From positions 5,518,001 to 5,582,000 of the forward strand of contig CM120649.1 in NCBI GenBank assembly GCA_051362555.1: DNA of 64,000 nt, in the 5' to 3' direction. This document shows, piece after piece, positions 1-64,000 of the stretch (positions are counted from its first letter, which is position 1; each line of letters opens with the position of its first letter). Under the pieces are notes generated by a model, which was given only the letters and a program-made list of their open reading frames with translations, was not told the DNA's origin and searched no databases. Source of the DNA: Lingula anatina (Eukaryota > Animalia > Brachiopoda). Position numbers and translations under genes: made by a program.

Positions 1-149
1 TTGGCTCTTTTACCGGGACCGATGTACGTGTCTCACCTGCCTTTTTGTGCCTGGTATTTGCTGACGGCGTCGACCAATAGTTTTCTGGCCTGGAAAACAT
101 GCGGGGACGTTGCTGTTGGCTCGGCTGCGGGAGAAGGAATCAACCGTGT

Positions 150-528
150 TCTCCACCACCTTGTAACCCCGGTTGGTTACTTAATTCTGAGCGGGTAGCA
201 AACTTGAAAACACCGAAGACATCAATGGTATCTCATGAAGATCTTTATTTGTTGACGGGCTACAATCTGGCACGCAGGCAGGGACAGTCACGACGATCTC
301 CCGGGGTCTCTCTCTCACTAACTGAGAAGCCCTCATTTTATAGGGAATCGTTCTAAGTCCTGCGTGCCCAATTACTATTACTAAATGTGTGTAATTTATA
401 GGAATAATAAAGGAACTAAAGGTAACATACGTGATTAATAGGAAGTATGAGAAAACTAAATACAGGGACTATATTACATTCCATAGTAGCCCTGAACACG
501 GATATGTTCTCCGGGTAGGAAGGTTACA
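150..528 (-). mobile_element. 5' LTR (162-528) and primer-binding site of a probable Gypsy-type LTR retrotransposon whose body extends beyond the left edge
   Basis: 367-bp segment with perfect inverted termini TGTAACC (162) and GGTTACA (528). On the minus strand it contains TATAAAA and AATAAA and is followed directly by TGGTGGAGAA, complementary to a tRNA 3' end (tRNA-Ala-like). Confidence 0.7.
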
Positions 529-1334
529 TAACGCTCGGACCTGGGAATGGCCTCAACTGAAATTTCCCCAGGTGTAGTGACTGTTTTTGGTGGAAGAGAT
601 CAAAAGAGCGAAATGACTATAATGAGGCCAAAGTATTTCTACAATTTTAGAGTCGGCACCGGGTTTCCATTTTCTGTCATCTGAAAGGGGTGTATCTTCA
701 ATTACTTAAATAAATTACTCTACTGAGATTTTTGTTTCTAATTTTGGTTTCTCTTCCGTGATTGAAAATGTGATTTAAAGGCAGAGACAAATTGTATAAC
801 ACTACCGTGTTATATAAGTGTCTAACACATAACGTAGATAACGTTATTTGGGGTGTAACAGAAGAACTGACCAACGCCCAATACATATGACTCTTACCAT
901 AAGATTGAAGGTACAGGGCTTACATGTGCATAAAAGGACAAGGAGATAAGTTACATAATCAGTCTATAAATTTTAAAAAGTGTAACTATCAAATCTCTCT
1001 CTCTCTCTCTTCACGGAAAGTCACTGCAACTTTTCGTTGCCTTTAACCTCAGCTCCTCCTTTTTTAATGTCCACGGACTTGCATCATTTTCCTTTTGGCA
1101 CTTGAGTGGTTTGATAGACCCCCAATTAACACGTGTAAAAGAGCAGATTATTTGCTAAATATATATTTGGCATCGGCGTCAAGAGCAAATTAACTAAAAC
1201 ATTTTTTCTAGTTTTCTCGAAATGAATTTTACACGTTTTGTATTGTGTTGTTCAAATAACCTAACGATTAGTCAGATACTTCAAAAAATACTTACGGTTT
1301 TTCTTCCTTGTTGTCATGTTCTTAAGAGCAGTGC

Positions 1335-1377
<43 letters not shown>

Positions 1378-1819
1378 AAAGTTTCTCACCTCATCAACAT
1401 ATGAAAACGCTTTTTATTTCTGCCTATGAACTTGGCAGACATTGCTCCGTCTTTTGTATGGAAAACTTGTTTGTCAAAGATCACTTTTGTGCCTTGAATT
1501 TGGTTTATTTCACCTTTTGTATCGTGTGAATACTTATTAAAATCACCCAACCATTGATCAGATACTTAAAAAAATGCTTAGGGTTTTTAACAATTTTTTC
1601 CTGGTTGTCGAAAACTTTCCCACCACATCAACATATGAAAGCGCGTGACAGTGTTTTTTCTTTGGAATCGGAAACCTGTTTGTCAAAGATCTCCCTCCAT
1701 GATGTCAGCTAAAATAAGAGGGTACGCCCAGCTCGAAGCAGACGGCGAACTCGATCGGTCGGAAAAAGTAAAGCCTTGAGTGCTGCTCTCTGATACAACA
1801 ATTTTGACATACTTTCAAG

Positions 1820-2577
1820 ATGCTGCCAACTGTCAGTGAAAAGTCTGCCGAGCCAGGAGTGACTGTCATCACAGACGGTGGGTCCTCTGGACGTGACGGC
1901 GCTGAGGTAAATGCGTCTACTTTGAAGATGTTTAGGCTAGGAATTTTTTCTCTAACTTGGGTCATTCCACAAACAAGTGAACAGTTGAGTCGCGTCAGTC
2001 ACTTTGCTTTTGTTGTGAATATTCAGCGTTTTTTCATTTTTTTTTTTTTCACACATATTTTAGTATGGAGTTTTCATGTTTTAGCAAAATTATCATGCTG
2101 GCAATGGTGAATGTAATTAGTAATTTTTGCAAGTATAGATAAACAATAAAATTAGATTGCCTTCGATAAAGTAATTTTTTATGATAATGGATACAAAGAC
2201 GAGGAAATTCTGACTCAATCCCATTGTCAGATTGCCATTTTTTGTCTGTCGCCCAGACTTTCAATGCAAAATATAAGTTGTTGCAATTATTTGCACCGTT
2301 TTCAAAATTTTCATAAAATTATATTTTTAAATAGTTGCATCAATTTCTTTTAAAAACAGTTGGCGATGAGATAAACAATAATATTCCAACTTTATTTTTG
2401 TTCCAATTTATCTTTTAATTTGTTATATTTCAGACCAAGGCCTCGTACAAGAAGTACATAATTGTTGCTGTTGCTCTCATTGTTGTTGTTGCTGTTGCTG
2501 TCGGTGGAACGTTGGGAGCAGTTCACATCTCTAACAAGGCAGCACAAGATGTGTGGAAGGTGGGTATACGGTATCAC

Positions 2578-2622
<45 letters not shown>

Positions 2623-3957
2623 TAATAATAACAATAGAATATTTGGGAATTATGCTAATTTACATTTATGACACAAACAGATCACTTTAGAAGAAGCTTA
2701 AATTTAGCACGCGAATGAAATATCTCACTTCCAATACGCATCGATCTGGTTTTAAAGGAAAGCGGTGGAATAATATGCAAAGAAATGTGAGCAATTAAAA
2801 CTAACGATCTCATCGCCATCATCATCTAATGTGATAATTATTATTTATTCAGGAGTACCATCTCCGTTTAACCGACAAACAAGGGAAGAAAGTTGACGAA
2901 AAGGTTCAGGTTGATCTGAAGGACAACATCACCGTGTACAACGTGAACAACGAGATGTTCCACGTTGCCATGGACAACTCGAGGGTGGGTAGAGGGGGTT
3001 TTAACGTTATTGTGGAAATTGCTAATCAAAGGCGGAATATTTTACTTATACTACCTTTTACTACCTTTCAATTTTTATGTGTTTTGAATGCCAATAAAGT
3101 TAGTTTGTCGGCTAAAATATTCTGTGGGAATATCCCATTCCTTTCAGGGTCTGGTAGTATACAAGATGGAAATGAATGACAAGTTTGCTTGTTACTTGAC
3201 TCCAATGAACAAATCTGAAGAGACTGACAGCAAGGACGTGGCCAACGCTTTGGAACAACCGGTGCGATTTACTTCATATTAATTTGGACTTTGAATCTGT
3301 GTTTACATCTTCACATACACATTATTTTAATTGTGTTTAAATATATAAAGTGGCATTTAAACATGTACAGGATATGAATAAAACCGTAATCTAACCTATA
3401 CCATCATGCTTTTAGAACACCGTCGAAAATACGACATCAGATGAAGATAATGAACAAAAACAATTCGTCGCCAACACCTCCCCGATCAAGGACAAGTCCT
3501 TCCTAAGTTCCAGGATGAAGGAATTCTGCAGGAATCTGGAGGCATACTGGCTTACTCAGAAGGACGGCAACACTGTAGCCAGCACCCAAACCGCGGCAGG
3601 TACGCAAAATATAAATCTCTGAAATGTTAATCATTTCCTGATTCAATACGTACAACTATGACCATGCAGTAAATTTACTTTTTACTTTCTACGTACATGT
3701 AGAATCTACAAGACATTAGGAACATTAACATTACCCATCGTTTCGATTATATTATATTATATTATATTATATTATATTATATTTTATTATATTATATTAT
3801 AGGAGGTAAACGCCAAAAGCGAGCTTGCTACCGAATACGTTCCATATGCCCGTATAGAATAAGCACATGCATTAGGACCAGGATCGGTTTTCAGTGGAAT
3901 TGCGGTACTACGTGTATATACAGACCCTGTTGGAGGTACATATGCTCTGGTAAATAA
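1820..3957 (+). CDS. BRICHOS-domain peptide precursor, copy 1 (265 aa); exons 1820-1906, 2434-2559, 2853-2984, 3148-3261, 3416-3599, 3803-3957; predicted mature peptide ACYRIRSICPYRISTCIRTRIGFQWNCGTTCIYRPCWRYICS(GK)
   Basis: All five introns are GT-AG (phases 0,0,0,0,1) and the spliced ORF is open. TM segment YIIVAVALIVVVAVAVGGTLGAV. BRICHOS hallmarks: AMDNSRGLVVYK (conserved Asp), ACYLTPM (Cys1), PIKDKSFLSSRMKEFCRNLEAYWL (Cys2). Furin site RQKR. Exon structure is conserved in 4 other complete copies. Confidence 0.9.
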
Positions 3958-4977
3958 ACGCTGCTGCTAAATATATGTTTAACACAAAGATTTTTGCAAA
4001 GCGTGATTAGTCAACTTTAGTCAACTTCCCGCGGCCATGTCTATCCAAGAATATTTCAGAAATCTAAATGAAACAGGGTTTATCCACTGTTACATGAGTA
4101 TTTATGATATAGGAGCCACATGGTACCAGTACAGAGTGAGGTTTCAGAAAAAATCCCCTCCAAAATTCTCAATCAGCCACTCCCAGTTTTTTTTTTCAAT
4201 AATACCCATGTATGCATTTTTTGTGTGTGTAAACTGTCATAACAACAACAGTGAAATCATTATCCCAGCTAATGATAAGTTATGCATCATTTAGTTATTG
4301 TTCTATTAGCAATGGCTCTATTACTATTTGTTTGTAATCAAATAGATTAAGCAATGTCTGACTTTTTTGGTGACTTTTTTTTTTTGCATCGTTTTACGTA
4401 ATCAAAAAACAAAGATGCCAAAAATAAGGCGTAAAAGGTTTTTCATGGTCTCTGACGGATAAATAGTAAATCATATTTAGGATATGAGGGCCACATGGTT
4501 CTAGTACAGAATGGTGTTTAAGAAAATCCCTTCCACAGTTCTTAATCAGGGCCCCTGTTTTGTTATTAATAAATTCCATTTGTGCATTTTTGTATGTTAA
4601 CTCTAATGTCGGCAACATTAAAATTGTTTTCATAGGTTATTGTTAGTTATACACCTTTTATTTGTGCTTCCTTTGCCTTGTTATTAGCTTTGAATTCGAA
4701 AGATGAATAAAAGACACTACCTGACCTTTTGCTAAGTTGTCATTGTTTTTTTAATGGCTTTTATTTATTTATAAAAAACATATATATCAATCAATGATGT
4801 TAGAATTCGGTGAAATAGGCTGTTCACAGTTTTTCTCGAAATGGTAGTTAAAAAATCACGATTTCAAAAGAGATAAAATGTGTTTTCGACGTATGAGGTG
4901 TTACTTTCAACCCTTCATCACAGCGGCTTGTTCACATGACTGCTTGGCTCTTTGGCAGTCTTTTTATTTTTTTATTT

Positions 4978-5020
<43 letters not shown>

Positions 5021-7270
5021 TTTTTTTGCGTGTTAAATTGAACCACAAACATCTTACTTCAGTTTTCGTGGAAGGCATTTTCTCCTCCTTTTTGAAGATT
5101 TGATAGAGATTTAAATTACCTAAGGAGTGGCACTTTATTGATGAGATACATTTATTAAATGTCTTTTTTATTCATTTCTGGTCGTTTTTTTCCTAGTCCC
5201 TGTAATAACTACACAATATGTGAATATCAGCAAGTTTCTTGACTTATGGGGTATTCCTGCTGGACGAGTTGAAAGCAGCAGGGTGTCCGAAACAGCACAA
5301 GATTTATGAAAAGATTTATGAAAATTATGCAAGGGCCTTAGGTTTTGGTTTCAAATTCCCCTATGGATAACGCCATGTTATGGCTTTTCCGAATTGACCA
5401 ACTTTTAAGAATATTTACTTTTAGGCAGTTTCTCTTTTAAAGTCACTTAAGGGAAGCTAGTCCAAGGCAGGCAAAAATGACCAATTCCAAAATATGATGT
5501 CATGACATTGTTAACAAAATGTATTCTTTCTCGTTGTTATGAGTCAGTTTCTTTGAGTATATAATAAACAAATGACTATCAAGGTGTTTATCCTTTGGCT
5601 CTTTACAAAAATCGATACTGCTTATCTGGTTAAATCTGAATTTAATCTATGTAGTATAGGTCAAAATATAGAAAAAAACGGGCTAACGGCCTTAGCCACA
5701 AGAAACAAGTTAAATTGCCATTGACACAATACAGCAAAAAAAAAAAAAGGTATCCGACAATTGATTTTTTGACTATTTTCCCCTATACACTTAGGGTTAT
5801 AACCCTTTGTACTCCAAGTTCAAAGACAACTATTTGCACAAAAGCGAAACGTTAATTACATATACGGAAGCTTACATGTTAGTGATTAGGTATTTCGTTA
5901 ATTTTAATTAACGGCCTTTACTTACCGTGGTGAATATATCTAACAAGATTCCATCCACAAAAGATAACGGACTAGATAGTATCTTATGGGTGTCAGAGGT
6001 CATTTACAATACACTTTCACAAAAGATAATGGAATAGTGAACGGACTAGATACTTTATTATGCTTTGACACATACCCATTGATATACATCATCTCCATGG
6101 CTTTCACAATGGTTGTAGTGCCCAATATCTTGACAAACGCCTCGTCTCTTGAGACTTTTATTGAATCACCACAATATATACATTCTGTAATAATAACAAT
6201 GAAAATAATGTTAACTATAACTACACAAATAAAGTTTGAAAAAGACATGTTCTTATCTTGTTTCTTATGAGATACTTAAACATCTATGCTTTATTTTCTT
6301 TATATGACCTACATGTACTTATATAATGATTGAATATCACTCTTATTAATTCAATTTTCATAAGTGCATTACAAAACTTTAAAGAACAAAATTAACTCAA
6401 GAAATAAGCAATAATATACATTAGCTAGCTAATTACTAGACTTGTATAACCTCTTGAACTTGTAACAGTTTAAATGAACTTGTAGCCTCTTACAGTACAC
6501 AAACTTGTGAAACATGACACAAATAACCTTGACTGCTGACATGAAATTTTGTCTTTTTCCTACTTTCTTTGAGCATGTACATGTGAGGTGTCGTGATTCT
6601 GTTCTCCGTGATTCTGTACGTGTCGCTTCGTTCGTCCTCTTTGAAAACCCTTTAAACTTGTTCCTTGCCTTAAATAACACGTTCAACATGTGCATCGTAA
6701 GCCATATTTTGCGATCTTGACCTTGTTTCGTCCGCGAGATTGTTTATGCAGGGCGCAACAATCTATATTAAGATTTAACAATGACAAATTAACAATTTGA
6801 ACGTTATGAAGTAGAGCAAAACGTGATGAGTAATATGTATTAGGCGGTTATGTGAAGGGTACAGTGTATCCTGAAGTTATCATGTTTTATCATGTTAAAA
6901 TGTGCATTAATCTTTTTTAGCGCTGAGGTGTCCAATTGCAATTCAAATTCTGTATAACAAACTTTTTTATATCTAAAGCACTGGGGGGACCCGCTGCCCA
7001 GACTGGTCCTTTCATAAACCATAACAAACAACCAAGGACTAGGATAAAGGCAGGGGAGGGTTGATAGTAACAATAATGAAACACGTGTAACCCTCCAATA
7101 CATAAAGAATCTGTCTGACAAATTAAAGAAAAAAGTTACAGTTCATAAACCATTCTCTACCCTTAGAAACCAATTAGTCAATGCGAAGGTCATAATAACT
7201 AAAAAAAAAGTTTTCAAACGTAGTAAACGATGTAAGGTGTAAAGAAAGAGAATGCAAAGACACACACACA

Positions 7271-7340
<70 letters not shown>

Positions 7341-8728
7341 CGAAAAACTATTAATAATGATAATACAACAGATACTCTAAATAAAAGAACTGATATAATT
7401 ACCATATGTCGGCATAAGGTGACGTAACTAACATGGAGTGCAACGTACACGCCGTGTACATAAACGGCTAATATAAAAAACAATTTTCAAATAAACCTCC
7501 TGACGATCGGGCATACCTTCTGGGTGTGCCCGTGAAACTCGGAGTCGGGGTTATTACATTGTCTCGTTTTTTTAAATTTATTTATTAATTTCAAATATAT
7601 ATATATATATATATATGCACCTGCGTTTTTGCGTGTGTTTGTGTGCGTGTGCGATATAAGCCACACGCTTCCTTTTCTTGGTTGAAGTAAAGAGTGACAA
7701 CTGAACATTTTGCCCCGACTTTTATTTACCCCAGTGACATCTGTAACACCAACCATAATAATATCTGTAATAGCAAAACGGGGCCATCATACATATAATA
7801 CAGGAGATAATAACAATAAGAATAATAAAATGATGATGATGATTTTATTAACGTTTCATGTTTAAAAATTAAACCCACCCCACTATAAGGGTTGCAAGAG
7901 ACTCAAACCTGTGAAAGTACAATTAAAATGTTTCTCGCTCTCTTCTTCATTTTAAGTACAATGTATGCATAATCACTCATTCAGTGATGTATAATAATAA
8001 CGCCCGTTTTCCACTCTGAGGGATGCGCTTCCACAATGGAGACGACAGAAAACCTATATCACCGATTTCTCCATAAACTTTGGTACTACCTTAGCAAAAA
8101 GGAAGTGCTTTCTTAAGTCTTTTATTTACTTTTTAAAAATAAAGCAAACGACAAGAGAAAAGCGTCAATTAAATATGCATCACTTGTAATGATCTAGGAT
8201 AATGAGATAATGATTTCACTGTTGTCGTGATAACAGTTAACATACAAAAATGCTCACGTGAGCCTTATTAAAAACAAAACAGGGAAGCTGATTAAGAACT
8301 TCGGAAGAAATTTTCTAAAAAAAAAAACATTCTGTATTTGTACCATGTGGTCCTATTATACTTTATATGATTTACCATTTAAACATAATTTCAGAGAGAA
8401 TGAAAAGTCTTTTTTTTTCCGCCCATTTCAACATCATTAACATACATAAAAAATTCCATAAAATACTACACCTTACCAAATGTCAATACCTGTCCGTCCA
8501 ACTCCTTTACTCATATTTCGAATATAAAGAAAAACAATAATTAGAATCCTTACTGAACGATGCATAACTTACAGCAATCTAGGATAAGTAATCTGCACTG
8601 TTGTTATGGTTCTGATATATTCTTGAATACACACGTGGATTTTTTTAAAGTCACTTGATTATTTAATAACACTGCGCACTAATTCTTGTGATAAACGAAC
8701 ATATCACAACGAAGCTTATTAACCCCAG

Positions 8729-10228
8729 CTAGTAGCATCTCTTACAGTAACCACGAGTGACTCTATAAAAACAAACAATACGAGAACCGATCCTATAGCA
8801 AATGCGTTGAATCCTTATGCAAGGGTACCAAACGCAAGCTCGCTTTTGGCGAATACCTCCTGAAATAAAATAAAATGGAATAGAATTTAATGTCCTTTAC
8901 ATTCTATATACAGAGTTATAAGTGTATTTACCTACATCTTTACTGTTGTAGGTATTGAATCGCGTTATGGTAAACATTACAGAGACTTATACTGTGCGTA
9001 CCTGCCGGGGTTTGGGTGCTGGCGCCATCTACAGTGTTGCCGTCCTTCTGAGTGAGCCAGTATGCCTCCAGATCTCTGCAGAATTCCTGCATTCTGGGAC
9101 TTAGGAAGGACTTGTCCTTGATCGGGGAGGTGTTGGCAACGAATTGTTTTTGTTCATTATCGTCATCTGATGTCGTATTTTCGACGGTGTTCTAAAAAGC
9201 ATGATGGTATAGGTTAGGCTTAGGTTTAAATCTTATCTTGCACATGTTTAAATGCCACTTTATATATTTAAACACAATCAAAAGTAAAGTGTATGTAAAG
9301 ATGTAAACACAGATTCAAAGTTCGAATTAATATGAAGTAAATCGTACCGGTTGTTCTAAAGCGTTGGCCACGTCCTTGCTGTCAGTCTCTTCAGATTTTT
9401 TCATTGGAGTCAAGTAACAAGCAAACTTGTTATTCATTTCCATCTTGTATACTACCAGACCCTAAAAGGAAACAATCGGAGTTATTCACTTTTGTTTAAA
9501 ATAATGGGATATTCTCAAAGAATATTTGGATTTTATTATAATTATAATTATTATTTATTTTATTTTATTTTATTTTATTTTATTTATTTATTTTTTTTTT
9601 TTTTTGCTGAAAAAATTGATAAAAAGAGGTATTGATGGAATATAAACATATCCAAGAAAATTAATTCTCTGACATATGAAACACATCAAAATTCAAAGGT
9701 AGTGACACATAAATGTAAACATGTTACCGCATTGAATCCAGTAAATTCTACAGATCTTAGCTTCTAGGTACTTAACATTGTTTGCATTCTGACAAAGTAT
9801 AAGCAAAATAATCCTCCTTTGATAAACAATTTTCACAATAAAGTTAGATCGCCTCTACTTACCCTCGAGTTGTCCATGGCTACGTGGAACTTCTCGTTGT
9901 TCACGTTGTACACGGTGATGTTGTCCTTCAGATCAACCTGAACCTTTTCGTCAACTTTCTTCCCTTGCTTGTCGGTTAAACGGAGATTGTACTCCTGAAG
10001 AAATAATAATAATTACATAAGGTGATGATGGTGATAAGATCGTTAGTTTTGATTGCTCACTGCTTTGCATATAATTCCACCAATTTCCTTTAAAACCAGA
10101 TAGATACGTTTTGCAATTGAGATATTTTATGCGCGTTCGAGGGTTTTTAATAAATTTAAGCTTTTACTAAAGTGATCTGTATGTGTCATAAATTATAATA
10201 AGCAGAATTCCCAAATATTCTGTTATTA

Positions 10229-10260
<32 letters not shown>

Positions 10261-11240
10261 TGTAGTGATACAGTATACCTACCTTCAACAATCCTGACAA
10301 TTAGCAAAAAATATTTTTAATGATAATAATAATAATAATCACCCTCTTTTTAGTGATACAGTATACCTACCTTCCACACGTCTTGTGCTGTCTTGTTAGA
10401 GATGTGAACTGCTCCCAAAGTTCCACCGACAGCAACAGCAACAACAACAATGACAGCAACAGCAACAATGATGTACTTCTTGTACGACGCCTTGGTCTGA
10501 AATATAACAAATCAAAAGATGAATTGGAACAAAAGAAAACTAGGAATATGACTGTTTATCTCATCGCCAACTGTGTTGTAAAGCGTTTGAAAGAAATTGA
10601 TGCAACTATCGGTATATAAAAATATAATTTTATGAAAAATTTGAAAAACGGTGCAACTACTTATACCTTGCATTGAAAGTCTGGGCGATTCACAAAAACT
10701 GATCATTTGACAATGGGATTCTGTCAGAATTTCTTCATGTTTATATTCATTATCATAAAAAAATTACATTATCGAAGGCGGTCTAATTTTATTGTTTATC
10801 TATACTTTCGAAAATGTTTTTTAAAACCATAAGTGCTTACATTGTGATAGCATATGTAAATGCAGACCTCTCATTTGTATGTCGGTTGTGAAAACACAAG
10901 ACGTAAAATAGCGTTTTTTAATGTTACAGTCGTCTTTTTTCACTAATTGCATTCACCGCCAGCATGATAATTTTGCTAAAACATAAAAATTCCATACTAA
11001 AATATGTGTGAAAGAAAGAAAATGAAAAACGATTAATATTCACAACAAAAGCAAATTGACTGATGCGACTCAAATGTTCACTTTTTTGTGGAATGACCCT
11101 AGTTAGAGTAAAAAGTTCCTGGCCTAAACATCTTCAAAAGTGGAAACACTTACCTCGGCGCTGTCACGTCCTGAGGACCCACCGTCTGTGATGACTGTCA
11201 CGCCTGGCTCGGCAGACTTTTCACTTACAGTTGGCAGCAT
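8729..11240 (-). CDS. BRICHOS-domain peptide precursor, copy 2; exons 11240-11154, 10496-10371, 9994-9863, 9461-9348, 9191-9002, 8859-8729; mature peptide ACVWYPCIRIQRICYRIGSRIVCFYRVTRGYCKRCY
   Basis: Same exon boundaries and phases as copy 1 (87/126/132/114/190 nt), GT-AG introns, intact frame, RQKR site, six Cys in the peptide, TAG stop at 8729-8731. Confidence 0.9.
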
Positions 11241-11343
11241 CTTGAAAGAATATCAAAATTCTTCTAGCAAAGAGCAGCACTCAAGGCTTTACTTTTTCCG
11301 ACCGATCGAATTCGCCGTCTGCTGCGAGCTGGGCGCACCCTCC

Positions 11344-11351
11344 TTTTTATA
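11344..11351 (-). promoter_or_regulatory. Probable TATA box of copy 2
   Basis: TATAAAAA on the minus strand ~104 bp upstream of the ATG, inside a block conserved in all paralog promoters. Confidence 0.55.
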
Positions 11352-12056
11352 GCTGGACCACGGAGGGAGACCCGTGACAAACAGGTTTTCGATACAATGT
11401 TGTTTTTGAACAATGCCTTCCAAGTTTTTTTAAGCAGAAATAAAACGCGCTTTCATATGTTGATGTGGTGGGAAAGTTTTCGACAACCAGGATAAAAAAT
11501 GGAAAAACCCTAAGCATTTTTTAAGGATCTGATCAATGGTTGGGTGATTTTAACAAACATTCACAAGATACAAAAGGTGAAATAAATCAAATGCAACGCA
11601 CGAAAAGTGATCTTTGACAAACAAGATTTCCATACAAAAGATGGAACAATGTCTGCCAAGTTCATAGGCAGAAATAAAAAGCGTTTCCATAAATTGATGA
11701 GGTGGGAGTGTTTCCAAAAAATGTGCTGACAACGAGGAAGAAATGCTAAAAACCATAATTATTTTTTAAGTATCTGATCAACCGTTAGGTAATTTGAACA
11801 GCACGACAAAAAAGGTGTAAAATCCTTCCAAGAAAACCAGAAAAAATGTATTTGTTATTTTGCTCAAGGCGCTAATGCCAAATATATATTTAGGCAAATA
11901 ATCTGCTCTTTTACGCGTGTTAATTGGGGGGGGGGGGGTGTCTATCAAACCACTCACGTGCCAATAGGAAAATGATGCAAGTCCGTGGATATAAAGAAAA
12001 TATCAAAAGAGGTGCCATGCTGAAGTTAAAGGCCTCCCATAGTTGCAGTGACTCTC

Positions 12057-12105
<49 letters not shown>

Positions 12106-12329
12106 TTGATAGTTCCACTTTTCCAATTAAATTTTATCGATTGATTGATTGTAATTGAGCTCTGTCCTTTAATGCACATGTAAGCCCTGTACTTCCCCAA
12201 CTTATGGAGAGAGTCTTAAGTATTGAGCATTGGTCAGTTCATTTCTTACACCCTTCTAGCATTTTATTTATTTACTACATTTCAGCTTTAAACACAATTG
12301 TGCCAATAAAACTGTATTTGAAAATTTTA

Positions 12330-13200
12330 ACCATCTTGAGCTACCTGTTTTTATTTGTGACTGGATTTTAGACTTTCTTTTAAATAAAAGACAATCTGTT
12401 TAAGTCGTCTATTTATCTCAAAAACAACAGTTTTAAATACCGGTGCACCACAGGGATGCGTCTTTTCAATTTGTCTTTACTCCCTTTTTACCTATGATTG
12501 TACTATTGTAAGCGACGGAAATTTTCTTATGACATTTGCGGATGATACTACGCTTGTGGGGCTAGTTACTGATAATGACGAGAGTACACATAGAAAATCT
12601 GTTGAGTCGGTGGTAAGGTGGTGCGAGAGTAATGATCTTATTTTGAACGTAGCTAAAACCAAAGAAATGATAGTGAATTTTACAACGAATCAGAATGATA
12701 AGGCACCACTGAACACTGGAGACGTTGAAGTAAGTAGGGTAGAGGAATTTTATCTATTTGGTATACGCATGAACAGTAAAATTAATTGGAAAGATAATAC
12801 CGCGAGGAGTGTAAAGAAGGTACGGCAAAGACTATATTTTTAGGATCATTGAGAACTTTTACTGATAGCGAGCCTATTTTAGTCAATTTTATAGGTGTGT
12901 AATTGAAAGCATCCTGGCGTACAGAATTATAATATGGTATAGCGGAACAACTGGGGATGAAAAAATAAACTAACCAACGTTGTAAAAACTGCAAGCAAGG
13001 TGTATGTAATCGGGCAGGATCTGCCCATGATATTTTAACGACAGAATGAAGAAAAGAACTGTTAACACCATGGAAGATTTTTCTCATCCTGCATCATCAC
13101 TTTTTACCTTTTTACCAATTAATAGTAGACTTTAAACTTTTAAAAGGAGTAAAAGCTTTTTAAACAGCTTTTATCCAAGTGCAGTAACGCATTTTAATTT
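12330..13200 (+). mobile_element. Decayed 5'-truncated non-LTR retrotransposon (Rex1/Babar-like CR1-group LINE) reverse transcriptase fragment
   Basis: NTGAPQGCV, FADDTTLVGLVTDNDES and WCESNDLILNVAKTKEMIVNF motifs, with frameshifts and stops. Confidence 0.8.
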
Positions 13201-13811
13201 GATCTCAAAACCAAATTCTTAATTTATCTATTGTATTACACCTATTCTGTATATTATCAAACTTGCTCCAAAAAGGAAAATGATTTCCGAATTTTATAAT
13301 TCACTAAATAAACTCTTAACTTATCTTATCTTATCTCATCCTATCTTATCTTATCTTATCGTTATCCATGTTACGTGTAAGGTACTTACAATTACAAAAA
13401 AAAAATGCGATTCGTGTAAAGAAAAAGTGAGGTACGTCTCAAAGAATAATAGTTCATATTTATAGAGATTAATTGCAGTGCAAGAGAAGGAAACAAAATA
13501 AACACGAAGAGCGACTCTTTGGCGTGTCATTCAGTTGTACAAACTGAGTCTAGATGCTGACAACCTGTCATTAAGTGATTATTTATCATATTTGAAAAGA
13601 AAATGAGGTGTCGCATTTTTTTAACTTACGCAATTCAAAAACAGAACTAGTTAGCATAAGAAAGGTTGAAGTGATAAAATCTATTTATTCATTTTTTTTA
13701 AGAATCCACTTGGGACATTCAAGGATGAATGTGAGCGGGATTTTTGGTTAGACACACAATGCAATGTCCAGAATTATTTCTCTTCAAATTGATAAGCTGT
13801 TCGCTTCTACA

Positions 13812-15236
13812 CACTGTAAAAACAGTGTTTAGCTCTGAGACACATTTCTAAGCGCCTGTTTTGTCTCATTTTTTCCACGCGTTTAGCACCTAAGCACGTT
13901 TAGCCTATTAACATGTTACACGCTTTGACGTGCTTGACGCCTAATAAATGTAGGGTGTATTTGTTTAACTTTAAGGTTGTAACGTTTTCAACTGTTTCAG
14001 TCACTCTCTCTCACACACACACGCGCGCGCGCGCGCGAAGTCACGGTCACCTTTAACTGCCATAGCTATCTCTATCTATAACAGGGTACCGTGAACCGTC
14101 AACAAAGTTGATTCTCACCATCATCTGTACAGCTGGACTTATTCATCCTTGTGTTAGCTGACCTTGCGAGGAAGTTAATTGGAATATATTTCTGAAAAAC
14201 AAGTTAGGAAAATTCACTAGTTTACTAAAGACACGAAACAACTATCACATTTACTTTAAAACATTTTTTTCATATTTTGATAAAATGCGTTAAGGTATTG
14301 ATGTTCATTTATTTTTTCCGGAAGTAATGAACAATAGAACATCAGGATGATGGTGGGGTATTCATTATAATGGTTTATTTAAGCTTTCATCACATGCTGG
14401 TTATTTTGGTAACGATAGTCCGAATATTTCAAATCACACCGCTATAGTCGCCGACTATAACCCAAGCCCATTTTGGAATTAACCGCTAACTGTAGTATAC
14501 AGCATAAGACGTGTTTTGGTGATTAATAAAAAAAAGTTTTCAAAACATTAAATAATTTTTTTCCAGAATGTTATAAAACGCTTATAAAACTGCATATGCA
14601 TCATTTTGCATGGAGTTAAAACACCCATAACGTTACCATGACGTTATTCTATACCATCACCATCATGTAACCAGCTGATAACGTCGTGAAAACGTTATTT
14701 GTTATTTGGATTATTACTTAATAGGCCTATTTTAAATAATCACACGTTACTGCAAGGAAGGACACAACGCGTTCGAGCAGGCTGCTTCTCGCCTCCAACA
14801 GCCCCATATGTTTACAAGGGGAAGTGTTAAGCAAAATTGTTGAGTCTTGTAATAAACTTGTTATGGGATCATATATATGGGATTGTGAAGCATTTTTTTC
14901 TGTGACGAGCTTGAAAAGCTAAACATGTTGTTTAGCAGCTCCACGCGTTAAGGAATTCCACACCTATAGCAGCTCCATATGTTTAGCAGCCTCACGCGCT
15001 TAGCAGGGGAAGTGCTTAGCCAGTGTGCTTAGCTTGTGATAGACTTGTTATAGAATCATATGCCGGTGAAGCTAAACACATAGCTAAACGTGTAACAATG
15101 CCAACGTGTCTAGCTTTTTCTTCTGTGAAACGTTTGAAAAGCTATACGCGTTTAGCATTTACACAGATTTCTAAATGCGTATAGATGCCTAACGTGTGTT
15201 GTTTGTATTTAAATGCTAAACACTGTTTTTACAGTG
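13812..15236. mobile_element. Non-autonomous CACTA/EnSpm-type (CMC) DNA transposon
   Basis: 22-bp TIRs CACTGTAAAAACAGTGTTTAGC / GCTAAACACTGTTTTTACAGTG and a 2-bp TSD (CA). The empty site TTCTACAGGTAG is present in the paralogous flank at ~35315. Confidence 0.8.
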
Positions 15237-17894
15237 CAGGTAGTCAGCCACACAGCAATTGTTTCAACAAGGGCTGGTTTCACGAAAAAACTTTAGCCCC
15301 TAAAGTGGTCTAAACTTCTTGATGAAAAATCTTGTCTATGAATTTAAAAAGAATGCATTGTAGTCCAGTGGTATATTTCTTTTGAGAAAAAACTTCAACG
15401 TAATGAGAAGTGCCATGCATACGGACGGTCAAAAAAAACACTGTTACTCGAAAAGGTATAAATAGCGTGCATAGTCATGATCAGCAACCACAACGAATTT
15501 CGAAGAAAAGGTGATTACAAAACTATCAATCAATATTTGAGTTAAAAGTATCTAATTATAGCAAAAAACGGCTAACCAGAGTTGGAAGTAAATATTACCT
15601 GTATGACATTGGAGCGCACCGCTAGTCTTCAACCGACTCTCTTATTTCGTAGGCTTACATAATTTACTGTGTTAAGGTGTCTTCTGCTGCAAAACGCCGC
15701 TCTGACTGGTATGCTTAGTTATGGGACGTCACTCCCTGTAGTAATGGTGGGGGAAATAAACTTAGATTGTTCAGATTGTTTAAAGGTCTAGAAGTAAGTA
15801 GTCATGGCAAAAAAACATTTTTGTCAATTAAACATCGAAGTGTTGGGTGGCCCCACTTCGAATAGAAACGGGTCGATATGAAAAAAACTAGCTATTTTGA
15901 GAAAAGAACCTGTGCATTGTGTGATAAGGGGATTTTAGTTAACTATCTCTCTTTTATTGATGAACGTGGTGAAATTAAAAACTTAAACGTTCTAATAACA
16001 ATTTTGATTTCTTAAATGATAACAAGTACACACAATGGACAATACAAGTGTCACCCCCTGAATCAGAGTAATCAAATAATAATCAAGTAATCAATTGACA
16101 AAGTAGGCAGATCTTGGATCTTGAGTAGTTATAATGCCTGGTCTACATTTTTTTGTGTGTGTGAAATTTGATGTTAATAAAATGATATCAGGAGCATATC
16201 ATTCCACAGTCATTTATCTCCTCCAAAGTATTGGTTCAGTAGGGGTTACACTTCTATTATCCATTGTGTGTATTTATTTTTGATTAGTAGTGATATGATT
16301 AATTTAGTTGCCAAAACTTGCTGCCGATTTCTAGACTTTTTTATTTTTATTTCGGAATTTTATTTATAAATGATGTTTCCATGTATATACACGGTATTAA
16401 GTGATATTCAGTATCTCGTAGTTCTATATAGAAATGCCACTGTTCTTAATTTTATTTCTCTTTTTATGGGTGACACTTCAATACAATATCTTGATTACTT
16501 GTGGTTCATATCATCAGAGTCAAAATAAAAGGCGTGACTGATGAAAGAGATGCGTGGCAATATATAATTTTACGTTGTTAACAGAAAAAATTGAGAAAAA
16601 ACGAACAAAAGGCTGAAAATACCAAGTACCCATTAAATAATTTTCAAATAAGTTTTGACGAAAACACAGACGAATGAATCCATAAAAGGCAACAGACATC
16701 GAGGTGATTACACATAATGATTCTATGTTGCATGACACTTCCTGGCACGCAGTAGGCGATGGCATGCATTTTATAAAGAAATTAAACACTGAGTAAAATA
16801 AACAATATACCGAGGCGGACACGTGCGTGTTACAAGCTCACAAACACAAAAATAATCATTAACCTTGACGCGTTATCTAAATGCGTGGCAAACAACAACA
16901 GGTTTCGAACGTGTCAGGAGTCACGTTTTAAAGCGAGGACGAACATGAGGAGACTTCGGCAAACACAGCACCAAACGATAAGACTATGTTTGAGGGCAGC
17001 TGTTGAAGGCCTACAATTTTAATTAAAATACAAACAGGTGCTAAAACCGTGAGTCATGTTGAAAAAATTGCCTTAGAAAATTAGAAAATATCTATGTGGT
17101 TTTATTTGACGCGAAATCGTGACTCACGCCTACTCTTGCAAATGACAATTGTAGGCCTAAACATCAAGTACTAAACAAATAAAATTACCGTGTGTCCCTC
17201 CCTTTCGTGGATAAAACTACAATTTTAATTAAAATAATTTTAATTAAAATAACCTATGTTAATTAAGGGATATCTTTTATGACTTAAGACTGTCACAACC
17301 AGGACGTTTTTCAAAAGTCAGTTTTATCATGCAAACAGCCATGAATGCGAGCCAAAGGATGAAGAAATGCCTTTCAAGAACACGGGGAATACTTTGTGGT
17401 TTTATTTGACGCGCAATTGGTATTATAATTTTTATCAGAAAAAAAAGACAAGAACACCTGGTAAACGCGTTAGGCGAACACCTCTCTTTCGTGGGTGAAA
17501 TACAATCAAAATAAAACAGATGAAGCCTTAACGAACCAAATTCGAAACAACAACAAACATTCCTATACGATTAAACATCGATTTGTCGATTCATTTACAT
17601 CTCGTGCTGGTACTCGTACTTTCACCCATATTTCGTCCTTTTCGTTCGTGTAAATATGCGCCCGACTTCTTTCCATTCGAGATCAGTACAGTCACTTTAC
17701 AAACACGTCCTTAACAGCCTATGTACAATGAAATGATGATTAATACAGAAATGGGAAAACCGCGTGAAAAGCCAGAGGACCTGTAAGATTTTTGATATCG
17801 CAGATCCTGGCAAGGTTTATGCGAAAATACAGTACATGATAATAAATCACATGTAAACATAGACTAACAGATATAAAATATTTAGTTCGGACCA

Positions 17895-18400
17895 GCCCTC
17901 TGCACCACACTTTGCCTTAGTGACCCGTATGTCCTACCTGTCTCTCTTCCTGATGATGACAAAGTCGATGAGTTGCCAATGCTTTGAGCGTGGGTGCATT
18001 CATGATGTCCTGTTGCAGGTGAGGAGGCTAAAGATGGTGTTTGTGATCAGAAAGTTGTGCTCGGCACATGTCTGGAGAAGCATCAGTCTGTTGGTGTTAC
18101 AGTTGCCGATCCCATGCTTCCCAACCACCCCTTCCCATGTAGTGAGGTCACTGCCGACTCTGGCGTTCAAGTCGCCGAGTATAAAGAGCTTGTCTGTGTT
18201 GGAAACTGAGTTGATGGTAGCATCAATGTCCACATAGAACTTTTCTTTGATCTCATCTGGGTTGGTCATGGTGGGCGCATAGGCACTGACAATGGTGGGA
18301 AACTTCTTTCCTGTACAGAAAGGGAGTCTCAAGGTCATCAGGTGATAATTTATACCTTTTGGTGGGCCAGCGAGCTTGACAACCAGTTCTGTCCTCACTG
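17895..18400 (-). mobile_element. RTE-clade LINE fragment (apurinic endonuclease domain)
   Basis: TIVSAYAPTMTNPDEIKEKFY, LFILGDLNARVG and HNFLITNT motifs, then MHPRSKHWQLIDFVI after a stop. Confidence 0.8.
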
Positions 18401-18609
18401 TTCAGGAGCGTACACATTACATGTGGCAAAGATCAGTGGGGTACTCCTTGAATTTTATTTCCTTATTTTCTTCTTTGTATGTCGACCGCTTATTTAGGGC
18501 CCCCATAAGCTGCGGTATGCTGACTAGGGTAGTGTGGAGCATGACAGGTCAAGACGACTGGAGATGGAATGCGGATGACCAGGATGTACTATGTGCCTCA
18601 TTCTGCCCT

Positions 18610-18644
<35 letters not shown>

Positions 18645-19481
18645 CTGAGGTGGGTATAAAGTCATGTCAAAGGTAGGTTTCGAACGCAAAGATGTAACAA
18701 ACCGATTCATGAATACTTACCTTACGGACTTGCACGCTAACCACTACACAGACGAGCTGAAGTTGCAAACCACTAATTTTTTCTCTGATATTTGGCTCAC
18801 CAGAAGGATTTCATATACATTTATAATTGTATCATTTAACCTTATTATTGCGTAAGTATAGGACTTTCAAATGGCCGTACTTACATTACTGTAACAGGAA
18901 TAAATGTCCGACAGTAATACAAGTCCTACTTACCCTAATTATGAGCCAGTAACCTAAGATCGCATTCACAACGAGTTGAGCCATGGCTTTACAAATCCTG
19001 GAACTAAATATGGCGGACGTACATGAAAGAAAAAACGCCTAATCTTTTAATAGTCTCTTCGCCTCTCACACGCCTCCCCATGCGTCGTCCCTGCGGGGGT
19101 ACAGTCATTAAATCTCGGCTCCATTGGGACGACACAGATTTATTTGTGAATTTTTAAAAGGCTTTAGATAAATAAATAAATACATAAATAAATGAATTAC
19201 TTCGACCTTGCTTATGCTAACGTCGTTGTGTTTTTGAATTTCGTAGGTTTAAAAAATGCGACACCGCATCATTTTTTTTTTCAAATATGATAAATAATCA
19301 CTTAATGACAGCTTGTCAGCGTCGAGACACACATTTGTAGAACTAAATTACATGCCTTGGAGTCGTTCACCGTGTTTATTTTTGTTTCCTGCTATTTCAC
19401 TACAATTAATGTCTATAAATATGAACGATTATCCTTTGAGATTTACTTTATTTTTTCCTTACATGAGTTACCTTTTTGTAA

Positions 19482-21243
19482 TTATAAGTGTCTAACACAT
19501 AACGTAGATAACGTTATTTGGGGTGTAACAGAAGAACTGACCAACGCCCAATACATATGACTCTTACCATAAGATTGAAGGTACAGGGCTTACATGTGCA
19601 TAAAAGGACAAGAAGATAAGTTACATAATCAGTCTATAAATTTTAAAAAGTGTAACTATCAAATCTCTCTGTCTCTCTTCACGGAAAGTCACTGCAACTT
19701 TTCGTTGCCTTTAACCTCAGCATAGCTCCTCCTTTTTTTTTTTTGTTCACGGACTTGCATCATTTTCCTATTGGCACGTGAGTGGTTTGATAGACCCCCC
19801 CCCCCAATTAACACGTGTAAAAGAGCAGATTATTTGCCTAAATATATATTTGGCATCGGCGTCAAGAGCAAATTAACTAAAACATTTTTTCTAGTTTTCT
19901 CGAAATGAATTTTACACGTTTTGTATTGTGTTGTTCAAATTACCTAACGATTGGTCAGATACTTCAAAAAATACTTACGGTTTTTCTTCCTTGTTGTCAT
20001 GTTCTTAAAAGCAGTGCGTTTTTTTTTTTTTTTTTGGAAAGTTTCTCACCTCATCAACATATGAAAGCGCTTTTTATTTCTGCCTATGAACTTGGCAGAC
20101 ATTGCTCCGTCTTTTGTATGGAAAACTTGTTTGTCAAAGATCTCATTTATGCGTTGAATTTGGTTTATTGCACCTTTTGTATCATGTGAATACTTATTAA
20201 AATCACCCAACCATTGATCAGATACTTAACAAAATGCTTAGGGTTTTTTACAATTTTTTCCTGGTTGTCGAAAACTTTCCCATCACATCAACATATAAAA
20301 GCGCGTTTTATTTCTGCTTAAAAACTTGGAAGACAGTGTTTTTTCTTTGATATCGAAAACCTGTTTGTCAAAGATCTCCCTCCGTGATGTCAGCTAAAAA
20401 AGAGGGTACGCCCAGCTCCCAGCAGACGGCGAACTCGATCGGTCGGAAAAAGTAAAGCCTTGAGTGCTGCTCTCTGATAGAACAGTTTTGATATACTTTC
20501 AAGATGCTGCCAACTGTCAGTGAAAAGTCTGCCGAGCCAGGGGTGACTGTCATCACAGACGGTGGGTCCTCTGGACGTGACGGCGCTGAGGTAAGTGCGT
20601 CTACTTTGAAGATGTTTAATCCAGGAATTTTTTCTCTAACTTGGGTCATTCCACAAACAATTGAACAGTTGAGTCACGTCAGTTACTTTGCTTTTGTTGT
20701 GAATATTCAGCGTTTTTCATTTTCTTTTCATGTTTTAGCAAAATTATCATGCTTGCAATGGTGAATGTAATTAGTAATTTTTGCAAGTATAGATAAACTA
20801 GATAAACTAGATAAAATAAGACTGCCTTCGATAATGTAATTTTTTATGATAATGGATACAAAGACGAGGAAATTCTGACTGAATCCCATTGTCAGATTGT
20901 CATTTTTTGTCTGTCGTCCAGACCTTCAATGCAAAATATAAGTTGTTGCAATTACTTGCACCGTTTTTCAAAATGTTCATAAAATTATATTTTTAAATAG
21001 TTGCATCAATTTCTTTCAAACACAGTTGGCGATGAGATAAACAATAATATTCCAAGTTTATTTTTGTTCCAATTTATCTTTTAATTTGTTATATTTCAGA
21101 ATAAGGCGTCGTATAAGAAGTACATTATTATTGCTGTTGCTGTCATTGTTGTTGTCGCTGTTGCTGTCGGTGGAACGTTGGGAGCAGTTCACATCTCTAA
21201 CAAGGCAGCACAAGACGTGTGGAAGGTAGGTATACTGTATCAC

Positions 21244-21278
<35 letters not shown>

Positions 21279-23253
21279 GAATATTTGGGAATTATGCTAA
21301 TTTACATTTATGACACAAACAGATCACTTTAGAAGAAGCTTAAATTTAGCACGCGAATGAAATATCTCACTTGCAATACGTATCGATCTGGTTTTAAAGG
21401 AAAGCGGTGGAATAATATGCAAAGAAACATGAGCATTTAAAACTAACGATCTCATCGCCATAATCATCTAATGTGATTATTATTATTTCTTCAGGAGTAC
21501 CATCTCCGTTTAACAGACAAACAAGGGAAAAAAGTTGACGAAAAGGTTCAGGTTGATCTGAAGGACAACATCACCGTGTACAACGTGAACAACGAGAAGT
21601 TCCACGTTGCCATGGACAACTCGAGGGTGGGTAGAGGGGGTTTAAACGTTATTGTGTAAATTGCTAATCAAGGCGGAATATTTTACTTATACTACCTTTC
21701 ACTACCTTTCAATTTTTATGAGTTTTAAATGCCAATAAAGTTAGTTCCTTGGATATGTATATATTCCATCAATTTTGTCGGCTAAAAATCCAAATATCCT
21801 GTGGGAATATTCCATTCCTTTCAGGGTTTGGTAGTATACAAGATGGAAATGAATGACAAGTTTGCTTGTTACTTGACTCCAATGAACAAATCTGAAGAGA
21901 CCGACAGCAAGGACGTGGCCAACGCTTTGGAACAACCGGTGCGATTTACTTCATATTAATTCGGACTTTGAATCTGTGTTTACATCTAAACATACACAAT
22001 ACTTTTAATTGTGTTTAAATATATAAAGTGACATTTAAACATGTGCAAGATATGACTATAACTTAAACCTAACCTATACCGTCATGTTTTTAGAACACCG
22101 TCGAAAATACGACATCAGATGAAGATAATGAACAAAAGCAATTCGTTGTCAACACCTCCCCGATCAAGGACAAGTCCTTCCTTAGTCCCAGGATGAAGGA
22201 ATTCTGCAGGAATCTGGAGGCATATTGGCTTACTCAGAAGAACGGCAACAATGTAGCCAGCACCCATACCCCGGCAGGTACGCAAAATATAAATCTCTGA
22301 AATGTTAGTCATTTCCTGATTCAATACTTACAACTATGACCATGCAGTAAATTCACTTTTTACTTTCTACATACATGTAGAATCTACAAGACATTAGGAA
22401 CATCACCATTACCCATCGTTTCGATTATATTATATTATATTATTTTTCAGGAAGTAAACGCCAGAAGCGAGCTTGCTCCTGGATACCTTACAGGTGTCCG
22501 TGTAGAATAGGCACATGCATAAGGTTCAGGATCGGTTCTCGGTGGCATTGCCGTTATAGGTACATATACATTGTAAGACCCTGTAGGAGGTACATATGCT
22601 CTGGTAAATAAACGCTGCTGCTAAATATAGTTTAACACAAATATTTTTGCAAAGTGTGATTAGTCAACTTAAAAAACTTCCCGCGACCATGTCTATCCCA
22701 GAATATTTCAGAACCATAAATTAAACAGGGTTAATCCACTGTTACATGGGTATTCATGAAATAGGAGCCACATGGTACCAGTACAGAGTGACGTTTCAGA
22801 AAAATCCCCTCCAGAGTTCTTAATCAGCCAATCCCAGGTTTTTTTTCAATAATACCCATGTGTGTATTTTTTGGTGTGTTAACTGTCATAACAACAAATC
22901 ATTATCCCAGCTAATAGTAAGTTATGCATCATTTAGTTATTGTTCTATTAGCAATGACTCTATTACTATTTGTTTGTATTCAAATAGATTAAGCAATAAT
23001 TGACTTTTTGGTAAAATGTTTTTTTAAATAAATTCCACGTGTGCATTTTTATATGTTAACTGTAATGACGGCATCATTAAAATGATTATCCTAGGTTATT
23101 GTTAGTTGATTATCCTAGGTTATTGTTCTTTTAGTTGTGCTTCCTTTCCGTTGTTATTTGCTTCGAATTTGAAAGATGAATTAAAGACACTACCTGACCT
23201 TTTGCTAAGTTGTCACTGTTTTTCTTAAATGCTTTTATTTTTTTACAAAAAAA

Positions 23254-23300
<47 letters not shown>

Positions 23301-24412
23301 AAATTGGTCAAAAATGTTGTCCCACCCCCATTTCCATGTACTTATATTATCAAAAATGATCACCTCACAGCTGTGAACTGTTAGAAATAGTGCTTTTTAT
23401 TACGGATACCGTGTCTAACATAATTAATGGTTAAAGAAATACAAAATAGTGGTGAAAATATACACATTTTATACCATTTAGTAAAATTTATAAAAGGTAC
23501 CCCCTCAAATCGACTGTTTCACTGTGACTTCTACAGATGTAAAGAAATGTCTATAAAATTGTTTTTCTTGATAAAATGTGTTTTCGATGTATAAGGTGTT
23601 AGTTTCAACCCTTATTCACAGCGGCTTGTTCACACGACTGCATGGCTCTTTGGCAGACTTTACAGTTTTGTTTGGCGTGTGAAAATGAACCACAAACATC
23701 TTATTTCAGTTTTCGTGCTTTCGTGCATTTTCTCCTCCTTTTTGTCGATTTCATAGAGCTTTATTGATGAGATACATTTATTAAATGTCTTTTTTATTCA
23801 TTTCTGGTCGTTTTTTTTCCTTGTCCCTGTAATAACTGCACAATATGTGAATATCAGCAAGTTTCTATTAATGGAGTATTTTCGCTGGATGAGTTGATTT
23901 GGAATGACCCTTAAGACGTTAAAAGCACCAGGGTGGCCGAAACAGCACAAGATTTATGAAAAGTTAAATTTATGCAAGGGCCTTAGGTTTTGGTTTCAAA
24001 TTCCCTTATGGACAACGCCATGTTATGGCGTTTCCGAATTGACCAACTTTTAAGAATATTTACTTTAAGACATTTTCTCTAAAGTCACTCAAGAGAAGCT
24101 AGTCCAAGGCAGGCAAAAATGGCCAATTCCAAAATATGATGTTATGGCATTGTTAACAAAATGTATTCTTTCTCGTTGTTATGAATCAGTTTCTTTGAGT
24201 ATATAATAAAACAAATGACTATCAAGGTGTTTATCCTTTGGCCTATTTCAAAAATCGATACTGCTTATCTGGTTAAATCTGAATTTAATCAATGTAGTAT
24301 AGGTCAAAATATAGAAAAAAAAATCGGGCTAACGGCCTTAGCCACAAGAAACAAGTAAAATTGCCATTGACACAATACAGCAAAAAAAATGTATCCGACA
24401 ATTGATTTTTTT
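19482..24412 (+). repeat. Direct segmental duplication of ~812-5770 (copy 1 and flanks)
   Basis: Colinear, highly similar promoter, introns and 3' flank. Confidence 0.9.
20504..22611 (+). CDS. BRICHOS-domain peptide precursor, copy 3; exons 20504-20590, 21100-21225, 21495-21626, 21825-21938, 22094-22277, 22451-22611; mature peptide ACSWIPYRCPCRIGTCIRFRIGSRWHCRYRYIYIVRPCRRYICS(GK)
   Basis: GT-AG introns and intact frame. By manual count 204 of 214 aa are identical to copy 1 over exons 1-5. RQKR site and GK-stop end. Confidence 0.9.
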
Positions 24413-25285
24413 GACGACACTGGTTCTGGGCATCAGAATCGTTTTTGAAAAATTCAATAAAATTAAAAATTACACTTCAAACTACAAAGGGAGGCCCAGG
24501 GGCCCCTTCCCCCTCTTCAGCTAACCTTTATTCCCCCACCCCCACCCCCACTTAAACTTGCCTCACCCTCTGCCCACCCTTGTTTCTCACCGCAAAAACG
24601 ATTCTGGCTTCTCAGAATCGTTTTTGAAAAACGACACTGGTTTCTGGGCATCAGAATCGTTTTTGAAAAATTCAATAAAATTAAAATTATACATCAAACT
24701 ACGAAGGGAGGCCCCGGGGGCCCCTTTCCCCTTTCCCCTCTTCAACCTCACCCTTATTCCCCCACCCCCACCCCCACTTAAACTCCATTCCCGGCTTCCA
24801 CTGTGCAGGCTGCCTGTGACTGGTAGCGGCGGTCAACTCGGCCTCCCAGCGGGGCGAGGAAAGACCGTAACTCTGTAAACACCCTGTCAAGCTTCTGCGA
24901 TGAGGGTTGCCCGTACCTGTAGGAAATAATCGGCGACCGTCTCGGTCTCAGCGCACGTCGAGGAGAGACCGTAAAACCCTGCCCGGCTTTCGTGGTGAGG
25001 GTTACCTAATCGTGGTACACGCTAACCGCTGGTTGCCTCTCCCTCTGCCCACCCCTGTTTCTCTCCGCAAAAACGATTCTGGCTTCTCAGAATCGTTTTT
25101 GAAAAACGACACTAGTTTCTGGTTGCCAGAATCGTTTTTCGAAAAACGACACTAGTTTCTGGATGCCAGAATCGTTTTTGAAAAACGAAACTAGTTTCTG
25201 GTTGCCAGGTTTGTTTATGAAAAACGACACTAGTTTCTGGTGGCCAGGTTCGTTTTTGAAAAACGAAACTAGAAACTAGACACTA
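24413..25285. repeat. Inserted repeat element with an internal duplication and a ~34-bp minisatellite (TTTTGAAAAACGACACTAGTTTCTGGNTGCCAGAATCG-like)
   Basis: Begins where homology with the copy-1 flank (~5770) breaks. 24415-24557 is repeated at ~24631-24784. About 6 tandem units lie at 25070-25280. Confidence 0.65.
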
Positions 25286-25513
25286 ACTTCAGCGCTCTCT
25301 GAAAGAGTATAGAATAGAGTAGAGTAGAGTAGAGTAGAGTAGAGTAGAGTAGAGTATAGTAGAGTAGAGGATGCCAAAATCGAAATAACGGCCAGCATTT
25401 CATGTCCTGTAACTTCTATATACAGAGCAATAAGTGTATTTACCTACATTGTTACTGTTGTAGGTATTGCATCGGGTTATGGTTAACATTTCAGAGATTT
25501 GTATTGTGCGTAC

Positions 25514-25943
25514 CTGCCGGGATTCGTACGGTGGCGCCATCTACAGTGTTGCCGTCATTCTGAGTGAGCCAGTATTCCTCCAGATCCCTGCAGAATTCCT
25601 GCATCCTGGGACTTAGGAAGGATTTGTCTTTGATCTGGGAAGTATTTACAACGAAGCTTTCTTGGTCATCATCATCACCATCTTCATCATCTGTCGTGTT
25701 CTCGACGGCGTTCTAAAAGAAAAACTGCACAGGTTATGTGAAGATTTTTTTCATGTCTTGCAATTTTTTTCATATGTTTATATCTATATTTTCAAACACA
25801 ATCAACAGCAACATTTATGAAAAAAGGTAAACAAAAAGACTGAATAAATAATGACGTTTGTTGTACAGGCTGTTCCATAGCGCTGACCACGTCGAGGCGA
25901 GTAACAAGCAACCTTGCATTTCCATCTTGTATACTACTAGACT
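25514..25943 (-). pseudogene. Truncated BRICHOS precursor pseudogene (exons 4 and 5 only)
   Basis: The exon-5 homolog at 25712-25514 is intact (NAVENTTDDEDG...FCRDLEEYWLTQ). The exon-4 homolog at 25943-25867 is 77 nt versus 114 nt (frameshifting deletions). No recognisable exons 1-3 or peptide exon nearby. Confidence 0.8.
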
Positions 25944-26835
25944 CTGGAAGGAAACCAACGGGGCAATTCACTTTTTGTGAAAAATGATGGAATATTCCCA
26001 CAATATTGCATCTCTGTGATTCTAATAAGTTCAACTTAAATACCATGCACAGTTCAACTAGCTCGGCAGTTCTTTATTACATTTTCATGTTCTACCTTCA
26101 AATAACAGTATATTATGTTCTTGTTTGGGTTCCTTCTGGCAATCTGTCATAAATTTGATAAATTATCAGCAATTTGTAGGCAAAGCAAATGTCATGTTCA
26201 AGGGAATATACCAGTACACTGGAGAGAATGCCAGAGCCATTCAAAAGTAATCCAAGGCCACGAAGCCGGTGACGGCATATATCCTTTACGGTACTAACTC
26301 AGCCTGTTTGTTGATGTATCCCGGGCTGAGATTACTCCACTCAACGTTGTTGATTTCTTTCAATATAGGAGGATAGTACATGAAAAAAGTAAAATAAAAA
26401 TAAAAAGGCAATTCAAAATAATGAAAATATTACACGATATGTTGCGTATTGACATGAGTCAAAGTTGATGTTATAGTTTTAGTATGGAATGACCTTTCAA
26501 AGAGCAATTATTAAAACAAAAGGAATTTTAATTGAAAATTAAATGTTGTGTTTACAATATTTTAAAGTTCTCATGTCATTAAGCGATCGTACTTAAAAAC
26601 GTGGAGAAGATTCATGAGGTTTGATATTCGTTCCCTATCTGCTATCCGAAAATGGAACAAATAGTTGGTGTAAAAAGGCATCATTGTTTTTCCCTTTATA
26701 TTCTTGTTTCCTGTTTTTTTTTTCTCTTTTACAGATTTCCTTCAACAATCAAAAATGAATATGAAACTCTGTGAAGGATAGGATAAAATGTGCCGATTGA
26801 AGGATAGGATAAGATGTCCGTTTTCAAGTAAGATA

Positions 26836-27682
26836 CATGGGCGTAACTAGGCATACGCACGGATGCACTGTGCGTACAATTTTTTGGCCAACCATGATAT
26901 TATTTTATTTTTCACGGAATATAAAAGAAAATCCTCTGCTTATTAAAGTCACTTGTATGTACAAGTCCTCTGTATCAATTGTATAGGCACAATTATTCTG
27001 ACCCCCCCCCTCCCCCCCCCCCCTTCTTGCAAACAGAGGTAAACAATGCCTGTAACCTTAACAAGTCCTATCTTAATCGTCCATCTAACTGAAACTTCCT
27101 TTACCTTTACCTCTTTCAAAGAGCAGCTCCCGCAACCCTGGAGGCACTAGATAAAATCTGGACACCAGGTTTAAGAAGGAGTTAGAGAAACAAAGGAAGA
27201 ATTTCTCCTGCAAACCTTCAAAGAATTTTGACATGGACTTGACCCAGCTTACCCCTCCAAACTAACAGGCTGACATGGGCAATTTTTACAAACAAATAAT
27301 TAAACTTAGATGTATCAGAGCTCTGTCGTGTCGTACAATTGGTTGTTTTTGGGAGCCATGCATCCACATGTAAGGTGAATGAAACCGTATGTTAGATCAA
27401 CTCAGAGGTGGATCCAGGATTATTCGAAGGGGGTTCCACATATGCGAAGCTAGCCTCCTTTTAAATAAATATACCGTTCTGGGTAATAAGAATATTGAAA
27501 CTTTTTTAATTGCGAGAATATTTCTGACTAAATAATGATTTTATTATTAATGGAAATTAAGCTGCGATGTGTGGTACATATGCTGTAATTACGCTGTCCT
27601 TCATCTCTTGCGTTAGTCTACATTTTGCTGGGAATTTTAAAAATCTGTGCGTACAATTTTTAAAGGTCTGGTTACGCCCCTG
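26836..27682. mobile_element. Non-autonomous TIR element
   Basis: Termini CATGGGCGTAAC and GTTACGCCCCTG flanked by a direct AGATA duplication; no coding capacity. Confidence 0.5.
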
Positions 27683-28017
27683 AGATACACTGTAAAAGGA
27701 AGTGAATTTCCTTTGCTAATATAATGTATTGTCATAAAAAAAGTTCGCGTGTGCCGGACGTAGGACAAAAATGCCCCACTTTACAGCTGGTCCCACAGTT
27801 ATGGTACATGTAGTTCGTATCTAGGCTACCATGCTTGGTGAGGGTAGGCTGTTCAATCGCTCATTAAAGGTCTTTTTTATTCGTCGCCTGAACCGTACCT
27901 CCTTGGGAAAGATCACACAACGTCTTAGTACCATATGAGTGACTGTAGTTTTAATATAGATTGGTCAATTCGGGTAAATAAGCAAAAGTCACTGTTTTGC
28001 CCCCCCCCCCCCCTCCC

Positions 28018-28019
<2 letters not shown>

Positions 28020-28062
<43 letters not shown>

Positions 28063-30675
28063 TGTGTGTGTTTGCATTCTCTTTCTTTACACCGTACATC
28101 TTTTACTACGTTTAAAAACTATTTTGCAGTTATTATGTCCTTCGCATTGACCAGTTGGTTAGTAAGGGTAGGGGATGGTTTATGGACTGTCACTTTTTTC
28201 TTTAATTTGTCAGACAGATTCTTTATGTAGTGGAGGGTTACACATGTTTTATTATCGTTACTATCAACCCTCCCCTGCCTTTATCCTCACCCTTGGTTGT
28301 TTGACATGGTTTATTACAGTCTGGGCAGCGACGGCTATCTGAATACTAGTACAGTTTTCAAATGTTTGCGGATGCCCCCAGTGATTCAGATATAAAAAAG
28401 ATGCTTAATCGCCCTTTGACGTTTGTTATGCAGAATTTGAATTGCAGTTGGACACCTCAGTGCAACAGAGATTAATGCGCTATTTAACATGCTAAACATG
28501 ACAACTTCAGGATACACTGTAGCCTTCATATAACGTTCAAATTGTTCTTGGGCCATTGTGAAAGCCATGGAGATGATGTATATTAATGGGTATGTGCAAT
28601 AGCATAATAAAGTATCTAGTTCGTTCATTATTCCATTATCTTTTGTAAAAGTGTATTGTAATTGACCGGAAATGACCTCTGACACTCATAAGCTACTATA
28701 GTAGTCCGTTATCGTCTGTGGGTGGAATCTTGTTAGATATATGCGCCACGGTAAGTAAAGGCCGTCAATTAAATTTAACGAAAAACCTATGACTATTAAC
28801 ATGTTACCTTCCGTATATGTAACGTGTCTTTGGGTCTGGAGTACAAAGGGTTATAACCCTATGTTTATGAGGAAAATAGTCAAAAAAGCAATTGTCGGAT
28901 ACATTTTATTTTGCTGTATTGTGTCAATGACAATGTCACTTGTTTATTGTGGCTAAGGCCTTTAGTCCGTTTTTTCTACTTTGACATATAATACATCGAT
29001 TAAATTAAGATTTAATCAGATATGCAGTATCGATTTTTGTTGTAAGCCGAAGGAGTAACACCTTGATAGTAATTTGTTTTATTTTATACTCAAAGAAATT
29101 GAATCACAACAACGAGAAAAATACATTTTGGTAACAAAGCCATAACATCATATTTTGGAATTTGGTCATTTTTGTCTGCCTTGGGCTAGCTTTACCTGAG
29201 TGACTTTAAATTAACTGTTTTAAGGCAAATATTCTTAAACGTTGGCCAATTCGGAAAAGCCATAACATGGCGTCATCCATATAGGGGAATTTAAAACGAA
29301 AACCGAAGGCCCTTGCATAATTTAAACTTTTCATAAATCTTGTGCTGTTTCGGATACCCTGGTGCTTTTAACGTCTTCAGGGTCATTCCAAATCAACTTA
29401 TCCAGCGAGAATACCCCATAAGTCAAGAAACTTGCTAATATTCACATATTGTGTAGTTATTACAGGGACTTGGAAAAAAGACCAAGAATGCATAAAAAAG
29501 GCATTTTATGAATTTAATGTATCCATCAAATAGTGCCACTCCTTAGGTATTTTAAAACTCTATGAACACGATAAAAAGGAGGAAAAAATATCTTCCACGA
29601 AAACTGAAAAAAGTTTGTGGTTCAATTTTACACCCCAAATAAAGACGTAAAGACTGCCAAAATGGCATACAGTCAAGTGTAACGAAGGGTTGAAAGTAAC
29701 GCTTCATACGTCGAAAACACATTTATCTCTTTCGAAATCGTGATTTTTAAAATACCATTACCAGAAAGACAGTGAACAGCCTATTTCACCGAATTCAAAC
29801 ATCGCTGATTTATGCATGTTTTTTTTTTTTTTTTTTTTTTTTTGTTTTTTTTTTTTTTTTGTTTTTTTGTTAATAAATAAAAGGCATTAAAACAATGATA
29901 ACAACTTAGAAAAAAGTCACATAGTGACTTTTATTCATCTTTTCTAAAACAAAGCAAAAATCAAGGCAAAAGAAGCACAAGTAAAAAATGTGTAGCTAAC
30001 AATAACCTAGGATAATAATTTTAATGTTGCCGACATAACAGTTAACATACAAAAATGCATATGTGGGACTTATTAAAAACAAAACAAGGGCCCTGAATAA
30101 GAACTGCGGAAGGGATTATCTTAAACACCATTCTGTACTAGTACTTTTTGAACAATCATATCAAAGACAATGATAAACCTTTTATGCCGAATTTTAGCAT
30201 CTTTGTTATTTGATTTCGTAAATAGATGCAAATCCAAAAAAAAGAACATTTCACCAAAATTGTCAGACCCTGCTTAATCTTTTCGATTACAAACAAATAG
30301 TAATAGAAGCTTTGCTAATAGAAGAATAACTAAATGATGCATCATTTTCATTTATCTGGAATACTGATTTCACTGTCGTTGTTATGACAGTTTACACACA
30401 AAAATGCATACTTGGGTATTATTGAAAAACAAAACAAAACAAAACTGGGGTGGCTGATTGAGAACTATTGATGGGGAATTTTCTGAAACGTCACTCTGTA
30501 CTAGTGGTTCCTATATCATATCTACTCATGTAACAGTGGATTAATCCTTTTTCACTTATGGCTCTGAAATATTCTCGGAAACACACGGCCGCGGGAAGTT
30601 AAAAAGTTGACTTTAAAGTTGACTTATCACGCTTTGCAATAATCTTTGAGATGAACAAATGCTTCACAGCAACGT
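28020..30675 (-). repeat. Inverted duplication of the copy-1 3' flank (~3960-7310, with a deletion)
   Basis: Reverse-complement matches include 6000-6115 with 28553-28665, 5330-5530 with 29120-29320, and (CA)n at 7260 with (TG)n at 28021. Confidence 0.8.
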
Positions 30676-31550
30676 TTATTTACCGTAGCATCTGTACCTA
30701 TAACAGTATCTATAATAGTATACATAACGGCAATAGTTACGAAAACCGATCCTAATGCATACGCGTCTTATATAACGGCATATACGCCACCGGTAGCAAT
30801 AGGCTCGCTTCTGGCGTTCACCTCCTGAATAATATAATATAATATAATATAATATAATATAATATAATATAATATAATATAATATAATCGAAGGGTAATG
30901 TTCCTAATGTCTTGTGGATTCTACATGTACATAGAAAGTTAAAAGTAAATTTACTGAATGGTAATTGTTGTAAGTTTTGCATCGGGTAATGGTTAGCATT
31001 TCAGAGATTTATATTTTGCGTACCTGCCGGGGTTTGGGTGCTGGCGCCATCTACAGTGTTGCCGTCCTTCTGAGTAAGCCAGTATGCCTCCAGATCCTTG
31101 CAGAATTCCTGCATTCTGGGACTTAGGAAGGACTTGTCCTTGATCGGAGAGGTGTTGGCAACGAATTGTTTTTGTTCATTATCTTCATCTGATGTCGTAT
31201 TTTCGACGGTATTCTAAAACATGATGGTATAGTTTAGGTTTAAGTTATAGTCATATCTTGCACATGTTTAAATGCCACTTTATATATTTAAACACAATTA
31301 AAAGTACTGTGTATGTAAAGATTTAAACACAGATTCAAAGTCTGAATTAATATGAAGTAAATCGCACCGGTTGTTCCAAAGCATTGGCCACGTCCTTGCT
31401 GTCGGTCTCTTCAGATTTGTTCATTGGAGTTAAGTAACAAGCAAACTTGTTGTTCATTTCCATCTTGTATACTACCAGACCCTAAAAAGAAACAATCGGA
31501 GCTTTTCACTCTTGTTTTAAATAATGGGATATTCTCAAAGAATATTTGGA

Positions 31551-31593
<43 letters not shown>

Positions 31594-33256
31594 TTATTTT
31601 TATTTATTTATTTCTTTTTTTGCTGAAAAAATTGATAAAAAACAGGTATTAATCAATGGAATATAGACATAGCCAAGAGAATTAATTCACTGACATATGA
31701 AACACATCAAAATTGAAAGGTAGTGACACATAAATGTAAACATGTTACCGCGTTGAATCCCGTAAATTCTACAGATCTCAGCTTAGAGGTACTTAACATT
31801 GTTTGCATTCTGACAAAGTATAAGCAAAATAATCCTCCTTTGATAAACAATTTTCACAATAAAGTTAGATCGCCTCTACTTACCCTCGAGTTGTCCATGG
31901 CTACGTGGAACTTCTCGTTGTTCACGTTGTACACGGTGATGTTGTCCTTCAGATCAACCTGAACCTTTTCGTCAACTTTCTTCCCTTGCTTGTCGGTTAA
32001 ACGGAGATGGTACTCCTGAAGAAATAATAATAATCACATAAGGTGATGATGGTGATAAGATCGTTAGTTTTGATTGCTCACTGCTTTGCATATAATTCCA
32101 CCAATTTCCTTTAAAACCAGATAGATACGTTTTGCAATTGAGATATTTTATGCGCGTTCGAGGGTTTTTAATAAATTTAAGCTTTTACTAAAGTGATCTG
32201 TATGTGTCATAAATTATAATAAGCAGAATTCCCAAATATTCTGTTATTATTGTTATTATTATTATTATTATTATTTGTAGTGATACAGTATACCTACCTT
32301 CAACACATCCTGACAATTAGCAAAAAATATTTTTAATGATAATAATAATAATAATCACCCTCTTTTTAGTGATACAGTATACCTACCTTCCACACGTCTT
32401 GTGCTGTCTTGTTAGAGATGTGAACTGCTCCCAAAGTTCCACCGACAGCAACAGCAACAACAACAATGACAGCAACAGCAACAATGATGTACTTCTTGTA
32501 CGACGCCTTGGTCTGAAATATAACAAATCAAAAGATGAATTGGAACAAAAGAAAACTAGGAATATGACTGTTTATCTCATCGCCAACTGTGTTGTAAAGC
32601 GTTTGAAAGAAATTGATGCAACTATCGGTATATAAAAATATAATTTTATGAAAAATTTGAAAAACGGTGCAACTACTTATACCTTGCATTGAAAGTCTGG
32701 GCGATTCACAAAAACTGATCATTTGACAATGGGACTCTGTCAGAATTTCTTCATGTTTATATTCATTATCATAAAAAATGACATTATCGAAGGCGGTCTA
32801 ATTTTATTGTTTATCTATACTTTCGAAAATGTTTTTTAAAATCATAAGTGCTTACATTGTGATAGCATATGTAAATGCAGACCTCTCATTTGTATGTCGG
32901 TTGTGAAAACACAAGACGTAAAATAGCGTTTTTTAATGTTACAGTCGTCTTTTTTCACTAATTGCATTCACCGCCAGCATGATAATTTTGCTAAAACATA
33001 AAAATTCCATACTAAAATATGTGTGAAAGAAAGAAAATGAAAAACGATTAATATTCACAACAAAAGCAAATTGACTGATGCGACTCAAATGTTCACTTTT
33101 TTTGTGGAAAGACCCTAGTTAGAGTAAAAAGTTCCTGGATTAAACATCTTCAAAAGTGGAAACACTTACCTCGGCGCTGTCACGTCCTGAGGACCCACCG
33201 TCTGTGATGACTGTCACGCCTGGCTCGGCAGACTTTTCACTTACAGTTGGCAGCAT
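30676..33256 (-). CDS. BRICHOS-domain peptide precursor, copy 4; exons 33256-33170, 32512-32387, 32015-31884, 31481-31368, 31213-31024, 30824-30676; mature peptide AYCYRWRICRYIRRVCIRIGFRNYCRYVYYYRYCYRYRCY(GK)
   Basis: GT-AG introns, conserved exon sizes and phases, intact frame, RQKR site, six Cys, GK-stop end. Confidence 0.9.
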
Positions 33257-33359
33257 CTTGAAAGAATATCAAAATTCTTCTAGCAAAGAGCAGCACTCAG
33301 GGCTTTACTTTTTCCGACCGATCGATTTCGCCGTCTGCTGCGAGCTGGGCGCACCCTCC

Positions 33360-33367
33360 TTTTTATA
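33360..33367 (-). promoter_or_regulatory. Probable TATA box of copy 4
   Basis: TATAAAAA at the same position relative to the ATG as in copy 2. Confidence 0.55.
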
Positions 33368-34073
33368 GCTGGACCACGGAGGGAGACCCGTGACAAACAG
33401 GTTTTCGATACAATGTTGTTTTTGAACAATGCCTTCCAAGTTTTTTAAGCAGAAATAAAACGCGCTTTCATATGTTGATGTGGTGGGAAAGTTTTCGACA
33501 ACCAGAATAAAAAATGGAAAAACCCTAAGCATTTTTTTAAGGATCTGATCAATGGTTGGGTGATTTTAACAAACATTCACACGATACAAAAGGTGAAATA
33601 AATCAAATGCAAAGCACGAAAAGTGATCTTTGACAAACAAGATTTCCATGCAAAAGATTGAACAATGTCTGCCAAGTTCATAGGCAGAAATAAAAAGCGT
33701 TTCCATAAATTGATGAGGTGGGAGTGTTTCCAAAAAAATGTGCTGACAACGAGGAAGAAATGCTAAAAACCATAAGTATTTTTTAAGTATCTGATCAATC
33801 GTTAGGTAATTTGAACAGCACGACAAAAAAGGTGTAAAATCCTTCCAAGAAAACCAGAAAAAAATGTATTTGTTATTTTGCTCAAGGCGCTAATGCCAAA
33901 TATATATATATTTAAGCAAATAATGTGCTCTTTTACGCGTGTTAATTGGGGGGGGTGTCTATCAAACCACTCACGTGCCAATAGGAAAATGATGCAAGCC
34001 CGTGGATATAAAAAAAATATCAAAAGAGGTGCCATGCTGAAGTTAAAGGCCACCCATAGTTGCAGTGACTCTC

Positions 34074-34106
<33 letters not shown>

Positions 34107-34329
34107 TTGATAGTTCCACTTTTCCAATTAAATTTTATCGATTGATAATGTAATTGAGCTCTGTCCTTTGATGCACATGTAAGTCCTGTACTTCCCCAAC
34201 TTATGGAGTCTTAAGAATTGAGCATTGGTCAGTTCATTTGTTACACCCTTCTAGCATTTTATTTATTTACTACATTTCAGCTTTTAACACAATTGTGCCA
34301 ATAAAACTGCATTTGAAAATTTTATCCAT

Positions 34330-35075
34330 CTTGAGCTACCTGTTTTTATTTGTGACTGGATTTTAGATAAAAGACAATCTGTTAAAGTCGTCTATTTATC
34401 TAAAAGACAACAGTTTTAAATACCGGATGATACTACGCTAATGGGGCTAGTTACTGATAATGACAACAGTACACATAGAGAATTTGTTGAGTCGGTGGAA
34501 AGGTGGTGCGAGAGTAATTATCTTATTTTGAACGTAGCTAAAACCAAACAAATGATAGTGAATTTTAGAAAGGGACCATTCAACACTGGAGACGTTGAAG
34601 TACGGTAGAGGAATGTAAACTACTTGGTACAGTGTATACGCATGAATAGTAAAATTAATTGGAAAGATAATACCGCGAGGAGTGTAAAGAAGGTACGGCA
34701 AAGACTATATTTTTAGGATCATTGAGAACTTTTAATAGCGTGCCTATTTTAGTCAATTTTATAGGTGTGTAATTGAAAGCATCCTGGTGTACGGAATTAT
34801 AATATGGTATAGCGGAACAACTGGGGAGGAAATAAATAAACTAAACAACGTTGTAAAAACTGCAAGCAAGATAATCGGACAGGATCTACCCAAGGTGGAT
34901 GATATTTTAACGACAGAATGGAGAAAAGAACTGTTAACACCATGGAAGACTCTTCTCATCCTGCATCATCACTTTTTGCATCTTACAAAGCAATAGCAGA
35001 CTTTTAACTTTTAAAGGCAGTAATTAAACGATTTTTAAACTACTTTCATCCAAGTGCAGTGACGCATTTTAATTT
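34330..35075 (+). mobile_element. Duplicated copy of the Rex1/Babar-like LINE RT fragment, with an internal deletion
   Basis: Colinear with 12330-13200. It lacks ~100 bp between the NTG and DDTT motifs. Confidence 0.75.
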
Positions 35076-37808
35076 GATCTCTGTATATTTTCAAACTTGC
35101 TCCAAAAGGAAAATGATTTCCTATTTTCATAATTGGCTAAATAAACTCTTTTCAGAACTAGTTAGCATAAGAATGTTTGAAGTGATAAAATTTATTTATT
35201 CATTTATTTAAGAAACCACTTGGGACATTCACGGATAAATGTGAGCGGGCTATTTGGTTAGACACATAATGCAATGTCCAGAATTATTTCTCTTCAAATT
35301 GGTAAGCTGTTCGCTTCTACAGGTAGTCAGCCACACAGCAATTGTTTCAACAAGAGCTGGTTTCACGAAAAAAACTTTAGCCCCTAAAGTGGTCTCAACT
35401 TCTTGACGAAAAATCTTGTGTAAGAATTAAAGGAGAATGCATTGTAGTCTAGTGATATATTTCTTTCGAGAAAAAAGTTTAACGTAAATCAAAAGAGACG
35501 TGCCATGCATACGGACAGTAAAAAAAACACTGTAACTCGAAAAGTCATAAATAGCGTGCCTAATCAGCAACCACAACGGATTTCGAAGAAAAGGTAATTA
35601 CAAAACTATCAATCACTATTTGAATTTAAAAGTATCTAATTATGGCAAATAAATTGGATAAATTGAGTCACAATTAAATTTAATGACCATGGAGCGGACC
35701 ACTTGTGTTTAACCGACTTTCTTATCTCCAAGGCTTACGCAATTGACTGTTTGAGGTGTTTGCTGCTGCAGTACGCATCTCTGACTGCAGTCAGGGTTTT
35801 CTACCCTCTATCAGGGCCGCAGTTATTATTCTATGGACATTTTTGCTGAGGCACAGTACAGAGATTAGCCATCTATTTAACAAGAGACATATCTGTTAAT
35901 ATCTAGTGAAAAATCAATATGCGACCCTGGTAGAGGGAAAGGGTTTGCTAAGTTATGGGACGACACTTCCCGTAGTAACGGCGGGGGAAATAAACTAAGA
36001 TTGCTTAGATTATTTAAAGAAGATCTAGAAGTAAGTAGTTATGTCAAAAAACCATCGTTGTCAATTAAACATCGAAGTGTAGGCTACTTGCTAAGGTGAG
36101 GTGTGGGGTGGCCTCACTTCTAATAGAAACGGGTGGATATAAAAACTAGGTATTGTGGAAAGAACCTGTATATTGCTTGATAAGTGGATTTTAGTTAAGC
36201 TAAAGTTTAGCTTTTTTTACTGATGAACGTGGTGATTTTTTAATCATTGCCAGACGTTTTAATAACAATTTTGATTTCTTAAATGATAACAATAAGTATT
36301 TATTTTTGATTAGTAGTGATATGAATAATTTATTTGCCAAAACTTGCTGCCGATTTCTAGAAGGAATTTTATTTATAAATGATGTTTTTATGTATATTTT
36401 AAGTGATATTCAGTCTATCGTAGTTCTATATAGCACTGCTATGTTTTACTGTTTTCAATTTGTAGGCCTATTTCTTTTTTTATGGGTGACACTTCAATCT
36501 TGATCTTGATCTTGATCTTGAACTTGGTTTCTTGTGGGTTGCTGTCATAAGTCATAAGTGCCAAAATAAAAGGCGTGACTGATGAAAGAGATGCGTGGCA
36601 GTATATAATTTTGCGTTTTAACGGAAAAAATTGAGAAGCACGAACAAAAGGCTGAAAAATACCAAGTACCCATTAAATAATTTTCAAATAAGTTTCGACG
36701 AAAAGGCGGACGACTGAATTCATATAAGGCAACAGACATTAAGATAATGATAGATAATGATACTATGTTGCATGACACTTTCTGACACGCAATAGGTGAT
36801 GGCATGCGTTTTATAAAGAAACTGAACACTGAGTAAAATGAACAATATTCCGAGGCGGACACGCACGTGTTACAAGCTCACAAACACAAAAATAAAAATT
36901 GACCCGTCATCTAAGTGTGTGGCAAACAACATAACGTTTCAAACGTGTGAGGAGTCACGTTTTAAAGCGAGGACGAACGTGAGGGGACTTCGGCAAACAC
37001 AGCACTGAACGATAAGACTATGTTTGAGGGCAGCTGTTGAAGGCCTACAATTTTAATTAAAATACAAACAGGTGATAAAATCGTGAGACATGTTGAAAAA
37101 ATTGCCTTCCAAGAAAATTAGAAAATATCTATGTGGTTTTATTTAATGCGAAATCGTGAGTCAAATGACAATTATAAACACCATCAAGTAGGCCCTATTA
37201 AACAAATAAAACTACCGTGTGTCCCTCCTTTCGTGGATAAAACTTAATTAAAATTGGATCAAATGCAGTGTTTGTTAAAACAAACAATTGTAAGATATGA
37301 AGGATGAAACAAACTTTCCTAGAAATTTCAATATGATTTTCGTTTCACTTTTCTACCAATCTCAGCCATCATTATCTACGATCCGTCCTTTTTGACCATG
37401 CATACGAGCCATTTTTCTAGTCGTAAACAAAAAAGCCTCTTAAAAAATATAAGCACATGAGAAGAAGTTCAGATTTTCAAGTTTACATTGACGGGTATCT
37501 AATTTTTTCTGTTGGAAGACGGTCAAAAAGGGAGGATGGATCATCAGAGATAATTTGGAAGACTGTCAGAAAATAACTCTGGATCCGCCCCTGCCATGTT
37601 TTAACATATTAAAATATGCTAACTAAGATACTTTTAATGACTTAAGACTGGCACAACCAAGAAGTTTTTAAAAGTCAGTTTAAGCATGCAAATATCCATG
37701 GATGCGAGCCAAAGGATAAAGAAATCCCTCCCAAGAACAGGGGGAAATACCTTTGTGGTTTTATTTGACGCGCAATTGGTATTATCATCTTTGTTAAAAA
37801 ACGACCAG

Positions 37809-37966
37809 GGCCCCGGGCCGTAACTCGAAAGCATCGCGTATTGCGAATATAGCGACATCACAAAGAGGCTGCAATGTATTATATATATGGGGTGAGTATG
37901 GAAAAGTTATGGAATAGAGACGCTTGCGTTCGGTCGCAATGCGCGATGCTTTCGAGTTACGGAACC
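37809..37966. mobile_element. Small MITE with long TIRs (PIF/Harbinger-like)
   Basis: CCGTAACTCGAAAGCATCGCGTATTGCGA and TCGCAATGCGCGATGCTTTCGAGTTACGG form an inverted repeat. The element is absent from paralogous flanks (~17458, ~57553), where the site reads CCTGGTAAAC. Confidence 0.6.
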
Positions 37967-38645
37967 CTGGTAAACGCATTAGGTGCACACTTCTCTTCCG
38001 TGACAGGGGCTGATCCAGAATAATTTGAGGGAGGTCCGGTTTTCAGGAATGACCTGCCGCGGAAGCAAAGCCGCCCCCCCCTTGCACATTCATTGAAGTG
38101 TAGGTCCCCCGGGAGGCGACATCGTTAACACAGATCGTAATGAGCAGAAGTCGAACTGCTATACATGTATATGTACTGCACATAATTGCACTTATTGAAA
38201 AATCTACAGGAATTTAGACTTAGAATAAATAAATTATTATTATTGTTATTTCTTTCAGTATATCCAAAGTTTGTCCTATGTCTGCATCCTTACAGGTACC
38301 CCGGCCGCGGGGGAATTATTAGTCACTGTCACAGTGAACAAAAGATGTCTACCTTCAGATACGCACCTGTATCATTGTCATTTCAATTGACTTCATAAAT
38401 TAGTATTTCATGATCTTTTAAAGTAATAAGAAAGAGACGTTCTCGATGTTTTTTCTTTTAATGTGATGAACTGTCGGGGAAATACCCCCATTCCCCATGG
38501 GCACTATTGGCCTGCGTAGATTAATCCATCGCTGCGGGTACGCTCGCTGAGTGTAATCAGCTTAACTGAAGACACGCTTGATAGAGCAGCTATAGGGCCC
38601 ATACCCTCCACAGAGGTGGTAAAGCTATTAAGAATGATGACATTA

Positions 38646-39083
38646 AGACCCCATTTCCAGAGATTAGATCGATCTATTTAGATCGACATAACTCCCTGGG
38701 GGTTCACGCTAAATAGCTGTCAGCCGAGCAGACACGAAAGATAATTACCCCCTTACAGCTTGTAGTAGGCGGGACGGACATAAAAGCCGGATTATCTGAC
38801 AGTAATCTAGTGAGACTCCCCGCGGGCATAGATCGATCTTAAAGCTGGGAATACAGCATTAGGGTGTATTCCCAGCGATTAAGATCGATCCAGGGATTAA
38901 GATTTAGATCGACCTAACTCACTGGGGGTTCACGCTAAATTGCAGTTAGCCGAGCGCGCACCATAGTTAATTACCCCTTTACAGCTTTTAGTAGGCGGGA
39001 CAGATGCTTAAGTCGGCTAAGCTGACAGTAATCTAGTGAGACTCCCCACAGGGATAGATCGATCTAAAAGCTGGGAATACAGA
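38646..39083. mobile_element. Two head-to-tail copies of a ~215-bp MITE
   Basis: Each unit has imperfect TIRs (ATTCCCAG..AGATCGATC / GATCGATCT.AAAGCTGGGAATAC) and shared internal sequence. Absent from the paralogous flank at ~58590. Confidence 0.55.
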
Positions 39084-42000
39084 AATACGCGCTATAATAC
39101 CAGTAGGAAAGGCACTCTCCAGATACATGTATGTATCTAAATAATTTAGAAAGAGAATGTCATCAAACTTGAGACTACCATAACATCACCTAGGTATGTA
39201 AATAAAATATATACAGCCTCAGCTAGTATGCGTGTTTTCCAAACAGGCTTTATTTACGCATTGTAAAAGTACTGGTGATACCGGTGTGACAGGAATGGTA
39301 GTTATAGGATTACTATTCATGTAGATTTACGTAATTTACTCTTCTGCTTAAGATAGCGATCATTGTCAAGTTGGACCAATAACCGCTTAACGATAAATTG
39401 TACTTATTTAGTAGTCCTACAATGAAGGAATGGAATTCCGGGCTCCCATCTGATTAGAACAGGTTAGGGTTAGTTGGAGTATTGAGGTTAGTATATGGGA
39501 CGAATGTTACCTGTACAAAGTAATGGGGAAATGACTACAGTTTTCACCGGACTACCATTCCTGTCAATCGGATACATATCACGCAGTCTTCAATCTTCAA
39601 CCTAATATATTACATATATGTACTAGCAGTATTTTCTATATAAAGGTTTTCTTTACTAATAAGCATATGTCATTATAGTGATGTATCATTGTAAGGCCAC
39701 ATCCTTTTTTTTTTTTTTTTAATAATTTTTTTTTAAATAATAGGCTAGAACCAATAAAATTGATTATTATCTAGATAGACTTTCTATTATAATTTCGTTT
39801 TTTTTTACTTTGTCTGCAGGCTAGACGGAATCTGCAGCAAAATGTTACCATATTTATGTAACTCTTCTGTAACATGCTAACATTTAATCACTTACCTAGC
39901 TGACTTATTATAATAGTACTCAGGTTAAATTTGGCTTCTTAAAATAAAAATACGTTTAATTTTGTCGATTCCTTAAGTACAATGTACATTTTGTGACGAT
40001 GTAATGTGTTAGTTGAGAATGTTTTATATTGCTACCGTTAGATGTCTCTATGAGTAAAGTATAGGCCGGTGTGATAGTTTGAATCTCTCTTGTGATTGGT
40101 AACTTAAAGATAAAACTGTCCAATCGACCTCTTAGCTCTACTCTTAGTAGCTCCTCAGAGGCCTCTTTGATCATCTCACGTGCCTGTATTCTTGACTTAC
40201 ACCAGTGAGTCACGACTGACCAGCCCGGGAGCCACTGGTCTGCCGCTAGGTGGCTATTAAACAAACCGGAAGTTCGAGAATTTGAATTGGGCAATATTTT
40301 TTGAGATTTATAGGGTGTCATAAACGGTGTATTATCTCGGCTATTAACGTACTTGGGGTTACAATATGTACATTGTCATATTGAGAAATAAATTTCGAAT
40401 AATGTGAGATGACCCAAAAGTTGATCTACAGCATATTTAATGTTGAAAAATGAGTTTGAAATCGAAATTTTATTAAAGCTATTACGGAAGTTCGTTTTTG
40501 ATTTTGATTTTTGTACCTATAGAGGCCTCCGCACAACTTGAAATTACTACAAGTTGTGGAAAATTTATTCAGCTTTCTGTCAATGTAAGCATGTAAAGAA
40601 CTTTGCCTTAAGCTGTGAATGGCACAAATCAATTCACGGCCATGTCAGCCTGAAAACTCTCACTTACGATATCCGCATATAAGCCTCGCTTTGACTTAGT
40701 GCTTTCTCATGAGCTTCAGTCTCGTTTTAGTTTTTCCTTCACACAGTATTACTTATATAGAGCAACTGGGTATTGGGGACAATGAAATAATCGTTTTCTT
40801 GGCACTTACCACGGTGCTAATACAAATGAACTTTAACATTTTTTTTCATTGTAGATAAACCTTTTTATTACATGAGGCCAACTGATGAGGGTATTCCTTT
40901 CATTAAATATGAAAAATAACAAATGAAAGACAATTTACATTTAATCACATTGCTATATATTTTATTTTAATTTTACATAAAATTCAACTAGCCTGAAATA
41001 TTTTACCAGTGAGACATGTACATTGCAAAATAGTTATTTTACATTGCATTGTACGTTAATTACCCAGTAGGTGATAATTCAATGCTACTTTACTTGATTG
41101 GTACACATTTATATATATTTAACCATCTAACACACAATTTCCCTTTACACAATGGACCAGAATTTTTACAAATAATATAATTTCATAAATTTTCCCAAAG
41201 ATGTCATGTTAATTTTCTTTCAGTGATACCAGGTATCAATCCATATTTGCATTTGAATAAACTTGTTTTACTTGTATTCTGATAAGTAGATATTATCTAT
41301 AAGCTACACATATATAAAAAAACCTGCACAGTAAAAATAAAACAATGTATTGTTAACTTAGTTGCACATACACTTTTAACTAACTTCATGTGGTTAAAAC
41401 CTAAATTGATTTCACAAACTGCATTTCTATGTACTGGTAACCAATAACTATTTATATTAGCAAGAGCACATACCCCTGTATTTTTCATCCCTTAGAAGTA
41501 TCCCAGAGGTTGTGGTGTTCATTGCCACACAGTATTTGGAAATGATGGGCGCTTTTGTTATGATAATTGCACGGCAAAAGGAATAATCCTGGTCCCATTC
41601 ATGCTATTCAAGCCTAGAATAAATAATAGAGTTTTTAAAAGAATATCATAAAAAAATTCTAACTGCATTTATCAATTGCTCACACACATACACACTGAAA
41701 TTAATCATAATTTTTTGCAATCTTTGTAATAGGTAAACTGTAACAATCAATCTTAAACAGCACTATATTTACAATCTTTACCTTAAACTGCACTATTTAT
41801 ACTTAATTCATAACAGTGATTATTAAAAAAACATTTGAAACTGAACTTTGGGCAAAGTTGCACACCCATCATAATTCAAAAACCCAATTTGAATCAAGGC
41901 ATGAAAAAATTAGAAAACACATGCAAGTCAGAGCACCACATCACTATCATATGCCCTCATCATTGAAGAGCCTGTTTCATTTAATGTACATACACACATA

Positions 42001-42959
42001 CATATATAAATTTACCTTTTTTAAACTTGCATTTTTATGACATTCTTCTCCTCAAAACCCCCAACCAATGCAATAAAACTTATTTTGTGTTTACATGTTT
42101 TTTTTCTAAAAAAATTAACACAATTGATACATTTAACCCCTCCCCCCCCCCCCCCCCCGCCCCCAGCAAAAAAGACATAATTTACGATTCATATATTTCA
42201 AAACATGCCTATGGTTAGTTTACAATACTGTATCTTTCACAACTACTGGTACCAATGCCCCCCCCCCCCTCCCCACCGCTTTGCAAACAAGCACTGGTAC
42301 ACCACGATATGCACATACGTATACGTGTATGCAGGTTGGATGACAATGTAATTTCGCAATCCACTTCATCCTTTTCACATTAAAACACGAAGAAATTGCA
42401 TGAGAAGCCAAGATTCAAACATTTCACTTATACGGTGACATTCATTCCATGCATGAGACCAGAAAGCCAATGCTATCACTCGATCAACTAAATGATAGGT
42501 ACCCGGCACGGTGAATATACAGCTTGTTGGAAATGTTGAAATTCTACAAATTACAGGCCATCGCACATCTTAAAAATTTGATATGTTCAAAAAATATTGC
42601 CAAACTATGAAAAAACAGGAACAGATAAAGAAAAAAACCCTTAAGCTGCATTTGGCACAGTTCAAAAGTCAATGTTTACAATGACGTTTTGTGTGCGGCC
42701 ATTTTGCTAATCGCCAGTAACTTTAGAGAATACTCAGTGAAATCGATACAAGAAGACTTATTCGGTGTATAAAATGTAACTTAAGCATATACTGTATTGT
42801 CCCGTCAAATTCATTAGTATTTAAATCTACTGTTCATTCCACAAACACATGTACAACTTACCTGTCTCTATGCCTTCGTCTCCCGCCAAATTTTTTTGGG
42901 GCTACCACTCCACGTTTTGAAAACGAGGCCAAATCTAATATTTTCCAAAATAACCGTCA

Positions 42960-43640
42960 AATCAGCCAGTGGCTCCCGGGCTGTGACGGATCATGTCACT
43001 GGTGACTAGGGTTCCATTGTCGAGAAAAGCAAAGAGCTGGTGATTTTCCTCTGGTGTAGTGCTAGTAGGCGGTGCTGGGATCAAATTGAAATTGGAGTTT
43101 GAAGAGCCACTTACAATTTGCTGGTAGGCATGACTCAGTTCAGGTTTTGAGTAGTACTGACCTCCAGATAAACTGGCATACAAGTCCTCAATACTGGGAA
43201 TTGGATATTGTTTCACTCTGGATGCTGTGTTAATGGTCAGCTTATATCACCACAAATGCGAAATTACTCCATTGGGTTTCAAGACGGGAACAATGGGTGC
43301 TGCTTGTTGTACTGGACGTAAAAACTCCATCAGCCACAAGGCGTTCAAGCTCAGCCTCCACCTTGCCTGTCATAGCCAGTGGGACTGGACGTGGCCTACA
43401 GTATACAGGAACAGCGTTTTCATCAACATATAGTTTGGCATCCATGTTATTTAACTTCCCAAGTCCATGACTGAATAGTTGTGGGAATTTTGCAGGGTAG
43501 TCCTCTGAAGATACCTTGAATATAGGTGGCCAGTGCGGGGCAATAGCTTGTATCCAGTCACACCCCACCAGATTGGGACCGGAACCTTGTACCACATAGC
43601 AGGGCAGGCTGTATGTATTCCCTTCATAGCTGACAGGTAC
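42960..43640 (-). mobile_element. Decayed Gypsy (K02A2.6-like) pol fragment: protease end and RT start
   Basis: GSGPNLVGCDWI, PVYCRPRPVPLAM..KVEAELERLV and QYPIPSIEDLYASLSGGQYYSK..LSHAYQQI motifs, with frameshifts. Confidence 0.8.
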
Positions 43641-44088
43641 TCAACTTCTTAACGAAAAATCTTGTTTATGAATTAAAAAAGAATGCATTGTTGTCCAGTG
43701 ATATATTTCTTTCGAGAAAAAAGGTCAACTTCAATCAAATGAGAAGTGCCATGCATACGGACAGTAAAAAATTGTAACTCGATATATATAAATAGCGTTT
43801 TAGTTAACTATTCTTCTTTACTGATGAACGTGGTGAATTGTTTAATAATGCCAGACGTTTTAATAACAATTTTGGTTTCTTAAATGGTAACGACAAGAAT
43901 TTATTTTTGATTAGAAGTGATATGATTAATTTAGTTGCCAAAACTTTCTAAAGATTTCTAGAAAGAATTTTATTTATAAATGATGTTTTCAAGTATATTT
44001 TAAGTGATAGTCAGTCTCTCGTAATTCTATATAAAACTGCCATGTTTTATTGTTCTAAATTTGTATTTCTTTTTTTTTTATATTTTCT

Positions 44089-44119
<31 letters not shown>

Positions 44120-45710
44120 TTTTGTGACACTTAAATAAAATATATTGATCTTGATCTTGATAACTTGTGGGTTGCTGTCATATCAACAGTGCCAAAATAA
44201 AGGGCGTGACTGATGAAATAATTGCATGGCAGTATATAATTTTGCGTTGTAAACAGAAAATAAATTGAGAAAAACTAACCAAAGGCTTAAAATAACCAAA
44301 TTCTCATTAAATAATTTTCAAATAAGTTTCGACGAAAATACGGAATGAATCCATAAAAGGCAACAGACATTAAGATGATGATACATAATGATACTATGTT
44401 GTATGACACTTCCTGGCACGAAGTAGGTGATGGCATGCGTTTTATAAAGAAACTGAACACTGAGTAAAATAAACAATAAGCCCGAGGCGGACACACACAT
44501 GTTACAAACTCACAAACACAAAAATAACCATTAACCTTGACCCATCAACTAAATGCGTGGCAAACAACTCAAGGTTTCAAACGTGTCAGGATTCACATTT
44601 TAAGGCGAGGACGAACGTGGCGGGACTTTTTATAAATCTTGTGGTGTTTCGGACACTGTTTCTGGTGCTCTTATTGTCTTTAGGGTCATTCCATATCAAC
44701 TCATTCAGCGAGGTTACCCAACGTCAAGAAACTTGCTGATATCTACATATTGTGTAGACATTAAAGGGACTACGAAAAAAATAGAAACAGAAATGAATAA
44801 AAAAGACCTCCAGTGATATATATGCATATTATGATCAATCAAGTGCTACTCTTTAGGTAATTTAAACCTCCTTGGATACGAAACAATGGAGGGGAAATGC
44901 CTTCCACGAAAACTGAAAAAAAAAATTATTTGCGGTTTCATTTAACACGCGAAAATAAATAAAAGCCATTAAAGAACTATGGTAACAACTTAGCAAAACG
45001 TCATGGTACTGACTTTCTAACTCTTTTATTCATTTTTCGGATACAAAGCAAACATCAAGTCAAAGGAAACACAACTAAAAGATGTATAATTAACAATAAT
45101 CTAGAATAATAATTTCCGACGTAACAATGAACACACCAAAATGCACGCGTGGAATTAATTAATAACAAAACAAGGTCCCTGATTAAGAACTGCAGAAGCG
45201 ATTTTCTTATTCACCATTCTGTAGTAGTACATGTAGCATGTGGTCCTTACATCCTAAATATGATTTACTTTTATAACCACTTCAAATACAATTCCGTAAA
45301 TAATTTTTTTAAATCCCTTAAAAAATTAACACCTTTCCAAACAGTTCGTCATTGTCAATCAAATTCCTTAACTCATTTTTCGATTATAAAGCAAACAGCA
45401 AAAGAAGCATTAATAAAAGGAGCATCACTACATGTAACTGCCATCTGGGATAATGGTTTTACTGTTTTTGTTATGACGCTTAACATACAAAAATGCATAC
45501 TTGGGCTTTTATTAAAAAAGAACACACATAATGAAAAACAGACGCTGATTAAGGACCTCAGAAAGGATTTTCTCAAAAGTCAAAGTCTCTTGCACTAAGT
45601 GACCTTTACATGCGTGGTTTCGAAATATTCTTGGATATAATAATTAAATTTGAAAAGTTTTAATGACCATATACAGTAAGCCATGTGATAAACATATCTT
45701 GCCCTGAAGT

Positions 45711-48700
45711 TTATTTACCCCTGTAGCATCTGACACACCAACCATAATAGTATCTGTAATAGCAATACCGATAATAACCGAAATAGTAGCAGTAGCGTCT
45801 TAGCCTCAAGCAACGGCGCCAGTAGCAAGCTCGCTTCTGGCGATTACCTCCTGAAATATAATATAATATAATATAATATAATATAATATAATATAATATA
45901 ATATAATATAATAAGCGAAAATCGAGACAAAACCTCACATTCAATGCCCTTTTCACACTATATACAAAGTAATCAATGAATTTACTGCTCTGGCCCTGTT
46001 GTACATGTACGTATTGCACCGTGTAATGGTTAACATTTAATAGATTAATCTTGTGCGTACCTGTCGGTGCTTGGGTGCTGACGCCATCTGTAGTACTTTC
46101 GTCTTTCTGGGTAAGCCAGTATGCCTCCAAATCCCTGCAGAATTCCTGCATTCTGGGACTGAGGAAGGACTTGTCCTTGATCGGAGAAGTGTTGGCAACG
46201 AATCGCTTTTGTTCAATATCTTCATCTGTCGTATTTTCAACGGTGTTCTAATAATATGATGGTATAGGTTAGGTAACGGTTTTATTCAAATCTTGCACCA
46301 TTTTCATCTTAAAATGTCACTTTTTATCTTTAAACGTAATTAAGGGTAACGTATACGAAAAGATGTAAACTCCGATTCAAAGTCCGAATAGAAATCAGGT
46401 ACATCATACCGGTTGTTCCAAAGCGCTGGCCACGCCCTTGCTGTCAGTCTCTTCAGATTTGTTCATTGGAGTCAAGTAACAAGCAAACTTGTTGTTCATT
46501 TCCATCTTGTATACTACAAGACTCTGAAAAGATAAAAAACCGGAAATGCATTGTTGCTTAAATGATAGAATATTTCAACTGAATACTTTTATCGACCAAA
46601 TTGATTTAAAAAACAGGTTTATAAACATAATAGAAAAATATCCAAGAAAAAACTTTATTTGCACCTAAAACACGAAAATTAAAAGAACTTGACACTTCAC
46701 TTCTTATACACTGCTCTACTGATGCGTCTCAGCGCATTTGCAATTGGCCCTGATACAATCTGGAGGTTATAGCCCAGCACGCCGTACGGAGCGCTGAACG
46801 CTAGCAAACGGAAATATCTATCTCTGCCAGACCAAAAACTTTATCCCTGCTTCAACCCCTAGGTGCTGTGTGCCAAACACAACAGGATTGTTCATGATAA
46901 TAAAAATTGATAATCCTTATAATTAAGTTCTAGCACATTTTTACAAAAGTTTATGATCAAGCAAATACATAAGCAGCGTAATGAAACACATGTATGTATG
47001 CTATTGATATTGATGCTTGAATTGTTACATTTAGCAGGTAATTATATGGTCATTATTTAGCCATCTCGATAGATGTTTTATTGTGCCATACTGTGTTATT
47101 TTGTTTTGCCCATGTGTTTAGCCTTGCGATAAACTTATTATAGAATAATACACCGGTGAAGCTAAACACATGGCTCTACTTGTAACACTGCTAAACATGT
47201 CTAGCATTTTCTTCTGTGAGAAGCTTGAAAGGCTATACGTGTTGAGCTTTTATGCATATTTCTAACCGCGTTTAGGTGATAAATGTGTGTTATATGTGTT
47301 TAAAAGCTAAACACTGATTTTACTGTGTAGAAAAGTTTCCACACAGAATTCAGTAATTTTTATGCATATCAGCTTATGGGTAATAAACATTATTTACATT
47401 CTGGCAGAGTAAAATAAGCTTGCTTTAATAAAGTTTAGACGTTTTTGCAATAACCGTCTCTACTCACCCTTGAGTTGTCCATGGCAACGTGGAACTTCTC
47501 GTTGTTCACGTTGTACACGGTGATGTTGTCCTTCAGGTCAACCTGAACCTTTTCGTCAACTTTGTTCCCTTGCTTGTCAGTTAAACGGAGATGGTACTCC
47601 TGAAGAAATAATAATAATCATATAAGGTGATGATGGTGATGGTGATGAGATCATTGGTTTTGATTCTTTGCATATAATTCAACCGACTTCCCTTAAAACC
47701 AGACTATCGATACGTTTTCCAACAGAATATCGATATGTTTTCCAACTAGGTCTTTTTAAATAGATTTAAGCTTCTACTAAAGTGATATGTTTGTGTCATA
47801 AATGACAATTAGCAAAAATGTTTTTAATGATGATGATTATAAGAATAATAATTATCACCCTCTTTTTAGTGATACCGTATACCCACCTTCCACACATCTT
47901 GTGCTGCCTTGTTAGAGATGTGAACTGCTCCCAGCGTTCCACCGACAGCAACAGCAACAACAACAATGACAGCAACAGCAACAATGATGTACTTCTTGTA
48001 CGACGCCTTGGTCTGAAATACAACAAATTAAAAGATAAATTGGAACAAAAGGATTTGGAATATAATATAATTCGCATCACCAACTGTGTTGTAAAGTGTT
48101 TTGGCGAAATTATATTCACCATTTCCAGCATGGTAATTTCGTCAAAATATGAAAATTCCATATTAGATTTGTGTGAAATCTAACTTAAAATAATTTACAG
48201 TAACTTAGCTCTTGCCATGCATGCAATTTATTATTGAATAAAGATGCCGATTCCTTCATAGAGAAACTCGAGACCCAGTGCTCTGAAAATAAGCAAATGC
48301 CGGACGGATGACTGTCTTTTCAGAAATGAAAATGTCTAAATATCTGCTTAAGCCAAACTGTTTGCTTTACAGAATAATTTGAAGCGCTTTAAAAACTTAA
48401 CTCGCTAAAATAAAAAGAGGAATGAACCCCCCTCGCACATGTCGGTGAATAAACATTGTCACAATGGATTTTAGATAAAAACATGGTCTTTTTGACAAAT
48501 TTATTTTACAACATTGCAAGGCTAAAAAGTGGGCATTTACTACCCGAAGAAAAAAAAGAAAAAGAAAAACGATAAATATTGAAAACAAAAGCAACGCAAA
48601 TGCATCACTGACGCAACTGAAATGTTCACTTTTTGTGGAATGAATCAAGTTAGAATAAAGAATCCCTGGCCTTAACTAAGTTGAGAGACTTACCTCGGCG

Positions 48701-48780
48701 CTGTCACGTCGAGAGGACCCGCCATCTGTGATGACTGTCACGCCGGATTCGGCAGACTTTTCACTGATTGTTGGCAACAT
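45711..48780 (-). CDS. BRICHOS-domain peptide precursor, copy 5; exons 48780-48694, 48012-47887, 47599-47468, 46523-46410, 46247-46061, 45850-45711; mature peptide ACYWRRCLRLRRYCYYFGYYRYCYYRYYYGWCVRCYR(GK)
   Basis: GT-AG introns, conserved phases, intact frame, RQKR site, six Cys, GK-stop end. Confidence 0.9.
46709..47327. mobile_element. CACTA/EnSpm-related insertion in intron 3 of copy 5
   Basis: Starts CACTG and ends GCTAAACACTGATTTTACTGTG, flanked by TA. Its right ~220 bp resembles the right end of the 13812-15236 element. It accounts for most of the enlarged intron. Confidence 0.5.
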
Positions 48781-48904
48781 CTTGAAAATATAACAAAATT
48801 CTTCTAGCAGAGAGCAGCATTCAAGGCCTTACTTTTTCCGACCGATCGAGTTCGCCGTCTGCTGCGAGCTGGACGTACTCTCCTTTTTATGGCTGCAGCC
48901 ATCA

Positions 48905-49990
48905 CGAAAAGTGATCTTTGATAAACAAGTTTTCGATACAAAAGATAGAACAATGTCTTCCAATTTTTTAAGCAGAAATAAAACGCGATCAAGGGTATGT
49001 TTTCGACAACCAGGAAGAAATGGTAAAAATCTTAAGTATTTTTCAAAGTAAGATCAATAGTTGGGCAATTTACCAAACACCCATACGAAACAAAAGCTGT
49101 AGTATACCAAATAAAAGGCACGGGAGTGATCTCTGACAAACAAGTTTTCGATGGAACAATGTCTTCCAAGTTTTTAAGCAGAAATAAAACGAGCTTTCAT
49201 ATGTTGATGAGGCTGGAATGTTTTCAAAATATCCCGCGCTGCTATTCAGAACATCAACCAGGAAGAAATGGCAAAATCCATAAGTGATTTCTAAGTATCT
49301 GATGAATAGTTAGGTAATATGAACAAACATCTAAACGACACAAAAGGTGAAATAAACCAATGTCAGCGCTCGAAAAGTGATCTTTGATAAACAAGTTTTC
49401 GATACAAAAGATGCATTAATGTCTTCCAAGTTTTTAAGCAGAACTGAAACGAGATCAAGGGTATATTTTCGACAACCAGGAAGAAACGGTAAAAACCTTA
49501 AGTGCTTTTAAAGTAAGATCAATAGTTGGGCAATTTTACCAAACACCCATACAAAACAAAAGCTGTAGTATACCAAATAAAAGGCACGGGATTGATCTCT
49601 GACAAACAAGTTTTCGATGGAACAATGTCTTCCAAGTTTTTAAGCAGAAATAAAACGCGCTTTCATATGTTGATGAGGTTGGAATGTTTTCTAAATATCC
49701 CGCGCTGCTATTCAGAACATCAACCAGGAAGAAATGGCAAAATCAATAAGTGTTTTCTAAGTATCTGATCAATAGTTAGGTAATATGAACAAACATCTAC
49801 ACGACACAAAAGGTGAAATAAACTAAATTCAGCGCACGTAAGGTGATCTTTGACAAACAAGTTTTCGATACAAAAGGTAGATTAATGTCTTCCAAGTTCA
49901 TAAGCAGAAATAAAACGTGAGTTTTAATGTTGATGAAGTGGGAATGTTTTTGAAAAAAAAAACGCCCTGCTTTTAAGAACATGACAGCGA
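48905..49990. repeat. ~470-bp tandem duplication of the upstream/promoter module of copy 5
   Basis: GTGATCTTTGAYAAACAAGTTTTCGATACAAAAG recurs at ~48911, ~49377 and ~49843. The first two units are near-identical along their length. Confidence 0.8.
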
Positions 49991-50778
49991 GGAAGAAATG
50001 CTAAAATCTCTAAGTACTTTTTAAGTACCTAATTAATCATTAGGTAATTTTATTAAATATTCAAACTATACAAAAGGTGTAAAATTCCTTCCGATGAAAC
50101 TAGAAAAAAATGTCTTTCTTTTTTTGCAAAAGAATATATATATATATATAATCTGCTCCCTTGCACGTTTGTAGGGAGTCTATCAAAACACCCAAGTGCC
50201 AATAGGAAAATAAGGGGAGCTACGCTGAGGTTTAAGGCTACCGAAAATCGCAGTGATTCCCTGGAGGGAGAGAGAGAGGGAGAGAGAGAGATTTGGTAGT
50301 TCCTTTCTTCATTAAAATATTTCAAACTGATACTGTAAGATTGGGTTTTGGTCAGTGCATCTGTTACACCCCAACTTGAACATCGTTATTTACGTTATGT
50401 GCTAGTCATTTGTAATAAAAAAACGCGCTTTCATTTGTTGATATGAAGGGAAACAAGCATTCACGCGACACAAAAGGTGAAATAAATCAAATTCAACACA
50501 CGAAAAGTGATCTTTGACAAACAAGTTTTCCATACAAAAGATGGAACAATGTCTTTCAAGTTCATAAGCAAAAATAAAAAGCGTTTTCATATGTTGATGA
50601 CGTGGGAATGTTTTCAAAATAAAAGAAACGCACTTCTCTTAAGAATATGACAACGAGGAAGAAATGATAAAAAACCGTAGGTATTTTTATGTACAGACAC
50701 AGATGTGTCTGTACATATAGCCGTCACCTGCGTCTGTCGTCGCCGTTGCCGTTGCCGTTACCGTTGGCGTGCACTTTT

Positions 50779-51890
50779 ACCGTAAACACGATAAGTGGAA
50801 AACGGTTTTACATTTTGACTTGAAACTTACAGAACTGATGAATATTCATAATATTCAGGTCAAGTTCGAAAATCAGCATGATTGGGCCATTTTTAGGGAA
50901 GTTATGCTGTTTTTTCACTTTTTTCAGCATATATGCAACACCGTAAACACGATAAGTGGAAAACCGTTTTACCTTTTGGTTTGAAACTTACAGAACTGAT
51001 GAATTTGTATAATACACAGGTCAAGTTCGAAAATCAGCATGATTGGGTCATTTTTAGGGAAGTTATGCTGTTTTTTCACTTTTTTCAGCATATATGCAAC
51101 ACCGTAAACACGATAAGTGGATAACCGTTTTACCTTTTGGTTTGAAACTTACAGAACTGATGAATATTCATAATATTCAGGTCAAGTTCGAAAATCAGCA
51201 TGATCGGGCCATTTTTAGGGAAGTTATGCTGTTTTTTCACTTTTTTCAGCATATATGCAACACCGTAAACAGGATAAGTGGAAAACCGTTTTACCTTTTG
51301 GTTTGAAACTTACAGAACTGATGAATTTGTATAATACACAGGTCAAGTTCGAAAATCAGCATGATCGGGTCATTTTTAGGGAAGTTATGCTGTTTTTTCA
51401 CTTTTTTCAGCATATATGCAACACCGTAAACACGATAAGTGGAAAACCGTTTTACCTTTTGGTTTGAAACTTACAGAACTGATGAATTTGTATAATACAC
51501 AGGTCAAGTTCGAAAATCAGCATGATCGGGTCATTTTTAGGGAAGTTTTGCTTTTTTTTTCACTTTTTTCAGCATATATGCAACACCGTAAACACGATAA
51601 GTGGAAAACCGTTTTACCTTTTGGTTTGAAACTTACAGAACTGATGAATTTGTATAATACACAGGTCAAGTTCGAAAATCAGCATGATCGGGTCATTTTT
51701 AGGGAAGTTTTGCTTTTTTTTCACTTTTTTCAGCATATATGCAACACTGTAAACATGATAAGTGGAAAACCGTTTTACCTTTTGGTTTGAAACTTACAGA
51801 ACTGATGAATATTTCTAATACGCAGGTCAAGTTCGAAAATCAGCATGATTGGGTCATTTTTAGGGAAGTTATGCTTTTTTTTCACATTTT
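50779..51890. repeat. Satellite array, ~161-bp unit, ~7 copies
   Basis: ACCGTAAACACGATAAGTGGAAAA recurs about every 161 bp with near-identical units. Confidence 0.92.
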
Positions 51891-52289
51891 CTCTGATTCA
51901 ATTCTTAGGCATGTTAATAGTCTCATTATTGAACTAATAAGATATGTAAAAGTGTTTTTTTTTTGACATTTCCTGCATCTTTACAACATTGTTAGTTGAT
52001 TATGTAAAAATGATGGTAAACTTGTTATCGTGTATTGTGTAATGAAGTGTCAAAAATGGAAATAAACACATATCATCGCAGTTTGTCAGATTCAATCATC
52101 CACTATGTTCAGAATCTCAGAATGGAGGAAATTGGACATTTAATACTGTTCTATTGATATTTTTCCCATCTCATCAATTTTCTTAGTTGGTCATAAAAAA
52201 ATGGCAGTAAACTGTTAATTTTGTTTTATGTTAAAAAAGTGTTAAAATGGAAATAAACCCATTTCAGAAAAGTGCTGTCTTGTTTACAT

Positions 52290-53800
52290 TTTGGCATTTT
52301 CAAGATGTGACTTTGAAGTTCCATGGGCCTGAAGACCTTTGCTAGTCACATTTTCTGAATATCCATGATACTAATATTTTATTATTAAAAATTGATGGTC
52401 ATTATGCTGTTAAACATTATGCAATATTGCATCAAAATTTGAAGAAACCCCTATTTTGGGCACTGCTCCCATGATGACCATTTAAGGAAAATCATGTCAC
52501 TTACTGTTCTCAAACTTACAGGAAAGAAACATGGGACTAAAATACAGCTTAAGTAGGCAATGCAGTCTGTTTGGTAATTTTTTCTGGCAGTTAAACAGTT
52601 TTTTGTGAAAATTTAATTTTTCACATATTGGCATTTTCAAGGTGTGACTTTGAAGTTCTATGATCCTGAAGACCTTTGCTTGTCACATTTTCTGAATGTC
52701 CATGTTACTAATATTCTATTATTAAAAATTGATGGTCATTATGCTGTTAAACATTATGTAATGTTACATTAAAATTTGAAGAAACCCCTATTTTGGGCAC
52801 TGCTCCCATGATGAGCACTTAAGGAATATCATGTCACTTACTGTTCTCAAACTTACAGGAAAGAAACATGGGACTAAAATACAGCTTCAGTAGGAAATGT
52901 AGTCTGTTTGGTAAATTTTTCTGGCAGTTAATCAGTTTTTTGTGAAAATTTCATTTTTCACATATTGGCATTTTCAAGGTGTGACTTAGAACCTCCACGG
53001 GCTTGAAGACCCATGCTACTAGTAGTCACATTTTCTGAAAATCCATGATACGTGCATATTATTATTAAAAATTGATGGTCATTATGCTGTTAAGTATTAT
53101 GTAATGTTGCATCAAAATAGAAGAAAACACAATTTTTGGTGCTGCTGCCATGATAACCATTATGGGAAAACCGTGTTACTTATGACTGTCAAACTTTCAA
53201 AAAAGAAACACCGGACTTAAATGCAGCCTGAGTTGGAAAAGCGGTCTAATTGGCTTCTTTTTCTGGAAGTTATACATTTTAGTGAAAAATTCATTATTAT
53301 CGTGTTGGCATATTCATTGTGGGACTCGGAGCTCCCATGGACATGAAGCCGAATAGTAATCAAATTTTCTAAATGCCCATGCTATTTATAGTCAATAATC
53401 AAAAATTGGTGATAATTATTATATAATGTAATGTTACATCAAAATTGACAAAAATCTTTTTGCACTGCTACTGCAAACATTATGAAAAGAAAACTGTGTT
53501 ACTTATTATTATTTTTAACTTACAAGTATGATTTTTAGGATTGGCATGCAGTTCAAATTAGAAAGCCAGCTCAATTGGGTTATCTTTTATCATTGAATTC
53601 ATGCAATTTTGTGTGAAATTTTCATTTTTCTCATTCTGGTACTTTCAAAGTATAAACTTGAACTCTGATGGGCCTGAAGCCTTATGCTTTTACTTTCGTT
53701 GGTGTTACCTGTTGTGCATAATTAAAATTTGATGTTGACTGTGCAGTTAAACATAATGTATTGCATCAGAATTGGTAGTCTCCTATTTTGTGCATTATTG
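52290..53800. repeat. Degenerate tandem array, ~337-bp unit, ~4-5 copies
   Basis: TTGGCATTTTCAAG.TGTGACTT recurs at ~52291, 52628 and 52965, with more diverged copies at ~53304 and 53636. Confidence 0.7.
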
Positions 53801-54051
53801 TTATGTGCTTTTCTTAAGATGTGACTTATGGGCCTGAAGGATCTTTGAGAGGGTCAGTCTGTAAATTTCCCTTGGGTATCACTTACCTAAGTTCAGAGTT
53901 ATAAAGTCATTAATAGGCCATTAAATGAGATTACATAAAGCACACTTGTTGATATTTCCCTGTAAACTCCCAAAGGTTAAGCTCTCTGCTAGATTAATAA
54001 TAAGTAAGCAGTGATAATTATGCAGGTAAATTTTGTTTAATATTGCAAATA

Positions 54052-54136
<85 letters not shown>

Positions 54137-54179
54137 AAAAAGATTAAAAGTTTGAATGGCAGCATCATTGGAATTATAT

Positions 54180-54400
54180 TTACCTCTGCCAAGGAGGTTA
54201 TGTTTTCACCCCTGTTTGTCTGTCATCAACATAACTCAAAAAGTTACGGACCGATTTTGATGAAATTTTCAGGAACTGTCAGAAGTGGGCAAGGAGGACA
54301 ATGATTAGTTTTTGGTCGTGGTCCGGATCAATAATCAATCAATAATAATCAACAATTGCTGTCTTGGCAGAGGTCTGCGCTCTTGGAGTGCTTTTCTAGT
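54180..54400 (+). mobile_element. Short nested Helentron/HINE-type element
   Basis: 5' TTACCTCTGCCAAGGAGGTTATGTTTTC with a GTCT microsatellite. 3' inverted CTTGGCAGAGGT, then a GCGCTC..GAGTGC hairpin and CTAGTT. Confidence 0.7.
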
Positions 54401-55856
54401 TTTGTTATGTTTTCCTTTTTAATTTTTTCTCAAACACTGGCATTTGTGACTTTTAACTCTCATCTGCCTGAGGCTCTGCACATTTTCTATATTTCCACAT
54501 AAGCAGTTGTATTGTTTTTTATGTCTTTAAACATTATGTAATATTATTTTATGCACTGTCATCATTTTTCAAATATTGAGACTTTCATCATGAGAATTTG
54601 AACTCTCATGGTCCTGAAACTGTAATCTTACTGAAGGGGTGGATTGAGACTATCTTCTGGGTCTTCCGGAAGATGGTCAGGTTATTAAGTTTATATTGAC
54701 TGGTATCTATTTTTTTCTGTTGGAAGACCATAAAAATGGAGGATGGATCAACATAGATACTTTGGAATACTGTCAGAAAATATCTCTGGGTTCGCTCCTG
54801 TTATTGACCATGGTACCTGTTGTGCATGATTAAAATTCAGTGTTGACTGACAGTGCTATTATAAGCATTATTTATTATTGCATCAAAATTGACAAAATGA
54901 CCTATTTTGCATCTTTATTTTCTGTTTTTTGTCTGTACATTTGACAGCTTTGCTGCCTTGTTTAAGTATCTGATCAATCGTTGGGTAATTTGAACAACAC
55001 GATACAAAAGGTGTAAATTTCCTTCCGAGAAAAACTAGAAAAAAGTTTTTGTTATTTTGCTCAAGACGCCTATGCCAAATATACATTTAGACAAATAATC
55101 TACTCTTTTACACGTGTTAACTGGGGGTCTATCAAACCACTCAAGCACTGATAGGAAAATGGTTCAAGTCCGTGGGTATTAAAATGTCAAAAGAGGTGCC
55201 ATGCTGAGGTTAAAGGTTACCGACAATTGCAGTGACTCTCTGGAGCGTGAGAGAGCAAAATGAGATAGTTTCACTTGTTCAATTAAAAAATTATAGACTG
55301 ATAATGTAAATGATATCTGTCCTTTTATGCACAGGTAAGCCCTGTATTTTTCCAACGATTGAGAGAATCTTAAGTACTGGACACTGCTCAGTTCAACTGT
55401 TGCACCCCAAAAAGCGCTATCTACGTTATGTGTTAGGCATTTATAATAAAAAAGGTGATGCATATCAAGAAATTACAAGGAACATCTCAAAGAATATTCG
55501 TTCATATTTATCGACATAAATTGTAGTGAAATCACAGGAAACAATATAAACACGGAGGACATACGGGCAATAAAAAATGCTGTAACTCGAAAAGGTATAA
55601 ATAGCGAGCCTGCTCAGCAACCTCAGCGCCTCAACTCAACTGAGTAAAATAAACAATAAGCCCGAGGCGGAAACGTGCGTTTTACAAGCTCACAAACAAA
55701 TAATCATAAACCTTGACCCTTTATCTAAATGCGTGGTAAACAACACAAGGTTTCAAACGTGTGGGGAATCACGTTTTAAAGGTAGGACGAGCAGCACTCA
55801 TGGCCTTTATGTAAAGTCTTCTGAACATGTTCTCATGGATCTTAGACTCAAAATAA

Positions 55857-55898
<42 letters not shown>

Positions 55899-58800
55899 GA
55901 GCGTGATGGGATATCGGCAAACACAGGACCGGACGATAAGACTATGTTCAGCGTAGCTATTGAAGCCCTACAATTAATACAAGCAGGTGATATATACCGC
56001 CTATGGTACTCACCTAGCCGCCAATTGATGGAGGGCATGATGACATTTAAAGTAATCTATAATATCTGATAATATCCCTATCTCACGTGACTGATCTGTA
56101 TATGATCTTACAGAAGAAACACGTCAATGATTTTTATTATATATCAGGGGCGGATCCAGGATTATTTGAGGGGGGGGCACGGAGGCAAAGCTCACCCCCC
56201 GCCATTTCCCCCGGCGTCGGGTTCGAGGTCTGCTGGTATTTTACAGGGCGAACGGTACCATTTGATACGGTTTAGAACTATGATTTAGCTAGTCAAAATT
56301 CTAATTTGAAGAGGGGAAAATTGTTGTGAATTTTTCAGAAATAGAAGGGTGAGGGGGGAGGTCAGGACCCCCCCCCCCTGACACCCCACCCCCTAAATCC
56401 GCCACTGTATATAATTTCTGGATAGTGCTTGCGTCGGCGGCACGGTGAAAACATTTGAATAAAGAAATAAAGGGTGTGTGGTTTTCTGAATACAGAAAAA
56501 GATAACCGGATATACTACCGATAACGTTATACGCTTCGTAATAACGAAATCTGTTCCTTTTTTTGTGAACGGAATCTGAATGAAATGCATTCACAGGTAC
56601 AGAGACTAAAAGTTTTTCTAAAATTTAATGGAAAATGTCTTCTGGGAGAGTCATTTCTTGGCTTTTATTTAGCATCAGAAATAGCGGATTATTTGTGTAA
56701 TCAACAATGGACATGTTTTTATGTGCTGGTGAATGCGGGAATTGTCCTATAACACATTAGTTGGGAGTATTCCAACTAAACCAGGAAGTTTTTAAGGTAG
56801 TTTAAAAAAATCTGTGTGGTCACGAGACGGGTTGAAAAAAATGCCTTCAGAGAAAACTAGAAAATATCTTTGTGGTTTTATTTAACGCCAAATCGTGAGT
56901 CGTGCCCACTCTTGCAAATGACAATTGTAGGCCTAAACATCAAATACTAAACAAGTAAGCTACCGTGTGCCCCTCCATTTCGTGGATAAAACTTAATTGT
57001 AATTGGATCAAATGCAGTGTTTGTTTCACTTCTCTACAAATCTCAGCCAACATTACGTACGATCCATCCTTTTTCCCTTTGTATACGTTTTCAGACCGAA
57101 AACAATACAGTCTCTTTAAAAATATGTAGGTCTTTTTGCAAATGTAGATCTTTTAAAAAAGGTTACGTACAATCAAAATGATGACTAATAGGACAATGAT
57201 GCCAGGGTTTATTTTTTCAGGTCACAATCATGAATGAAATCTATACATTAATCTATGAATAACCACGATTTGTATATTATTTCAGCGAAGTCCACATCTA
57301 TAATCGTATACAGTACAGTCTTTTATAGTCTTTTTCAGCAACAACAGAATTATTTTGTCCATGTCTTAACACATTAAAATATGTTAATGAAGGGATTCTT
57401 TAAATGACTACCACATCCAGGAAGTGTTTAAAAGCCAGTTTTATCGTGCAACATCCATGGATCCAAAGGGTGCCGAAATGTCTTCCAAGAACAGAGGGAT
57501 AATACCTTTGTGGTTTTATTTACCTTTGTGACGCAGTTGGTATTGTCAACGACCTGGTAAACACGATAGGTAAACACCTCTCTTTCGTGGGTATAATACA
57601 ATCAAAATGAATCAAATGCAGCCTTAACGAACCAAATAAAATATGGAAGATGAGACAAACCTTCCTATAAAAATCAACATACTTTTATAACATTTATACA
57701 TTTATAACCTCTTGCAAATCGTGCTGGCACGCGTACTTTCACCCAGCTTCACGTAAAGTGAATGTTTCGTCCTCTCCGCTCGTGTAAATGTGTGCCCGAC
57801 TTCTTACCATTCGAGATCAATACAGTCACTTTACAAACACGCGAACATGCCCGTCCTTGACAGCCTATGTACAATGAAATGATGACTAATACAGAAATGG
57901 GGAAACCGCCTGAAAATCCAGAGGACCTGTAAGACTTTTGATATCGCAGGTCCTGGCAAGGTTTATGCGAAAATACAACACATGGTAATAAATCACATGT
58001 TAACATAGACTAACAGATATAAAATAGCCTACTTAGTTCGGACCAGCACAGAACTGGGAGGACCTGCACATTCCCGGGAGGCGAGATCGTGAACACAGAT
58101 CATACTGACCAGGCGTCAAACTGTTATATATGTACCGCAAATAATTGCACTCATTGAAAAATCTACAGAACAGATTTGGAATTTAGACTTAGAATAAATA
58201 AATTATTATTGTTATTACTTTCAGTGTATCGAAAGTTTCCCCTATGTCTGCATCCTAACAGGTACCCCGGCCGCGGGGGGATATTAGTAACTGTCACCGT
58301 GAGCAAAAGATGTCTACCAACAGATACGCACCTGTATGAGCGCCATTTCAGTTGACTTCATAAATTAGTATTTCATAGTCTTTTAAAGGCATGAAGAGAC
58401 GTTCTCGATGTTTTTTCAAATGTGAAGAACTTTCGGGGGCATTTTCAAATACCCCCATTCTCCATGGGCACTATCGGCCTGCGTAGATCAATCCAACTCT
58501 GCGGGTACTCTCGCTGAGTGTAATCAGCTTAACTGAAGACACGCTTCCTAGAGCAGCTATAGGGCCTATACTTTCCACATAATCAGTAAAGCTATAATTT
58601 CCTTTTTTTTACTTTGTCTGCAGCAGGGTAGACGGAATCTGCAGCAAATTGTTACCATTTTTATGTAACTCTACTGTAACATGCTAACATTTAATCACTT
58701 ACTTGACTTAATACAATAGTACACAGGTTAAATTTGACTTCTTAAAATAAGAATACGTTTAATTTTGTCGACTCCTTTAGTACAATGTACATTTTGTGAC

Positions 58801-59429
58801 GATGTATTGTGTTAGTTGAGATTGTTTTATACTGCTACCGCTAGATGTTTCTATAAGTAAAGTATAATCCGGTGTGCTAGTTTGAATCTCTCTTGTGATT
58901 GGTAACTTAAAGATAAAATTGTCCATTGTATAATTGGTTCTGATTGGTAAACGTGTATTAGCTGAACATGTATATAAGGTGTGACTTGAAATAAATCGGC
59001 CTCTTAGCTCCTCTGAGGCCTCTTTGATCATCTCACGTGTCTGAATTCGTGACTAACACCAGTGAGTATTGTTATGTTTTACATGTACCTTCATAAAGCA
59101 CTCGGCCACAAAGGCGTAACAATTTGTAACAACTAGATCGACGTCTTTCGTTAGTACTTTAGTTCGTCAGCAGATTCAAAGCTCATCAGATATTTCTTTT
59201 CTGGAATATCGTTCATTTTCCATGAACATGTAGCATTAAAGCCTCGGTCACAACCGGCCGTACGGGCTCTTGCGGGCTGTTTGCGTCCAATTTTTGCGCA
59301 GAATCTCACGTCCCACTCAAGTCCTTCTTACGAAATTTTGAGTTCGCAGACAGCCCGTAAGCACGTACGCAGGATGTTGGACATGTCCAAAAGATTCTAC
59401 GAATAGCCTGGCCGCAAGCGTAACTTGAT

Positions 59430-59617
59430 ATTCAGACACAATAGGCCTCCTTTACAAGCTGAGTGGACGTGTGTGGTGGGATGCACTCATCCCAACCCAA
59501 ACCTAACTGCCATAGTTTCTGAAATAAACATTTGACTGCAATGGTTAAAGGCATAAAGAAACCGATGGGATCAAAGATCCTGGCAATGACACTAAGAACT
59601 AACATTTCTGTTATCAA
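59430..59617 (-). mobile_element. BEL/Pao LTR retrotransposon fragment
   Basis: VLSVIARIFDPIGFFMPLTIAVKCLFQKLWQLGLGWDECIP matches the Pao 'peptidase A17' region motif. Confidence 0.75.
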
Positions 59618-59627
59618 CTGTTGTGAT

Positions 59628-62380
59628 TGTGAAACACTATATTAGGTTGTGGGCTGTCTTGATGAAGCGCCATCCAGTTGTCAGCACACGCTGAAGAAGC
59701 GCGTGATATAAACTAAGAACCACTCGACTACGAGACACCGGACAGAACACACCTTGGGCATCAAATCCACAATCTGCGAGCAATTCCTTGACCAATACCA
59801 TATCTACTTAATTATACCACTATAGCTGACATTCAGCAATAGTGTCATAGAAGATATTGATCATGGAGCGGTTGTGAAGACGTACCATGATTCCTATGAG
59901 TGGAATATAAGGTAAGTGGTCTACGCCCCTGATCAGGGCGTGACAGCCGCCTTTTTGTGTGTCACTGCTAGTTAGACTGTAGTTATCACAAGGATAAGTG
60001 AATTTAGCCACTCGGGTTCACTTCATTTGGCGACAAGGAAAACCGAGCCCGTTTCCTGTTCTTTGATCAATTTTTGGTGCAAGAAATTTTTAATTCCTTT
60101 GTCTGCCACCAAATATGGATTGGGGGGGGGGGGGGAGTGAAAGTTTATTTAACTCACGATCCGTGTGCAGGGGTGGGAATACTTTTTATTGTCCAACATA
60201 CCCTTGTACGTCCATTTGGTGGTATATGAAAGTAATGATTTTGGTTACTAAATTTAAAGATTAAAAGGAAATTTCTTTCATCTAAATTTGATTATAAAGT
60301 AATCTCACTTATTCTTGGGGATAACATAAGGTACCCCAGACTAATTGGTAGTGATCGGTTAATATATACTGCTATTATCTGTTTCTTAAAGGTAAGGGTT
60401 TATTTTTATAAAATTTATCTTAGAATTTACCATATTTGGAGATTTGTTCAGGGAACAGTTTCTTATTTCTTTGTTTAGGTTGAAGTTTTTCGGGGAATTT
60501 TGAATCAATTTTTGTGGGAAGGTATTTTTGGGTTTACATTTATTTTCAATTTTTTATAAAATTTTATGCAAAAGTGAACCTTTGACTTCATTTATTGTAT
60601 TTCCGGCTACATTTAGCTCAAGAACAGACAGCAGTATATATTCACATTGCCCATTCCATTGTCTTTTACAAAATACCCCTCAGCCCTATTTTTGACCTTT
60701 TCCCTGACCTTCTCAGTGAATCTGAAAGTTCCGGATCACTAGAAGACAGGTCTTCTGATTAACTCGCACACTAATTGGGGACAGGAAGTGCCTCTTTTAC
60801 AGAAATTTGCTGGGTTAGTGTGACCTTTGACTTGTCAAGTTACAACAATGTCAATGGGATCTAAGGTAGATCTTAGTATAGCTACATTGTACCTGTGATG
60901 AGCTAATTAGAGTGCCTGGTATAGGTAAAAAACACGCAGAAGCTCTTTTAGATTTCAGGAGTAATAATAAGGTATCTTCTCGGATGAGCACAAAAATTTT
61001 GGTCAAAACTAAATCTAAAATGTTGCCCCATTTTTATTCTTCAAAACTATCAATATTTTAAAGGGGCAAAACCCAAAACATTATTTCTCCCCAACCTCAT
61101 CCATTTATGATGCCTAAACCTGTCCACAAAGAGCTAATGCAATTCCCCACATCTATTGATTTCTCATTCTCTGAGGTTATAAGTAATGAACAAACAGCTG
61201 AAATTTAACAATTATTAAAGTATAGTGAACAACTCAAAATAACAAAATTATAATTTTTTTTTTTTTTTGTTTATAAAACAGAATCAAAATCTTAGTGTAA
61301 AGTTTAAAGTAAGCCACCCAAGTACATGTGTAATATTCAATCAAAAAATATATATTTAAAAACAGCATATCATTACTAGATATTCAGGAGTTTGAGAAAG
61401 ATATGGAAGAAATTACATAGTCTTTGCCAATTGATTTCTGCATTCCCCCAGCCCAATGTTATTGGAATAGTGAACATTTTGGGAAGGGAAAGAATATCAG
61501 CTGTTACCTTATGTCAAAGTCCATATCCTGAATTTATTTACCCTTTGGGATATTTAACATCAACAAATCCCTCAGTTCAAGCAGTTTTTCGGTGACAGTT
61601 TCCCAACCCTGATCTTGATGATTTGCTACCATACTTGAGAAATCCAAGCCAAAATTTATCCCCTCTTTACAACCCATCCCTTTCAAACATCAGGCACTAA
61701 TCCTGACATGCTTATTCTGGCGCCTGGTAGCCCCCAATATTTGGAAAAATTTCCAAAAATCTTTAAACCCAAACCCATTTAATACACAGGATGCTCCAGG
61801 TGATGTGCCCAGTGTTCCCCATCCAACTATTAGTGGATTATCAAAACATTGGGTACAGCAGCTCTGACTGAAGAAAATCCTGTTGAGTATTCTCATCCAC
61901 CTTTTTTCTACTCTTTAACTTGTTGGAGTCAGAAAGGGCAATAAAAATTAAACCATCTAATTTGCCTAAGGATGAAAAAAAGTTCTCAAAATATACAGGG
62001 CTATCCAAAGTCAGTGAAAACCTCCACCTTTCCCCAAGCCGAGGTTACACATTCCCAGTTATAAAAAAAATTCTAAAGATCTTCTTAAAAATCCTTTAAA
62101 AATTAGGAGGACTGAGAAGACTTCAGATGAGTGTTCCAAAGCTACAGGGAGGTAAATGGCTGGATGGAAAAATTAGTGCAAAGATCACCAGTATATACAT
62201 TGGAGCTTAAGGTGTAACATCATTAACTTATGCACCAAATCAGTGTGTTCCAATTTCTTTTGCTGCCTTGATCAGTGAGCTAAACACTGTTTCAAAGGGA
62301 AATCTCCCAGAAATTTCACATGCAGAGTTCTATCAAGCAGTAAAAAAACCCAAACTAATTTTTAAATGAGTGGACATGCT
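59628..62380 (+). mobile_element. Decayed Gypsy-like element: probable LTR (~59630-60026), PBS and degraded gag with an N-terminal helix-hairpin-helix motif
   Basis: The segment ending ..CACTTCA is followed by TTTGGCGACAAGG (PBS-like). DELIRVPGIGKKHAEALLDFR is encoded at 60897-60960. A gag-like remnant GNLPEISHAEFYQA lies near 62300. Confidence 0.5.
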
Positions 62381-63613
62381 AGGTTTTCTTACTGGCCACA
62401 GACGTGTTCCTAGATCTACCCACACGCGCGTGTTTTATGAATTTAATGTTTCTCATCAAACAAGTGCCACTCCTTAGGTAATTTAAAACTCTATGAACAC
62501 AATAAAAAGGAGGGAAAAATGCCTTCCACGAAAACTGAAAAAAAGTGTGTAGTTCAATTTTACACCCCAAATAAAGACGTAAAGACTGCCAAAATGGCAT
62601 ACAGTCAAGTGTCCAATGCGTTGTGATGAAGGGTTGAAAGTAACTCGTCATACGTCGAAAACACATTTATCTCTTTCAAAATCGTGATTTAAAAATTACC
62701 ATTACAAGAAAGACAGTGAACAGCCTATTTCACCGAATTCTAACATCGCTGATTTATGTATATTTTTTTGTAAATAAATAAAAGCCATTAAAAAACAATG
62801 ATAACAACTTAGAAAAAAGTCACATAGTGATTTTTATTCATGTTTTCTAATACAAAGCAAAAAAAACAAGACAAAAGAAGCACAACTAAAAGTTGTATAA
62901 GTAACAATAATCTAGGATACTAATTTTACTGTTGCAGACATGAGAGTTAACATACAAAAATACACACGTGGAACTTATGAATAGCAAAACAGGGAAGCTA
63001 ATTAAGAGCTTCGGAAGGGATTTTCTTTAACACCATTCTGTACGAGAACCATGCGGCCCTCATATCCTAAATATAATATACTTTTGTAACCAGCAGTTCA
63101 GATACAATGGAAAAAAATTACGCTGAAATCTAACACCATTGACATTTGATTCCGTAAATAATTTTTTTAAAAATTAAAAACTTTTCGAAAAAGTCAGTCC
63201 TTGTCTATCTAATTCCTTTACTCATTTTTCGAGCTTAAAGCAAACAACAAGAAATAAAAGCATTAATAAAAGGTGCATCACTATCTGTCATCTAGAATAA
63301 TGACTTAGCTGATATTATTATGACAGTTAACATACATTAAATGCATACTTAAGCTTTATTGAAAAGAAATGAACAAAAAAAGAAAGAAAAAAAGAAAAAG
63401 GAAAAGAAAACGGACGTTGATTAAGAACCTCTGAAGGGATTTTCTCAAAAGTCATAGCGCATTTGTACCAAGTGACGCTTATGTAACAGTGGATTACCCC
63501 GCTTTAAAAATTCAACGTTTTGAGATATTCTTGGATTTAGTACCTAAAGCTGAAAAAGTTCTAATAACCCTATGCAGTAATCTCTGTGATAAACAAATAT
63601 TTTGCCCCGACGT

Positions 63614-64000
63614 TTATTTACCCAAGCATACGTAACACAAAGCATAATAGTAATAATAATAGCAATACTGAGAAACACCGATATAGGGGCAGTAGTATCC
63701 AAGCCTCAAGCAACTGTCCAAGTAGCAAGCTCGCTTCTGGCGATTACCTCCTGAAATATAATATAATATAATATAATATAATATAATATAATATAATATA
63801 ATATAATATAATATAATATAATATAATAAGCAAAATTCGAGACAATGGCTCACATTTAATGCCCTGCACATTTTATATACAAAGTAATCAATGAGTTTAC
63901 TGCACTGGCACTGTTGTACGTTTTGCACCGAGTAACAATTAACATTTAATAGATTAATCCTGTGCGCACCTGCCGGTGCTTGGGTTTTGGCGCTCTCTAC
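63614..64000 (-). CDS. BRICHOS-domain peptide precursor, copy 6 (partial: end of exon 5 at 64000-63970, exon 6 at 63750-63614); mature peptide ACYLDSCLRLGYYCPYIGVSQYCYYYYYYALCYVCL(GK)
   Basis: Exon-5 donor (CCGGCAG/GT), an intron 5 homologous to copy 5, RQKR site, six Cys with the same spacing as copies 2 and 5, GK-stop end. The 5' part is outside the window. Confidence 0.8.
   Translation of the reverse strand, partial: VESAKTQAPAGAHRINLLNVNCYSVQNVQQCQCSKLIDYFVYKMCRALNVSHCLEFCLLYYIILYYIILYYIILYYIILYYISGGNRQKRACYLDSCLRLGYYCPYIGVSQYCYYYYYYALCYVCLGK

What the first reader, a model, noticed from the sequence alone, without database searches (positions are those of the whole stretch)
1820..64000. 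Cluster of BRICHOS precursor genes releasing hypervariable, three-disulfide, Arg/Tyr-rich peptides (candidate new antimicrobial peptide family)
Seen: at least six six-exon paralogs plus a pseudogene, not apparent from the ORF track. Each complete copy has TM + BRICHOS + RQKR, and every copy has a last-exon peptide of 36-46 aa. Peptides of copies 1-5 carry 7, 8, 10, 11 and 9 Arg/Lys (excluding the terminal GK) and no acidic residues. Established: BRICHOS domains chaperone beta-prone C-terminal peptides released by convertases (Bri2/ITM2B), and polychaete AMPs such as arenicin, alvinellacin and capitellacin are made this way, but those are ~20-22 aa hairpins with 1-2 disulfides. Inference: this is an expanded family of about twice as long, three-disulfide peptides with a host-defence role. 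I do not recognise them as a named family, but novelty needs a database search.
Basis: partly seen in the sequence, partly recalled or inferred. Interest (0 to 1): 0.95.

Follow-up and report, generated by a model that had tools for sequence, protein, structure and literature searches.

The report
Brachiopod BRICHOS long-hairpin defence peptide cluster
A lamp-shell (brachiopod) genome holds a cluster of genes, strongly expressed as a family, that join a nearly constant folding-helper domain to a fast-changing, cysteine-rich tail; the tail is likely cut off, is predicted to fold as a hairpin about twice as long as known hairpin antibiotics, and likely serves in defence against microbes.

Summary
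The window carries five complete six-exon genes, a sixth cut by the window end, a pseudogene lacking the peptide exon, and an orphan half peptide exon. Each complete gene encodes TM + BRICHOS + RQKR + a 36-46 aa peptide. Two spliced models are identical to Lingula anatina RefSeq proteins. Four peptides have 6 Cys and two have 7; five are strongly cationic, one is neutral. The family is spliced and takes 0.18-0.49% of reads in 3 of 7 RNA runs laid. AlphaFold predicts a BRICHOS fold and one long beta-hairpin. The carrier is conserved (omega 0.24), whereas peptide exons diverge faster than flanking non-coding DNA (omega 2.9-6.3, modest significance) and are swapped between copies. This is the reverse of the pattern published for alvinellacin. 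It resembles polychaete BRICHOS antimicrobial precursors but is a Lingula clade with peptides beyond the 11-25 aa of known hairpin AMPs. Similar unstudied tails occur in a clam, amphioxus and Owenia. Cleavage, disulfide pairing and antimicrobial activity are untested. One Lingula immunity paper could not be read. Verdict: new variant of a known kind.

The parts
1820..3957 (+). Copy c1, six exons (1820-1906, 2434-2559, 2853-2984, 3148-3261, 3416-3599, 3803-3957); 265 aa TM-BRICHOS-RQKR precursor
   Evidence: exons 1-5 equal RefSeq P0001; reads cover exon 6 and a 3' UTR to about 4646
3823..3954 (+). c1 putative mature peptide, 44 aa, 7 Cys, net +7, ends GK
7722..7779 (-). Orphan 3' half of a c5-like peptide exon (last three Cys, GK and stop); 85% identical over 73 nt to c5 exon 6
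8729..11240 (-). Copy c2, six exons (11240-11154, 10496-10371, 9994-9863, 9461-9348, 9191-9002, 8859-8729); 259 aa; mosaic of a c4-like carrier and a different intron-5/exon-6/UTR module
   Evidence: its C-terminal 149 aa match RefSeq P0003; junctions 1-2, 2-3 and 3-4 seen in reads
8732..8839 (-). c2 putative mature peptide, 36 aa, 6 Cys (2, 7, 14, 23, 32, 35), net +8, no GK
20504..22611 (+). Copy c3, six exons (20504-20590, 21100-21225, 21495-21626, 21825-21938, 22094-22277, 22451-22611); 267 aa, identical to RefSeq P0017
22471..22608 (+). c3 putative mature peptide, 46 aa, 7 Cys, net +10, ends GK
25514..25943 (-). Pseudogene: exon 4 remnant (77 of 114 nt, frameshifted) and intact exon 5; exons 1-3 and 6 not found; a 39-bp tandem-repeat element (25088-25272) follows the intron-5 acceptor
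30676..33256 (-). Copy c4, six exons (33256-33170, 32512-32387, 32015-31884, 31481-31368, 31213-31024, 30824-30676); 265 aa; a close variant of RefSeq P0014
30679..30804 (-). c4 putative mature peptide, 42 aa, 6 Cys, net +11, 12 Tyr, ends GK
45711..48780 (-). Copy c5, six exons (48780-48694, 48012-47887, 47599-47468, 46523-46410, 46247-46061, 45850-45711); 261 aa, identical to RefSeq P0006
   Evidence: junctions 1-2, 3-4 and 4-5 seen in reads; structure model
45714..45830 (-). c5 putative mature peptide, 39 aa, 6 Cys, net +9, 13 Tyr, ends GK; predicted single beta-hairpin (strands 224-239 and 242-257 of the precursor)
63614..64000 (-). Copy c6, cut by the window end: 3' end of exon 5 (about 64000-63970), intron 5 and exon 6 (63750-63614). 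Peptide 38 aa, 6 Cys, net 0, 12 Tyr, ends GK; same peptide as RefSeq P0020

Best explanation
This is a Lingula-specific tandem family of spliced, strongly expressed genes for membrane-anchored BRICHOS precursors, whose variable last exon encodes a peptide that is likely released by a furin-type cut after RQKR, is predicted to fold as one long disulfide-laddered beta-hairpin, and likely acts as a secreted antimicrobial host-defence peptide. Shown: gene structure, BRICHOS domain, RQKR site, composition, family-level expression and splicing, conserved carrier against a diverging peptide exon, and exchange of the 3' module between copies. Predicted: type II membrane topology and a long hairpin, with the BRICHOS domain holding this aggregation-prone, Tyr-rich hairpin during secretion. 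Inferred from established chemistry: convertase cleavage, then trimming of Lys and amidation at Gly in the GK-ending copies. Inferred by analogy with arenicin/alvinellacin-type precursors: killing of microbes through membrane binding. Duplication, exon-6 swapping and diversifying selection would keep renewing the peptide repertoire on a fixed carrier.
For: Architecture: Pfam BRICHOS above the gathering score; the family profile hits the Bri2 BRICHOS structure 8RNU at E 1e-9, with the two Cys invariant and the conserved Asp kept. AlphaFold (pLDDT 80, 89 sequences) gives a TM helix, the BRICHOS fold and one hairpin with block pLDDT 91-93 over residues 231-250; a shallower run gave the same hairpin. 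Complex prediction of carrier and peptide: weak support, score 0.60 against best control 0.02, contact agreement at least 86%, partner pLDDT at least 73. The mark was reached by 51 of 78 solved and 2 of 108 mismatched pairs, but at 0.60 or under by only 5 of 78 solved and by all 4 passing mismatches; peptides were not calibrated. RQKR is present in all 6 window copies and in 22 of 23 Lingula family proteins. Expression: 0.31%, 0.49% and 0.18% of reads in X7, X8 and X9 lay on the c5 stretch, with thousands of spliced reads. Selection: carrier omega 0.24 (p 0.001 against 1); peptide omega 6.3 for c5/c6 (p 0.03) and 2.9 for c2/c5/c6 (p 0.08); c1/c3 differ 17% in the peptide against 3% in intron 5 and 9% in the UTR. 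Net charge is +7 to +11 in 5 of 6 window peptides, Arg far over Lys, as in hairpin AMPs (PMC13001179). The same precursor plan yields tested antimicrobials in polychaetes (PMC6780910; PMC10745061).
Against: No activity, cleavage or peptidomic data exist here. c6 is neutral and P0007/P0008 carry only +3/+4. Only 2 of 17 peptides show the alternating basic pattern of classical amphipathic strands. Selection tests rest on 36 codons, one of two is not significant, and no correction was made for choosing pairs. For several distant pairs (for example c2/c3 and c2/c5) peptide and UTR divergence are similar. Nested Cys symmetry is not significant for any single peptide (p 0.07-0.58). The exon 5-6 junction is not among the rows shown in either read lay; it rests on RefSeq identity and zero intron depth. 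The tissue and any immune induction are unknown, and 4 of 7 runs laid show little or nothing. Many BRICHOS cargoes in other animals are not antimicrobial (PMC9714404). c5 has an internal RLRR that could be cut further.
Confidence: 0.65

Rival explanations
1. The peptides are secreted structural or barrier components (mucus, cuticle, chaetae, pedicle or periostracum) that self-assemble as beta-sheets or are cross-linked through their many tyrosines, with BRICHOS delaying assembly until secretion.
For: Up to 12-15 Tyr per peptide and 43-73% beta-prone residues. Very high expression in one set of runs and almost none in others. A neutral member exists (c6). BRICHOS cargoes are aggregation-prone (PMC9714404).
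Against: A rapidly diversifying, exchanged peptide exon on a conserved carrier fits an arms race better than a material. No family accession prefix searched, nor BRICHOS or PF04089, appears in the supplement of a Lingula shell proteome (PMC13425148). The 2015 genome paper has no BRICHOS in text or supplement. Small basic peptides can be missed by gel-based trypsin proteomics.
Confidence: 0.15
2. The peptides are diversifying ligands aimed at eukaryotes instead of microbes: deterrents of predators, parasites or fouling larvae, or recognition molecules (gamete or self/non-self).
For: A constant propeptide with a hypervariable disulfide-rich mature exon is also the pattern of venom and recognition peptides (own knowledge). 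Cys frames range from 2 to 10. Strong differences between runs in which peptide exon is covered.
Against: Arg/aromatic richness, hairpin prediction and likely amidation match membrane-active defence peptides. All BRICHOS-released invertebrate peptides with a reported activity in the papers read are antimicrobial. No toxin family matched in Pfam.
Confidence: 0.13
3. The tail is a dispensable or unreleased appendix that drifts under relaxed constraint, and part of the copy number is haplotype duplication in the assembly.
For: c1/c3 and c2/c4 differ by only 4.4% and 2.5% over exons 1-4 with introns, near the reported 1.6% heterozygosity (PMC4595640). One RefSeq model of c1 omits the peptide exon. 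One database locus has the same peptide as c3 (P0015). Pseudogene and orphan pieces exist.
Against: All 6 window peptide exons are open and keep RQKR and the Cys frame while other residues change. Omega is above 1, not near 1, where measurable. c2 and c4 have quite different 3' modules. The alternative RefSeq exon has almost no reads (under 4x against about 400-800x for exon 6 and UTR), and its paralogous copies are disrupted.
Confidence: 0.07

Closest known systems
Polychaete BRICHOS-AMP precursors (arenicin, alvinellacin, capitellacin, abarenicin, HfBRI-25)
   Same: Hydrophobic N-terminal region, BRICHOS, basic cleavage site, then a C-terminal cationic Cys-containing beta-hairpin; tandem multigene family with intergenic recombination (PMC6780910 passages; PMC5431198 discussion; PMC10745061 parts 1-2).
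   Different: Brachiopod, whereas a 2019 review says polychaetes only. Peptides are 35-47 aa with 2, 6, 7 or 10 Cys, against short hairpins with 1-2 disulfides. In Alvinella the peptide is monomorphic and the chaperone diversifies; here the carrier is conserved and the peptide diversifies. Activity is untested here.
Longer BRICHOS-related annelid peptides (nicomicin 33 aa, HfBRI-38/-54/-75/-91, AmBRI-44a)
   Same: Show that BRICHOS carries peptides of 33-91 aa with varied Cys numbers; some precursors are transmembrane.
   Different: Described as helix plus loop, helix plus short hairpin, or defensin-like with four disulfides. None in the text read is described as a single full-length ladder hairpin.
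Beta-hairpin AMP class, including theta-defensins (cystine ladder), protegrins and tachyplesins
   Same: Cationic, Arg over Lys, cross-strand Cys pairs, often C-terminally amidated (PMC13001179 passages).
   Different: All reviewed members are 11-25 aa with charge +1 to +8; these are 35-47 aa with charge 0 to +15. Theta-defensins are 18-residue backbone-cyclic peptides.
Chondromodulin/tenomodulin and Bri2 (vertebrate BRICHOS type II precursors)
   Same: TM + BRICHOS + furin site + Cys-containing mature C-terminus. RefSeq names some members 'leukocyte cell-derived chemotaxin 1-like'; ESM Atlas top hits are LECT1 and tenomodulin clusters at 0.91; the profile hits Bri2.
   Different: The match rests on the carrier. 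The mature part here is a short, hypervariable, multi-copy peptide, whereas chondromodulin's mature domain is a conserved chain of about 120 aa (recalled, not tested).
Unstudied invertebrate BRICHOS precursors with Arg/Tyr/Cys tails (Tegillarca granosa, Branchiostoma lanceolatum, Owenia fusiformis, unnamed records)
   Same: RxKR followed by 24-49 aa Cys-symmetric, Tyr/Arg-rich tails; P0049 (41 aa), P0075 (42 aa) and P0128 (43 aa) have 6 Cys.
   Different: Carriers are 20-34% identical overall and fall outside the Lingula clade; Cys spacings differ; none has a described function in the papers found.

Membership tests
BRICHOS-AMP family (arenicin/alvinellacin type) | N-terminal hydrophobic region (signal peptide or TM) | tested here: met
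   Exon-2 hydrophobic segment in 5 of 5 complete copies; helix 34-66 in the model
BRICHOS-AMP family (arenicin/alvinellacin type) | BRICHOS domain in the proregion | tested here: met
   PF04089 above gathering score in 3 of 3 exon-5 tests; profile hit to 8RNU at E 9.9e-10; Foldseek ranks BRICHOS structures 1-4 but with E 0.07-0.09 only
BRICHOS-AMP family (arenicin/alvinellacin type) | Basic convertase site before a C-terminal peptide (sequence) | tested here: met
   RQKR in 6 of 6 window copies
BRICHOS-AMP family (arenicin/alvinellacin type) | Peptide actually released by cleavage | not testable with these tools
   Needs peptidomics
BRICHOS-AMP family (arenicin/alvinellacin type) | Double-stranded beta-sheet (hairpin) fold | tested here: inconclusive
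   Predicted only, for c5, in two AlphaFold runs; Cys symmetry fits; no experimental structure
BRICHOS-AMP family (arenicin/alvinellacin type) | Short peptide with one or two disulfides | tested here: not met
   36-46 aa with 6-7 Cys in the window; 2-10 Cys in the family; definition from PMC6780910
BRICHOS-AMP family (arenicin/alvinellacin type) | Cationic net charge | tested here: inconclusive
   Met in 5 of 6 window peptides (+7 to +11); c6 is 0
BRICHOS-AMP family (arenicin/alvinellacin type) | Antimicrobial activity | not testable with these tools
   No assay available
Beta-hairpin AMP class (PMC13001179) | Length 11-25 aa and charge +1 to +8 | tested here: not met
   0 of 17 distinct peptides are within the length range (35-47 aa)
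Beta-hairpin AMP class (PMC13001179) | Cys pairs at least three residues apart; Arg enriched over Lys | tested here: met
   Sequences
Theta-defensin / cyclic cystine ladder | 18-residue backbone-cyclised peptide with three disulfides | tested here: not met
   Linear 36-46 aa peptides from one precursor
AmBRI-44a defensin-like BRICHOS peptide | Four disulfides, defensin-like fold | tested here: not met
   No family peptide has 8 Cys; definition from a review passage; its sequence was not seen
Chondromodulin/tenomodulin | Conserved long Cys-rich mature domain (recalled) | tested here: not met
   Mature part is 36-46 aa and hypervariable; no Pfam hit for 5 peptide exons and no PDB sequence hit for the c5 peptide

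The most novel reading that the evidence does not exclude
Lingula has a modular peptide-antibiotic system in which one conserved BRICHOS carrier serves a swappable last-exon cassette. The cassette encodes the longest single-hairpin defence peptides yet seen (35-47 aa), with a cystine ladder tuned from one to five rungs, renewed by positive selection and exon-6 exchange, and differing between individuals. It would be the first BRICHOS antimicrobial family outside annelids and a pointer to an unrecognised, widespread class in bivalves, amphioxus and other invertebrates.
Probability: 0.4. Interest if true: 0.8.

Novelty: new variant of a known kind. Interest (0 to 1): 0.6.

Why it matters
If the peptides are antimicrobial, they extend the BRICHOS-AMP route beyond annelids and double the known size range of single-hairpin AMPs. 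They would also supply a natural series of 17 sequences on one scaffold, with 2 to 10 cysteines and charge 0 to +15, in which structure and activity can be compared. The family inverts the alvinellacin pattern: here one nearly constant chaperone serves very different beta-prone cargoes, which bears on how BRICHOS recognises clients by structure and not by sequence. The profile search also shows about a hundred unstudied invertebrate precursor clusters of the same plan, many with comparable tails.

Tried and rejected
No whole genome is held for the window, so copy number outside it comes from RefSeq proteins only. Pfam found nothing for 5 peptide exons at E up to 10, and PDB sequence search found nothing for the c5 peptide; APD, DRAMP and nr BLAST were not available. 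Foldseek of the low-confidence first model gave no meaningful hit; the better model gave BRICHOS at the top but no E under 0.001. A peptide HMM scan of the window's six frames printed no rows and is not used; the orphan exon comes from tblastn and blastn. The alternation test for amphipathic strands was positive in 2 of 17 peptides. The pooled Cys-symmetry statistic (45 against a null mean of 141) is inflated by shared ancestry and is not used as a p-value. The careful tree did not finish; the quick tree is used. The run search listed no RNA holder by index; the 9 runs came by species label and 7 were laid (X2 and X6 not). The RefSeq alternative last exon of c1 was rejected. A shell-matrix role found no support in two papers' supplements. 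Gerdol et al. 2018 on Lingula immunity is not held; I saw only its citation, and it may already mention these genes. Text search of the abarenicin paper for peptide motifs found nothing, so the arenicin-like look of P0102 is recalled and not tested.
Full report
Observation. A six-frame scan found RQKR followed by a Cys-rich open segment at six places. Exons of the first copy were delimited from the sequence and mapped across the window. This gave five complete six-exon genes with GT-AG introns: c1 (+, 1820-3957), c2 (-, 11240-8729), c3 (+, 20504-22611), c4 (-, 33256-30676) and c5 (-, 48780-45711). c6 is cut by the window end and shows only the end of exon 5 and exon 6. A pseudogene at - 25943-25514 keeps a deleted exon 4 and an intact exon 5, but a 39-bp repeat element follows its intron-5 acceptor and no peptide exon was found. 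An orphan half peptide exon lies at - 7779-7722.

Identity. Exon 5 alone exceeds the Pfam BRICHOS cut-off in 3 of 3 copies tested, and 5 peptide exons hit nothing. Two homolog searches returned 12 and 13 proteins, all named Lingula anatina. The spliced models of c3 and c5 are identical to RefSeq P0017 and P0006, and c6's peptide equals that of P0020. Database names list 15 locus ids plus one further protein, annotated 'uncharacterized' or 'leukocyte cell-derived chemotaxin 1-like'; some may be allelic duplicates. Window and database together give 17 distinct peptides of 35-47 aa with 2, 6, 7 or 10 Cys and net charge 0 to +15. So the genes are annotated, but the peptide family has no name in those records.

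Expression. Nine RNA runs were offered by species label and 7 were laid. On the c5 stretch, 34,561 of 11.05 M, 52,884 of 10.71 M and 20,458 of 11.51 M reads were laid in X7, X8 and X9 (0.31%, 0.49%, 0.18%). These include reads from all paralogs at 90% likeness or better. Junctions 1-2, 3-4 and 4-5 appear at the predicted places, and the intron-5 bin has zero depth. Junction 2-3 appears. The 5-6 junction is not among the rows shown; it abuts a microsatellite where the tool drops rows. X1, X3 and X5 showed essentially only low-complexity partial matches, and X4 a trace with a few spliced reads. The tissues are unknown. The body of the c5 peptide exon had depth about 154 in X7, 1.6 in X8 and 0 in X9, while a carrier exon had 4,000-11,000. 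Thousands of reads match the first codons after RQKR and then continue with other Cys-containing sequence (loose ends). The expressed repertoire therefore differs between samples and from the window, through alleles, presence/absence or regulation; these data cannot separate the three. RefSeq's alternative last exon for c1 (about 5198-5309) has under 4x depth against about 400-800x for exon 6 and its UTR, and its paralogous copies are disrupted, so it is likely a mis-annotation.

Structure. AlphaFold with 89 sequences (pLDDT 80, pTM 0.56) gives a TM helix, a BRICHOS fold, a disordered linker, and the peptide as one hairpin with strands 224-239 and 242-257. The 12-sequence run gave the same hairpin as its most confident part. 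The family profile matches Bri2 BRICHOS (8RNU, E 9.9e-10) and proSP-C. Foldseek ranks these first but without significant E-values. In the hairpin register C1-C6 and C3-C4 face each other and C2-C5 is offset by two. In all 16 peptides with four or more Cys the nested pair sums agree within 2-4 positions, and the 2-Cys member keeps exactly the outer pair. This suggests a cystine ladder, but no single peptide is significant (p 0.07-0.58) and the pairing is inferred. A complex prediction of carrier and peptide gave weak support: 0.60 against a best control of 0.02, contact agreement at least 86%, partner pLDDT at least 73. At that level the calibration passed 5 of 78 solved pairs and all 4 passing mismatches, and peptides were not calibrated.

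Evolution. Carriers are 88-98% identical in protein with dN/dS about 0.17-0.23, and the peptides are about 31-64% identical over aligned residues. A codon model gives omega 0.24 for carrier exons 2-4 (p 0.001), 6.3 for the c5/c6 peptides (p 0.03) and 2.9 for c2/c5/c6 (p 0.08). Peptide DNA diverges more than the flanks in close pairs: c1/c3 17% against 3% (intron 5) and 9% (UTR); c3/c4 26% against 12% and 15%; c5/c6 23% against 14% and 19%. In several distant pairs involving c2 it does not. c2 and c4 differ 2.5% over exons 1-4 with introns, yet 20-65% from intron 5 onward, where c2 is closest to the pseudogene and c4 to c1/c3. The 3' module was therefore exchanged near the exon-5/intron-5 boundary. 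In Alvinella the reverse is reported: a monomorphic peptide with a diversifying chaperone (PMC5431198, abstract and first part of the discussion read).

Distribution. A profile search of 1.84 billion representatives gave 110 hits at E up to 0.001. Many end in RxKR plus a Cys-symmetric, Tyr/Arg-rich tail, including 41-43 aa tails with 6 Cys. Of 20 looked up, 3 are other Lingula genes, 2 Owenia, 2 Branchiostoma, 1 clusters with Tegillarca, and 12 have no organism. In a quick carrier tree of 89 rows the 12 Lingula family rows form one clade (SH-aLRT 97) with short branches, the 2-Cys type sister to the rest. The plan is thus widespread, and the expansion is Lingula's own. An earlier scan note on a clam BRICHOS peptide gene agrees with the wide spread; it is an unchecked lead.

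Literature. Searches for BRICHOS with Lingula (1 irrelevant paper) and with brachiopod (0) found no description; searches listed none either (listings only). A 2019 review says BRICHOS-AMPs were identified in polychaetes only and have one or two disulfides (PMC6780910, passages). Heteromastus yields 13 peptides of 18-91 aa, five with TM precursors (PMC10745061, parts 1-2 of 8). AmBRI-44a is defensin-like with four disulfides (PMC11767717, passage). A 2026 review gives 11-25 aa and +1 to +8 for all hairpin AMPs (PMC13001179, passages). AlphaFold models place most human BRICHOS cargoes in the face A groove (PMC9714404, part 1 of 3). The Lingula genome paper (term search of text and supplement) and a Lingula shell proteome (term search of text and supplement) do not mention BRICHOS. 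PMC6265681, PMC9410094 and PMC7203481 were term-searched only. Gerdol et al. 2018 on Lingula immunity is not held, so prior mention there cannot be excluded; most subscription papers are outside the library.

Mechanism and verdict. Most likely (0.65) the precursor enters the secretory pathway as a type II membrane protein, BRICHOS shields the beta-prone tail while its disulfides form, and a furin-type convertase cuts after RQKR. The GK-ending peptides are then trimmed and amidated, and the released hairpins act on microbes. Gene structure, domain, expression and the evolutionary contrast are shown; fold and chaperone binding are predicted; cleavage, amidation and activity are inferred. Rivals are a structural or barrier role (0.15), eukaryote-directed ligands (0.13), and drift plus assembly duplication (0.07). 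It works like the polychaete BRICHOS-AMP system but fails that family's size and disulfide criteria, and the defining activity is untested.

Noticed in passing
window 5198-5309 (+); related copies 23823-23956 (+), 29469-29334 (-), 44770-44633 (-): RefSeq P0001 ends c1 with this alternative exon in place of the RQKR exon. It has almost no reads and its paralogous copies are interrupted; likely a mis-annotation.
   Followed up: yes
window 3746-3801, 30829-30888, 45855-45913, 63755-63828; 25310-25369: An (ATTAT)n microsatellite of 11-15 units sits directly before the acceptor of the peptide exon in c1, c4, c5 and c6 (shorter in c3, nearly absent in c2); the pseudogene has a (CTACT)n-type run there. 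It could favour exchange of the last exon; untested.
   Followed up: no
database proteins P0004 and P0009: Two RefSeq isoforms of one locus share exons 1-4 but differ in exon 5 and the peptide (6 Cys against 10 Cys): either alternative splicing of peptide cassettes or a chimeric model of neighbouring paralogs.
   Followed up: no
window 45806-45795 (-): The c5 peptide holds an internal RLRR, a second possible convertase site.
   Followed up: no
window 48903-49917, 50779-51890, 52286-53316, 38676-39082: Tandem repeats of 466 bp x2.2 (directly upstream of c5 and related to the upstream region of the other copies), 161 bp x6.9, 337 bp x3.1 and 226 bp x1.8.
   Followed up: no
window 12388-12843 (+), 18000-18401 (-), 43242-43640 (-): Open frames that look like retrotransposon fragments (reverse transcriptase, endonuclease and LTR pol-like), judged from recalled motifs; not tested by a tool.
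   Followed up: no
window 24400-25300: GC-rich inserted element with 39-bp repeats at the point where the pseudogene's peptide exon should start.
   Followed up: partly
database proteins P0024, P0027, P0036: Other Lingula BRICHOS precursors, more distant from this family, with different Cys-rich tails; only P0027 was in the tree.
   Followed up: partly
database proteins P0083 and P0130: Unnamed BRICHOS precursors whose tails hold two Cys-rich peptides separated by an acidic spacer and further basic sites, suggesting two products from one precursor.
   Followed up: no

Follow-up and report, generated by a model that had tools for sequence, protein, structure and literature searches.

Results

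A tandem cluster of BRICHOS precursor genes in Lingula anatina

The 64,000-nucleotide stretch of the brachiopod Lingula anatina genome analyzed here (the window) contains a cluster of related blocks, which emerged when the window was compared with itself. Gene models place in this cluster five complete six-exon genes for BRICHOS-domain precursors, a sixth gene truncated where the window ends, and a seventh that is broken. All five introns of each of the five complete copies have GT..AG boundaries. The exon at 22451-22611, whose divergence is the subject of this report, belongs to copy 3, which corresponds to L. anatina LOC106176269; after splicing, the copy 3 product equals XP_013414038 (P0016). 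The features of the cluster are as follows.

1820-3957, plus strand: copy 1, sister of copy 3; exon 6 at 3803-3957, mature peptide of 44 aa at 3823-3954, net charge +8, seven Cys
8729-11240, minus strand: copy 2; exon 6 at 8859-8729, peptide of 36 aa, net charge +8, six Cys, its C-terminal part equal to P0001
20504-20590, 21100-21225, 21495-21626, 21825-21938 and 22094-22277, plus strand: exons 1 to 5 of copy 3
22422-22450, plus strand: (ATATT)n tract directly 5′ of the copy 3 exon 6 acceptor
22451-22611, plus strand: exon 6 of copy 3, with the linker end, RQKR (22459-22470), mature peptide of 46 aa (22471-22608) and stop codon (22609-22611)
25280-25943, minus strand: broken seventh copy; part of a damaged exon 4 (25942-25894), exon 5 (25712-25514) and intron 5
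30676-33256, minus strand: copy 4, a mosaic gene; exon 6 at 30824-30676, peptide of 42 aa, net charge +12, six Cys
45711-48780, minus strand: copy 5; exon 6 at 45850-45711, Tyr/Arg-rich peptide of 39 aa, net charge +10, six Cys
63614-64000, minus strand: copy 6, sister of copy 5, cut by the window end; exon 5 end, intron 5 and exon 6 (63750-63614)

Exon 6 of copy 3 follows an AG acceptor and encodes a peptide with a net charge of +11, seven Cys and a GK end. An (ATATT)n tract of 3 to 14 units precedes exon 6 in five of the six copies that have this exon, and is missing from copy 2. The broken seventh copy, in which exons 1-3 and exon 6 were not found, faces copy 3 and carries a (TAGAG)12 tract at the place of the (ATATT)n of the other copies. 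Copy 5 equals P0003 across the regions compared, and the copy 6 peptide (38 aa, net charge +1, six Cys) is identical to the mature part of P0018. The RefSeq protein P0005 equals copy 1 for its first 214 aa and then has a different end in which copy 1 exon 6 is missing; the copy 1 peptide is absent from the RefSeq models retrieved. A profile search with exon 5 matched 13 proteins, every one from L. anatina. Analyses at the DNA level cover the copies in the window, while further paralogues were compared as proteins.

Other repeats are also present in the window. Tandem arrays lie at 48903-49917, 50779-51890 and 52286-53316, with units of 466, 161 and 337 bp respectively, the first being an expansion, in front of copy 5, of a block that is repeated upstream of the BRICHOS genes. 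Three intergenic open frames at 12388-12843 (plus strand), 18000-18401 (minus strand) and 43242-43640 (minus strand) have, judged by eye, the look of retroelement remnants (reverse transcriptase-like, endonuclease-like and protease-like).

Architecture of the precursors

Exons 1-5 of copy 3 encode a short polar N-terminal tail of 37 aa, a hydrophobic anchor of about 23 uncharged residues (exon 2) and a BRICHOS domain at aa 106-198 (Pfam PF04089, 46.8 bits against a cut-off of 25, E = 3.4e-12). We infer a type II membrane topology for the precursor. SP_C-Propep is matched weakly, at 17.2 bits, and falls short of the 25-bit cut-off. In an alignment of 19 rows C130 and C191 are invariant and D112 is nearly so; judging by its position, we take D112 to be the conserved Asp of the BRICHOS family. 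Structure comparison with VIA ranks the proSP-C BRICHOS domain (2yad) at the top, albeit weakly (Z 3.5, rmsd 7.5, 60 aligned). A Foldseek search with the full copy 3 model (pLDDT 44.9) gave no match at E ≤ 0.001, with proSP-C BRICHOS at ranks 2-6.

An RQKR motif precedes the peptide in all six window copies that have exon 6, and is also found in the 18 Lingula rows of the alignment. The peptide itself is encoded by the last of six exons, a layout shared with preproalvinellacin with respect to intron number, which is what was compared. Some paralogues carry the RefSeq label ‘leukocyte cell-derived chemotaxin 1-like’. The 293-aa protein P0029 has a matching layout with a longer Tyr/Arg/Cys tail, so this type of precursor occurs beyond Lingula as well.

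A family of cationic, Cys-rich peptides with a predicted hairpin fold

The six window copies and 18 RefSeq proteins yield 17 distinct peptides, or about 13 types after likely alleles are merged. Across the family the peptides are 35-47 aa long, with net charges of +1 to +15 and 2, 6, 7 or 10 Cys (mostly six); those encoded in the window are 36-46 aa long and rich in Cys. Fourteen of the 17 carry a net charge of +8 to +15 together with many aromatic residues, and the weakly charged members include copy 6 (+1) and P0008 (+3). None of the six peptide frames in the window contains a frameshift or premature stop.

AlphaFold2 predicts that the copy 3 peptide forms a hairpin of two 21-residue strands with the turn at an RIGS motif. 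The full copy 3 model, in which a two-strand hairpin is also drawn, has low overall confidence, while a shorter model of P0014 places strands at 112-132 and 135-155 with pLDDT values of 79-88 across most of the peptide. The six shared Cys of copy 3 roughly fit a nested pairing (position sums of 45, 47 and 43) that leaves the seventh over, and the 2-Cys paralogue retains the first and last Cys. The seventh Cys is not shared between the sister copies, being at position 31 in copy 1 and at position 11 in copy 3. Each substitutes for a Tyr that is retained in copy 4, and the two lie on opposite strands. In a sequence search of the PDB the peptide matched no chain, and the family profile gave one chance match.

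Several members depart from this common form. The 10-Cys members P0009, P0010 and P0012 have additional Cys clustered at the turn, and the 2-Cys members P0013, P0022 and P0023 carry one identical peptide on three differing pro regions. Copy 6 (63614-63750, minus strand) has lost nearly all the Arg of its sister copy 5 (net charge +1 versus +10) with only two synonymous differences, and is a candidate for a change of function. The copy 4 peptide (30676-30824, minus strand) differs from that of RefSeq P0017 by substitutions and indels, with 1 of 189 residues different in the pro region, possibly reflecting allelic variation within the mature exon.

Resemblance to annelid antimicrobial peptide precursors

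The polychaete BRICHOS antimicrobial peptides (AMPs) arenicin, alvinellacin, capitellacin, abarenicin, nicomicin and HfBRI are described, in the available portions of PMC6780910, PMC10745061 and PMC6265681, as having the same succession of hydrophobic N-terminus, BRICHOS domain, dibasic site and cationic, Cys-containing C-terminal peptide. According to the same portions, five HfBRI precursors are transmembrane proteins, as the Lingula precursors probably are, and the polychaete hairpins described there are 20-25 aa long with one or two disulfides. The Lingula genes differ in their brachiopod host and in peptides that are 35-47 aa long and mostly have six Cys (2 to 10). By analogy with the polychaete precursors, the mature Lingula peptide is likely an AMP.

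A similar layout also occurs in chondromodulin/tenomodulin and Bri2, which are type II proteins with a BRICHOS domain and a furin-released, beta-rich C-terminal peptide. These are conserved genes with conserved C-termini, whereas the Lingula family is a lineage-specific expansion with divergent cationic C-termini. It is conceivable, if unlikely, that the Lingula peptides are clients of BRICHOS whose job after release is other than killing microbes (at the surface, in the shell or chaeta matrix, in antifouling or in chondromodulin-like signaling) and diversify for some other reason. Consistent with such a role, the closest Atlas clusters contain chondromodulin/tenomodulin-type BRICHOS proteins (scores of 0.93 and 0.92), copy 6 is nearly neutral and P0008 carries only +3. 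Moreover, Bri23 is described in the available text of PMC6780910 as having a like architecture without antimicrobial activity, and mussel CRP-I in that of PMC10138031 as having a like evolutionary pattern with its function unresolved. However, the strongly cationic, aromatic-rich composition of 14 of the 17 peptides is that of membrane-active hairpin AMPs, and annelid precursors of like layout, including transmembrane ones, give active AMPs in the account available from PMC10745061. An antimicrobial role is the reading that we prefer.

Divergence between copies 1 and 3 peaks in the mature peptide

The original prediction held that copies 1 and 3 have nearly the same chaperone portion and very different peptides, and recounting gave the same values. 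Exons 1-5 are identical at 204 of 214 aa. The mature peptides of 44 and 46 aa share 28 identities in 46 columns, with 16 replacements and one 2-codon indel, and the six core Cys, the RIG turn and the GK end are common to both. Two other statements needed qualification. About two codons had been said to differ purely synonymously, and exactly two do, but inclusion of mixed codons raises the count to 4.5 synonymous differences over 32 sites, and the earlier figure therefore understates dS. Likewise, the introns and flanks had been called near-identical; their divergence is low, yet reaches 5.5% overall (105/1908), 9.7% in intron 4 and 7.4% in the 3′ flank.

The densest 132 columns of the alignment hold 27 differences, a concentration reached in none of 5,000 permutations of the 156 differences over 2,561 columns. 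Replacement divergence in the mature region is 18.5% (18.5/99.75 sites), compared with 6.9% (38/551) in intron 5 plus the 3′ flank (P = 7e-4), so the excess in exon 6 was borne out by the comparison that had been proposed as a check. The mature peptide is thus changing about three times faster than the surrounding DNA. The excess is also evident against all non-coding sequence (105/1908; P = 2e-5) and is marginal against the synonymous sites of exons 1-5 (10.5%; P = 0.07). Neutral simulations on non-coding rates lead to an expectation of 5.3-7.2 aa differences where 16 are observed (P ≤ 0.003), and leaving out codons 28-33 gives P = 0.002-0.024. On synonymous rates the corresponding values are P = 0.06-0.10, or 0.17-0.24 without these codons. 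Divergence at exonic synonymous sites is twice that of introns, and introns may therefore understate the neutral rate.

An estimate of dN/dS by exon, also suggested with the prediction, gave a divided answer. The pro region (exons 1-5) has an omega of 0.22 (P < 0.001), indicating that purifying selection also maintains the chaperone. In the mature region dN/dS is 1.38 (NG86) or 1.47-1.66 (GY94, P = 0.40-0.50 against 1), and for this pair alone omega was never significantly above 1 across all fits (P = 0.16-0.51).

Conotoxins have a conserved pre-pro region and a hypervariable, positively selected, Cys-rich mature peptide, and hypermutation has been proposed for them. Unlike what such hypermutation would produce, copies 1 and 3 show neither a transversion bias nor a raised multi-base rate. 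Their mature regions differ by 11 transitions and 12 transversions (54 and 51 in non-coding DNA), with 2 of the 23 changes being CpG-type, and 4 adjacent differences are observed where 4.0 are expected if changes are independent. The transition/transversion and CpG counts rule out CpG- or transversion-biased hypermutation. Of 13 gene segments, 11 group copies 1 and 3 together, exon 6 among them, and the peptide tree does so with 99/98 support. Eight exon 6 changes are private to each of the two lineages, and this symmetry, together with the retained sister grouping, rules out that one of the copies acquired its exon 6 from a foreign source.

Recombination between copies

Exchange between copies occurs in this cluster. 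From promoter to exon 3, copies 2 and 4 show about 99% identity; between intron 3 and exon 5 they differ by 3-9%, and from intron 5 onward they are distant (0-5 differences per 200 columns from promoter to intron 3, then 6-20, then more than 60). The near-identical block from promoter to exon 3 lies at 8900-12450 in copy 2 and at 30930-34430 in copy 4, while the modules of intron 5, exon 6 and 3′ sequence differ. Copy 4 is a mosaic whose 5′ half resembles copy 2 and whose intron 5 to 3′ flank resembles copies 1 and 3. As far as intron 3, informative sites support (1,3)(2,4); they contradict one another in the stretch from exon 4 through exon 5, and they support (1,3,4)(2,5) from intron 5. This switch in grouping along the gene indicates that one chaperone half sits on different peptide modules. 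Because exons 1-5 and flanks have been exchanged between some copies, the constancy of the chaperone is in part homogenization.

Homogenization of exons 1-5 and flanks with neutral divergence of exon 6 had been named as a finding that would count against selection, and part of this is present, exchange being real in copies 2 and 4, but the peak between copies 1 and 3 is not explained by it. A version of this idea that we consider improbable is that copies 1 and 3 have a greater age than their flanks imply. Conversion would keep resetting all but exon 6, where converted versions would be selected against, so that the difference is maintained rather than accelerated. This model, which is described in the available part of PMC3924837, is itself a form of selection. 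It draws on the exchange seen in copies 2 and 4 and the switch at intron 5, on a mature dS for copies 1 and 3 of 0.15, above the 0.07-0.10 of the flanks, and on residues 4, 6 and 23, which copy 3 shares with copy 2 against copy 1. However, the synonymous excess over the flanks is not significant (P = 0.08-0.19), and in the sister pair of copies 5 and 6 dS is 0.07, below the 0.16-0.23 of the flanks. In addition, when scaled by the distance to copy 4, the divergence of copies 1 and 3 is 0.45-0.50 in exon 6 versus about 0.55-0.65 in the flanks; being no larger in exon 6, it does not make this exon look older than its surroundings. Accelerated replacement in exon 6 is the reading that we carry forward.

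Selection across the six copies

The second sister pair, copies 5 and 6, gives a stronger signal than copies 1 and 3, with differences at 2 of 31 synonymous and 25 of 83 replacement sites (Fisher P = 0.005, ML P = 0.04-0.07). Across all six copies, the site models favor a class of codons under positive selection (M2a against M1a, likelihood ratio statistic 14.2, P = 8e-4; M8 against M8a, P = 5e-4). This result is stable to the choice of tree and codon frequencies and to gap removal, and the class with an omega of about 3-5 comprises, in most fits, roughly two thirds to three quarters of the codons. With a single omega the estimate is 1.63 and not significant (P = 0.12). The codon models are our own implementations applied to six short sequences and checked with 35 and 25 null simulations, and recombination between copies violates their assumption of one tree. 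When the six peptides were aligned by themselves with MAFFT, Cys columns were misplaced; this alignment was set aside, although its statistic was similar (15.9).

The strength of this signal depends on how multi-base changes are treated. When these are fixed at 3-12% of events P is 0.001-0.004, and at 18-21% it is 0.005-0.027. When they are fitted freely the fit gains about 17-21 log units (M1a) and the site-model signal is gone (P = 0.31-0.57). The free fit needs about 37-47% multi-base events in the two fits checked, which is about five to six times the share in non-coding DNA of the locus, where the multi-base excess is about 7 of 98 events (some 7%; 13 adjacent pairs observed, 5.8 expected). 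Null simulations equaled or exceeded the observed statistic in 0 of 35 cases at about 10% multi-base events and in 2 of 25 at the freely fitted rate. Subsets in which the alignment is safe (copies 2, 5 and 6; the pair 1 and 3) gave P = 0.004-0.03, although with the higher multi-base rate the support falls to P = 0.05-0.15. Among the six closest pairs in the family, 46 of 1045 pro and 7 of 248 mature residues differ (MK-like P = 3e-5), a comparison that is not counted as evidence because the pairs were picked for similar peptides and it is therefore circular.

These same figures are what relaxed constraint combined with complex mutation would draw on, a reading that we regard as still less probable than conversion. 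Here the Cys and the turn would be kept and the low-complexity Arg/Tyr strands would drift neutrally through slippage and multi-base events, while the flanks would look slow owing to constraint on introns and 3′ UTR. The pair omega that is indistinguishable from 1, the marginal excess over synonymous sites, the better fit of the free multi-hit models, the many codon indels in the family and codons 28-33 of copy 1, which could be one complex event, all accommodate it. Against it are the independence of adjacent differences in copies 1 and 3, the excess of the fitted multi-hit share over the non-coding share, the few synonymous changes and directional Arg loss in copies 5 and 6, and the intact frames of all six peptides. 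The expectation that the mature exon has evolved under positive selection is thus supported by the six-copy site models and the excess over non-coding flanks, but not by copies 1 and 3 alone, where the test is not significant. Positive selection on the mature exon is, at the level of the family, likely from the sequences compared here.

Haplotypes and expression

Single contigs from two of four DNA runs (X1 and X7) match 22414-22615 with no differences, ruling out an assembly artefact in exon 6, with the caveat that X1 may be the source of the assembly. Run X6 carries four other letters within the 826 bases of 22275-23100, at positions not given, and X4 has no piece spanning exon 6 among the matches listed. 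P0014, encoded on another scaffold, has a peptide identical to that of copy 3 and differs at 5 of 111 residues of the pro region. The peptide is thus unchanged in P0014 and in two DNA runs, and no ongoing allelic race is seen in these few haplotypes; likewise, among the contig matches listed there is no exon 6 polymorphism to count.

Two of four RNA runs contain transcripts of the BRICHOS-peptide family, spliced onto exon 6. Reads number 0 in X12, 3 in X15, 2,624 in X18 and 427 in X20, and those of X18 and X20 derive nearly all from paralogues that are 92-99% alike. In X18, one form in which an exon 5 end is joined to the beginning of exon 6 accounts for 719 reads. Depth over the mature core of copy 3 is 0-4 in the four runs, under read matching that would drop alleles more than 8% different. 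In the X18 data on 22200-22800, the exon 5 end and peptide start of the dominant transcript match none of the six window copies and resemble P0006.

Discussion

We favor, with reasonable but not full confidence, the interpretation that exon 6 encodes the C-terminal peptide of a tandem family of BRICHOS precursors, predicted to form a long, disulfide-tied beta-hairpin, and that this peptide is likely cut at RQKR, amidated, antimicrobial and diversified under selection. The original prediction of a constant chaperone with a variable effector in an arms race describes a pattern that is present in the cluster. Its arms race and AMP role are readings of that pattern, and the copy 3 peptide is invariant in the few haplotypes at hand.

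By analogy with annelid BRICHOS-AMPs, as presented in the available text of PMC6780910, PMC10745061, PMC6265681 and PMC13001179, the precursor would be anchored in the secretory pathway, where the BRICHOS domain would hold an aggregation-prone hairpin until its release by a furin-type convertase cleaving after RQKR. The cationic, aromatic hairpin would then attack microbial membranes. Trimming of the terminal GK would leave a C-terminal amide, in keeping with an established processing rule. Tandem duplication would supply copies, after which selection may fix replacements at non-Cys strand positions, altering strand residues, length and charge, and each new peptide type would afterwards be held. 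Purifying selection and recombination between copies would together maintain one shared chaperone.

A more elaborate scheme, which we put forward as speculation, is a combinatorial antimicrobial arsenal outside annelids. Recombination would pass one chaperone cassette around some 13 effector exons for long hairpins, possibly with exchange at the ATATT tract, and copies 1 and 3 would dimerize through their unpaired Cys into homo- or heterodimers that widen the repertoire. That the extra Cys of these copies form covalent dimers is a guess from their positions.

That a mature exon evolves fast while its propeptide is conserved is a textbook selection pattern and so, by itself, would not surprise a specialist. 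Mussel CRP-I, as far as the available text of PMC10138031 describes it, combines a conserved pre-pro region with a hypervariable, positively selected, Cys-rich mature peptide, as in Lingula, and the analogy with cathelicidins is drawn in the accessible part of PMC10745061. The prodomains and folds of CRP-I, cathelicidins and conotoxins are unrelated to those of the Lingula BRICHOS precursors. A survey of Lingula immune genes was reportedly made by Gerdol et al. in 2018 (Dev Comp Immunol) and may mention BRICHOS-peptide genes. Nothing relevant on BRICHOS in Lingula or brachiopods was found in the literature covered, chiefly main texts of openly accessible papers, and the 2019 review PMC6780910, in its available portion, gives BRICHOS-AMPs as known from polychaetes only. 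What is new here is the host phylum, the length of the hairpins and a reversal of the alvinellacin pattern.

The preproalvinellacin family of Alvinella, as described in the available text of PMC5431198, resembles the Lingula family in being a tandem multigene family with five introns, a peptide in the last exon and recombination between paralogues. In that account the alvinellacin peptide is monomorphic across paralogues and the BRICHOS domain diversifies. The Lingula family is the reverse, with a peptide that diversifies between paralogues and a BRICHOS domain under purifying selection (omega 0.22). Alvinellacin is the one BRICHOS-AMP gene family that we found with a selection study, and Lingula shows the opposite outcome, which raises the testable question of whether the half of the precursor that diversifies depends on a role in symbiont control as opposed to pathogen defence. 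With about 13 peptide types joined to a nearly constant chaperone, the family also allows a test of how a single BRICHOS domain can fold beta-hairpin clients that differ so much, and the multi-Cys hairpins of 35-47 aa are candidate antibiotic scaffolds.
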